DNA of 64,000 bases from the NCBI GenBank assembly GCA_048213135.1, contig PS015081.1:1-64000 (forward strand), given 5' to 3'. Source of the DNA: Reclinomonas americana ATCC 50394. Its lineage: Eukaryota. A program made the position numbers and the translations under genes. Below, piece by piece: positions 1 to 64,000 of this stretch (positions are counted from its first letter, which is position 1; each line of letters opens with the position of its first letter). The notes beneath the pieces were generated by a model. The model made no database searches. It worked only from the letters and a program-made list of their open reading frames with translations, and was not told the DNA's origin.

Positions 1-2
1 TG

Positions 3-70
<68 letters not shown>
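1..70. repeat. (GT)n microsatellite; (CT)n, (CA)n and (CACT)n tracts recur in long introns and flank many assembly gaps
   Basis: Direct reading, e.g. 5-69, 567-604, 1681-1774, 10905-10945. Confidence 0.95.
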
Positions 71-105
71 ACGGCTGACAGGGGTGCGTTCTTCAGTGAT
101 AATCG

Positions 106-562
106 ATGATGGACGACCGCTCTCATCGCACTGTGTATGTCGGCAATGTGGCGTCGTGGATCACTGAGGAGAGCCTGGTCGCCTTCTTTGCGTCGTGTGG
201 TGCGGTGACCAATGTCAAGATGGGAGGGTGAGTAAGGGAGAGAAGGAGTGTGTCAATCAATCTCTCTGTGCATTGTGTCTTTGCTTGCATATGTGCACTC
301 TGCAGCTTTCTCTCTCTCTCTCTCTCACGCACACGCACAAGCACACACATACACACACGCACACGCATGCGTGCTGTCATTCGATCAATCTCTCTTACTT
401 TCAGTTGCTCTGTCTCTCTGCATCCACCTTCTCTGCATCCACCTTCTCTGCATGTGTGCTTTCTCTGCACTTGTTGCCTTGTCTCTCGTCCATCACATTC
501 TCTCATACTTGAGAGTTGCAGTCGTTGTCTGTGCATTCCTTGTTCCTCATTCAGCACACGCT

Positions 563-604
<42 letters not shown>

Positions 605-1677
605 NNNNNNNNNNNNNNNNNNNNNNNNNNNNNNNNNNNNNNNNNNNNNNNNNNNNNNNNNNNNNNNNNNNNNNNNNNNNNNNNNNNNNNNNNNNNNNNN
701 NNNNNNNNNNNNNNNNNNNNNNNNNNNNNNNNNNNNNNNNNNNNNNNNNNNNNNNNNNNNNNNNNNNNNNNNNNNNNNNNNNNNNNNNNNNNNNNNNNNN
801 NNNNNNNNNNNNNNNNNNNNNNNNNNNNNNNNNNNNNNNNNNNNNNNNNNNNNNNNNNNNNNNNNNNNNNNNNNNNNNNNNNNNNNNNNNNNNNNNNNNN
901 NNNNNNNNNNNNNNNNNNNNNNNNNNNNNNNNNNNNNNNNNNNNNNNNNNNNNNNNNNNNNNNNNNNNNNNNNNNNNNNNNNNNNNNNNNNNNNNNNNNN
1001 NNNNNNNNNNNNNNNNNNNNNNNNNNNNNNNNNNNNNNNNNNNNNNNNNNNNNNNNNNNNNNNNNNNNNNNNNNNNNNNNNNNNNNNNNNNNNNNNNNNN
1101 NNNNNNNNNNNNNNCTCTCTCTCTCTCTCTCCAGGCCCATGCACTGCAGTCATCTCCCTTCCCATTCCCATTCTTCACACATATGCTGCAGTCTTTCTTA
1201 TTCTCTCTGACCTCCTCTCCAAGCAACTCTCTCTCTCTGTGCTTCTACGTGCCTCTCCCTCTCTCTTTGAACCCTTGCAATGCATTCACCCTCCGCTCTT
1301 ATTCTCATGTCTCTCTCCCATCACATTATCTATGCATCCCTGTCTTCATTCCCTCTCATCTCACCCTCCACCCCCTCCCTCCCTCTCCAGCGACGCCGCC
1401 CACCCCTCCCGCTTCGGCTTTGTCGAGTTCTCCGACCCATCCTGCGCGGTCCTTGCCCAGCAGCTCGACGGCGTGACGCTGGGCGGGAAGCGACTGAAGG
1501 TGCAGGCGAGCAAGAGCGCCATTGCCCCGGTCGCAGTTGCGTCTCCTCAGATCCCTGCGCGCATCGTTTACTCGAATCCTTGAGCTGTGCAACCCTCCTT
1601 CCTGTCGCATTCCACTCTCCGTCTCTCATTCTGTCGATCATTTTGTTCTCTCATAGCCACTCACAACATCTCTCTCG

Positions 1678-1718
<41 letters not shown>

Positions 1719-1738
1719 NNNNNNNNNNNNNNNNNNNN

Positions 1739-1778
<40 letters not shown>

Positions 1779-1956
1779 CGAGACAATCACGCAGACGGAG
1801 AGACAAACAATAGACGAAGAGACAGTCTACAGCAAAGACACACAGACACTCGATCAGTGAGAGTGTGAGAGAGAGTGATACACACGCACTGAGAGACAGA
1901 CAGGCCATCGCTGCCTTCTTGATTGTTTGTATGTGCCTCTCTCTCACTCTCTCCCT

Positions 1957-1990
<34 letters not shown>

Positions 1991-4534
1991 TCTCTCTCTC
2001 TCTGACTGCCGGTGTGCCTGTATGCCTGCCTCTCTGTCTGTTCTCGGTCTGCCTCTTAATCTGTCACTCCCTCGGTTCGTTCATCAGCCTGCCATCCTGC
2101 CTGTCAACTGCGACCAATAGAAGTGCTATGCCAGTAAGTGCCGATCTTGACTCCCGTTTCGCAATGCAGATGGCACCACCGCCCATGTACGGCATGCCCA
2201 GACCGCAACAACCGCCATCGCATCGCGACGCGTCCCGTGCTGCCGCCGAAGCAGTCCTCATTCCGCGGACCATTTACGTCTCGCAGATTGATCGACAGGT
2301 CCGGCTGCCTTTCTTCACTTCACGTTTGCACATCACTTCTCACTCTGTCCTCGGCGTTGCAGCTGACCGAGACGCAGCTGAAGGAATTCTTTAGTGTGTG
2401 CGGTGTGGTGACCGAGTGTCGCATGTGTGGCGACATGGATCATCAGACGCGTTTCGCATTTGTCGAGTTTGAGACACCGGAGAAGGCCAAGTCCGCGCTT
2501 CACCTCAACGGTATTCAGCTCGGCACCTCGAAACTCAGGTGAGTTTGGTGACAAATCACTTGTCGCTCTCTCTTTCTCCCAGGTATCCTGTTCTCTTCAT
2601 CATTTCTTCACTCCATGCAGCTTTCTCGTCCCCATTGTGCTCATCTCTCTTCTTTCCCTGCGCATACTCTGTTACTACCAATTCTCTTGCGTTCCTCTCA
2701 CCGTGTTCTTTGTTTGTACTGCAGTTGTGCACATCTCTCTTCTCGTCTAGCCTCTCATCCTCACATGCATCGTGCGACTCTTCTCACCCATTGCTTCCTT
2801 GTGCACATTTTTCGTTCGCTCCTAGGATGAGTTGTGTCCCTCCACTCTCGCGCGTCGTCTCTTTCTCGCTCTCTGTGAATCCCGTCCTCTTTGCTTCCAA
2901 TCTCTCGCTCATCAATATCTCATCCTTCCAGCTCTCATTCGTGCATCTCTTCTCTCCTCTCTCTCTCACACACTCTCTCTCTCTCTTGCCTCTTTCCCTC
3001 CGCTCTCCCCTCCTCCCTGTCCCTCATTTCCCCTTCCACAGCATCGCCCCCTCCAAAAACGCCATCCTCACCTCCGTGTCCTCCCGCCGCGCCATGGAGA
3101 GCCTCCCCGACGAGAAGCGAGCGGCGGTCACACGCACCGTCTACGTCGGCGGTCTCGACTCGGGCATCACCGAGCACGAGCTGGCCGACTTTTTCGTGGC
3201 CAACGCCGGACCCGTCGCCAAGGTTGTCCTGGCCGGCGATCGAGTTGCGTGTGCCCACAGCCTTTCCTCATTATCATTTCCGCTGACCGCACCCCATAGT
3301 ACCACGACACCCGCTTCGGCTTTGTCGAGTTCCAGGACGAGAGAACGGCGGGCGGAGCGTGTCAATTGTCGGGCTCCTCCATTCGCGGTCGACCGATTCG
3401 GTGCGTGTGAACACGGCAGTCTCTCACGTCGCGTCGCAGCATGCACTCACCCTTGATGCCACGCAGTGTGAGCATGTCCAAATCGCCGATTCTCGTCGAC
3501 GGCTCCCAACGCGGCGTCGGTCAAGTGTACTACCCGGAAGGCGCGCCCGCTTACGGTGCTGCGCCGCCACACAATCCCTACGGGTACGCGACACCGCCCA
3601 GCGGAGCAGAGCTGGCCTCCGCCGCCAGCGCCGTGGCCGCGGCGGTGAATGCCAACNNNNNNNNNNNNNNNNNNNNNNNNNNNNNNNNNNNNNNNNNNNN
3701 NNNNNNNNNNNNNNNNNNNNNNNNNNNNNNNNNNNNNNNNNNNNNNNNNNNNNNNNNNNNNNNNNNNNNNNNNNNNNNNNNNNNNNNNNNNNNNNNNNNN
3801 NNNNNNNNNNNNNNNNNNNNNNNNNNNNNNNNNNNNNNNNNNNNNNNNNNNNNNNNNNNNNNNNNNNNNNNNNNNNNNNNNNNNNNNNNNNNNNNNNNNN
3901 NNNNNNNNNNNNNNNNNNNNNNNNNNNNNNNNNNNNNNNNNNNNNNNNNNNNNNNNNNNNNNNNNNNNNNNNNNNNNNNNNNNNNNNNNNNNNNNNNNNN
4001 NNNNNNNNNNNNNNNNNNNNNNNNNNNNNNNNNNNNNNNNNNNNNNNNNNNNNNNNNNNNNNNNNNNNNNNNNNNNNNNNNNNNNNNNNNNNNNNNNNNN
4101 NNNNNNNNNNNNNNNNNNNNNNNNNNNNNNNNNNNNNNNNNNNNNNNNNNNNNNNNNNNNNNNNNNNNNNNNNNNNNNNNNNNNNNNNNNNNNNNNNNNN
4201 NNNNNNNNNNNNNNNNNNNNNNNNNNNNNNNNNNNNNNNNNNNNNNNNNNNNNNNNNNNNNNNNNNNNNNNNNNNNNNNNNNNNNNNNNNNNNNNNNNNN
4301 NNNNNNNNNNNNNNNNNNNNNNNNNNNNNNNNNNNNATGGCGGCGGCGGCGGCGGCGTCCGGCAGCAGCTCCTCCTCGGCAGCAGTGCCCCCGCCGGAAT
4401 CCTCTGCGGCGGCGCCCGGTGTCGATGACGATGAGGATGGAGCGGTGGGAGAAACGTCGGGCAGCAAGCGGCGGCGACACGAGGAAGACGATGAGGAGGA
4501 GGAGCCGCCATTGAAGAGGCCGACACTCGAGTGA
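106..4534 (+). CDS. Triple-RRM RNA-binding protein (CID8-13/SREK1-like RRMs), multi-exon, interrupted by gaps
   Basis: Spliced exons give three RRMs with RNP2/RNP1 motifs: RTVYVGNV...RFGFVEF, RTIYVSQI...RFAFVEF, RTVYVGGL...RFGFVEF. A predicted 15-nt microexon (PAILP) lies near 2088-2102. The acidic/basic tail KRRRH...PPLKRPTLE ends at TGA 4532-4534. Confidence 0.85.
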
Positions 4535-5709
4535 GGTGTGTGTGTGTGTGAAGTCTGCTCTCTTGTCTCTATCTCGCAGCTTGTTTGTTCTCTCTTCTCT
4601 CTCATACAGACTTTCTCAGTTTCGCTCTCAGTGCGCTTTGTCTTTCTCTTCTTATTCTCAAGATTGCCGTGGAGAAACTCTATTGCTTCTTTTTCTTCTT
4701 CTCTCTCTCACACACATACACTCTCTCTGTCTCTCTCACTCTCTCTTAGTCTGCCCGCTACTTACCTCGCTCTCTCACTCTATCTCTTTTCCTTTCTTTC
4801 TCTGGTTTTCTCATCTCCCATCTCTCTCTTGCTCTCACTGTATGCTCTCTCCATTTGTTCCTCATTCTTCCTTCGTCTTTTTCTTCTCCGCCTTCTTCTT
4901 CTTCTCTCTCTCACTTGCTCTCACTCATGTTCTCTCCATTTGTTTCCGCACTCTTTCTTCGTCTTTTTCTTCTCCTCTCTCTCTCTCTCACTTGCTCTCA
5001 CTGTATGTTCTCACAAGTTGTCTCATCACTATTTCTTCGACTTATTTTCTTCTTCGGCTTCTTCTTTCTCTCTCGCACGCACGCTCTCCCTCCTGTCTCG
5101 CATTATGTCCCTGGCAAACTCTCTATGTCTTTCTCTCTCGTCACTCCCACTCAATACTGCTCTCTATATGTTCTCCCCCTTTGTCTTCTCGCTGTCCTTC
5201 TTCTACTACTTCTTCTTCTTCTCAATCTCTCTCTCTCTCTGTTTATCTCTCTTCTCCCTCCCCCCTTTCCGTTCTCCCCCCTTCTCCTTCTCACTTCCCC
5301 CTTCTCCCTCCCAGCAGACCACGGACTGCCCCACCACTGACGGTACGTGTAATCCCCCTCCCCCCACGCGCTTATCTCGTCGAAACAAAACGCACTTGTC
5401 CACTCCCCCCCCCTTCCATATATGTCTCGCTCTGTGTCTGTGCCACGCGACCAGTCCCACCCCACCCAAACAATCTTCCACACGCAACAACTACAACTGA
5501 CGCCACCACACGCAACAACCACCACAACCACTACCACCCATCATCCACCCACCCACCCATCACCCACACCACACGCGTACGTGTATGCATCGTTTGGCGG
5601 TGTGCGTGAGGGACAGTAGAAAAAAACAATCATTTGTATTCAGTGAACAGAAAACCTTGCATGTGCAGCAATCACAGTCTGTTGAAGAAGCGACCTCGCA
5701 CATGCTTTC

Positions 5710-6851
5710 ATGCATCGCATGAACTGTTTGTTGAGTAAGAGAGAATTGTGCATGGTGATCCCTACAGAGTCAGCACCATTTGCATTCAGCGATCATGCCG
5801 AACAGACAACACGAGACTTGTTGCTGGTACTCATTGTTGTGCACGGAACAGGGAAGTTTCTAGCATCATCTCACAGTCGCAGAGAAACCCGGTCTCTTGT
5901 CGCTCATTCTGTTGCAGCCATTCAGTATAGAGTGCCTTGCCTCATTCGCTATCGCAGCGAGATTGGGTACATATTCTTCGACAAAGAGCAGCGTTACTTT
6001 CTTTGCTCAACGCTCTCCTCCCCTTGTCTTCCCACTGGGCCTTTCCTCGAGCTCTTGTCGTCCACTCTTTCCTCTTGTCTTTACTCTAGATCTCTCTTCA
6101 CCTCTTCTGCACCCCTCTCTTCCACCTTCCTCCTGTCTCCCCCATCCCTTCCCCTTCTGTCTCCTCCCCTTTCTCCCCTTTCCTCCTTTTGCTCAACGCT
6201 CTCCCCTTTCGTTACCCCTTGTCTTTCCACTGTGTCTATCCTCGAGCTCTTGTTCTCCTTTCTTTCCTGTCTTTACTTTCTCTTCGCCTCTGCTCCACCG
6301 CCTCTCGTCCTCCTTCCTCCTGTCCCTTCTGTCTTCCCTCTTGCCTTCCCCATTGCAGCCCACTCTCAATTTCTCTCTTTCACCTTGCTCTTTCCCCATG
6401 CTGTCCTCCATTCTTCTTCCCCCTCGCTGCGCGCCTTGCTCTTCTTTCTTGACTTCACGTTCTGTCTCCTTCTGCAGTCTCCCCCTTCTGTCTTCCCACT
6501 GGGCCTTTCCTCGAGCTCTTGTCGTCCTTTCTTTCCTCCTGTCTTTACTTTCTCTTCACCTCTTCTCCACCCCTCTCTTCCACCTTCCTCCGTTCCCCCA
6601 TCTCTTCCCCTTCTGTCTTCTCCCCTTTCTCCCCTTTCCTCCTTTTGCCCAACGCTCTCCCTTTCGTTACCCCTGGACGTCCACCTGTCTTTCCTCTTGT
6701 CTTCCCTCTCTTTGACCACCCCAGCATCCGTCCATCGCCAGTACAAAACGACGAGGGATTGATCGTATCAAGAAACAATCGGGCACGCTCCGAGAAACTG
6801 TTCCATCTCTCACTCCACAACCACCCTGTCAGCAGCTTGCTTCCGACTTGA
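5710..6851 (+). CDS. Possible small spliced orphan gene
   Basis: Two non-repetitive islands (about 5640-5991 and 6742-6851) flank a CT-rich repeat and join in phase (...IGYIFFDKEQ|LQNDEGLIVSRNNRARSEKLFHLSL...*). No recognisable domain; the start is uncertain. Confidence 0.25.
5996..6720. repeat. Degenerate pyrimidine-rich long-unit repeat
   Basis: Recurrent blocks such as ctttgctcaacgctctcc, tcttcccactgggcctttcctcgagctcttgtcgtcc and tgtctttacttt. Confidence 0.7.
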
Positions 6852-7382
6852 CCCTTTTGCATCTTCAACACGACTTCCGTCTCACTCGCTACCTTACTTC
6901 ACTTGTCTCTCTCCCGCTCTTCCCTTCCCCCTCCCCTTCCCTCTCCCCCTCCCCTTCCCTCTCCCCCTCCCCCTTCTCCCTTCTCCCCTCCCCTTCCCCC
7001 CCATCCTATTCCATTAACACATTCATTGTTCTTCTCAAAATTATTTTCCCGTCAAATTCCCCCCATCTCTCCCCCTTTCACCCCCTTNNNNNNNNNNNNN
7101 NNNNNNNNNNNNNNNNNNNNNNNNNNNNNNNNNNNNNNNNNNNNNNNNNNNNNNNNNNNNNNNNNNNNNNNNNNNNNNNNNNNNNNNNNNNNNNNNNNNN
7201 NNNNNNNNNNNNNNNNNNNNNNNNNNNNNNNNNNNNNNNNNNNNNNNNNNNNNNNNNNNNNNNNNNNNNNNNNNNNNNNNNNNNNNNNNNNNNNNNNNNN
7301 NNNNNNNNNNNNNNNNNNNNNNNNNNNNNNNNNNNNNNNNNNNNNNNNNNNNNNNNNNNNNNNNNNNNNNNNNNNNNNNNNN

Positions 7383-10300
7383 TCGTGGGGCTCGCGGAGG
7401 AGGAGGAGCGCGCGCGGCAGCAGGCGGTGGCGGTGCGACGGCGACCGTCGGCTCGTCGACATCCACCGTCTCCAGCCCCAACACTGTGGGGTCGTCGGGG
7501 GAGACTGTCGACGACGACGACGTCGTGGGAGGAGGCATCGGCGCACCACCACCACCACCATTCACACCGCGGCGCAAGTGTTGGAGGATAATCGACGGCT
7601 CGGCGCCCGTGTGCGTCGCCAGGTCGCGGGCGATGCGCTCCACGTCGGCGACCGACAGTGAAATCGCCGCACCTCCTTGGTGATCTTCGGCAGTGGCGAC
7701 AGTGGTAACAGCTGGTGCTGGTGGCGGTGCTGGTGGTGGTGCCGCAGGACGCAAGAATGGGTGCTCCAGCAGGTCACCCGTCAGTGGTCTCCGTGTCGGA
7801 TCGCGTTGCAGGCAACTGTCGACACAGTATGAGTGAGTGATAGCACCATGCAAGCGTCTTCACGAAAGAGCACCCACCGCTCCAGCACGTCCTTGAGATC
7901 GGGATTGTTGCAGTCGGGAATTGTGATTTTCAGGTTGGGATTGGAGAGCATCTGTAGTTTTTGCACAATCGACAAGTGGTGCAGCGGTGGACGACCAAAC
8001 ACCATCTGGTACAGAATGCAGCCCATGGACCAAATGTCGGAGGCTCGGCCGAGCTGTGTGTGCGTCACTCGCGAGTCAGAAAAAACACAACATCTTCAGC
8101 GACAAGGGAAAATCACCGACCTTCATGCACGGGCCCTGACCGCGTCCCTTTGCCGTGTCGACAAAGGCCTCGGGCGACATGTAGTTCAGCGTGCCGACCT
8201 GTGTATCGCGCATAATGTTCGTGGTGTCGCCCTGGATGGCCTTGGCGATGCCAAAGTCGATGAGCTTGACCTTGCCCTTGACGAGCATGAAATTGGCCGG
8301 CTTCAAGTCGCCGTGCACAATGCCACGCTCGTGAATCGACTGCACGGCCTTGAGCATGCCGTGCCAGAATGAACGCAGAATGGTGCCATCGAGGCCGCTC
8401 TCCTGCTCCTCGTGCAAGCGGTGGTTCAGGTCGATTTCACCGCACTCCATCACCTGGCAAAGAAGATGGCGTGTTCAGCACAGTGTAGATAATGGACTGA
8501 TGGTTGCGGTGACTGCAACAAACCATGTACAGCACTTTCTGCTCATAGTTGACCTCCGAGTCAATGAGTTGCACGACAAATTTGAGGCCGTGCAGACTCT
8601 GCAGCAACGCAATCTCGTTGACAAACGAGGCGATCGTATCCTCGTCCAGGCCGTTGAGGGAGACCTTCTTGAGCGCGTAGATTTCGTAGCTGTCGCTCAG
8701 CACCTGGAACACCTTGGAGCTCCCGCCACGTCCAATCATCTTCAGCTTGCGATAGGGGACTCCATTCACAGTGACCATGTTCTCGCCGTCGAATGCTGCC
8801 ACCGATTTGGAGGGTGCCGCTTGTGGTTTGGCGGCCTGCTGCTGCGTGCGGGTGAGAATCACCAAAAAGCATTGCACTGAAGAGGCTATACAAACCTTGT
8901 TGCTGCTCGACGGAGTTGCGCGCGGCTGCTGCTGCGGTTGCGGCGGCGGCTGTGCTGCTGGTGTGGGCACGCTGGCGCGGAAGAGCACCTTCCTCGGCGG
9001 CGACGAAGAAGGTGCGGCCGGCTTGGGCGTCTCCGCCACTGGCCGCACAGGTGCTAGTACGACTGGCGCAGGAGCGACAAACACAGGCGGAGGTGGCGCC
9101 GCTGCTGGCTGTGGCGGCAGTTGTACTGGCTGCGCAGGCTGGACGACCACAGTCGGCGCATCATCCAACGACGACGACGGCAATGACTTCTCCGGCTCTT
9201 TCCCGACTGTGGGCTTGACCGTCGGCACCACCACAGTCGCCTCGTCGTCGTCGCCGTCGACGGGCTCCGCAGTGGCCGCCGGCGTCACGCGCTTGGCCGA
9301 CCCGAGGCTGGCCAGCAGGCCACCGCGCGCCCGCTTCTGTGCCGCCGCCGTCCGGCTGGCAGCGCCAGTGGGTCGCGAGAACACCACGGTCGAGTCGCCT
9401 TCTACCGGTGCCGCAGTTGCTGTAGCAGCGGGTGGCGGTGGTGCAGTGGCTCGTGGTCGCGGTGGTCCCATGGGTGGCGGCTTGGCAAACACTACTGCGG
9501 GAGCCGGTGGAGGTATGACGGCAGTCGGCTCGTCGGCGTCCGCAAACACGGCCACAGCAGCAGCCGGAGGAGTCGGGGTCACCACCTGCTTCGGGGTTCG
9601 TGTCACCACTGTCGGTTCGTCGTCGTCGTCGACATGCGCGGCGGGTGTGGTGACGGTGGTCGTGGTGGTGGTGGCTGCGCCGGAGAGTGATTTTGGTGTT
9701 GTGTTGAAGGAGATGACGGTCGGCTCCTCGCTCATCGAAGCATCCCGAGATGGCGTAGCGAGACCGCCGGCCACCGTGGGCGTGGACATGAGGCCCGGCA
9801 TCGGCGATACCAGCGGTGTCATCTGGAACGGTGCCGGCACGTCGGCGTCTGCCGCCGGAGTCTGTAGATCCTCCGGCAGACCGCAAATGGTGGTGTCGTC
9901 TACGGTGGCGTCAATGGCCGAGGACGACGAGGTGCGCGAAGAGGAGCAGGTGGAGATTGATGTGGCGCTGGGGTCGTCAGCAAGACGTGCCAGCACTTCC
10001 TCGGCCTCCGATTCGGTGAGACCGTGGCCCTTGCGGAACTGCTTGGTCCATTTCTCCAGTCGGCCTGGCAAGGGGGGCATGATGAGACTTTTGGAAATTA
10101 GGTGGGCGAGTGGGAGGGGGGAGAGTGAGGGAGAACCATTGTCACGCTCAAACGAGCCCCACTCGTTGAAAAAATGAGTCGAATGCCGTCCCACGCCCGA
10201 CAGGAACATGGCCTCGAATGAATCGTGACCGGCGTCGTAGCTGTTGTGGTGTAAGAATGGCGAGTGTGGACAGCAAGACAGATGCACAAAAGAGACGCGC

Positions 10301-11585
10301 CTTGAGTGTGCCGTCAGTCGTGCATTCAGAATGCGCGCCGTGATGTAGTCGTCGTGACTGCGCAGTGTGCGATCGGCGTCTTCCAGCTTGCGCAGAGTCT
10401 CCATCGAGTTCTTGAAGAAGATACGCAGATGATGTGCATTCTCGCGCGAGTAGTGGTCGTAGGCGGTCTGCATAGTGGGATGAGCACACAGACACAAAGC
10501 CATTCGCAGACAAGGGCAGGCACTTTCACACTCATTCACTCATTCACTTGCTGGCGTATTCACTTGCTCACTTACGGACTCAATTCGATCGTTTTTTTCT
10601 ATCTCACTCAATTGCTCACCACACGCGGTTCTCTCTCATTGCCTCTATTTCTCTCTTTCTCTGCGCACACTCGCTCGCCCACTTACGTACTCACTGCATG
10701 CACACTTCTTTTCTCTCTCTCTCACTGCACTTACAAATACACGGTGTCTCTCACTCTCATATACAAAGCCACGCCCTCACTCACGTACTCACTGCAATCA
10801 CTTTCTTTTCTATCTCACTCAATTGCTCACCACACGCAGTTCTCTCTCTTTGCCTCTATTTCTCTCTTTCTCTGCGCACACCCACTAACACTCACACTCA
10901 CTGCCTCACTCGCTCACTCACTCACTCACTCACTCACTCACTCGCGTACTCTCCTTTTCTCTCTCACTCAATTGCTCACTCACTCGTGTCATCCCTGCCT
11001 CATTCACTCAACTCACTCACACGTGGTTTTCTTTCTCTCTCTCTCTGACACACACGCTCACGCTCACATGCTCACTTGCTCTCCTTTTCTCTCTCACACT
11101 CACTCGCTCACTCACGTACTCCCTTCATGCACTCCTCTTTTCTCTCTCACTCATTTAGTCACTCACTCACTTCGTCTCCTTATTCATCGCGCTCACGAAG
11201 ACATATTTTTCTCTCGCACGCTCACTCCACGTCCTCACACTCTCACTTGGCATACCCTCACTCTCCTTTTCTCTCTCACTCTTTTACTCACCCGTTCACT
11301 TCGTCTCTCGCTCACTCACTACACTTACTAATTCACGGTTCTCTCTCTTCCTCTCTCACACGCAGCCACACAGACATCCTCACTAGTCACCACTGGCCTT
11401 CTCTTCTTCTCTTTCACTCGCACTCTCTCTCTCTCTTCTCTTCACTCCCGCTTCACACACATACCTGCAACACAGCACGCCACGCCGCAAGGTCGTTGGC
11501 CTCGCGCGCCACTCGATACTGTTCTCGCATGTGCGAGAGGCCGACAAGCTTCAGCAATTCCATGCCACTCGACTTGCGCTTTTGC
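7383..11585 (-). CDS. MPS1: MPS1/TTK-family spindle checkpoint kinase with N-terminal TPR (Mad3/Bub1-like) region; both ends fall in gaps
   Basis: Kinase motifs typical of Mps1: [87 protein letters not shown]. Exons join in phase. A long Pro/Ala/Thr linker precedes the kinase. Confidence 0.92.
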
Positions 11586-12190
11586 TGTGTAACTCACGTC
11601 AGCCATAGGTCACATCCCCCCGCATTGTCAATCACACAGTGTCATTCTCTCGTCTGCACTTGTGCCCTCCCACTCTGTTTCTTCCACAACTTCTTCCCCC
11701 TCTTCTCCACCTCGCATACCCATTCAACCCGTCTGTGCTCCACAACGTCATGCTCTCATCTGCACTCGTGCCCTCTCACTCTCTCGCTGCGTCTATTCCC
11801 CTGCTCTCTGTTGGCACCCCTCCTCCGCCTCCCATCTCCACTCAACCCTGTCCTTGCAGTTCACATGCCAGCGTTACTCTGTTGTTATCCCACGTTGCAC
11901 TCGTGCATTCTCTTCCACGGCTCGCACACATTTCCAGCATGCATTATCTCTATCACACACACGCATTCCTCCGTCTCCTCGACACATGCACCTCTTTCCC
12001 CTTCTCTCTCGCTCCCATCTCTTCGCCTTCCAGACGCCGGAGTGANNNNNNNNNNNNNNNNNNNNNNNNNNNNNNNNNNNNNNNNNNNNNNNNNNNNNNN
12101 NNNNNNNNNNNNNNNNNNNNNNNNNNNNNNNNNNNNNNNNNNNNNNNNNNNNNNNNNNNNNNNNNNNNNNNNNNNNNNNNNNNNNNNNNN

Positions 12191-12340
12191 AGGTCGGAAT
12201 CAATGACGTCGCGTCTCCTTCTTCCCGCGCTCGCTCTGTTGTATAGAAGCCAATGAGTAAGTGTTGACTTTGGAGTTGGTTGTGAGGCGATGAATGTGCG
12301 CCAATCAAGAAATTTCTCCGCGCTTTCAAATTTCGTTGTT
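12191..12340. promoter_or_regulatory. Putative bidirectional promoter with CRE-like, E2F-like, two CCAAT and CHR-like motifs
   Basis: TGACGTC 12204-12210, TTCCCGCG 12222-12229, CCAAT at 12250 and 12301, TTCAAA (TTTGAA on the minus strand) 12325-12330, between divergent MPS1 and the 12469 gene. Confidence 0.45.
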
Positions 12341-12468
12341 GCACTTTGCGTCACAGTGACGAGCTCGGGTGGCTTGCTTTCATCTGTCTGTGTGCTAGAG
12401 GAGAGGAGAAAAAGAGCAGAACAACAGTGTGCAACGTTGTGTACAGAGCAACATCATCATCAATCATC

Positions 12469-12949
12469 ATGGGCTGCAAATCCAGCAAGTCATCCTCTGT
12501 GAAAGAGGGCAACGGCAGTGGGCGACTGGCCACTGGCGGCGACGACGACGCACACAGCGTCGACTCGGCCGGCTACGTGAAGGATGAGTCACGCATGACG
12601 ATTGAGCAGCGACAGCGCAAGCGCATGACCATGGACCAGGCCAAGACAAACAGCACCGCAGTCGCAGGTGCGAATGTGTACCAGCAACCGAGTGGAAGCA
12701 GTGGAGACGACGACGAGGTTGGTGGGGGTGCGAGTGGATCAGGCGACCCCGTGGATCTGACAGAGCAGGAGCGTATGAAGCGCGCTGTGCAGGTTCGTGT
12801 GTGTGGAGTGAGAGTGAGTCAGTGAGCGCGTTGGTGCTCACCATTCGCCTACCTCTCTCTTGCAGCAAAAGCTCGTGGCGTCGGATCGCGCTGCACCAGA
12901 AGAGCTCGACCGCATTCGGGAACGGGAAAGGCGAGAACTCGGCACGTAA
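12469..12949 (+). CDS. Small predicted N-acylated hypothetical protein (MGCKSSK...), 2 exons
   Basis: N-terminus MGCKSSKS fits myristoylation (G2, S6) plus palmitoylation (C3). A GTTCGT...CAG intron gives RAVQ|QKLVASDRAAPEELDRIRERERRELGT*. Confidence 0.65.
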
Positions 12950-13407
12950 TGTGCGTGTGTGTCTCCTTTGTATGAGTGTGTTTCAAGTGTGGTGGTGGGG
13001 GTAGTGGGTCGTAAGAGAGAGGGAGCTTGAGGGCAGTGAATGAGAGTGCACGTGGCTACGCACGCCGTCCGCCAATGTGACGACCATCTTGTCAGTCGGG
13101 ATTGCAATATTTCCTGTCCACTGTGGCGGATTGAGAGTGCAGAGTGCTGTTACGACTGGTTAGCGCGTGGGTGTGAGGAGAGGCATGCGTGGAGGCTAAG
13201 AGAGACACGGCTTGTTATGCATGTATTGCATTGACGACGTTCTTTGTGTCTCGTCTTTTTTTGCGGCATTGCCACAGTTATGCGCGCGTGCTTGTGTGCT
13301 TCCGATTGAGACCGGCGTGGTCCGCAGCCTTGCGCCCATCGTAATGTTCATCCTTGGCCAAGACAGACCACCAGTCGATCGATTTCCACGCATTGTGCGA
13401 GAGAAGA

Positions 13408-14888
13408 ATGCGCGGTGGTGGAGTGCGTTTCGCGGACGATGTCTCCCCGCGACGCTCACCACAGTCACCACCACCACCATTACACCGCCAGCCGACGTCG
13501 CCACCCGGCAGCGCGGACATGGAGGACGTGATGAGCGAACGGCTGTCGGACGAAGAGCTTCGTCGCCTGGCCGTGCTCGTGGCGGCCGCACGTCGCGAGC
13601 ATCAGCTGTACGCGGTCATGCCGGGTGACCTGGAGGATCCGCAGTACCCGGACAGTGAGAGCGAAGAGAGGAGGCAGCGCGCGCGACGGCCGCGACGATT
13701 GCCGGCCAGTGAGCCTCCCAGTGCTCGCGATGAGCTGCTGGCGGCGGAGCTGGCCAGCAAGCCGCTCACGTGTTGTCACGCGTGTGTGCAGGCCTCGGGC
13801 GGCTGGTGCACACCGCGTGTGTTTCAGACGGCGATTGTGTTGACCATCATTGGCGCTCTTGGTGAGGCAACAAAAGAGGTTGTGTGGAGTGCCTGACTGC
13901 TGACTGTGAGCGGTGGCGCAGTGGGCATTGTGGTGTGGGTTGTCATGTTGAGTGAGGAGCAGGATCGGCGAGTGGCGGCACTGGTGCAAGGCGAGTTGTT
14001 TGTGGGACTGAAGATCATCGTGCAGCTGACCGTTACTCACTGCGCTGCAATTCGGCAGAGTCGGCGCTCAATCTCGCCCAGTCGGCAGCCGTGGAGGACA
14101 TGCGTGCAGGTGAATGCAGTTGTTGCTTTGGTGGTTGCCAGCATCCGATGAAGACTCGTTGCTGATCGCGTATTCGTAACAGATTCCGCCACTGTTGACT
14201 CTACAGTGGAACAGAGTTTCGTCCACACGACCGACGATGATGTACGTATAGTACGCGAGCCTCACTTGCTTCATACACAGCGGATCTGGGATCACTGGCA
14301 GTGGTATCTTCGAGTCCGGAAGAAGCGGTAGTGCAACCGACCAGCGTCGACAATGCACAAAAGGACGCCGTGGCCGTCGCTAGCAGCGCGGTTTCGCTGA
14401 CGGAGAATGCGGCGCCGACTACTGATCTGCTTGTGGAACAGGGTGCGGTCGATCTCGTTGGCGAGTAAGGGGATCGCACGCTCATTTGAAAGAATGCAGG
14501 GTCACAAGTATCGTCAGAAGCGGATCTGCAGGCCACCGAGGTGCCAGCTGCGTCAAGCAGTTGCGTGACGCGATGCAAGTTGCATCGTAGACACCCGCTG
14601 TGGGCCTCACAGTCATGGCGGGTTCGCAGCGGCGGAGGTCGCAGTTGCGGTCGAACAAGCGGAACAAGCACCAGCCAGTGCAGTGCTCCCTGCAGAAACA
14701 GGCACGGCAACCACTGCCGCACCTACCGACTCGAATCCATTGCCCACTGGTGAGCTGCATGTCGCGCAATCTGTCTTCGGTCTTGTCAACGTCGACTGAC
14801 GCGCTTCACAGACGTCGTCAAAGACGAAGCCAGACAAGCGGAGCTACCCACCGAGGTACACACCACTGATGTATTACCAGCAGGCTAG
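13408..14888 (+). CDS. Hypothetical single-pass membrane protein with acidic low-complexity C-terminus
   Basis: Hydrophobic segment AIVLTIIGALVGIVVWVVML spans an intron. Several short introns, including one GC-AG (13991-14058) and one GTTGCG (14560-14629). The junction near 14242-14280 is not resolved. Confidence 0.55.
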
Positions 14889-15167
14889 GCGCTGGGCAGC
14901 GAGTAAACACGACGCCTGTGTGACAGAAACGTCGCGACGTCGTGCATCGTCGACGTTGCACAAGTTTCTGGTTCCTCGCAGACTCTATTCCATCCCCAGC
15001 ATCTCCAACCACACTCACACAGCATTCAGCTGTCACCAGCCATTGCATAACCAGTTCCCGGACGCGGCAAAAGCTCGCACAGAGGCGACAGCCAAATTTG
15101 TAACCCAGATACTGGTGACAGACAATCAGACTTCTGCGGAGAAAAGAACACACACACGCACTCACGC

Positions 15168-18066
15168 ATGCAAGAAGGCGACGGAGACGGTGGCGATGAG
15201 AAGCAATACGCGCGTGCCACCCCGCTGAGCGCAACGCCACCTCTTGCGGTCACTCCAGGAGGAGGAGGAGGAGGTAAAAGAAGAGTTGCTCTCTTCTTCT
15301 TCTTCATCTTCCTGCTGTCTCACTCTCTCTGCGCACAGGCGATGACCGCATGGCACGCCTGCTCTTCTTCCGCGAGGTGTTCTCCGAGGGCACAGTGTAC
15401 GAGGGCGTTCTGTTGCGCCACATTAAGAATGTTGCGCAGTGGAGACTGAGTGCACGCTCTCTCTCTCTCTCTCATGCTCACTGCCTCTGTGTCTGTCTGT
15501 GTGAGCAGAGCTATGGGTTCATCTATCACAGTCGGTACGCGGAGATCTCTGGTCGCGATCGCGGCATCTACTTTGCATGGAAGGAATTGCGTTTCGGCAC
15601 GGATGAGCGCGTGGTGTTGAAGAATGGGCACACGCGGTTGCGCTTTGGTGTGCAGTTCCAGGTAGGGAGAAGGGAGGGGAAGGGGAGGGGAGAAGGGAGG
15701 GGAAAAGGGAGAGGAGTGACAAGTGGACAGGCGGAAGAGATTGGAGAGAAGAGGGGCGACGAGAAGTGGAGAGGCGTGACAAGGAGAGGCGAAAGAGAGG
15801 TGACGAAGAGAGGAAACGGATGACAAGGAGAGCCTGGAGGGATGAGAGGTGACAACTGGAGGAGAAAGCGAGTGGAAAGAGAGGCAAAGGGAGGGAAACG
15901 AAGACGCAAGAGAGAGAAAACAGGGGTGACAAGAGGAGGCGATAAGAGGACGGAGAGGGACTGGAGGGATGAGAGAGGAGTGTGAAGGGAGGGCACAGAG
16001 AGGGGAAAGGAGTACGCGAGGAAGAGAGAGAACAGGGGTGACAAGTGGAGGAGAAAGCGAGTGGGATGGGTGAGCAAAAAGAGAGGATAGAATGGGACTG
16101 AAGGGATGAGGGGTGACAACTGGAGGGCGCGAGGGGGAGAGAGAACAGGGGCAGGGATGGAATGGGATTAGAGGGAACAGGGGTGGCAAGTGGAGGGAAA
16201 AGGGAGTGGAAAGGGAGTCTGCGGGGTGACGAGGAGAGAAAGACGCCCGGGTAGAGGGAGGAGGCAGCGGAGAGCGAGCCTGTGTTTTTGTTCCTGTCTT
16301 TTTCAGGGAGATAGCGGGGTGGCGAGGAGAGAAGATGCGAGGATTGCCCTTCCCTTATTTTCCCCCTTCAGGAGGATCGCGGTGATGTTGTCGCCTGCAA
16401 TGTGTCCATTGTCAACAAGGTGGTGCGCTCGGGTCCCCGGCACCCGCAGACTGTGCACGCCGCTGCCACGACCACTACGACCACCACTGTCTCTGCTGCC
16501 TCGGCTGCTGACGATGACGGCAATCTGAGCGCGCCGCTGGTTCTCGCCACTGCGGCTGCTGCTCCTCCTCCTCCGTTCTCCGCCAACTTGGTGGACTACA
16601 GAATGGCGGCCAACTTGCCGCCGGATCTGCGAGGTCGACGGAACTCACTGACGTTGGCGGCGCCACCACCACTGGCGCGCTCCTCTCCCTCGCCTCCGCC
16701 TCCGCCACTCGCTTCGGCGCCGCCCGCGTACGATGTGGCTGCTCATCAACAGCTACAGCATCATCATCATCACGTGACTCGAATGAGTGGCTACCCGGTG
16801 GCGAGTGCCGCTGCGCCGCCACCTGTGGCCTCCGGTCCGCCACCTCCATACGTCGACTATGAGCGGCAGCAGCAGCAGCAGCAGTTCATGGCAGCTGCCT
16901 TGGGTATGCACATCGCGACGCTGGCGGCGATCGATGTGGCCACGGGTAGAAAAGGGCACGAACTTAACAACGACGGCGGGTTCGACAAGTACGACAGCTC
17001 GACGGAGCGATTCCCGTCGCCGGTGAAGCCGCGTGCAGGCGCAGGTGACACGCCTCCCGGCACTGGCACGGCACTGCTTGTGCCGCCACCTCACTCGGCC
17101 GCGCGCTACTCCAACGCTGCCGCGCCACCGGCACCCGACGGCAGCTTCTATGGAATGCGTGCCATGGGTCTGGCATCGGCGGCGGCGGCGGCGTCGGCGG
17201 CCAACGGTGGCGACATGGACGGCAAGTATGACTACGACCTCATTGGAGGAGGAGGAGGAGGTGGTGGTGGTGGTGGCGGCGGCGGTGGCGTTGGCGGTGT
17301 CGGTGTCGGTGTCGGCGGTGGTGGTTTGGTTGGAGGTGGTGTCGGCGGGCAACCGCGCATCCACCCGGACATGCCCATTGCCGAATTTGTGCAGTCCGTC
17401 GGCCACAAGCGACAGTGGCGCCCGGAACTCGTGCAACTGGTCATTGAGCGTCTGAGCGACGTGTGTGTCGACACGGTGGAGGCACTGGCGCTCTTCTGGG
17501 ACACCGTGGTCACTACCTCAAACATCCCCAAGCCGTCGCTCTTCGGGTTGAAGAAGGAGTTTGAGATGGCCGACTACGTCGCCGGTGAGTTTTTTTTGCT
17601 GTTGCAGTGTACACTGTCAAGCCGCTAAGCGGCTTACCGTTCCGCAGCATCGTCGGCCGCCGATGAGGAGCACATTTTGACCGGTGGTTCGTCATCGCGG
17701 CGAGCCAACGGCTCATTGCACGGCCGTCTCGCTCGCACCGCCTCTGCCGACAACCCCTTCCCCGTGGTTGACGAAATGCTGGATCCGCTCACTGGCCAGG
17801 TGATGAGTGAGCCAGTGGTGCTGTCCAGCGGGCGCTCGTACGACCGCACAGTGCGTACCTGTTTTCCAGTCAGTCGACCTCTCTGATGTACACTCACTCC
17901 TTTGTGTGTTCTTGTCGAGCAGGTCATCCAGAGCCACATACAGGAATGCAAAGCAAAGAATATGCCGCTGACCGACCCGGTCACCGGCCAAGAACTCGTT
18001 CACCCACTCATTTACCCCAATTTCGCCTTGCAGCGCCTCATTGCGAGGAGCCACGGAGCACAATAA
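15168..18066 (+). CDS. Cold-shock/OB-fold + low-complexity + SAM-like + U-box protein (putative RNA-binding E3 ligase)
   Basis: CSD-like segment YEGVLLRHIKN|SYGFIYH...RGIYFAWKEL...LRFGVQFQ|EDRGDVVACNV. U-box DEMLDPLTGQVMSEPVVLSSGRSYDRT|VIQSHI...TDPVTGQELVHPLIYPNFALQRLI. Stop TAA 18064-18066. Confidence 0.8.
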
Positions 18067-18146
18067 CGAACCCACCACCGTATACAAATTTGTTAATACA
18101 CCCTACACACATAATCATTAACAGAAACAGAGTACACTCGCCACTT

Positions 18147-21100
18147 TCAGGCGTTCTTGTGCTGCCGCAAGTGCCAGTCGTCGCGCACCACAATGGCATC
18201 CTCCAGCAGGCTCATTTCTCGATCCTGCACATCCACGTCCGCCGCACTCGTACTGGTCGTCGGCGCCGTGCTGGTGATCGACACGATGCGCAGCAGCACA
18301 TCACGGTACAAATCGACGGCAGTGCGCAGCGCCGGAATGGTGATCAGCGCGTCGGGTGAGTTGGGATCGACAAGCGGCAACACCGTCTGGCACAATGGGG
18401 GGAAAAGAAGTTGTCAGCAATTACACACGGAGACGAGAGCAAGCAAGATGAGCGCACGCACCGATTCCATGACGCGAACGGCGTTCAGGAGAGTGGACAC
18501 GCGAAGCGACGGCTGTCGCTGCAACTGCGGCGACTGCGGATCCTGCTGTGGCGTCGATGGCATGCCGGAGGGGCCGCACGACCGGTCGAGCACCCGGTAA
18601 AGCACCGTTGAGAATCGCTGCCAGTGGCGGGCGAGTAATCTGTGCAGGCGCTCCAGCACGGCGGCCTCGAGCGAGGTCGGCGGTCGGAAGCCACTGGGCG
18701 GCGACGGTGAGCGCCCTTCTCTTCTCAGCACTGGCGATGTGCTGCGTCGATCGCGTGCATCAGCAGCGGCGCGAGGGGCGGCGACGACGATTGCCGACGA
18801 CGATGACGACGACAGTGACTGTGTACAGTGAACGGAAAATCAGTCGCTCTTTCTCTCCAGCCACAGACCAAGCGATTGCAAGACGCAACTACTTCACGGT
18901 CGGCGGCGTGCTGTCTGCTGCCGGCGATAGAAGACGATGACTGCGGAGCGAGTTCCACATGCTGCGTCAACGGACGCAGGGAGGAGTGGAGTTTGGGCAT
19001 GCTGCCGAGCGAGCGCGACAGGATGGAATCGGCCGACACGGACATGTCTGCGACACGAGGCACAAGGCATGTTAGAAACAGAGAAAGGAAGAAAGGGAAC
19101 ACTGGTGAGAGTGAAAGAGAGAAAGAGACGGAGAGAGGGAGAGAGAGAGAGAAAAACCGAGAGATGACTACAATGAAAGGGAATGGCAAAAAAAGAGAGA
19201 ATGGAGAGAAAGCTGAGATAAGCGACAGTGAGAAAATGTACAACGGAAAGTGATGGAGAGAAACAGTCGAGAAGAAGCGATTGTAAAAGGGAGTGGTTCG
19301 TAGACAGAGAGCGATGGGAGCGATGGGGTCCCTACCGAGTTGCACCGTGCGTGGAACAACTGCCTGCGTTTCGATCGGTGGCGAGGCAGGACGAGTGGGT
19401 GGCGTGATGGGTCGCAGAATGTTCAACACGCCCGTCACTTCGCGTGAAAGCGTGCTGCGGGTGCGCAAAGGTCAGACGGCAAGTGCTGAAGGGTGCGACA
19501 GCAACTCTGTTCCGTTCGCAACTGTGCCGAGTGCGTGAGCACAAACTGTCGGTCCAACACAACACGCAGGAACGTGTGCGTGTCGACAGCAGGCAGCACC
19601 GGCAGGTACGCCTCCACCTCCGACACGCCCATGGCCTTGGTGAGCGCCGACACGAACCACTGCGCCACCGCCTCCTCTGGGGCCTTGGGGAAGAGCGCCA
19701 GCACGACCACCACGCACTGGTCCACGGCGAGTCCGTGCATGAGGCGATGCTGCACAATGGATGAATATGAGCCACGAGAACAAAGGATGGAACTGCGCGT
19801 GAGGACGGCCAAGCCTACCGAGGGTGAAAAGCCAGCAGAGGGCGATGGCATGAAGACTGCATTCTCCGGCGACAGCTGGTGCTTTCGCAGCTCGTCTTGC
19901 GCATGCACGAGCATCTCCTGCTGCTGGAAGTGTGTGGTGAGGATTTGTCGGAAGCGCAGCTGTTCCTTGCGGTACTCCAGCAGGCACATGTGCAGGAACT
20001 TGTGCATTTCCACTCGTCGCTGCCATTGCTGTTAGGGGAGCAAAGAGGTGAGGAGAGGCGAGAAGGCTGGGTGTGTGTGTGTGTGTTTGTGCCGAACCCC
20101 ATTTTGTTCCTGGAACGACTCGGCACTGCCGTCGATCTCCTCCAGGCAGCGCACTCGCTCCGGTTCGGTGGCGTATGGGAACATGCGGTACACGATGGCT
20201 GGAGAAGAGGGGAAGGAGATGGGGAGGAGGAAAAAGAGGGGAAGGAAAGTGGAGGAGGAGAAGAATGGGAGAAAGAAAGCGAGGGGGAAACAAGATACGG
20301 GAGAACAGAGTATTGAGAGGGGAAGGAAGAGAGAGGGGTAAGGGGAGAACGAATTCGAAAGACGTGGACGAGGTGAAGAGAAGGAGAGAGAGAACGAGTG
20401 AGAAGCGAGGGAAAGAATGAAAATGAGAGAAAAGGAGAAAGTATGAGGAACATGAATGGAAAGAAAGAGCGAAGGGGATGGATTAAAGAGGACAGAACAG
20501 ACCGCAAAGGCAGCAAAAGAGGACGGAGAGAAAAGAGAAAGAGAGAGAAATTAATCAGTTCATGTCATCACACACTGCAAGCTTGTTGTATAGATGCGCC
20601 TCACCTGCCACTCGCACCATCGGCACATATCGCACCTCCTGCAGCTCGTTCACAGACGGCGCATCCGGACCGGATCCGCGCTGCGCCACCCGGCGTCCCT
20701 CGGCCAGCGCACGGCACGCGCTGTGAGGGGGTGAGCGGAGAGAATCGCCCGTCACCACATAGACATACAAGCACGCAACAACATAAAGCTGAGCTGATCC
20801 GTGTTGAATTCGTCGTCGATGAACTTGCGGAAGAGGTCGACTTCCAGCGAGTGCGTGCGATGCGCCTCCAGACCCATGTACAAATCAAAGCACACTTGGT
20901 CGGCCAACTGCGGCAATCCGTACTTGTTGCAAATCCAGCGATACGTGAAGCGGTTCAGTGGTTCGCGCACATTGTTTTCACGGTCGGCGACCACATCGGC
21001 CTGAATCTTGTCGTCGTAGAGAGAGCGAATAGTGCGCACCAGCCAGACAAGCGGTTTTGTCTGTGTGTCACATTGAGTATCAAAAACCACCCCTCAAGCG

Positions 21101-24100
21101 ACATCTGCCTGGCTCACACTGACCTCGCGATAGCGAACATTGTCAATGGACAGCAGCCGCAAAAACGGACTGCGTGCCGCACGCTGCGCTGGCGACAACG
21201 AGCGCAGACTGCCTCGTCGTGCGCCGTACATGGAGCTGCGCGCGTCGGCGGCACCGGTGACTGCGTGCTGGCGACCACCCTTGCGGCTGCCACTGTTCGC
21301 ACTCTTTTTCCGCCGTCCACGGCCAGTCGACGACGTCGCGGGCGCGTTGGAGTCATCTTGTGTCGATGACTGCTGCTGCTGTTCCTGCTGTTGTTGCTGC
21401 TGATTGGAGGTGTCGTCCTCATCGTCGCTGAACGGATGCAGGCCGTCGGACACCAAGTGCAGCGTCTGCTGGCTCAACTCAATGTCGATCTCGTTCAGCA
21501 CCGAGCGCAGCTCATTCGCAGAAATGTGCGCACGCTCCACCCACGCCTCGGTGGACTTGGCATCGGTCGGCGCCGACAGCTCGTCAATGAGCGAGTCTGC
21601 ACCGTTGGCGATTTTGGCAGGCTCGCGGCGCATGTGTTCCAAGATGCCGCAAGCCATGCGCGTGCAGGTCGCCAGTTCACTGCCGAGTGACGCCAGCTGT
21701 CAACACGCCCCCGCAAGTCAGCGACGCATGGGATGGGGAGGTAGCAACAAAAAAAGAGACGAACCGCCTTGGTGGTGGCCTCACTGACGGCAGGCTCGCG
21801 CGCCGACGTCGGCCGTGACGCAGTGTCGATACTGCTGGCCACCCCGTCAACGTCGGCATCGACGTCGCTGAGCATGTGCGATCCCTCGTGCTGTGTTGCA
21901 AAGTGAGCACTCAGGTGCACGCAGTAGCGAGAAAGAGCAGAGAGACTCGATGACGCACGTGGTCTTCGATGCTGATGCTCGGCACGGGTCGCGACGGGTT
22001 CGGCACCATGTTGGCGAGCGACGCACGACGACGCTCTCCCGACGATGGTACAGTGAGACGATCAGCGTCCTCGTCCTCGTCGTCGAGACCAGCGGTGAAG
22101 GCCGACAGACTCGGATCGAGTGAGCGCGCACTGCTGCCCTTCTTTGGCACAGAGTCGACGCGAGGGGTGGTCTTCGATGAGGCCGAGCGCGACGCGGCGG
22201 GAGTACTCCGTCGTGAGGCGTTCGTTGATGATGGTGGCTTGCGACCGGATCGGTTGCTTGGTGGATCTGTGCCCGCCGAGGCCGTCTGCGGCGAGGGATG
22301 AAAGGGGAAGGGACGCGAAGGAGAAGGGATGTGAGGGGGAGGGAAGGGAGGGGAGGGGAAGGGAAGGGAAGGGAAGGGAGGCGAAAGGAGGGAAGGGAGG
22401 GGAGGCAAAGGCAGGCAAAGGGAACGGAGGAAAGGGAGGGAAGGAAGAGGGAAGAGAGGGAAAGAAAGGGAAGGGAAGGGAGACGAACTGAGGGAAGGGA
22501 AGGGGGGAATAGAGGGAAGAGAGGAAGGGGAGGAAAGGGAGATAGAGAAGGAGAACGAAGGGAAAATAGAGGTAAGGAGAGAAGAGAACAATAGATGAAA
22601 TTAGGGAAATAGAGGGGGATAGAGAAAGCGAGAGAAAGCGACAGTGAAAGAGAAGGGCGAGAAATAGGGAGAGAGAGAGAGAGTGAGCGGGATCATGTTT
22701 CACGCACCGCAGCTGCCGGCTTGGACGCGGGCCACGCTTCCTCTGTCTGTGCCGCTCGATCGCACACCTCCACAGTGGCGGCAGTGCTCGACGATCCGCG
22801 TCGCGACCGCACACTCAACGTCGTGCTTCGCGCACTGGCCGGCGTGCTGAATGCCGACAACAGACCGCTGGTCAGCGTGCCCGCACCTCCTCCACTGGCA
22901 CGCAGCTGTTCCATGGCGGCGCTGGCCTCGGCCAGTGCATCCTCCGCACGAGTGGCACGCCGTTCGGCGTCGTGCGCCCGTGACCGCTCGTCACGAAGCT
23001 CGTCTTCGACTCGCTGCAGCTGCGTCAGTGCCTCCGACAGCCGACCGGCCTGCTCCATGTCCCAGTCGGTCTGCGCCACCGCACTGTGCGGTCGAAGACG
23101 ATTAGTGGAGGCCGTGCGCTGTGTGGACGACGCCGATAGAGTGCGATGCTCGTCGGCGTCACCCTCGCTGCCTCCACCACCGCCATTGCCACCGTCCGAG
23201 CCAGCCATTGGCGGCAACTCCAGCGACATTTGGCTGGCCGAGGGAGGAATGTGAGGCGAGGCCAGTGGAGTGGCCGCGGCCGACACAATTCGAACGGGAT
23301 TCGTCTGGCAGTGCACCGACGACAGCAGCACGCGACGCGGACTGCAGCCGCTCTCCATGGACTCCTTGACACGCAATGCGGACAGTGCCGCCTCGGCCGA
23401 CAGCCGGTTGCGCAGTTCCTCGATCGCCGAGTCCCTCCGTGCCAGTGCGCTCTCGGCGAGGTTGGCGGTGCGACGGCACTCGTCCAGCTCGGCAATGTGC
23501 TGCTGCAGCAACTCGGTGCGCAGTTTGAGGTCGGTCTCCGAGCGCTCGCGGTCGCGCTCGGCGTTTTCCACCGCGCGGCGGAGGGAGGCGCACTGGGGCA
23601 AGAAAGGGAAGAAAAGGGATGAGAGGGGAACAGGGAAAGGTAAGGGGGAAAGGGGGGAAGAAGGGAGAGGAGGAAAGAGTGTGAATGCTTGAGAGGAAAG
23701 GGATGAAACGAGGAAGCGATGGAGAGCAATATATCTCGAGATGCATGAGAGGAATAGATATGGAGAGAAGAGAGAGGAGGAGAATGTGGTCTTGCAGATG
23801 AGTCTCGGATGCGAGTAAACAAAGCAGGTGGAAGAGACAGAAAGAGAAAAACTGCGGAATGGCTGTGGATGGAAGAGACGGCATTTGCAAAATAATGGTC
23901 TCAGTGTGCGTGGATGAGTAAAAGGAAGAGAAGGGACGGTATCGAGTAGCGTGAGCGCGTGCATGAGCATTCAGGAGCAGGTGGAGGGGAGGAAAAGGAC
24001 GATCGGAAAGTGTATCGCCACGGAGCGTGAGGTGTACAGGTGAAGGCTCGTCGTTATGAGAATAGGAGCAAGGGATCGAATATCTCGGAGCACAGGTGTG

Positions 24101-25025
24101 TCGTAAAGAGAGGGGAAGATGAACAGGAGAAAGGGATCGAGTATCGGGGCGATCGTGCTCGTGAATCGAGACAAAGTGCGATGAGAAAGGAGAAGAACGT
24201 GTGTGTTTAGCGGTGCGCGTGGTGCGTGTCTGCGCGAGTGCATACGAAAGAGACAAAGGAAACATGTGCTCGGTGACCACCACACACCTGTTCCTGCTCG
24301 GCAATGTAGAGCGCCCGCGTCGAATCGGCCTCGGTGCGCAGCTCTTGGATGCGCTTCTGCGCGGCCTTGCTCTCCGCCACCAGCTGCTTGTTCACTTGCT
24401 CCTGCGCCGCACGCCACTCAATTTGCCTTTCCGTCTCCTCCATGGCCTCGTTGCGCTGCACGGTAGCCTTCTTGGTCTCCGACACCAGGCCGAGTACCTT
24501 GGCCTCCAGCGCATCGTTCAGCATGCGCACATCCTGCTCCGCCACTCGCAACTCGTTGATCAGGCGCTCTGCGCAGCATGTGAGTGCACACACAGAGAGA
24601 AGGCAGAGGGTGCAAGGCGCGCTCCACCCACCAGCAGCGGCCAGCTTCTTCTCCTGGTTGGCCTTGTCGACCACCAACTCGCTCACCGTCACCGACAGGC
24701 GGTGAATCTCCGCGTCCTTGGTGCTGAGCTGCTGCGGCATGTCACCAATCATGCGCTTGTATCGCTGGTAGATGCGCGCCAGTAGCAGACCACGCTCCGA
24801 GCAGTGCACACTGACCTGCACGTGGACGACGGGTTGGTGCGGGGAAAGAGACAAAGCACGCAGTGCGGTGGGCGCAACGCACTTGACGAATGATTTCGCT
24901 CATCACGGTCTCGTAGGCCTCCTCCTCGCGTCGCATGAGATCGCCGAGGGAGAGAGGCACAGCAATGGTCACGGTCACGTCTTGATCTTGGTCTGCAGAT
25001 GAGGCGCGCGGCTGCTGCTCCTCAG
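18147..25025 (-). CDS. Large coiled-coil protein with axonemal dynein light chain (p28)-type domain and TSNAXIP1-like helical region; 5' end in gap
   Basis: YETVMSEIIRQ|VSVHCSERGLLLARIYQRY matches the p28/AXDND1 signature (ELIRQVxxxCxERGLLL). Long coiled coils follow. IRSLYDDKIQAD...NKYGLPQLADQ...LEVDLFRKFID resembles TSNAXIP1-type ciliary proteins. The exons I checked are phase-consistent down to TGA at 18147. Confidence 0.7.
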
Positions 25026-25510
25026 NNNNNNNNNNNNNNNNNNNNNNNNNNNNNNNNNNNNNNNNNNNNNNNNNNNNNNNNNNNNNNNNNNNNNNNNNNN
25101 NNNNNNNNNNNNNNNNNNNNNNNNNNNNNNNNNNNNNNNNNNNNNNNNNNNNNNNNNNNNNNNNNNNNNNNNNNNNNNNNNNNNNNNNNNNNNNNNNNNN
25201 NNNNNNNNNNNNNNNNNNNNNNNNNNNNNNNNNNNNNNNNNNNNNNNNNNNNNNNNNNNNNNNNNNNNNNNNNNNNNNNNNNNNNNNNNNNNNNNNNNNN
25301 NNNNNNNNNNNNNNNNNNNNNNNNNNNNNNNNNNNNNNNNNNNNNNNNNNNNNNNNNNNNNNNNNNNNNNNNNNNNNNNNNNNNNNNNNNNNNNNNNNNN
25401 NNNNNNNNNNNNNNNNNNNNNNNNNNNNNNNNNNNNNNNNNNNNNNNNNNNNNNNNNNNNNNNNNNNNNNNNNNNNNNNNNNNNNNNNNNNNNNNNNNNN
25501 NNNNNNNNNN

Positions 25511-27677
25511 GTCGGTGTCGGGGAGTGTGTTGCATGCGACTGCCACGGTGATGTTTACGCGGTTGCGAGGGTATAAGATGTATCTGTATCGGGATGCGGA
25601 GGTGAGTGTGTGTGGGAGAGGGAGAGAGAGGAAGAGGGAGGGAGGGAGAGACAGAGGGAGGGAGGGAGAGAGAGAGAGAGAGGAGGGCAGCATGCGGATT
25701 AGGCGGACATATGCGATTTCTTTCTCTTCTTTTTCTCTTCTCGTTCTCGTCCGTGCCTGCTGCCTGTGAGAGGAGTGCTCGTCTCGCGGACTGTCAGTTT
25801 CATTGCATGCTTCTGTTCTTTTATTGCGGTGTCTTCCTCGCTGGTCTCCCGTATTCAGTGTCTGCATCCTGTCTCCTGCCTCCTGTCTGCTGCCTCCTGT
25901 ATCCTGTCTCCTTTCCTCCTGCCTCTTGCCTCCTCTCTCTCTCTCTCTCTCTCTCTCTGCTCGTCACTCGCTGCAAGAGGACCCGCCTTGTGGACTGTTG
26001 GTTGCATTCTTCTTGCCTTTTGTCGCCTGCCGCCTTGCCTCCTTTTGCATTCTGCCTCCTGCCTCCTGCCTCCTGCCTCCTGCCTCATGTCTCCTGCCTC
26101 CTGCCTCCTGCCTCCTGCCTCCTGCCTCCTGCCTCCTGCCTCCTGCCTCCTGCCTCCTGCCTCCTGCCTCCTGCCTCCTGCCTCCTGCCTCCTGCCTCCT
26201 GCCACCTGCCACCTGCCTCCTGCCTCGTGCCTCTTGCCTCCTGCCTCCTGCCGCTTGCCTCTTGCCTTCTGCCACCTACCACTTGCCTCCTGCCTCCTGC
26301 CTCCTGCCTCCTGCCTCCTGCCTCGTGCCTCCTGCCTCTTGCCTCCTGCCTCCTGCCTCGAGCCTCCTGCCTCCTGCCTCCTCTCTCTGCCTCTTACCTC
26401 TTGCCTCCTTCCTCCTGCCTCCTCTCTCTGCTCGTCACTCGCTGCAGGAGGGCCCGCCTTGTGGACTGTTGGTTGCATTCTTCTTGCCTTCTGTCACTTG
26501 CCGCCTTGCATCCTGTCTGCTGCCTCCTTCCTCCTATCTTCTGTCCCCTTCTTGCCTCCGCTCCCTGCTCGTCGCTCGCTGCGGGAGCGAACAGTTAACT
26601 TCTGTGCATGCCTCTTGCCTCCCGTCCATTGCTTCCTGCCTCTAGCCCTTCTCCTGCTTCTGCATACCGTCACTGCATTGTCCTTGTGTTCTCCTTTCTC
26701 CTGTTGTCTCCCTGCCTTCTCTTGCTTCTCCGTCTTCTCTTCTAGTTCCGTGTACCCTCACTCCCTTCTCAATGGCCTCTTCGGAGCGTCGTCCTCCGGT
26801 TTCCTTTTGCTCTCCCCCCATTTCCCGACCCTTCTTACTCACCTCCTCTTCTCCCCCCACCCCCCAACAGTCCACCGACTACATGGACGTCGTGTGCCTG
26901 TGCGACGTGGACGTAAGTGTATCACCGACGCACGAGACCGTGATTCTCTTCCGCTCGCTGCACGACCCGTCGCGCGTCCGAAGGTTGGTGTGCTTCGACC
27001 AGAAGCTCCTTGCTGCCCCTGTGGAGGGTAAGCAGCTTGCAGAAGCTTCCTCCTTTCCTGAGGGAGAGCATGCGAACAAGAGAGAGAGTGAGAGAAAGAG
27101 AGAAAGAGCAGCAGTCAGATGCTGCCCTCAGTGCATGAAGCATTCTCAGTGCTGGGATACTGAGAGTGTGATATCCGCACCTTGAATACTCCGTCGACCC
27201 TCGAAACTGAGAGTGTGATATCCGCACCTTGAATACTCCGTCGACCCTCGAAAAGCGAGTTCCCCATTTTTCTTCTCATTCTATTCTTTGTGCTCCAAAG
27301 TCTCCCTCTCTGTACGTGTGTGTGTGTGTGTGTGTGCGTCTTTCGTGTTGTTCCTTGTGCCTGTTGTATTGGTACTCTTTGTGCACATCATGTGATCACA
27401 GCTGTGCATACTCCCTTCATGAGCTCCGCATCTGCTTTCCTCTCACTGTGAAGCTGGGCTCTCCCATTCATTCTCTCTTTCTCTCAATTACCCTCATGTT
27501 CCCGTTGTTTGTCTTTCCCCTTTCCTCTCGTCCCTCTCCCCTTTCCCCCTTACCCCCTTCCCCCCTTCCCCCCTTCCCCCCTTNNNNNNNNNNNNNNNNN
27601 NNNNNNNNNNNNNNNNNNNNNNNNNNNNGCTCTCTCTCTCTCTCTTCCTTCGTCACGTCGGTTTCGTACGTTTCTTT

Positions 27678-27726
<49 letters not shown>

Positions 27727-29237
27727 CATACTCTGTATGCCTGTGCCACTCGCTGCTGCTCACATCCTCAGACGTGCGGTTTGTATCTCGTTTATTCGTG
27801 CATTCTTTGGTCTGCCTTCTCTTTCTAATCTCTTTCTCTCTCTCGTTGCACCATCTGCCTTCCAATGATCTGCGTGTTTGTGCCTCTCGTCTCTCGTCAT
27901 CCTCCTGCGTTCAGTATTCTATCTCGTTAATTCGTGCATTGTTGCCATCTTTTAACTCATGCCTTCTGTTTCTTTCCTCTCTCTTCGTGCACATGCTGTT
28001 TCAGCTTCTATCTCGTTGACTCGCACTCTCTCTCTCTCTCGCTCCTTGCGGTGTCTGCTTCTCTCACACTCTGTACGTTTGTACCTCTCACCATTGGTCA
28101 CGTCCTCAGCTCTCTCTCTCTCTCTCTCAATAAGTTCTCAGTCTTCTATCTCGTTCAGTTGCTCTCTTTCTCTGTCTCTCTCGCTCTCTCTCACTTCCTG
28201 CACATGGTTTCTCGCTCTCTTCCTCTCTCGTCCCCTTTCCATCTTTTCCCTTCTCCCCCTTCTCCACCCCTTCTCCCGTCCCCTTTCCCTCTATTCCCCT
28301 TTCCCTTCTCACTTCCCCTTTCCCTTCTCACTTCCCCTTTCCACCCTTTCCCTTTATCATCCCCTCAGCCGACTGCAGCCTCCTCATGACCCACAAGAGC
28401 CACTTTGTCACCTTTGCCTTCCCCCGCGGCTGGGAGGTCAAGGAGGGCATCTCACTCCACCCCACACGTCTGCCCGACACCATGCACCACTCACTCATGT
28501 GCCGCGTGCCGGAGATCGACGACATGGAACTCGTGCTCTCCTCCACCTCCTTCCCCAACCCCGTGTCTCTAGACGACGCCGCCAAGGTACTGCCCCCTCT
28601 CTTCGTTTCTTCTCTCTCTCTCTCTCTTCTTCCTTACTTATATAGTCCATGTGTGCAGGCGGAGGACTCACACTACGCCGGCAAACCGGAGTGGCAAAAG
28701 GCGTCGACTCTGCGCTTCGTCATGGGCCACCTGGAGTGGCTGCAAACGGAACGACGAGCGTCGGTCTCCGGCTTCCTGCCGCTGCTGCGGTGGACGATTC
28801 TGGCCGTGGAGCAGCGCGATCGCCACCTGGTGTACTCGGTCACCCTTACTGCGCCCGCGGCCTTCCGCAGCCAGTTTGAGGTGGTGTGGAAGCTCGTCAT
28901 CGAGTCGGCGTTGTTTCTGCGTGGTTAGTCTCTTGCACTGTCCTTTCTTTTCTCTCTCCTGTTTTTCTGTGCATCGCTTTCTCACCCACTCTACTTCCAC
29001 GTCCTCTACCTCATTTCTCCACCCATCTTTCTTTCTCTCTATCTTTTCTCCTACTTCCCGCTCGCGTGCCTTCCGTAGTTATCACTTGCTTGTTTTTCTC
29101 TCACAGACAATGTCTCACTTCTCTCTCCTGCTCTCTCTGTTTGTCTTCTTCTGCATCTCGCTGCTTTGCCCTCTACTTCACCCGTTTTCCACACATTTCT
29201 TTTGTGGTCTTTTCAATACCTATTTGTCACTCACTCT

Positions 29238-29284
<47 letters not shown>

Positions 29285-29764
29285 TATTTCTCTCTCATTC
29301 GTTCTACTTCCTCTGCGTCCCTTCCGTAGTTATGACCCGCTTGTCTTTCTCTCACAAACAATGTCTCGCTTCTCTCTCCTGTTTTTTCCGCTGCCTTCTT
29401 CTGCATCTCGCTGCTTTGCCCTCTCCTTCACCTGTTTTTCACGCGTTGTTTTGGGATACTTTCCATTCCTCTTTCTCTCTTGTGTGTGTCTCTCTCTCAT
29501 GTCTCTCTCTCTCGTCTCTTCTCATTCTCCCTCTTCGAAATGCTTCCCATATTTCCATGCTGTCTCGCTCGCTCTGCAGACACACGTTTCACCCATCAGC
29601 TGACTCTCTGTTTTCGCCGTCTCGCCTCCGCTCTTATTTTGCTCCTGCAGACACGGTCTATCGTCTTGAAGTCTCGCTCCTGTGCTTCTGCATGCCATTA
29701 GCTGCACTTTATCTCGCTCACTCCACCCACGCTCACAGTGTATTTCTGATGCCTCTCTCACGCT

Positions 29765-29801
<37 letters not shown>

Positions 29802-32416
29802 CCTCATTGTCCTTTATCGAAATACCTCTGCAGAGTGACGTTTCCCCGTCTGCTTTTCTGTCTCCGTTCTCGCCGTCTCGCCTCCGCCCTTATCGCTCCT
29901 GTGCTTCTGCATGCCTTTCTGAATTCGATGCACTTCATCTCGCTCACACCCACGCTGACAGTGGATTACTGATGCCTCTCTCTCCTTCTCTCTCCCACTC
30001 CCACTTCCTGTCCTCACCCTTTTCCTCCTCTCTCTTTCTCCCTTTCTTTCTCCCTCTTCCCCCCAATTGCAGTGGCCGCCACCCGCGTCGAAGGCATGGA
30101 CATTCCCCCCTCAGTCGCCAACAATCCAGTACGTCATCCCCTTCCCCTTCCCCTCCCCAATCACCCCTTTCCCTTCCGCTTACGCACACCTTCCCCCTTC
30201 TCCATTTAGGAACTCGCCGATCTTGTCGCCAACGTACAGCAGGTGTTCTCGGCGCCCGACTTTCAGCTGCAAGTCGAAATGGCGTTCTACCGCGCCGATA
30301 CCGACCGCAGCAACACGATCGATGTGGCCGAGTTGCACGCGGTCCTGCTGGAGTGTCACTCGGGTCTGTCTGTGTACTCTTTTGTCATTTAAGTGACCAC
30401 CGCTCTCACACTCTGGACGCAGCATTCTCCGAAATGCTCGGCATGAGCATTCCAGTGCCGAGTGTGGAGGACTCGCAATTTGCATTGGAAGGTGTGTTGT
30501 CAGTGGGGGCATTTGGCACTCGCGTAACACTTGGTGGTGACATGTGTGTCGGGGTTGGCGCAGCGCTGGACGCCAATCGCGACGGCGTGCTGCAAAAAGA
30601 CGAATTCGAGGTGCTCGTGCGACAAATCTTCCTCATGTCGGCCGTCAGCGGCTACAAGCGAGCGAATCAGTTGAGTGGAGGCGCTGGTGGTGGCGGCGGT
30701 GCGCGGATGCCCTACAACGGACTGCGTGGACACTCTGCGGGCGATGACGATGACGACGATGCGTTTGATCCGGTGAGTGTGTCGAGATTGATGTGCATTG
30801 GATGTTGTGCACTGAAGTGCGGGAGTGCAGGAGCTGGAGGAGTTCATTGCCACAGTGGAGGCCACATTCGACACACCGGCTTTCAAGCGGCAGGTCGATG
30901 TGGCGTTTGCGCAGAGTGATCTGGATTCCAACGGAACACTCGATGCTGGCGAGTTGCTCAATGTGCTGAAGCAAGTGCACTCGGGTACGTACTTGTGTGT
31001 GCGTGAGCGTAGCGGACAAGGAAGATATTGACTGTCATGGCAGAAATGGTCAACGTGCTGAATGTGCCAATGGACGAACCGACGCTGGAAGACGCGCGGA
31101 GGGGATTGCAAGGTGAGTCACTCGTGCCTCTCTTGTGCCATTTATGCATGCCTTCTGTATTCTGTCGTTCCTCTCCTTGTGTGTGTTTCATACCCTCTCT
31201 CCTGAATTCCTATGCATCACGTCTCTCTGTCTGCCTTTCATGCATGCCTTCTGTGTTCTGTCGTCTCTCTCACTGTGTGTGTGACATGCCCTCTCTCCTC
31301 GTATCACATCTCTCTGTCATCTGCATTACATGCATGCCTGCTGTATTCTGTCGTTCCTCTCCTTGTGTGTGTGCGTTTCATGCCCTCTCCGTCGCCAGAC
31401 TCTGATTTCTCTCCTGCATTCCTCCGTATCACATCTCTCTGCCTGCATTTCATGCATGCCCTTCTGTATTATGTCGTTCCTCTCATTGTGTGTGCGTTTC
31501 TGGCCACCTCCATTGCCAGACTCTGATGTCTCTTCTGACTTCCTATGTATCCCATCTCTTTGTCGTGCCTTTCATGCATGCCTTCTGTGTTCTGTCGTCT
31601 CTCTCACAGTGTGTGTTTCATACCCTCTCTCCTGACTTCCTCTGCATCACATCTCTCTGTCTGCATTTCATGCATGCCTTCCTTTTTTTGTCGTTCCTCT
31701 CATTGTGTGTGCGATTCATGCCACCTCCGTTGCCAGTCTCTGATGTCTCTCCTGACTTCCTCTGCATCACATCTCTCTGTCTGCCTTTCATGCATGCCTT
31801 CCTTTTTTGTCGTTCCTCTCATTGTGTGTGCGTTTCTGGTCACCTCCGTTGCCAGACTCTGATGTCTCTCCTGAATCGCTATGTATCCCAGCTCTCTGTC
31901 TGCCTTTTTTGCAAACCTTCTGTATTCCGTCGTTCCTCTCACTGTGTGTGTGTCGCCCTTTCTCTCTTGACTTCCTATGTATCACATCTCTCTCGTCTGC
32001 ATTCATGCATTCCTGCTGTATTACGTCGTCTCTCTCACTGTGTCTGTGTTTCATGCCCTCTCTTCTGACTTCCAATGATCACATCTCTCTGTCGTCTGCC
32101 TTTCATTCATGCCTTCTGTATTCTGTCGTCCCTCTCTTTGTGTGTCCATTTCCTTTTCGCTTATCTCCCTTTGCTCGCTATTCTTGTGCAGCGGTCGACA
32201 AGAACTCGGACGGCGTATTGGTTTGTCTTCTCCACATTCCACCGAGTTGGTTGACTGCTGCTCACTTCTTGCTTTGCACGCACACAGCAACGAGACGAGT
32301 TCGAAACATTATTCCGCGACTTGTACCTCACATCCGCAGTTGCGGGATTCGAGCTGGGGCGCGCCGCACGCAGTGGTGACACGGGAGCCGTGGACACATT
32401 ACGTTCTCTCAAGTGA
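25511..32416 (+). CDS. PH-like + PsbP/DcrB-like + four EF-hand calcium-binding protein; 5' end in gap
   Basis: EF loops DTDRSNTIDVAE, DANRDGVLQKDE, DLDSNGTLDAGE, DKNSDGVL|QRDE. Upstream exons read FTRLRGYKMYLYRDAE|STDYMDVVCL (PH-like) and FAFPRGWEV...VYSVTLTAPAAFRSQFEVVWKLVIES (PsbP-like). Confidence 0.7.
26050..26420. repeat. 7-bp tandem repeat (CCTCCTG)n inside an intron, flanked by ~70-bp direct repeats
   Basis: Long run of cctcctg. The segment tgctcgtcactcgctgca.gagg.cccgccttgtggactgttggttgcattcttcttgcctt occurs at about 25958 and 26429. Confidence 0.9.
27159..27252. repeat. Perfect 47-bp tandem duplication (intronic)
   Basis: actgagagtgtgatatccgcaccttgaatactccgtcgaccctcgaa occurs twice, at 27159 and 27206. 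Confidence 0.9.
31115..32190. repeat. Intronic minisatellite of roughly 100-120-bp degenerate units
   Basis: Recurrent tttcatgcatgccttctgt.ttctgtcgt..ctctc...tgtgtgtg...ctcctgacttcct..gcatcacatctctctg. Confidence 0.85.
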
Positions 32417-33048
32417 GAGACTGAGGGGGAATGAGAGAGGAACTGTGCATGCAATAAAGCACTGCTCACTAATATACTCACCCGTAACGAACGAGAACAC
32501 AAGTTTCCACCTGCGTCGTCTCGCGCATTACAGCTCTCTGCCTCCAATTATGTCGTATCTTTGTGCTTTGCAACTGCAGTTGCTTCTGCACTCACACGCG
32601 ATTCCTCTTCGCATTCAGCCTAACCACCCTCTTATCAATCACTTCCCTCTCGATTCTCTGACCTTCATCCCTCTCCCTCGTCATTGTTGACGATTTTTCC
32701 TCTCAGCCGATAACCCTCCTGCCCAATATTTCTCCTCAATCCGTGCTCTGAACTCCTCTGCTCTCCTCCCTGCCACGCTTTGCGCTCCTCTCTCGCATAA
32801 CTGTCCTCTGCGCTCCTCTCTCGCATAACTGTCCTCAGTACTCTCCCTCTCTCGCATCACGGTTCACTGCTCCTCCTCTGTCATGCCGTCGTACTATGCC
32901 CTCGCAGCGCTCCATCCTCCACTGCTGCCCCAGCAGTGAACCTGACATGCCCGATTAATGTACTTCTCATCTCGTCTCGCTTCATCACTCTCTCGCACCT
33001 TTTACAACTGCACCTCCCCTTCCCAACCTTCTCCTTCTCCCACGGCAT

Positions 33049-35974
33049 CTACCACTGCTCATCATCCTCCTCATCATCGTCAGCANNNNNNNNNNNNNNN
33101 NNNNNTCGGCGCCACCGCCATTCGCCTTGCCCTTCATGCTCCTGCGCCGATTGGCCATCTTGCCATACAACTCCTCCATCACTCCACTCGGCGGTGCCAC
33201 ATTCGGGCGAGGGACCTACGCAAAGTGTGTGAGCGACGCAACAAAATACACCCTCGTCTGACCCACTCAACGCACCACAATCGGCCGCTCCGCCAGTGGC
33301 GGCGCCTTTTTCAGAGCCACAGACCCGCGCCGAATGTCGTCCATCACCATCGATCGCAGATCCATTCGCGGACTGCTGTGTGCGTTGCCGGCACCGCTAC
33401 CGACCTCGTGTGAAGCGGCGGAGGGTAGCCTGGGCGAAGCCGGGGACGGCAACAATGCGGGCGGCGGCGGAGGCGGTGGTGGAGGTGGAGGCGGGGGCGG
33501 TGGTGGAGGTGGTGGCGATGACGCTGCAGGTGGTGCTGGTGGTCGCGCTGCCGTTGTCACAGGCGGTGACGCCGGCGGCGACCTGGGCGATCGCACCGGG
33601 GACGCAACAGGGAGCGCGCGCGACGCCGGCGCCGGCGCTGGTGGTGGTTGCGACGGCGATGAGGTCGACGAGCTCGGCAGTGCGCGAGGAGACGGCGACG
33701 GTGGCAGTGCGGGCGGAGCGCGTGGCGTTCGAGGACTGCCGTGTGATTCGCGATCATACTGTACCACACTCGCGGCGGCCGATGCTGGTCCCCGTGTCGG
33801 CGGTCGAGATGAAGGTGCGAGAGGAGGAGGAGAAGGAGCAGCGGCAGCCAAAGGTGGAATCTGTGTGATGCAAGGGAAGGGATTGAGCGACGATATGCAA
33901 CCAAAAAATCATCAGAGTGCGACGCGACGGACCTGTGCACAGACGGCAAAGTGCTGCGAGCGTGCCGGGTGGAATTCGACGACCGGCGGCGCCTGCTCGA
34001 CGTGTGGTCCAGCAAAGAGGTTCCATTCGGCATTCCCGTCGACCATTTGCAGGCGCGTGGTCCAGTTGTCGTCACCCAACACCGACTCCTCAACGCTGCG
34101 ACACAGCTCCTGGTGCAGGCATGCGTACCGGTCCAGGGCATTGTGCACGGCGGTGGCGCGCTCCGCCATGGCCGCCCTCACTTGCTCCCGGGCGGCATCC
34201 AGTCGAATGTGATGTTGGTCCTCGACCACCGCCAGTGCCTCGCGTGCCGCCGTCACATCCTCCTCGGTGCCCTTGGCCGCCACCAGTGCCGCCTCTGCCG
34301 CAGACACGCCCTTTAGCGCGGCCTTGAGACGTCGGCGGAATGCAGCGTCGTCGCTGTCGATGGCGGTGGCCAGTGCGGAGAGTTGGGTGGCTCGCGCACG
34401 CAGCTCCAGTGCCGAACTGTGCAACTCCGCCGCCAGCCACTCATGAATGTCCATCACCATCAGCGGCGAATTGCGCGCCTCCATCCACAGTGCGTGCAGG
34501 GAGCCCACGTCAAATCGCAGACCGTCAACAATTCCCGTCTTGCTTTTCACCACCAACGACCGCAATGCGGACACGTGTGCTGCACGGCTGCTCGACTCAG
34601 CATCCAAATGCTCCGCCATCACCGTCACCTGCTGCGCGGCACTTCGTACCTGCTCGACAAGGGCGGCCAGAGACGGCGCCGTGCGTGGCGATCGAACGGC
34701 ACCGGGAGCAACAGCGGCTTCCAGCTGTGCGTGGCGCGCCAGCAGACTCTGTTCGAGTGCGCGCCCGAGTGCTTGCTTGGAGGAAGCGTACGACGTAAGC
34801 GTGACAATAACCGTGGCCGTGCACGAGTGCTGCGCCGTCCATAGCGCCCGCCGGGCCGCCGTCAGCTGCAACAAGTACAACTCGCGCGTGGCCGTGTACG
34901 CATGCACGGCCTGCCAGTACGCCAGTGTCTGCGCACGCGCATGCGCCTGCTGCTGCTCCTCGACCGCCTGACTCGAGGAGGGACTGGCCGACGGTGCAGC
35001 AACCAGCGTCATCTCGGCGCGCGCCAATGCCGCGGCCTGCGTGCGCCGTCGCTGCCAACAACAAACACAAACAAGCTCGAGTGAGCGCGCGCGAACGACC
35101 ATGCACACGACGCATATGTATGTCAGCCAAGCACCTCTTCCACTTGACTGGCCAGTCGCGTCAGCTCCTTTTGCAAGCGCGTAATCTCCTTCATCGACTG
35201 CGTCACCTGCTGCCGCGATGTCTCCGCCGTGGACACGAGCAGCGGCAGCAAGTGTGCGGTCACCATACGCGACCAGAACGCGCACTGCGACGCACTAATC
35301 TCCGCATGCTGCAACACGTCGCCATGCACGGTCTCGATGCTCGTTCTGTGCGATCGGGTAAGCACAACCGTACGCGCCTCCTCTGTCTGTGCCACAGTGC
35401 GTACCTGACACCCGAGGGCGGTGGTGGCGGCAATCGCGAGGCCGGCAGACGCGCCAATCGCGAGGCAAACTTGTCGACCAGACGCGCCTCTGCACGCAGA
35501 AAGTCGACCACACTGCTCACAAACAGCAGCTCCTGTCGCATCTGTGTCTCGGCGTGCGTCACAGAGAAGGTGTCGGTGGTGGGATCCACACTGGCCGCGC
35601 GCAGACTGTTGCGACGACGCGGTCCACCACTGCGATCAAGACAGTGAGAGAGGGAGAGGGAGAGGGAGGGAGGGAGAGAGAGACGCAACGAGGCAGCAAC
35701 GTGCAGGCGACCAAGCAGCGATCGATACGCATCAGCGCCCTCGACAAAGGACACAGTCTGTGAGGTTCAGAGTGAGTGTGTGTGCGTGTGTGTGAGAGAG
35801 AGTGTGCAAGTGAGGGAGACGCACCTGTGAGCCACGTTGAGCGGCACGAGATCGCATGGCATTGTGTCGCGGTTGTGATGGTCTGCTGTTCACACCGACA
35901 CCTTCGCCGGCGTCGATGTCATCGGGGCCGTTCAAGGGAGCAACGCGCGGGGCTTTCGAGGAACAACAGCCCAT
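33049..35974 (-). CDS. Acylated helical-domain + proline-rich + WH2-central-acidic (WCA) protein; putative Arp2/3 nucleation-promoting factor
   Basis: Starts MGCCSSK. A long Ala/Leu/Glu helical region is followed by poly-Pro, WH2 RSMVMDDIRRGSVALKKA, central helix GVMEELYGKMANRRRSM and acidic end ADDDEEDDEQW* (small gap at 33086-33105). Confidence 0.8.
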
Positions 35975-36357
35975 TCTCTTTGCGCGCACACACTGGCGAC
36001 AACTGACTTCCTGCCGTAGCTTCGGTGAACGGATGTTCGATGTGTCCGATCGCAGCTGCGATATCGAAGTTGCAAGCCTTGTCTCGCGCGACCACCCAGC
36101 AAGTGCACTGAAGAGTACAGCTTCCTTTTCCTTTGGGGAGCGTGACCAAGGCATTCCGACTTTCGATCGCGACGTCGACGTTGCTGATCATGCTGCATGT
36201 TGGCTTGACCACTTCATTCCCGACTCTCATTCCCGCTGTTCACGCAACAACCTGGCCAGCGCACCTGGCAGGTGCGTCGACCCGGCCAGCGACTCTTGTA
36301 CCAGCAGGTCGTCATCTTGCCGTCGCCGGCGTCGTTGATAGGCCTGCATAAAGTAAA

Positions 36358-39300
36358 TCAATTCACAGGCACATCAGCAGCCACGCTCAAAGTACGCGCA
36401 ACTTGCTCGAGCAGTCGACCGCGTTCCACCTCACGCTGCCGATTGGCACTCACTGGCGATCTGACGGCGAGTGGCGTGACGGCACTGACGCGCGAGTTGG
36501 GAGTGGCGGCCAGCGGAGTATTTGTACGCACAGCTGGGGATGCCGCAGCGCTGCTCACCACGGTGGGTGCGAGTGGCGACATGGAGGCCCGATGGTGCTC
36601 CTGGCGACGTGCCAACAGACTCCACCGAACTGGTTGCTGCTGCTGCTGCTGCTGCTCTTCTCGAGCCTGTGATGCGCCACCATCCTCGTCGCTGTCGTCG
36701 GTCGACGATAGCAGCGAGCGCAGCACGTTGCTGTCGCTTCCTTTCAGGCGGATGCTGCGAATCACCTCCGTGGTCCACTGAGCCTGCTCCTGTCGCCGCT
36801 GACGTGCCACTTGTAGTGGTCCCGAGTCATCGCCGCCGCGTGCGTCGTCATTGCTGGCCACCAGGGGTGCGGGGGCGGCACTGACAATGGGGGACACGGA
36901 GCCGGCCGCACCACTCTGCAACAAAAATATGAAAAGATCCACCACCACCATGGCACACTCACTTGCATGTCACGTACCTCGAGCTGCAAGAACACCGACT
37001 CCGGAGCCACCCCGGCCGCCGCATCTTCCACACCTTCCCGTCCGCGGTCACCATCTTCCTCTGCAGCCTCCTCTACAGCCTCCTCCTCCTCATCGTACCA
37101 CGGCGAGGAAGACGCCGTCGAGGCGCCACTCTCCTCCTCCTCCTCTGCATCTTCCTCGTCTTCCAGGTCCCACTCACCGCCGCTGTCGTCCTCGGCAGAA
37201 CTCTCGTCGTCGACATCAAACGTCAGCGGTCGCAGTGACTGAGTCGCCGTCAGCAGGAATACAAACAGCAGCACGCAGGCAGACATCCAACAGACCTGAA
37301 TGGCACTCAGTCGCATCGACACACGAGAGGAGACGCGCAGCGAGTCGCGTGACATGAGCGTGCTCACGGGAGCCGCCGCCAGTGGTGCCGGCGGATCGGC
37401 TGCAGCAGTGCCACCCAGCCACTGCTCGGCAAATGAGACCGGCGGCATCGGTACTTCTGCAAATGTGGCCTGGTGCGTCTCGTACGCCATGATGGCTGCG
37501 GCGTGATCATGGGTGAGTGAGTCTCTGATTGCACGCATTACTCATTATTAACTGCATGTACCTTGTTGGACGGCGTGCACGGCGTCAGTGGAGTGCTGCA
37601 GACTCTTTTCTCGTCGCTTGACGTATTCCGCAAACTGCATCGAGACATCAGCAACAAGAGCACATCGTCTCCACGACTGCAGCACACACCCGCTGCTGGG
37701 CCTCCTGATACTCTGACGAAAACCCCTGGTAGTACGGCGACGGCCGAGCGGCAAACTTGCGCGTGCCGCTGCCCCCAGACCGACGACAGCAGCGACAGCA
37801 AAACGCACTGCCGGCCCGACAACAGCGCCACGTTCCGCGAGTGCATTTCTCCAAGCGCGCGCAGCATCGCAGCCAGCACTGCCGCCGTCGACAGCAGCGC
37901 CACAGGAGCAGAACAAGCACGAGAAGCAGAGCTGCTCCACCGAGGCCAGCCGTCAAGCCAATGATCAGTGGCGTCCGCTGCGGCGCGCGTCACAGTCAGC
38001 ACGTAATGCACAACGAGGCGACTCTCATTCGCAACATTGGTCGGCTGCGGTTCCGCCGCCAGCACCAGGGAGTAATTGCGGGAGGGTGAGAACAGCGACA
38101 TGCCGTCGACAATCGTCATGCAGCGAAAGGTGGTCGAACGGCCACGCACGCGAATCGTCATGTCGTGCGACGTGCCCTCGACCACATTGCCGGCCGGTCC
38201 GGCACCAGCAGCAGCGGTGCCGTCCGTCGTATTGGTGGTTGCACTGGTGCTGTTGGTGTTGACTCGCGGAAAGTCGTGGCTTCGCACACGATTCACCGAG
38301 TACACACACGGGAGGATCGACAGACACGACTGTGTGCTGTCGAGAGCCACGGGAGTGTACCTGCGTAAGAGGAAAGCACGTCAACGACAGCGTCAAAGCG
38401 GACGCATTTCTGCATGGACTCACGCCGGATTGAGCAGAAAGGCGCTTTCGAGTGGCTGCTGCGCCTCGCCAAACGTGTAGAACACGCGACCAAACGACAC
38501 GGAGCCGCCGAGATCCACATGCACAAGGGCCTCGTAGGGCGCCACTTGCTCCAGCGTGAGCGTCGGGGCCGGCTGACGCTGCTCGACCACAACCCACCTT
38601 GAGCATGCCGACTATAGGGGAAATGCATGCAGCGAGCAGAACAGACGCAAACCTCGCGAACTTCGAAACGACGACTGAGAGTGGCGCTCGGGAGAAAGCC
38701 GGGCTCACGCACTTGTCCAAAGATGGTGAACCCGTCGCCCATGGCCGGGGTAACAAACACCGCCCCGAGATACATGGACCAGTCGCTCACCACTGACCCC
38801 ATCAATAGCTATGAGGTGGGGCGACAAAGAGAACAACGCGAGACGCAGCGACAGACCAGTGTTATTGCGTGCCACCACTCGCAGAAAGAGGTAGCCGGTG
38901 AACTGAGTGTCGTCGAAACGCAATACTGTGCGCGGTGTGATAATGTACAGCTGCGGATCGCTGGGATCTTGGAAGAAGGTGTTGCTGTCGTCCACAGCCA
39001 CGCTGGTGTTGGTAGTGGACGGCACCGGCACAGTGCCCACTGCAAGCAATGGGGATAAGACGCGCGATATCCTCCAGCATAATGGCAGAAACTGCGTAGT
39101 ACCTTGCAGCTCCAACAGTGGCGCATGCTGAGGTGCCTGGAGGACTGTGTAGGAGGCGACAGTCTCGGGACTGGCAAAGTAGTCCGGGTGCACCACTCGA
39201 GCTGTGGTGAATTCAGAACAGGAGAGCACAGCGACGTGCGTCACACAAGGCAGACGCACCTCGCAGTGTGATGCTGCGAGTAAGCAGCAGCGTTGCCGTC

Positions 39301-42300
39301 TGTTGCGCAGGTGCACTGGCGCCTGTGGGGACCAGTCGGAGGAGCAGCTGCACTCGCAAAAGCACACGGTTGGGATTCACCACCACACTGCGCACTGTAC
39401 GAGCGCGTACCTGCCCGGGTTTCGGATCACCGCCATTCGTGGGTAGCGTCGGCGTCGCCGACACTGGTGTGTTGTCGGTGGAGTAGGCAATGTAGGCTGT
39501 CGACGTGCCCGATGGGCCGGCGACAGGCGACTGCGGCGATCGGAACGTCAACGTCACGTTGTACTGGTACCTGTGCGCCAAGTAAGAAGAGATGACGAGA
39601 GCGGAAAACACACACGAATCAGCGCAACTTGAGTGAGCTTTCAGCGGGCGACAGGGTGGCCGACTGCAGTGTCTCCTTGGTAACGTAGCGAGCCACGGTG
39701 GTTGTCGAGGTTTGCCGGCGAGCATCAAAAGTGCGCGCCGACAGCAAGTACACAGTGCGCGGTTGTGAGAGGGTGAGAGAGTTCGGAAATACGGCTGCGG
39801 CATCGTCGGGAGTGGTGCCGTCCAGAGTGTAGCGGATGATTGGCGTGCCGGACAGCATCGACGGCACACGAGCAGTCACGACACTACCCACTGGAACATC
39901 GCCAGCCGCCAGCGAGAGCAACGGGGGCGAATGAGCATCACCGAGGAGAAAGCAGGAGTCGTCCGAGTCGCGACGGTATCTGCACGGCAAGAGTCAACAC
40001 AAACGACAACATCACAGTTCCGCGCCCACTGATTCGTCTCTCACTCAACTCGTCGAGGCACGCACAGTCGCTCACACGCGCTCGCGGCTCCACACTGCCC
40101 GACGAACCAACGCCACACGCGGCGCACGCCAGCACGGGAGCGAGCGTGGTCGCGCCCGTGTGCTGTCGGTCGCGCAGCACGGCGGGGGTGGTGCCGCTCT
40201 GCGGCAGCTCCAGACCGGCGGTCAGTGTCACCGACGTGGAGGTACTGGGGTACTTGGCATCGGCGGCCAGTGGCCGCGTGATCTCCACTTGTGTGCCATC
40301 GGCAGTCACGGCGTACACACGTACGCCGCGTGCCGCCGACATGGTGGATGGCATGTTGTAGACGGTCACCGAAGTGATGCTCACGGTGCTGGCAAACTTG
40401 AGCTCCACTCGGAAAAAGCCGGCATTGCGGCTGAGAAAGTTGTCTGCATGACAGAGGATGAGTGGAAACGAGGGGAGAGAGACAGGGAGATGGATGGGAG
40501 AGAGTCTTACCCACGGAGAGCGCGGATCCTGTGCGTCCGTCAAACAACTTACTGCACGTGCTCGGCAGCGCCACCGACTCGTTCTCCACACACGACGCAA
40601 TCGGGACACTGTGGCATCGATATCGTGAGCGACACACATACACACACATACATGCACTGTGAATCGACGTACAGGCTGAGCGAGTCGTCGCGTACTTGCA
40701 CCTCGGCCAGGGCCACGGAGCCCGACGAGCAACCCCAACAATTCTTGGCAAAATCGGCCGAGTCCGGCACCGCCGACGTGACCACCAGTGACGCCGCACG
40801 CCACACTTGATAGAACAGTGGTCCGCACGCGCACAGGCAGTTGGCGTCGCGCACCATCCCAGATCCACAGAACGGCACGCAGATGCCCATGGCGGCGCAC
40901 TCCTCGGAGCCGGGAGCGCACTGGCACTGCTGTGTGTTGGCGTTGCGCACCTGATCCGCGCGACACACCGGCACACAGGTGGAGGAACCCCCGGCCGGCA
41001 CCACGGTGGTCTCTCCCAGACGCGTGTCGCACGAGCTGGTTGATCATGGAGGCGACCGACGGTGAGACACACGCAACACTGTGCACTTACGCCTGTGGGT
41101 GCGTACCTGACACCAGGCTGCACGAATGGTCGAAAAGCAAGGCCACTCGACAACCAGCGCACTGTGCCCGCGTACACCCGCACCTCGTCAATGTCGCCCA
41201 CAAAGAACTGGGCGGGCGAGAACGCCGCCAGCGAGGTGAACATCTGCGCAGTGCTCCAATGTCAGGCAGGCACCAAGAGAGTGAGAGGCAAGGGAGCCTC
41301 CGCAACATTGGTGCCGCCGACCGCGAATCCTGCACCCACGGCTGTCACGTCGGCAGTGAACAGCGTTGACACGGCCAACTGCGCATTCCACGTGCCCGTG
41401 ACCACCTCCACCGCACCGGCATTCAGTCGGCAGTCGCACGACACTGTTGTGTCGACGACGCGACATCGGAGAAACACATGATTCCACTGTGTCGCCTGCC
41501 CCCCACCTCGTTGTGAGGCACAGACAGTGACATGAGGGAGATGAAAGCAGTGGCATACCGCATACGATCGCCACGTGGTCCACACAGTGCCGCCGGTGAG
41601 CCACGCACTCTGCCAGGCGATTCGCAGTTGATTCGAGGCATTCTGTTGCACGCGCACACTCCAGTACGGAAAGCTGTGTGGTGCGCCATAAGAGAGAGTA
41701 TGTATGTATGTGTGGGTGAAGACGACGCAACAAGGCGACGAGAACGAGATCGTTGGCGGCAGCACTCGACGGGCGAATCCACGCCTCCACGGTGATCGAT
41801 TGGTTGGACAAGTTGGCCAGCGCGCACGAGGGGACATTGCACTGCACGCAAGTTGACAGGCGGTGGTGAGAGGACAGCAAAGGTGAGTGCTTGTCAATGT
41901 GTTTACCTGCGGGCTCAGTGGCGCAAACAGCTGGAACGGCGACGCCGACGGACAGTTGTCCATGCCGCCGCCAGATCCGACAAACGTCTGCAGGTACGCC
42001 GGCAGAGTGGCACCACCGGGTGGCGTGCACGAGAAGCGACTGTTGTTGTTGGCTGGTGAGTAGTAGCCGCGGCCGACGGGATCGCACGACGTGCCCTGCA
42101 TCAGCAGCGGAGAGGGGTCAGCTGTCCGCAGTGGTTCGAAATTGATATCGTCTGAGAGATACCGAGTTGTAATAGTCGACAGCGGTGCACAGGAACGGGC
42201 AGTTGGCGTCGCCCCAACCAGTGGCTGTGTACGAGCCTAGGCTAGGATCAGACGTCATGTTGGTGCTGCACACGAGAAGGAATGAGCGCAGCGACTGAAA

Positions 42301-45300
42301 CTCGGAGATTGTGAACAACATCATCGAAACCATTCGTAAATCGCATTATCGTATGCAGGACTCCAGGAGCCTGGTGTTGTTTGGAGACAGGCGTTGCCGA
42401 TGCGAAAGTATCCAGCCAGCTTGCACACCCACGGGCATCCATTCGCAGTGCCCTTTCCAGTGCCGTAGAATCTATGCATGTTACCAAATATCAGCACCAG
42501 TTTCTGTTGTCCAGAGAGACGACGCGTGTTGCACGCAACACGTAGTTGTTCTGCGGCTGCGCCGGTGGCGTGCAGGGGTATGCGGAGCAGTCGTTGGCTG
42601 GTGAGTACTGCCCTGCCTGCACCGGTACGTAGTTTGCCACACCATTCGTCACTGTGCATATCGCATCGATTCCACAATTGAAAACAATGCACATGGAGTC
42701 GACGGTCGGATGCAGCACTGCAGTGGGCAGCGCTGACGGAGTCGTCATTGTCGCCACTGCAGTGCGTGACCGAATCCACGGCCTGTCAATGCGGATCGGT
42801 GTGGTGGCAGTCGTGGCCGTTCTGCGATCGTGGACTGGCACGTCGAACATTGCGCTGTCTGCATGCACATCCAGTGTCAGCAGCCAGCAACAACAACCAT
42901 GCAGCACAGATCCGCAGCAACGCAGCTAACAGACAGTCCAGCAAAGCGGAGGAACCGATCCGAGTCCGCGGCTCGACTGCTGGTGCGTTGGGCGTCGTTG
43001 ACATTCATGGCACTGTCGGTGACGACGTTGAGGCGGGACGAAAACACCAGTGCACTGCGTGCTTCAGGTCGCGAGTCTGTGGCGGCAGTCAGCACACACG
43101 TAGAACTGCGTGCGTGGACCGGGCATGTCCACTTACCGACGGCGGCCGTCGTGTGGCCCAGCAGCGAGTCTCCAAACAGCTCCACTTGCAAGTCGCCCAC
43201 ACGCGTGGCGAGATCGCGACACAGCATGAGGCCTGTCGGCGCCGCAGCGCGTGTGAGGTCGAGCCACTGCATGCAGCTAGTGTGAGACAGAACACTGAAA
43301 GCACAGCGATTCGTCGAGGATGGAACGCGCACCGCGATGACTTCGGCGAGCTTCTGTTGCCAGCACGTGTGCAGCATGGCGAGTCGTGACACATTGCGAC
43401 GCGAGGAGACTGCCAAGGCGCCTGCCGTGTCGGTGTAGGTGCCACCAGAGGCCGCCACAATGGAGGCGATGCGATCGGCCAGACGCGAGGCAACTTGTGC
43501 GACGCGTGTTTTGATGGTCGCTCGCGACAAAGTGCGGCCGGTGAGAAACGTCTCCATTTGTTGATTTACGGCTGTCAATGCATTGCGCTGTGCGGTGGAA
43601 CCGAGCGCCTGCGTGCCGTCAAATAGCACTGGTTTACGAGTAACGTGAGTTAGGCGCAGTAATGTGCAGCAGCGATCTCCTCAGTGTTCCGCAAACCTTT
43701 TTGCTGCAGCGCATCGATCAAGAAGCGAAATGTCTCCGCCAGCGCCCGCCGTATCTCGAGTGAAATACTGACCACCATCAACACGTCCTCCAGCTCGCTG
43801 TACACACATGCGCACATGCAAATATGACTCGAAGGCTTTTCATCGCGTCAGTGCGGGTTGGGCACCAGACCTTTGCATCAGTTTTGCATCGCTGCCGGTA
43901 TTGGCGTCGAACACGGTGAAAAACGTCGTGCAATACGCCGTCAGCAGTGTGGTGGTCGTGCTCTCAAAGTTGGAAGCGAGAGTCGCCACGGCGGAGTCGA
44001 GTTGTGCGCGAGTCGCCGCTGCGCGACAGTGAGTGAGTGAGAGAGATGGGGGACAAAGAGAGAAGAGAAGACATGCGGTACTCACGCGCGGTGATCTGGG
44101 TCTGGTAATTGTTGACCGTGATGACTGCAGCGGCCATGGCCGCCAGACGTGCACTGGCCACCGCGGTCGCGGTGACACCACTAACGGAGCTTACTGTGCC
44201 GATCACACTCTGTGTGATAGGAGAGAAGGTGTCATGCAACGTACTCACTCACACTGTATGCACACTCACCGAGGCGGCAGGGATCGAGTTGGCGGAGAAC
44301 GGAGTGAGCAGGTCGTCACGCACTCGCAGCAACAGCGCGCTGACTGCGGCGCTGTGTGTCGGCAACAGTCCAGTGACGTACGTGTTGTAGCGCGCAAAGC
44401 GCTGCGTGTCGGCCGAGGTCTGCGACGCTGCGCGAGACCATGGTCATTCTCGGAAATGTGTGACCTGTGTGAATACCTTGCTGTACCTTGGACAACAGTC
44501 GCTGCCGACGAGTCGATCACCGCCTGCAGCTGCGTCCCGATCGCTCGCGCATTGGCAAAGAGGCGCGCTCTCTGTCGCCAGCCCGTGGCCACCGCAGCAC
44601 TTCGTGCGTTGATTTCCGTTGCCCACTGGAGAGTGGAGGTGCTCTGCGAAATCACTCGGTGGTGAGTGGCCTGCGGCAGCCTCGCGCACAGTGACATACG
44701 CACAGTGGTAGACAGCTGCATGGGCAGCGGAATGCCGGCCGTCGTGCAAGTCACCGCCGGCGCAATGGTCATTGCAGTCAAACAGGGGGACGGCTGCAGC
44801 GCCGACGCCTGCACCACGTTGACCAGCGAGTCTGCCAGCCGCACGAGAGTTGGTATGCTGGATGGCGTGCACGAGACGTGGAGGAGAACGCAACAGAAGC
44901 ACAGTCGCTCCCAGTCCCAGCGCAACTGGAGAGCACCCAGCGTATTGACGCCGCTCCACAACCGCACATCCCACGAATCGAGAATCCACGTGAGAAACGG
45001 CTTGCTGGACGCCTCACGCGCGTCACTCACACACACGGTGGGCGAGGGATTCGTCAGGAGCGAAAGTGTCAGCAGCGGCAGCGGAGCAGCGCCAGAGGCC
45101 ACCGACACGGTGACGAGTGAGGCCCACGACTCGGCAGCCACGTCGCCGCCCACAGTATCCCACACGACGTCGCTGGCGGAGCACGTGGCTGTAGAGTAGG
45201 TTGTGTTTAGCCACAGCCTCATATCTCTCGCTCTCTGAATAGCGCAGGTGTACGAACCGGAAGCCACCAGCAAGCACACCATCACCAGCAACACCGCCCA

Positions 45301-45321
45301 TCTCGAGGCGATCGTCATCAT
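36358..45321 (-). CDS. Giant type I membrane/surface protein: signal peptide, helical region, Cys-rich repeats, LamG/ConA-like, EGF-like, chitobiase/Fn3-associated domain, TM helix, Cys-rich juxtamembrane and acidic tail
   Basis: Signal peptide MMTIASRWAVLLVMVCLLVASG. Three GxYSPAxxN..C...GxG...CP repeats. LamG-like SITVEAWIRP...FFVGDIDEVRVY. PIIRYTLDGTTPD. TM LIIGLTAGLGGAALLLVLVLLLWRCCRRR. Not every junction was verified. Confidence 0.65.
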
Positions 45322-45529
45322 CGGTTGCTCACTCGCTCACCAATGCGTGGGCAAACGTAAAGACACTGTGCGCGCGCACCGCGAGATAGAGCGAGCAGCA
45401 GTATCGCGATGTGAGAAAGAAGGTGAACGACGCCAACGCCGGTTGCCATTTTTGACGAGAAACGTCGAAACAGCGCGGGAGGAATTTGTAGACTGGCCTG
45501 TCTTGTTTGCATCACTCCGCGCGCTCTCC

Positions 45530-46697
45530 ATGCCCGACCTCGCAGCAAAGCGGCCCTCGCTGGCCGAGCGCCACGGCCACACCGCACAGGCCAACCTGCT
45601 CAACGCCGTGTTGATGGTGGCGGTGGCGGTCCCAGTGGTGTTCTTTGTGCGTGCCTCGTTTGCCACAGCCGCCGCTGCCTCCTCCGCCGACTCGCTGCTC
45701 GACTGGGCGCTGCTCACCGCACGCCAATGGAACCCGCTGGTCGCTGTCAACGTGTACTTTTTCGTCTTTGTGTGCATTGGCTTCTGGCTGCTCTCGCTGG
45801 CGCAAGACTCGACCTGGTGCGCACACACGCTGCTCTCTCTCTCTCTCTCTCGTCAAGCAGTGCATGCTCACTCTCGCGCACACTCGCGTGTGCATGCAGG
45901 TTGATTGATCCCTACTGGACCTTCATCCCGGTTCTCATTGCGCATTTCTACGCTGCTCACCCCGACGCCTCCGACGCCTCCGGCCTTCGCTCCTTCGTGA
46001 CACTGGTGCTGACGTGGTTCTGGGCGGTGCGCCTCACGCACAACTACTTCCGTCGCGAGGAGTGGAACTTTGGCGCGCGCGAGGACTGGCGTTTCACCGA
46101 GTACCGCCAGAAGCTCGGGCGCTGGTGGTGGATCGCGCAGCTGCCGATTGCGTACCTCTCGCAGCAGCTGATGCTGGTGGGCATCACAGTGCCGCTGTAC
46201 GCCGTCAACTTTGCGACCCGGGCACCTGCGTGGGACATGATTGATGTGCTGGCCACGGTGGCGTGTGTCGCCGGCGTGGTCACTGCGTACTTTGCCGACA
46301 CGCAGCTGCACGATTTCATCCGTGCCAATGAGGCGCGAGAGGCCGCCGGTCATAGTTCCGTCTCGCGTTATCCGCGCGGGGTTGTCTCGCTGTGGCACTT
46401 ACTGATTGGCATACAGGCAAGGTGCCAGTGCTGGACACGGGCCTGTGGCGGTACTCGCGGCATCCGAACCACTTTGGTGAGCAGCTCTTCTGGTGGGGCC
46501 TGGCGCTCTTTGCGGTGCGTCTTGGCACGCTGCCGTGGTACTGGTGCATTGCCGGCACCCTCTTCAACACGATTTGCCTGGTGGTTGTCATGCGCATGGT
46601 CGACGATCGAATGCTCGCCCGTCCAGAGCGCCGCGCTGCAGTCGAGGCCTACATACGCCGCACGCCGTTCTGTATTCCGTCGCTGCCTTTCTTCTAA
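45530..46697 (+). CDS. DUF1295 / steroid 5-alpha-reductase-like membrane protein, 3 exons
   Basis: W|LIDPYW, WAVRLTHNYFRREEWNFGAREDWRF, ADTQLHDF, VLDTGLWRYSRHPNHFGEQLFWWGL. Confidence 0.92.
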
Positions 46698-46776
46698 GAG
46701 CTGTGGCGGACAGGCAATTCCATTGATTGGCAAGGCGTAAACGACAATTGTGTGTGCACGTGAGTGAGAGACAGAG

Positions 46777-47011
46777 ATGCACTCTCCGTCAGAGGACTCC
46801 ACTGTCAGTTCATGTGGAGGCGCCTCCTCTGCCTCCTCCTCGCCCTCCTCTTCAGTGGCATCGGCGACTGTGACAACAGAGTGGCCTTTGCGTATGCCTC
46901 GCGATGACTCTGACTTGGACGACGCACTGATGGCGCCTTATGAGCGCCTCCAGACACCGTGTTGGCTCTTTGATGTGCATCAGCAGAGGATGCGATGGGC
47001 AAACAAGGTCA

Positions 47012-47042
<31 letters not shown>

Positions 47043-50000
47043 TGAGAGAAGTGTTTGTCATGACAACAAGAATGTGGTTTTTCGTGCTGTATTCTTGACG
47101 ATGCGTGTGTGTATGAGAAAAGGGAGTACTGCGTGTGTATGTGTGTGAGAGTGTGTGTGTGTGAGAGAGAGGGAGACTCTGTGCACTTTTTCTGATATGT
47201 GCGCCGAGTTTGGCAACTACGCGCGCGAACGTTGTCGAATAGTAACTGTGTTTTGGGAGAGTGTGTGTGAGTGTGAGACCATGACACGTGAGACACACAC
47301 GCAGAGAGCTAGTGACAGAATGTGAGGATGTGCGGGAGAATGTGTGTGCAAATGGGTGTGCGAGAATGGGAATCTTTGGCGAATACCCTTGTCGTTAGTC
47401 ATTTGCCTGTGAGCAGTCACACTTCGTCTCACACACACTCTCACTCTCTCTCACACACACCCGCGTTCTATTGCCATTCCTCCTACCCGCAATGTTTTCG
47501 CTAAATCCGTCGCCTGGTTTCTCCCCATTGGTCACCGTCACCAATAAACAATAATTACAGCCGGCGTTGGCGTTCTGGAGATCGGAGTCGCTGGAGGAGT
47601 TCCGCGCGCGCGATTTCAGCGACAATACACCGGAAACCGACTGGCAAGTGCGAGACGTGATTACGCGTTCTGTGCACGATCCTGCGGCGTCGTCCCACGC
47701 GTTGTGGACTTTTTATCCAAAGGTCTGTCTCACTCTCTTCCTCCCTCAATTGATCATTGTTCACTCATGGATTGTCTGTCTCTCTGTCTCCCCGTTGCAG
47801 GGTCGGGCAGTGCAGGCTTCGATCACCATGACTGGTTTCGAGATCCGAACCGGTCGCCGGCTATTGTTTGTCGAAGCCATTCCGCGTGTCGAGTCCACCG
47901 ACCACAAGAGGCTAGTGCGATGGGCCGAGGCCTCCCGTTTCATCACCACCATGGTGACGATTTACACGGACGGTTTGTGTGTTGGGTTCGCTCTCCGCGC
48001 CAGCTGCACACTGTGGTGCTCATCCTGTCGTTGCAGAGGGTCAGATTGCCGCCCGCAATCACTCGGCCATGAAGTGCTTTCACGACTGTGAGGTGTCGCA
48101 TGGAGTGACGAGTCTCGATTCCATTTACGACGTGCTCGGTCCCGCCGACGGCCCGCACGCGCAGTCGTCGTCGTGTGTGCGCCGCACGGCGTCCAACACC
48201 GAGTCCGAGAACGTGACGTGCGATTGCCCAAGAGTTGCGTCGTCCGCGTGGTCCCTTGTTTGCTGCCGAAGCTAACGATAACCACAACCAACAGTGCGAT
48301 CGCAATGCAAGCCACTGGCGCTCGCAGTTCATGGCTCACGTGGTGGATCGCACACTGGTGCAACTCATTGTCGAGCGCACTTTCTTCGAGGGCGACACTG
48401 TGGAGTTTCCGCGTGTGTTGATCAGTGCCAATGGCCACATTCGGTGAGCAGTAAGCAATCCTGCAAGCACACACAGGAAGCAATCCTCACCTCTCTCCCC
48501 TCAAAAAAAAACACACAGATACCACAGCATCATGGCACGCCGCATTCGCGATCCGTCCGCCGAGGGCTCGATGGTCGTCGTCGTTCAGGAGGACGATGTC
48601 ACGCAACTCACTACGACAAGCCAACAGCTGTCGGCCATGGAGGAGACGTTGATGCACTTCCAGATGCCAGTCGCCATGCTCTCCCTGTCGCTGCAGTCCG
48701 GACAGGTGCGCGTTCCTCCTGCTGCTGACAGACACTGCTGACACTCACTTTCCCGCCGACAGCGCTCATCGTTGAACATGGACAATGCGCGACACAACCT
48801 GCGCGTGGTGGCCTCCAGCTGTGGTTTCCGAGAGCTCTTGCGACCGTCGACAGATTTGTTTGTGTCGACGGTGGTCGCCAGCGATCAGGATGCGGCTGTG
48901 AGCGCGGTAGTTCGCTGCTTGCAAACCATGAGCGTCACCGAGGTGCAGGTGTCGTGCGTCGGCAATGCGAGCTCGGTTCTGCAGTGTCAGTTCAAGTTGA
49001 CGCCCGTGTCAAAACAAGTTACGAGAGCGAAGTCCGTGTGGTCGTTTGCACGTTGTGGCTCACATCTGTGGTCGCAGACGGATGTCATTCACTCAGTGCT
49101 GCTCGAGGTCACCGATATCACGCATCGTGTGCACGATCAGACGACGCTCTCCGTTTTTCAGGATATCTTTAGGTGCGTATATGCGTTCATGAGGTCCGCT
49201 GTGTGTGGTAATGTGCTGACGCTTGTTGCTGGTTGTTAGTAATCTGTTTGCCGGCGTGCTGGTGGTAAATGTTCCGCCGGGTGCGGAGGAGAGCGAACAG
49301 CACTTCCTGGAGGCTGCGACGGTCCACGGAACCAACGCACTTGCGTGCGAGATGCTCGGTCGCGACTCGTCAGCCGGTATGCATCTGCCGGCACGTCTCT
49401 GCCTCCCTTTCCCACCTCACCCTGTTCTGCCTCCAGCGTTGTGGTCGGAAGATGGCTTGCCGTTCCTGCAGGCATGTGCACCGTTGGCGAACGAAGCTGG
49501 CATGGTGCAGGCCTGCATACAAGCGATCCGGACAAACTCTGCGTGGATGCTGCAGCGCATCACGCTGCCGAGCAAGAAGCACTACCACGTGCGAGTGTTC
49601 CCGCTCACCTCGCCTCACCAAATCGGCATTGCACTCCTCAACGTCACCGACCGCGTGGCAGTGGAGAACAAGCTGCAGTTGCGTTTCTCCTCCTCCTCAA
49701 CAGCTGCCGTTGCCATGCTGACAGCCGTCGCAGACTGCTGAAGCAGGCGCTGGAGAGTTCATCGGAGGGCATTCTTGTGGTGGAGCAGTACGATCGCTCC
49801 CCCGAGTATCCGGTTGCCTTTGTCAACGAGACAGCTGAGCGCATTCTCGGACACAGCTATCGGTTGGTGGCATCTCTTCTTCCTCCTTTCGAGTGCGAGC
49901 GTTTTCCTAATCACACACACTCATCACAGCGCTCTACTATCACCACCGTGGTTTGACGAGAAAACTCCGACCATGGTCCCTTCGGAGGCCACCATGTCGC

Positions 50001-52405
50001 AAATCCCATTGTCGGTGAGTCAGACGGCAGGCTGCTGAGCCCTTGTGTATGCATTGCTTTCTAACTTGCCATTCGATGCAGCCACTGCCGCGTGCCAAGT
50101 GTCTGCTGGCCGCCCTCCGGCAGCGCGACATTGATCCCAGCGAGTTGAAGAAGCTCAGCGAGGCACTGTATTCGCCCAGCTCCACCGCCATTGAGATCTC
50201 CATGGGTGGCCAGTCGTGGATGTGGAGTGTCACCCGCCTGCCGTGCGTTTTTTTATGTCTGCTTGTGAGACGCTCGCCAACAGAGCTCTTACCGATCCAT
50301 CATCTTGTTGTTTGCTCGCGTGAACCAGTCCGTGTCGTGACGAAGGCGTCACACAGTACGTGTGTGTGATGACAGACATTACGGATCGCAAGGAGTTCGA
50401 GCGGCAGCTGGAGGAGGCCAAGTATGCGGCCGAGAAGGCCAATGTGGCCAAGAGCGAGTTCCTGTCCAACATGAGTCACGGTACGTGCAGGCTTCGGTGG
50501 TCTGTAAACGCCGCATGCAAAGTTTGTTGATTTGTTTGCTCGTCGCAGAAATCCGCACACCACTCAACTCGGTGCTCGGCATGGCCAATGTGCTGATGGA
50601 GACTGATTTGACGCCGATGCAGCAGGACTGTGTGGATACCATCAACCTCGGCGGCAACATTTTGCTGGGTCTCATTCAGGACGGTGCGCTGTTTCTGCTG
50701 CATCCTCCTTCGCTCATGACGACTCACTTTTGTCATGNNNNNNNNNNNNNNNNNNNNNNNNNNNNNNNNNNNNNNNNNNNNNNNNNNNNNNNNNNNNNNN
50801 NNNNNNNNNNNNNNNNNNNNNNNNNNNNNNNNNNNNNNNNNNNNNNNNNNNNNNNNNNNNNNNNNNNNNNNNNNNNNNNNNNNNNNNNNNNNNNNNNNNN
50901 NNNNNNNNNNNNNNNNNNNNNNNNNNNNNNNNNNNNNNNNNNNNNNNNNNNNNNNNNNNNNNNNNNNNNNNNNNNNNNNNNNNNNNNNNNNNNNNNNNNN
51001 NNNNNNNNNNNNNNNNNNNNNNNNNNNNNNNNNNNNNNNNNNNNNNNNNNNNNNNNNNNNNNNNNNTGCGCCTTCGGCTGCCGTGCCGCCGGCCGCCGGC
51101 GAGGCTGCCGCTAGCGCTACGCCGCTGTCAAAACCGGTGGTGCTGACCGAATTCAGCGCGGATCGAGTGCGGCGGCGAAGAACCCGACGGGCGAACTCGG
51201 CACCGGACTCACTCGACGCACTTCTCGCGTCGCGACAACGATCGGCGATCAGTGCCGATAACTCCAGATCGCCACCGCCCAGCGTTGGTGATTTGCTGAC
51301 AGTGACTGCGCCGGTGGTGGCGGCGGCCATCTCCGGCAGCAGCACGACATCGTTGGCAACAGGCACCGATATCAGCTCTGGTATTCGCCACCGATCGCAA
51401 GAGTTGATGCCGCCCGTGGACCGTGCAGCTCATTTCGCCCCCACCGTTGATCCGCTGTCACCCTCCAGCCTGCTGGTGGAGGGCCATTTGTCGGCCTCGG
51501 CCATCTCCGACTTGTCTCCGTCTGCCACTGCCGCGGCGCCGTTGCACGTTGCCGACGTGAGACCACCGCCGACTCGCTCCGTAACCATTGTGGCACCTCC
51601 AAACCCGCCGCCGGCCACTGACACTGCCGGGTCCGACAGGGCGGCGGCGGCCGCAGGCAGCAAGAGTGCCGCAGGTGCACATAACACCCTTCCTCCTCTT
51701 TGTTGAAGCTGTGTCGTACTCACAACGCGCGTTGCAGGCGACGAGCATTTGGCCCCGTTGCACATTCTGGTGGTCGAAGACAACCCGATGAACACGGTGC
51801 GCTGGCTCACTACTTTTTCCGGGCTGCGTGCCTGCTCTATATCACTCACGTTGTGCATACCGTCGCAGAAAGTTGTCACTCGCATGCTGCAACAACTGGG
51901 CCACACGGCGGAGGTGTGTGTCAACGGCCTTCGAGCAGTCGAGATGCTGAACGAGAGGCCGGAGGTTTTTGACTGTGTGCTCATGGATCTGGTAAGTGCT
52001 GGTCGGCTTGCCAATGCTGCTGCTCTCCTGCACCTGACTCTTCTTCGCGTGACAGAACATGAGTGAGATGGACGGCATCACGGCCACGGTGGAAGTACGC
52101 AAGGTGACGCGCAGCGCGATCTCTCTTGTTGTCGTGTGATGCTGTAGTTGGTGCTCACTGCAGCGACGCAGAATCCACTCACACGAAAAGTATTCATCGC
52201 TGGGCTTACCGCCGATGCCCGAGTGGAGACACGCGAGCAGTGCAAAGAGGCCGGCATGAACGCATTTTTGATGAAGCCAATCCAGCGCAAGCGCCTCGTT
52301 GCATGCTTGGCGTGCTGCTGCAAGTACCGCACATTAGTGCGGTCAGGAGTGCTCGACGCCGCACATGCGGTCGTCTTGGCGGAAGAAAACGACAGTGCAG
52401 TCTGA
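46777..52405 (+). CDS. Multi-PAS hybrid sensor histidine kinase with C-terminal receiver domain
   Basis: PAC end VMTDITDRK, H-box AKSEFLSNMSH|EIRTPLNSVLGM, receiver ILVVEDNPMN...DCVLMDL|NMSEMDGITA...IAGLTADA...AGMNAFLMKPI. The ATPase domain is not visible (gap 50738-51066). Confidence 0.9.
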
Positions 52406-52465
52406 CAAGACTGACCACAAACAACTCAAGATAATGTAAATCGACCATGTAATCGCAATTGTCGA

Positions 52466-55400
52466 TCACACGGAGCGACCGCGCACCGCCACCTTGGCCA
52501 GCAGGTCGAGGCAGGTGTTCTTCAGCGCCGCCGCGTGCTCCTCACTGTTGGAAATGTGAAGCAGCGCGTCCAGCAACGTGCTCTCGTGTGCCGCCAGAAT
52601 GTCGCTGTTCGAGAGACACCCGAGAGTGAGAAAGCGAGACCACCGCTGGACAACTAACCGCAGACACAAACCGTTGACGCTTGTCCCAGGCCAGCGCATT
52701 CAACATCTCCACACATGCACCATACAAATCCCACCGAATCTGGTACAGCTCCTCCGTGATGTTGGCGGCCATGGCGTCGCCAGTGGGTGACATTGGTGAC
52801 ATGGCCGAGTCGGCGGCGGCGGCGGCAGCAGCAGCAGCAGTCGCAGCCGGGACATCAGTGTCGGTGCCACTGGCAGCGGCCTCGGCCGCCTCCAATCGTC
52901 GACTTTGGCGCAGCTCACGAATCCACGCCTCCTGCTTCCACGCCATCAGCTTCTTGTCGGCGTCGACCAGCGACAGTGACGGTGGCTTGGCAAGAATCTG
53001 CAGTGCCGCCTGCACACAGCCGGTAACCGCCGCTGCAGGCACATGTGTGGGGTAGCCGCGACGTGGCTGGCACGGGATCTCCCACTCAAAGTCACTCTCC
53101 TGCGGTCCTGGTGTTGACGAGCGCGAAAGTTGCGACTGCGACTGCGACTGGGATTGAGATTGAGACGCGTCAAAGTCGCCCTCCATGGCCATGTCCGCGT
53201 CATCTGCAGAGGCCGCAGGTACTGGCGTGGACGGAGGCGGCATTGCCGCGGCCGAGTCCTCGCTCATCTCTGACAGCTGTCCCGACGAGGCCACAGATGG
53301 CGGCATGCTGGACGCCGATGCAGATGCCGGTGCCGGTGGTGGGGGCGGTGGCGGTGGTGGTGGTGGCGGTGGCTTGCTCATGCGCATTCTGACAAACGCC
53401 TCGATGCACTTGGCGCACGAGACGGCGCACTCGACCAGGTTGATTTCGTGGTGCGGGTGATCCGGATCACGTGGATGTATTCCATCGCCCTGCCCCAGTG
53501 CGAGCATGAGTGTTAGAGACAGGGTGAAACGGAGGGGAAAGTGAAGGCGCTCACCGTGAGAATTTCGGCAAGAGTGTCCACCAGCAAGTCGAACACACGC
53601 GGCTGCACTGCCCATCCACTGTTTTCCACCACCTGGCGCAAGGCACGTTGATGCGCATCCCAATGCTTGTCAAGAAGCAGAGTGAGAGCCTGCGTGAGCG
53701 GAAAGCATCAATAATCAGCGAAGGAGAACGAGGAGTCAGTGCGACAGATTCCCTAGCACGCAACCCAAGTGGCGGCGGCCAGCACCAGCAGGCTCGAGTG
53801 GCGGCGAATGACATGGCACAGCTCCTGTGCCAGCAGGCCTGCAAAGTCGGTCGACAAGAGACTCGCTTGCCTCGACGATGGTCGGCGCTGACGGTCATGC
53901 TGCGGTTGCTCCACTTCCACCGATACGACATTGCAGACTAGGTGCAAGGCCTGTCGCACATGTCGCGCCTCCACCACGCGCATATGTCGGTTGCCGCGGC
54001 AGGACAGACGCAAGACAGCCACAATGAGTTGTTGCACACGCGGATTGGTCGCAAAAGCACGCGCGTTGGCCACTTGGAACGACAATCGCGACAGCGTCTC
54101 CAACGATACAGTCAGCGCTTCGCGTGACACCTCCAGCTCCTCGATCGGTAGCGGATACTCATACGACACCCCGTTGTACACCTGCAATACCACGGGTGAG
54201 CAGCACGCACGGTGAATACGCGAGATGGAGAGAGACAGGGTGCCGCGACGCAACATCGGCGTACAGGTCATCCTCAGCGGGGAGAAACGCTCGGCCGAAA
54301 GGATTCGAGTCGGCGCGTGCACGCTTCACACCCGGTGCCGCGATTGCCTCTTGGCGATCCTCGTCATCTTCGTCGTCGTACTCATCGTCTGCGCCACCAA
54401 AGAATGCATCCTCGAGTTTTCGCAGATGCTCCCGACCCTCGTCGGCAATCGCAGTGGGAATACGCGGTGACTCGGCCACTGCGAGGACAGATTTCCGATT
54501 GGCACATGATGCGCAGACGCGACATACCAAGCTCGCTCTCACGCTCCCCGTACCGGTAAAGACAAACGCGGGGTCGTTGAGCTCCAACAGGTAGTGCAGC
54601 GATTTGAGGCCCCAACGCACTTGCTCGGCCATGCCGCACTCGAGCGAGCAGCGCACACGTCGAACAAGCGCCTCCGAGATGGTCTCTGTGCCGCCTACGT
54701 GAGATGCAAGGCGACCATGCTGGGTACACACAACATCGCGACCGCAACTGTGGGTCGATTCGTGCTGCTGTTGTGCAGCGCGCACGGCGGCAATGGCGTT
54801 TTGCGGTCGGGGAACAGACGAGAGTCGGTAGTCTGCTCAGCAATTTCTCTTCAGGAACCACTGTCGGTCTCGCAGATCGCGGCCGGGAAACAACGCACCT
54901 TGCATCTGGGAGAGTCCGGCTGGCGTCAAGTTGAGCTTGCGTGCCGGTCGGAACCGATACGGGTGCTGGAAGTCCCACAGATTTTGCAAGTCGGCGATAC
55001 TCGGCTGCGACGGCGCACCGACCGGCTTCTCCACCGGCAACGACAAGCGGTAGGCGCGTCGAAGCTCAGGTGGGGCCGATGGTCCTGGGTCGGGCGGCGG
55101 CTGCGCGGGGCGCTCAGTCGGCGGGAGAGCGCCAGTGACGCCCTGTTGCGGAGCCGGCAGCGCCGCCTGCATGGCGTCGTAGCTGCGCGACACGCGATGA
55201 TGAGAGGACAAACAATTAACAGCCTCACGGTTCTATCTCACTTACTTGGTATAGTACGGCATCGGCACCTTGGCTGGATCGGCCGGGCTCAGCATGGTCT
55301 CCACCGTCGGTCCCGAGCGCTCCATCCCATCCGCACCCTCCTCACTGCGCCGACGCGCTCTCCGCGACGAATAATCGAATGCCGTATCCTGCGCCGCACG

Positions 55401-56154
55401 CACCGAGCTCAGCCGCAACGGGCGCGAGCTCCCACCACCAGCAGCCGGCGGTGGCGCCATTCCAATCGGCGGCGGCAAGCCAAATGAGCGGAACGAGTCA
55501 CGGAATGACATGCCACCTCCCGCACCACCGCCAAAGCCCACAGCCGACGGGCCTCCAGTCGCCGGCCCGCCAGTCAGCGGGTCGCCGGCCACCTGCTTTG
55601 GTCGCCGACCACCACGACCGCGACCAGTGCCTGTGTCGAGCGGCTGCTGCGTCGGCACCAGCTCACGATTCCACCGAAAGCGCTCCTCCAGTGGCAACAG
55701 GAAGCGCTCATACGTGCGGCGCAACACAAACGACGCCGAGGTGATGGTCTTTGGGAGGTGGAAGGCACGTGCCACCTCTTGCCACACTTTGCGATTGATC
55801 ACCTGTTGTGTGGAGGAGGAAGTGAGAGAGAGTGAGAGAGGGGAGCGCGCCAAAAAATGCATGTCAATCAATCACAATGCACCTCCTCCAGTCCACCTCG
55901 CGAGTTGACCTCGCGCCACAGCACATACAAGTCGACTTCGCGCCCGCCTAGTGTGGGCGCACGCGCAGGCTCCACATTGTAGGCCTCCAACAGTGCGCGA
56001 TACACCTGTGTGTGTGTGCGTGTGAGTGACAGGTGACAAGAGAGAGTGTGCGTGAGAGAGAATAACGCACAGTTTCAAAGAGAGTGCGATCGGCTTGCAA
56101 GTCCGACCATGTGGTCGAGGAGTACGGCGCAAGAGAGCCTTTCCACTCCAACAT
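52466..56154 (-). CDS. ARID domain protein with BAF250/ARM-like C-terminus (ARID1/SWI1-like SWI/SNF subunit)
   Basis: ARID PTLGGREVDLYVLWREVNSRGGLEE|VINRKVWQEVA...TSASFVLRRTYERFLLPLE. RVRCSLECGMAEQVRWGLKSLHYLL resembles the ARID1 SLKSGL...WAL motif. Confidence 0.82.
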
Positions 56155-56186
56155 CACGAAAGACAACTCTCAAGTGAAATTTCTTT

Positions 56187-57662
56187 TCATTCAATATGCT
56201 GCTCGGCGAGCTTGACCACGCGCACTCGCGGTCTCTTGGTCTTGGTCACCAGCAGCACAATAGAGGCCGTGGCCGTCAACGCAAACGACACCAACGTGAG
56301 GAAGAATCCGTAGCCGAATTGCGACGGACCGCCGACCAATTGCAGGTAGGTGTTGTTGCAGGGAATGCTGTGCGCAAAGACCGCCCAGTAGGTGACAAAG
56401 GTGCCGAGGAGGAAGAGGCCGCCGACTGCGCCGAGGATCTTGCAGACTCGCATCAGGGGCACGGATCTGATGAAGAGGGGGGGGAAGGGAAGGGGAAAGA
56501 CGGCAGTCAGTAGGCTGGTGGCAGAACAACACCAGCTGCATGTCTCGCACGTGGTGGCGTCCCTGATTAACTGCGAATTGTGCCTCCCTCTGCTACCCCA
56601 GAGACTGCTCAAGTACAACAACTTGTGTGTCAGTCCTTGCCTCTCCTTGTGGCCTTCATCGGCGAACTTCTCGAGTCGCAACTGCCTCCTGCCAGCTGTG
56701 TCGCTGCTTGTGTTTCCTCCTGCCTTCCATGCCACAGCTATCTCACTGCTTGCTGCTGAGTTGTGCTACCCTCCGAGTCACTGCTTGTCTTGCCACCAGC
56801 TGCTTCAATCCTTTTCTCTCCTTCTGCCCTCCGAATCGCACCTGTCTCACCGCTCTGCTTGTCTCTGAGTTGTACCCTGAGAGACTGCTCGGCAGCAACT
56901 TGGTCTCGTTCTTCGTCTCTCCTTCTGCCCTCCGAATCGTAGTTGTCTCACTGCTTGTCTGAGTCGCGCCTCTTCCGTCTGCTCTCAGAGACTGCTCTAC
57001 AGCAACTTGGTCTCGTTCTTCGTCTCTCCTTCTGCCCTCCGAATCGCAGTTCTTCTCACCGCCCTGCTTGTCTCTGAATTGTGCTTCCCTTCTGCCAGAG
57101 ACTGCCTGCCTTACCACCAGCTGTCTCGACCCTTGTCTCTCCGAGTCGCAGTTGTCTCTTGCCTGTTTTATCGCTGACTGTCTCTGAGTCGCGCCTCTCC
57201 CTTCTGCCCTCGACAGCACCTGTCTCCCTCCTCCCTTCTTCCTCTCTCCCCTTCCTCAACTTGGACTTTGGATGCGGGAATCCCGTCAAGTCTCGCGACA
57301 TGTGCGCCGCCGCAATGACACACGTGACACAGCCGGCGGCGGTGACCACAGTGGCCATGAGCGCCAGGGCCAAACACAGATTGTTGCTGTGATACCACAC
57401 TTTCCACGCAGTGCAGAGGCCCGTGCGTTCACGCATCTGCTCTATCCAGTTGAGACAGCCAATGGACTCACAGATGTTGATCAGAGAGACCTGCGTGTGT
57501 GTGTGCGCTCAGTCAACACACTGACTCACTCACATCTCTCTCTCCCATTCACTCAACTGTCTGTTCTCTTGAGACTGCCCAGGGCGAGGCGAGACCAAAC
57601 GACTCGAGAATGGTCGACATGCAGAAGAAGGCCGCACAGAGGATGAGCTGTGCGGCTGTCAT
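56187..57662 (-). CDS. Amastin/claudin-like four-TM protein, 3 exons
   Basis: Four hydrophobic segments, LASPW after TM1, Cys-containing first loop, and C...QFGYGFFLTLVSFAL before TM4. Confidence 0.65.
56470..57230. repeat. Degenerate intronic repeat array
   Basis: Recurrent gagactgctc...cagcaacttggtctcgttcttcgtctctccttctgccctccgaatcg blocks. Confidence 0.7.
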
Positions 57663-57761
57663 TGTTAATTACGACGTCGAGAGAGTGACTGAGGACATCA
57701 ACGAGGACAACTTCATTCTCCGATCATCTTCTCGACGTTCCGCTCAGCCAGTCAGCGTCTC

Positions 57762-60700
57762 TCACTGGTCGTCGTCTGAGTCCTGCAGCGTGAATATAGA
57801 GGAGCTCTTCTTGGAGGCGCTCGACGGGGCTGCGGAACGGGCAGGCGCAAACGGAGCGTCGACTATGCACAAGAATAGCAAGGGTCAGATTGATCGGCTG
57901 TCGTCCATTGGAGTGCGTGGAACTGTGTCACGCAACTGTCGATGGAGGAGTCTGAAAAGTCGGCGGCGAAGACGGGGCCTGAGGAGGGCGCCACGCTGAA
58001 GGGGTCTGGCATGCTGACTGGCACACGGGCGGCCACTGGAGCTCGCGGCTGCAACGTTCGTGAGTTGTGAGCCGGATGAACTCATCTGTGCACACGAGAG
58101 GGAGTGGAGTGACTCACCGGTGGCAGCTGGATCTCAATCGGCGAGCCCGGCTGCGTGTGGCTCATGCAGTGAGACAATGAGATGTGACACTTCACACACA
58201 CGAACAACTCACCTGCATTGTCGGTGCCGGCTGACTCACCATGGTGGGCACCATGACGGCCACCGGCGGCTGCGCCAACACATGCATGGCCGACAAGCCT
58301 GAACTCGCACTGCCATCGGTGGACACGCGTCCTTCACCGGCAGCGGCAACGGCGGCGGCCTGTGAGTCAAAAATAATACATGAGAAACACAAGGTTTCTC
58401 GCGCGATTCCTGTGGACTGCGACGCACGTGCACGCCGGATCCACTGGCGCCGTCGGCGTCCTGGAATGGCGACAGCCGGAGGGTGTGCGTCTGCGAACAA
58501 ACGTGCCAAATCAGCAACAACCTCTCCTTCCCCCGCCAGCACGTTCACACACCACTGTCGAGTGCCTGTCGGAAAGCTCCAGTCCGGCGGCTGCGGCGAG
58601 ACGCTGGTATTCTTGCATGAATGCTTCGCCGGCCTCCACCATGGCGCCGTGCGTGTGGAATCGCTTGAGCACATCGAGCACATTTGCGTGGATCTTTTCG
58701 GCGTACAGCATGCGGAAGGCTGCGCGAAGTCGAGGGTCAGTCACACACCACACCTGGAAGCAAGCATATAGCAAATCTGGCGGACTCAACTGTCTTCGGA
58801 GAGCACGGACCGGAGCACACGGAAGGCATGCACATGGTACCCGGGATAGTCGCGGTATCGGCGAACGCCCTTGGCCAGCACCTCGATGCAGTCTTTGGTC
58901 ATCATGCTGGCCAGCGTCGTCGCTGCATGAACATCACGACACGCGCACTTTGTGAGGCGGAGCGGCGACAGCAATGAACGCACATCTCACACTAACCGTC
59001 GAGATTGGCCAGCCGTGAGAGCAGCTTGGCGCCGACCACGTGCAGCTTGAGATAGTTCTGAATCCGTGTAAGCACCTCGACCACGGTTGACACAATGCGC
59101 TCGCCATCCAGCGGCACCATGACCACCTTGACTGCACACGGAAAAGGAAGCAAGCACATAATCAGAAAACCAGTCGAGTGGGAGTGAGTGCGACGAACGG
59201 GGTGGGAGACTCACTTTGACGCGGCACCAAGAAGTTGAGCAGGTCGAATGCATTGATGAGCAGTGACACGTTACTTGAGTGTCGTGTCATGCTCTCCTCG
59301 ATCAGCTCCACAACACCGTGTTGCAACAGCATGTCGGTGTTGCGATCTGCATGTACAGCGCACAGTGAGCAGCGAGCGATGGAGTTGGGGTGCCAGCGAC
59401 TACGACGCAACTCGTGGCGTTGGCCAGTGCAATCATGGCTCCAAAGGCGTTCACATGCAGCATCGACAACTCGGGGTAGCCACGCACGCCCTCGACGAGC
59501 GCCAGCAAAATGGCATTCTCAATGTCGGTGGGGAACCGACCTGAGCACAGATCCGTAAGAGATGGACGCAGTAAGGAAACCGCGGTGAAAGCGCACCTCC
59601 ATTCAACGCCGCAATGCCGAGCACCGCAAATGCTGAAGTGAGGATTTCGTAGTCGTCGGGGAACACGCGGAACGAGTTGGCGATTGCGTCGAGTCCATTA
59701 TCGCGTTGTGCCAAGCGGATCGCGATCGGTGCTACGCATCAAGGTAAGATTGCATCCGGCATGGGTACAAGCAGACACAAGCGACACGCACTGTTGCGTA
59801 CGGCCAGACTGGCGAGTGCGGCATTCGCGCTTCGCAGCAGGTCGGCATTGACCGATCGCACACCGTCCTCTTGCGTGTGGCGGAACATTTCGGCAGCTTG
59901 TGTGAAGCGGCGCATGCGGTCGACAATGAATCGCACACAGTTCTCCTTGACTCCCTGCTGCTCCGGTTCGCCTGCGCAACAAAATGAAACAAAGTGAGAA
60001 TCAACGCAGAGCGAGTGGCAGTGAGAACTGCGACGCACGCACCATCGCCGGTGAATGGCAGCTGCCGAATCACGTCGAAAGCAATGATGAGCAGATTGAC
60101 GGTGTCGGGGAACTTGGAGCACGTCTCCAGCATGCAGTACAGTGCACCGCGTCGCAGCAGCACTTGCGGTGCGCCCTCTGATACAAAAACGCGAACAGAG
60201 TGTGAGAATCATGTGTTAGGGAAGGGTGATTCACCTGCAGTGGCAGAGCGCAACTCCTGTCACACAGACGCTGTACTTGGGCCACGGCGGCCGTAGCCTC
60301 GTCCGCCAATCGACAGGCCGCCACTCGTCGCAACAAATCGTCGACTGGACTCTCGTCCGACCACAACACTGTGCGCACCACATGTGAATCAGACGGGAGA
60401 GAAAAGAGAAACGCGACGTTTATGACAACAACAACAACAACGAACAGTTGGAGGACATGACCGACTCCCAGTAGTGCGCCATCTATGAAGGTTCCCTCGT
60501 CAGCTACGACCGAGAAAGGAGAGGACGCACGAGCAGTGCCGACAGACCTCGCGTTCGTGATGCACATTGGCTTCCACGAACGAGGCCAACGCCGAGGTAA
60601 TGTCGGCCACGCGCATCTTCTCGAATCTGTCGAGCTCCGGCGCAATGCTGGTGCGCACCTGATCCACTCGCTCACGCGCCGTGTTCACTTGGTTCGCCAG

Positions 60701-62427
60701 CTAAGGTGCCCACACATAAGTCACCTGCGCTTATTATTGAGAAGAGATGGCAGTGACAGACCTTGTTAATGTCGGCATCCAGCCGGGTGACGGTCTTGCT
60801 GCCGGGTGCGGCCGCCGTCGCCAAGCCATCGCGCTTGACGTTCTTTTCTTGCAGCCGACGGCTGTCGAGGTCCACTTCGATCTGCATCTCCTCCGCGCGC
60901 TTCAGGTACAACTGTGCGCGCCCTTCAAAGTGAGTATCCCACGGTCGTGGATGCAAATGCAGCATGGCACATACCGCTGCCGCCTTGGCACTGCGCGACG
61001 CAAAGTCCATGTAGTCCAGCAGAGTCTCCTCCTCAAAGGCCTGCGACAAGGTGTGAGGACGCGGGTCGGACACTCCCACTCGACGACACGCAGCGGCGCA
61101 CCATGTTCATCTCGCGGTCACCCCACGTGGTGCACATGATTGCCAGGTCGCGCATGGCCAGAGCAATACGACCGTTGCCCTCGTTCGTGGACGGTGGTGC
61201 GAAACGAATGCCAGCCATTTCGCGGTTGGCCAGCTGTCGACACTCACCCAGTCAGCTTTCACGAATAAAACAGCATCAATAGAAGCAGAGAGCGCAACTC
61301 CTGAAAAGTGCTCGCCGATCTGAGTGACGGTCTGCCCGAGAGCTGTGCGTTGTCGACAGCAGTAAGGATCTCTCACCAAAAACCCACCTCAATCACAGTC
61401 GGCACTCACCCTTGCGAGTGTGCGTGTATTCGCGAGCCGCATCGACTGAACGTGAGTAGGCCGACTGCAGCTTGAGCAGGTTGTCACGGAACGCAGCCTG
61501 CAGTGGAGAGTGTGAGCGCGGCAGTCAACATTCCCACCACACTTTGCATCCCGCAACATTGGAGGCCGCCAACTCCTTCTCCTCCTTGGACTTGCGACGG
61601 AAAAAGTTGCGCAGCGAGCTCATGATGGAGTCCTTCAGCGACTTGCGGTACACCTTGACTTCCTCCACCGACAGGGCACAAATGTCCTCGTATTCCTGCG
61701 CACGTACGAGAGCGAATGAGCGATTGCATGTGTACGAGTCAAGGCGATCGACGCACCTTGTCCCAGGCGCTGAGGAACTTCAAAAAGTACTTGGAGCGAC
61801 ACAGTTCGGGAATGGCGGCGACCTTGGAGAGGAACAGCTGCAGCGCACGAGTGCGGTACGAGTCAAAGTCGCGCACACTCAGTTGTTCTGTCGATGGCGG
61901 GCACGGATGAGTGCTGAGCGGGTGAACGCACACACAAGAGCAGACACACACACACCAAAGATATCCGAGTCCGGCAGCGGCGGCACAATGATGTGCACGT
62001 GCAGCTCGACCAGCGTGTCGTACACTGAAAAGCAGTCAGACACAACACTCTTGACAAAACAAAGACGACAAGTCGCCTGCAACGCACGCCAACGAAAGTC
62101 GCTGAAGCGGCGGAACACAGTGAACTCCTTCAGAATGCCAAACGCATCCGAGTTGGTCTGCGCACATGTGTGAGCGACTGACAACTCCTTCCTACGCAGA
62201 CAGCGACTGACCTTGGTCTTCACATTGTAGTACCACGTGTTGGAGAACGAGTTGAACTCGTGCTCAATGTTGAACTCAAAGTACACCTCCTCGGGCTGGG
62301 GTGTGCGAGGGATGAGTGAGAGAGAGAGTGATGCGAATCCATTGTGTGACTGACCGGGTCCTCATCGCTGATTGCTGAGCCTCCATGCACTCCGGATCCT
62401 GTTGCGGCACTCTACGCACACATGCAA

Positions 62428-62458
<31 letters not shown>

Positions 62459-64000
62459 CAAGCAAGCGCGGGAGATGAGCGCAATGCGAGCTCATGTCTG
62501 TTTTCGTCACAGCACACAGAAAGGGAGACACACGAGCAGTCACAGGCAATGCCTGTCTCTCACTCACATACACACACGCACGCCTGTGGAGAGAGAGAGA
62601 GACAGACACAGAGACAAGTGACACATTGAGTGCGACTGATGCACACCCCACGCACCATGATGTCGTGAGATGACTTGCACTCTCACTCACTCGCGCGATA
62701 TAGCACACAACGCTCTTTCTCTCTTTTCCTCAAAGAAGCAAGATCGTCTTCGTCGCTGTGGGACAACTCGTATTCACTGTCGACTTTGCACGGAACACAA
62801 AAAGCACAGCGACTGGGCATCCTCGCAGATGAAGCAGCGAAGGACTCGCAGCGGGAGTGGCTCTCCCTCGTCGACATCGTCGTCTTCGCGAGCGTGCAAT
62901 TCGGCGAGAGCTTCGAGAGCTTGACGTATGCAGGCCAGTTCGCGATTCAGCAGGCGCAGTGCACTCCATGGACCTGCCAGTCGATGTTAACGCTATGGCA
63001 ACTACCCAGTACTGCGTCGCCGTTGCGTACCTGTTGGCCACGTGAGGAAAGAGCCGGCGACGTCGGTCGTCTCCTTGTACGAATACAGCGAAGGTGACCC
63101 GGGCTTCATCACAAACATCGTGCGATGGTACGTCCACGCGACGACCCGCAACGTGCTCACTAGTGTGGCGCTTCTGGCGTGCCACACGCGGATGGATCCA
63201 TCTGCGCGCAAGCGTTCACTCGTCAACGCAAAGCGGCAGAGCAGGCTTCCCTCACCCCGCACTCACCAAAGGACGAGCTGACAAAGAAGGCGCTGTCGTT
63301 CGTGAACGCCACATCCGCGACGCCCAGCTCGTGCTGACTGGTAGACGCCAGCAGGCGTACGTCGCTCTCCAGCAACGCCCACACAAACAAGTGACCGGTG
63401 GGGTGACCGGTCACCAGCAGAGTCTCGTCGGGCGAGCATGCAGCGCATGTCAGCGAGTACTGCATGGGCGGCGACTGCCACGACTGCAGCGTCTGCGTAT
63501 CCCACCACTCCACGTCCGACGCCCGCATCACCAGCAGCAGCTGTCGATCCCCGTTCTCCAGCACCCTCAGAGGCGTGGCCGCCGTCGACTTCGGAAACAC
63601 ATTCAAACACTGCCCATCATCCGCACGCCACATGCGCACCGCCTCAGTGTGGGCGCTCGTGAACAGCAACTGCCCGTCTCTCGACGCCACCATACTCGTC
63701 ACCAGTCGCGTGTGCCCCTCCCGCTGCCACACCACACGCCGAGTCGCCACCTCCCACATAATCACCTGTCCAGGCACCTGTCGCCCATACCTGTACTGCA
63801 CGCCATCCGCACTGCACAAGAGCGTTCCACCGCGCAGAAACAGCATGGCTGTCACGGGGTTGAGGTGCGCTTGCAACTCATGAACTGTGCGCATCTCCTC
63901 CTCCTCCTCCTTCTCCTCTATGAGATACACTGTGCGATCGCCAGCACCTATCGCGACCCACGTGTCGCACACTGCCATGGAGCACACACCGTTCACTGTC
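57762..64000 (-). CDS. WD40 - PX - BAR - ARM-repeat fusion protein (sorting-nexin-like); 5' end beyond the window
   Basis: WD40 repeats (AHLNPVTAM, GHTRLVTSM, FFVSSSF|DGSIRVW). PX VFRRFSDFRW|LYDTL...IIVPPLP...RTRALQLFLSKVAAIPEL...FLKFL. BAR end ELDRFEKMRVADITSALASFVEANVHHERE|MAHYWE. ARM-like helical repeats follow to TGA 57762. Confidence 0.75.

Follow-up and report, generated by a model that had tools for sequence, protein, structure and literature searches.

A frequent second class of predicted 5' splice sites, resembling the ordinary donor signal moved one base into the intron, in a 64-kb eukaryotic DNA window

The window analyzed here, a single stretch of 64,000 nt, carries genes of an intron-rich eukaryote, including those for RRM, PAS/histidine-kinase, LamG-domain, ARID and PX-domain proteins; the one conserved gene in it that can be placed groups with a pedinophyte green alga. 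The predicted introns are short (about 65 nt) and appear to have two kinds of GT-AG start. Ordinary donors follow the pattern G/GTG(C/A)G(T/C), where the slash marks the exon-intron boundary, or a looser GTNNG with G at +5, with an exon-end (-1) G in 66-71% and T at +6. Donors of the second kind follow (A/T)/GTTG(C/A)G(T/C), mostly GTTGCGT, without an exon-end G, and look like the ordinary signal moved one base into the intron. In what follows, G at +5 defines the ordinary class, and the shifted-looking donors, GTTGCG and GTTGAG, are referred to as class B. Such donors begin roughly 16-18% of the window introns and more than half of the introns that follow an exon-end A. We consider it highly probable that class B represents real introns and a distinct, frequent class.

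All gene models used here are our own parses, trained on the same 64 kb. The input of the blind parse was confined to GT and YAG, intron length and a branch motif, positions +3 to +6 being invisible to it, and it returned 102 introns; the refined parse returned 114. The original prediction listed 22 GTTGCG donors, 21 of them as introns with both ends. GTTGCG is indeed present at all 22 positions on the strand given, the 21 two-ended introns measure 56-78 nt and all end in CAG or TAG, and the tally of -1 bases (A 12, T 8, C 1, G 1) is reproduced exactly. Of the 21 full introns, the blind parse recovered 12 exactly and the refined parse 16; the latter also uses three more listed donors (1536, 14560 and 35689) with another or unstated acceptor. 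The refined parse leaves three listed donors, at 38035, 44894 and 60254, unused, and these are not supported; five class B sites are new. The coding frame was compared on the two sides of 26 candidates, 19 of which have a length that is not a multiple of three and are thus informative. In 16 of these 19, the frame shifts by the intron length modulo three, as splicing predicts (p = 7e-6). The other 7 of the 26 are multiples of three, and 3 of these 7 are stop-free if retained.

On the plus strand, a gene encoding two RRMs has a 56-nt class B intron (cga/GTTGCGT, 3244-3299) within the second of them; both parses find this intron, with a consistent frame shift. The RRM_1 profile is continuous across it, with profile positions 1-29 stopping 5 residues before the donor and 39-53 beginning 3 residues after the acceptor, and the spliced product reads ...VVLAGDR/YHDTRFGFVEF. 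The GTTGCG at 1536-1541 directly follows an RRM C-terminal exon (Pfam RRM_1 profile 36-70 on 1380-1535) and is a weak site, used by the refined parse with acceptor 1656 at a low score of 21.3. Two class B introns are assigned to a PAS/histidine-kinase gene. The one at 49678-49733 (gca/GTTGCGT) is exact in both parses, shows a consistent frame shift with large margins and has no in-phase rival GT within 30 nt; the one at 48234-48294 (aga/GTTGCGT) is exact in the refined parse, with a consistent frame shift and 2 stops if retained, and the blind parse placed the donor 21 nt further upstream, at an in-phase GTGACG, while keeping the acceptor. Two further sites are candidates in weak models. For gca/GTTGCGT (14560-14629), the refined parse joins the donor to acceptor 14644 (score 29.1), and the frame test is consistent with small margins. 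The 78-nt aat/GTTGCGC (15431-15508) is exact in the refined parse (score 15.3), keeps the frame, is stop-free if retained and found no Pfam support in the profile search.

On the minus strand, the introns at 19455-19522 (aca/GTTGCGA, 68 nt) and 20721-20779 (gtt/GTTGCGT, 59 nt; 1 stop if retained) are exact in both parses with consistent frame shifts. The 71-nt intron at 18819-18889 (gta/GTTGCGT) is exact in the refined parse and consistent in frame, the blind parse having taken a rival in-phase GTAGTT 3 nt upstream. Several neighboring sites are less secure. The candidate at 35630-35689 (ctc/GTTGCGT) is ambiguous, being in frame with a length that is a multiple of three and stop-free if retained, and the refined parse uses its donor with acceptor 35606. 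The new 59-nt candidate at 36344-36402 (caa/GTTGCGC) is weak, appearing in the refined parse only, and its frame test favors read-through. The listed 58-nt site at 37978-38035 is unsupported: it is unused in both parses, and the best coding frame is identical on both sides despite the 58 nt, which fits read-through. Also unsupported is the in-frame 63-nt site at 44832-44894, unused in both parses, frame-keeping and stop-free if retained; it could equally be exon sequence. Between these lie five further class B introns. The 58-nt intron at 39571-39628 (caa/GTTGCGC; 1 stop if retained), in a large LamG-domain gene, and the new 70-nt intron at 39980-40049 (cga/GTTGAGT) are exact in both parses with consistent frame shifts. 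Two more lie inside a Laminin_G_3 domain and are again exact in both parses, namely the new 63-nt intron at 41244-41306 (aat/GTTGCGG), which keeps the frame, has 1 stop if retained and is flanked by exons matching profile positions 12-38 and 126-143, and the 58-nt intron at 41674-41731 (ctt/GTTGCGT), which shifts the frame consistently and has no in-phase rival GT within 30 nt. The 68-nt intron at 42472-42539 (cgt/GTTGCGT) is exact in the refined parse, shifts the frame consistently and has 1 stop if retained; no in-phase rival GT was found for it.

The remaining minus-strand sites include three introns assigned to an ARID gene, all exact in both parses: 53690-53764 (tgg/GTTGCGT, 75 nt; 2 stops if retained), which has the sole -1 G of the class, 54182-54254 (gat/GTTGCGT, 73 nt), whose frame shift is consistent with large margins, and the new 54686-54748 (aca/GTTGCGG, 63 nt; 1 stop if retained), whose upstream exon of only 27 codons is too short for the frame test. 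Exact recovery in both parses and consistent frame shifts are likewise found at 57863-57936 (aca/GTTGCGT, 74 nt) in a PX-domain gene, at the new site 58720-58790 (aca/GTTGAGT, 71 nt; 2 stops if retained) and at 59347-59411 (cga/GTTGCGT, 65 nt), the last with the largest margins; in-phase rival GTs were found neither at 57863-57936 nor at 59347-59411. Also exact in both parses are the 65-nt intron at 61234-61298 (gga/GTTGCGC; 2 stops if retained), whose upstream exon of only 14 codons is too short for the frame test, and the 60-nt intron at 61498-61557 (aat/GTTGCGG), which keeps the frame and has 1 stop if retained. The listed site at 60178-60254 is ambiguous, since an in-phase GTCTGT lying 15 nt upstream, joined to the identical acceptor, is preferred in both parses and the frame test fits either donor.

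The bare GTTGCG motif is within chance in the window (64 copies versus 51.5 +/- 7.3 in 100 shufflings of the window, 6 of which reach 64), but it serves as a donor more often than chance would allow. In the blind parse, GTTGCG is both the commonest and the most enriched donor hexamer: it makes up 14 of the 102 donors, although within sense gene spans only 30 of 2697 GT sites carry it (binomial p = 1e-11). Among common donor hexamers, it also has the top share of sense occurrences used in the blind parse (0.47, compared with 0.43 for GTGAGT and 0.18 for GTGCGT). G at +6 is needed, because 14 of 30 sense occurrences of GTTGCG are used as donors and only 1 of 43 of GTTGC[A/C/T] (Fisher p = 4e-6). 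When the three bases following GTT are compared, usage is 14/30 for GCG, 2/5 for GAG, 0/16 for GTG and 0/13 for CTG, so that the only cores used are the two commonest ordinary ones, GCG and GAG, and this parallel points to one reader working in two registers. At +7, 19 of 24 class B donors carry T or C, like ordinary donors at +6. The GCG:GAG ratio differs between the classes (19:2 in class B versus 24:15 in the ordinary class, p = 0.02), although GAG would pair better with U1. Overall, the blind parse places 16 of its 102 introns in class B and the refined parse 21 of 114 (19 GTTGCG and 2 GTTGAG), and 14 of the 114 refined introns fit neither donor class.

The two classes differ sharply in the exon-end base. 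G occupies -1 in 41 of 58 ordinary donors but in 1 of 25 donors of the GTTG class (Fisher p = 6e-9), and in 52 of 79 versus 1 of 21 in the refined parse; the 25 class B bases are A in 14, T in 9, C in 1 and G in 1. Viewed from the preceding exon end, class B takes 13 of 23 introns after A, 6 of 19 after T and 1 of 62 after G. The depletion of -1 G is, however, relative to ordinary donors only, because xGTTGCG that is not a donor is also poor in G (6/40, versus 1/24 for donors; p = 0.24). The proposed dependence on the -1 base hence stands as a significant contrast with ordinary donors, the G deficit against non-donor occurrences being non-significant, and the proposed compensation for a non-G exon end amounts to a correlation at -1 within the window.

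Class B introns have the sequence features of U2-type GT-AG spliceosomal introns. GT at the start and CAG or TAG at the end are common to the 21 full introns of the list and all 5 new introns, and a CTNAC-like branch motif lies near the 3' end in nearly all listed introns. CTNAY occurs in 20 of 21 class B introns, where the branch A lies a median of 18.5 nt from the 3' end, and in 58 of 79 ordinary introns. Minor-spliceosome (U12-type) introns have the donor consensus (A/G)TATCCTT and can be rejected, as class B donors read GTTGCG or GTTGAG. An origin from introner-like mobile introns is rejected as well, since mean local alignment scores of intron interiors are no higher within class B (7.8) than within the ordinary class (7.7) or between the classes (7.7). 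A search for snRNA genes gave no match within the 64-kb window.

To describe how such donors might be read, we assumed the standard U1 5' end, AUACUUACCUG, as printed in PMC4856993 and PMC9311317, and counted pairs in the canonical register and in one shifted by +1. Ordinary donors form 7.3 pairs in the canonical and 4.6 in the shifted register, while class B donors show the reverse, with 6.6 pairs shifted versus 4.4 canonical. On this basis, U1 with the standard 5' end may bind class B donors one position shifted, with cleavage still before GU, a reading to which we assign nearly even chances. In the shifted duplex, intron G+1 would take the place of exon G-1 and pair with U1 C9, U+3 would pair with A7, G+4 with psi6, G+6 with C4 and U+7 with A3, and U+2 would stay mismatched. 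Cleavage would still fall before GU because U6 and U5 fix the cut site later; pairing with U6, in which G+6 and U+7 would face ACA in the ACAGAGA box, would require that either U+2 or U+3 be bulged out. A routine second donor register had been proposed for this lineage, and what the window supplies is a frequent second class in about 10 predicted genes, the shifted binding of U1 being a deduction from pairing and altered snRNAs or proofreading factors a conjecture. The shifted model predicts A at -1, pairing U10, yet T is found in 9 of 25 and C in only 1; its log-likelihood for the class B -1 bases (-33.6) makes it no better a fit than a uniform model (-34.7), and those bases are distributed unlike the -2 bases of ordinary donors (chi-square p = 0.0009). 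Also against this model, class B forms weak predicted duplexes with standard U1 (mean -2.05 kcal/mol) and yet GTTGCG has the highest share of occurrences used (0.47), and GCG is preferred to the better-pairing GAG.

A different possibility, less probable in our estimation but worth serious consideration, is that U1, or a second U1 variant, has a 5' end changed from the standard ACUUACCU so that it pairs (A/U)GUUGCGU directly, i.e., a normal register with a co-evolved snRNA. This would suit the narrowness of the class, with GTTGCG used at 14/30 and neighboring hexamers at 1/43, the poor pairing of class B with standard U1 in any register (mean predicted duplex energy -2.05 kcal/mol, versus -5.84 kcal/mol for ordinary donors) and the preference for GCG where GAG would pair standard U1 better; co-evolved U1 5' ends have also been reported for Entamoeba and Mastigamoeba (bioRxiv 10.1101/2022.06.08.495308). 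However, according to the same preprint, Mamiellales and Thecamonas, whose donors resemble the ordinary class, have standard U1 5' ends; reading two donor classes side by side would call for two types of U1; and the window, with no snRNA gene, lends this no direct support.

Unlikely, in our judgement, is a scheme in which donor choice depends little on U1, and branch and 3' signals together with later steps (U6 or a UGCG-liking protein) define introns, GTTGCG being one favored word. The diversity of donors (14 of 114 refined introns in neither class), a non-consensus donor, GTCATA or GTTCCG (46349/46355), in a DUF1295 gene whose exons are supported by homologues, the CTNAY motif in 20 of 21 class B introns and a -1 profile that fits no pairing model well would all agree with it. 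Against it, the ordinary donors are classically U1-like (-1 G 66-71%, G at +5, T at +6, 7.3 pairs), and the parallel GCG and GAG cores speak for a single reader.

We give a slightly smaller but similarly low chance to standard U1 sitting in its canonical register with one U (+2 or +3) bulged, as in the human bulge +2/+3. GTTGCGT is GTGCGT with one extra T, its +7 T or C (19/24) behaves like +6 of ordinary donors, Table 3 of PMC4856993 includes the bulge +2/+3 among human registers, with 68 predicted sites, and a bulge would presumably be needed at the U6 stage anyway. With normal exon pairing, though, -1 would face U1 C9 and favor G, which is seen in 1/25 against 41/58 for ordinary donors; the log-likelihood of the class B -1 bases under this model is -51.7, versus -33.6 to -34.7 for the alternatives, and we reject it in that form.

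That the class is unreal, an artifact of gene models built by hand or self-trained on GC-rich sequence in which open frames come easily, is very improbable: its support does come from sequence-based models, with RNA and annotation playing no part, the window motif count is within chance, 7 of 26 frame-test candidates are multiples of three (3 of them stop-free if retained) and 3 listed sites fail, but the enrichment arose in a parse blind to +3 to +6, the frame test gave 16/19, one-letter neighbors of GTTGCG go virtually unused, the RRM profile is unbroken over one class B intron, at another intron the histidine-kinase H-box SNMSHEIRTPLN was regained in the refined parse, and the intron at 45817-45899 is confirmed exactly by homologues.

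Taken together, we tentatively propose a lineage, possibly a green alga, in which about one-fifth of introns would be defined one base off the cleavage site, as a genome-wide class after exon ends in A or T, read either by standard U1 in two registers or by a second U1 type. If so, a way of reading splice sites known as a human rarity would be routine, applying to about one intron in five, and the positions defined by U1 and by U6 would be uncoupled on a genomic scale with either version of U1. Human shifted and bulged sites need proof minigene by minigene, whereas such a genome would offer a large natural sample, in which one could study how the spliceosome brings the binding position of U1 into agreement with the cut site set by U6 and U5, and test the role of the exon-end base and the adaptation of snRNAs or proteins such as U1C and LUC7. 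In practical terms, gene finders with a single donor matrix would miss or misplace about one-fifth of the introns in such a genome.

Our literature search found no description of a GTTGCG-type donor class, and the known systems closest to it each match in part. The shifted register is an experimentally shown U1 mode in human cells (PMC4856993), and the mammalian shifted-register sites (Roca & Krainer 2009, as cited there) likewise start with GU, carry their signal one base late, gain U1 pairs upon a one-position move with G+1 replacing exon G-1, and are cleaved at GU. They differ in core, which is UAAGU in mammals and UGCGU or UGAGU here, and in frequency: all validated non-canonical registers together make up 1.5% of 201,541 human sites as given in PMC4856993, against the approximately 16-18% of window introns predicted from sequence. 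The human bulge +2/+3 sites (Roca et al. 2012; PMC4856993 Table 3) also have one extra U right after GU, but keep exon pairing, so that -1 G is expected, compared with 1/25 in class B. The ordinary class of the window resembles the grammar described for Ostreococcus lucimarinus outside chromosome 2, with its GTGCGTG donors and ACTGAC branch sites (Irimia & Roy 2008, PMC2483917), in having G/GTGCG(T/C), often followed by G, CTGAC or CTCAC branch motifs and CAG ends. In the same article, however, that alga has a very compact genome with few introns and a single strict donor, whereas the window genes are rich in introns (up to 25 predicted). Finally, the preprint of Roy & Bowser (bioRxiv 10.1101/2022.06.08.495308) pairs a U1 of ACAAAC with GUUUGU donors in Entamoeba and a U1 of ACGUAC with GUGCGC donors in Mastigamoeba, and gives standard U1 5' ends for Mamiellales (GYGCGY donors) and Thecamonas (+4 C). 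Entamoeba and Mastigamoeba share with the window a lineage-specific donor word poorly paired by standard U1; as described there, each has a single altered U1 and a single consensus, whereas here two donor classes coexist.

The hexamer GTTGCG occurs 64 times in the window, against 51.5 ± 7.3 in shuffles. As the motif itself is not over-represented, the matter to be tested is its use as a donor. Gene models were predicted with a small Viterbi parser whose codon log-odds were trained on the window, and in the blind parse the intron model contained only GT, YAG, a YTNAY motif and length, with +3 to +6 and the exon bases hidden. In the 14 good gene models of this parse, GTTGCG is the commonest donor hexamer, taking 14 of 102 donors ahead of GTGAGT (9) and GTGCGT (7), against a background of 30 among the 2,697 GT sites of the same gene spans (binomial p = 1e-11). 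A refined pass with a two-class donor matrix, restricted to +3 to +8, yielded 114 introns, in which GTTGCG again leads (19), followed by GTGCGT (16), GTGAGT (13), GTGCGC (7) and GTTGAG (2). Counted per sense occurrence, GTTGCG serves as a donor in 14/30 cases versus 1/43 for GTTGC[A/C/T], arguing that rare codons at the intron start cannot account for the excess. The extra T is tolerated only with the two commonest cores, GCG (14/30) and GAG (2/5), and with neither GTG (0/16) nor CTG (0/13). Two predicted introns, 43629-43696 (-) and 38573-38652 (-), start G|GTTTGCG, with three T before GCG and G at -1; having G at +5, they are counted as ordinary, yet could also represent a two-base displacement of GTGCG.

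These figures come from one 64-kb window, with gene models predicted by a parser trained on the same sequence. Two independent signs suggest that the parser works: the intron at 45817-45899 is exact to the residue by homologues, and a 6-nt shift of one donor in the refined pass restored the histidine-kinase H-box SNMSHEIRTPLN. A phase-1 intron starting at GTACGT interrupts this H-box (50481-50548, +); the blind parse had placed its donor 6 nt off but in phase, showing that in-phase rival GTs blur hand-built models in the window. Intron 2 of the DUF1295 gene (46349-46416, +), whose bounds are known to within two residues from homologues, starts at G|GTCATAG, or at GTTCCG 6 nt later. This donor is a member of neither class, so that some real donors lie far from any consensus.

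The original prediction had listed 22 donors, 21 of them with both intron ends. GTTGCG is present at every one on the strand given, and the 21 full introns indeed measure 56-78 nt. CAG or TAG closes every one of them, and nearly all have a CTNAC-like motif shortly before it. As introns, they were only partly recovered: the blind parse reproduced 12/21 exactly and the refined parse 16/21, while the donors at 38035, 44894 and 60254 were left unused by the latter. Three more listed donors (1536, 14560 and 35689) are used by the refined parse with a different or previously unstated acceptor. The gene parse also added five introns, all on the minus strand, to what we term class B (predicted introns with a GTTGCG or GTTGAG donor): 54748-54686, 41306-41244 and 36402-36344 with GTTGCG, and 58790-58720 and 40049-39980 with GTTGAG.

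Reading frames provide a separate view of these candidates. The best coding frames 120 nt upstream and downstream were compared, asking whether their difference equals the intron length modulo three. Among 19 candidates of informative length, 16 behave as spliced (p = 7e-6), 38035 and 36402 behave as read-through, and the remaining one has an upstream exon of just 14 codons. For the seven candidates with a length divisible by three, retention brings stops in four and none in three. Some class B introns also fall inside protein domains: position 29 of the RRM_1 profile lies five residues before the donor at 3244 and position 39 three residues after the acceptor at 3299, and two class B introns lie inside the Laminin_G_3 domain, the ends of which are matched on the outer exons.

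The window is part of a eukaryotic chromosome; its GC content is ~58-60% in the gene regions, and it contains 2,529 N in nine runs. Pfam matches obtained with single open frames or exons identify a two-RRM gene (1990-3656, +), an Mps1-like protein kinase (7437-10479, -), a large Laminin_G_3 protein (36254-45330, -), a DUF1295 membrane protein (45095-46694, +), a gene with a PAS_8 match (47582-50730, +), an ARID protein (51866-56522, -), a gene with a borderline PX match (57765-62485, -) and a WD40 protein (63041-63930, -). The histidine-kinase H-box of the PAS gene and the U-box-like end of a gene at 16357-18045 (+) were recognized as motifs in our own translations, without a Pfam match, and a cold-shock-like reading of 15323-15661 found no backing in Pfam. 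Searching Pfam with ten further exons that adjoin class B introns brought no more than Fn3_assoc, a PAS_8 and a single weak match. The C-terminal half of an RRM (1380-1535, +; RRM_1 profile 36-70), which follows a 510-base N run and closely precedes the two-RRM gene, runs right up to the GTTGCG at 1536, and may be a third RRM of that gene or belong to a neighbour gene.

The DUF1295 protein has 104 matches, none of them from the organism itself, the best 61% identical and the best named ones from land plants and a pedinophyte green alga; a quick single-gene tree places it with Pedinophyceae sp. YPF-701 (support 0.83). This placement is the sole pointer to the lineage, which is possibly green algal. 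For the ARID-gene exon 53765-54181, a search for longer proteins returned no homologue with which to test the junctions; the WD40 exon had none at 1e-10, a cut-off that was too strict, and a metagenome scan with the histidine-kinase exon found no homologue. The PX exon had four matches in the representatives library, all weak and unusable for a junction test.

Rfam at gathering scores detected no structured RNA genes in the window, and at E up to 1 returned only low-complexity microRNA look-alikes around the N run 1665-1792 and two weak snoRNA matches. The plus strand carries C+T-rich low-complexity tracts (1-8000, 10500-13000 and 24000-33000) that hold most N runs, with GC skew to -0.33, AT skew to -0.42 and dinucleotide repeats; these tracts yield spurious microRNA-family matches (1665-1792) and long open frames that are artefacts (SLSLSL...). 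Internally repeated exons (ELADLVANVQQVFSAPDFQLQVEMA... and ELEEFIATVEATFDTPAFKRQVDVA...) occur in a predicted gene at 30200-32400 (+), together with two predicted 47-nt introns (31473-31519 and 31809-31855) that begin with the same nine bases and end almost identically, which points to a recent tandem duplication.

The two donor classes differ at the last exon base. Ordinary donors, defined by G at +5 (58 blind, 79 refined), follow G|GT G(C/A/T) G (T/C), with -1 G in 41/58 and 52/79, respectively. The -1 tally of the 22 listed donors (A 12, T 8, C 1, G 1) is exact, and that of the GTTG class is A 14, T 9, C 1 and G 1, i.e., G in 1/25 (Fisher p = 6e-9; refined p = 4e-7). Viewed from the exon end, the class takes 13/23 donors after A, 6/19 after T, 1/10 after C and 1/62 after G. 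The ordinary set surely contains some false introns, which weaken this contrast rather than create it. The usual -1 G enrichment is thus missing, as had been proposed, but depletion below background is not borne out: non-donor xGTTGCG is likewise G-poor (6/40, p = 0.24), so that the class lacks the enrichment rather than being G-depleted. A at -1 is modestly enriched in GTTGCG donors (13/24 versus 10/40 non-donor copies, p = 0.03). The base after the class B hexamer is T or C in 19/24, like +6 of ordinary donors, and a strict branch motif is somewhat commoner in class B (20/21 versus 58/79, p = 0.04); length and phase do not differ.

We infer how these donors may be read, at both the U1 and the U6 stage. 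Against the standard U1 5′ end as printed in PMC4856993 and PMC9311317 (AUACUUACCUG), ordinary donors pair at 7.3 positions in the canonical and at 4.6 in the shifted register, in which every U1 pair moves by one base, whereas the GTTG class pairs at 4.4 and 6.6. The shifted register would place G+1 on C9, U+3 on A7, G+4 on Ψ6, G+6 on C4 and U+7 on A3, which would make the exon G dispensable. Whatever the model, a bulge of one base seems to be required at the catalytic stage, because G+6 and U+7 would stand in for +5 and +6 opposite U6. Even so, the shifted model does not fit well. For the -1 bases its log-likelihood (-33.6) is no better than that of a uniform model (-34.7), and it leaves T at -1 and the near-absence of C unexplained. 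Moreover, predicted U1 duplexes of class B are weak (-2.05 versus -5.84 kcal/mol for ordinary donors), even though no hexamer is used in a larger share of its occurrences than GTTGCG, and GCG is favoured over GAG although GAG pairs better.

Given this poor fit, a lineage-specific or second U1 serving the GTTG donors stays in play, though we regard it as unlikely. The -1 misfit, the weak duplexes and the GCG preference all leave room for it, and a lineage-specific U1 is reported for Entamoeba and Mastigamoeba (bioRxiv 10.1101/2022.06.08.495308); the same source describes the U1 of Mamiellales and Thecamonas as standard, and the donors of both look like the ordinary class of the window. A U1 end of the standard ACUUACCU type only would favour the shifted or bulged reading, whereas such co-evolution would be favoured by two types of U1 or by a U1 end that is complementary to GUUGCGU. 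Less probable still is a bulge +2/+3 register, keeping the exon pairing with one U looped out: it should preserve the -1 G preference and is rejected by the -1 data (log-likelihood -51.7 versus -33.6). An introner family was rejected since class B introns resemble one another in sequence no more than other introns do, and are thus not copies of a mobile intron, and minor-spliceosome donors were rejected on sequence.

Among known systems, the ordinary donor and branch grammar resembles the GTGCGTG and ACTGAC of Ostreococcus outside chromosome 2; the portion of that account used here (PMC2483917) does not mention a GTTGCG class. Diplonemids, with G/GTATG donors and a branch motif in few introns (PMC12621601), are rejected as the source of the window, and Mastigamoeba, whose introns average 137 bp at 3.4 per gene and which lacks eukaryotic histidine kinases (PMC8136499), is an unlikely one. 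Human splice sites are known to be read in shifted and bulged U1 registers as well; according to PMC4856993, validated non-canonical registers together account for 1.5% of 201,541 sites, with 68 sites predicted for the bulge +2/+3 type. The main texts covered by our literature search describe neither a GTTGCG donor class nor any genome with a frequent shifted class. The type of mechanism proposed for the shifted register is therefore already known, and the novelty would lie in the scale of its use, in the core sequence and in the tie to the exon-end base.
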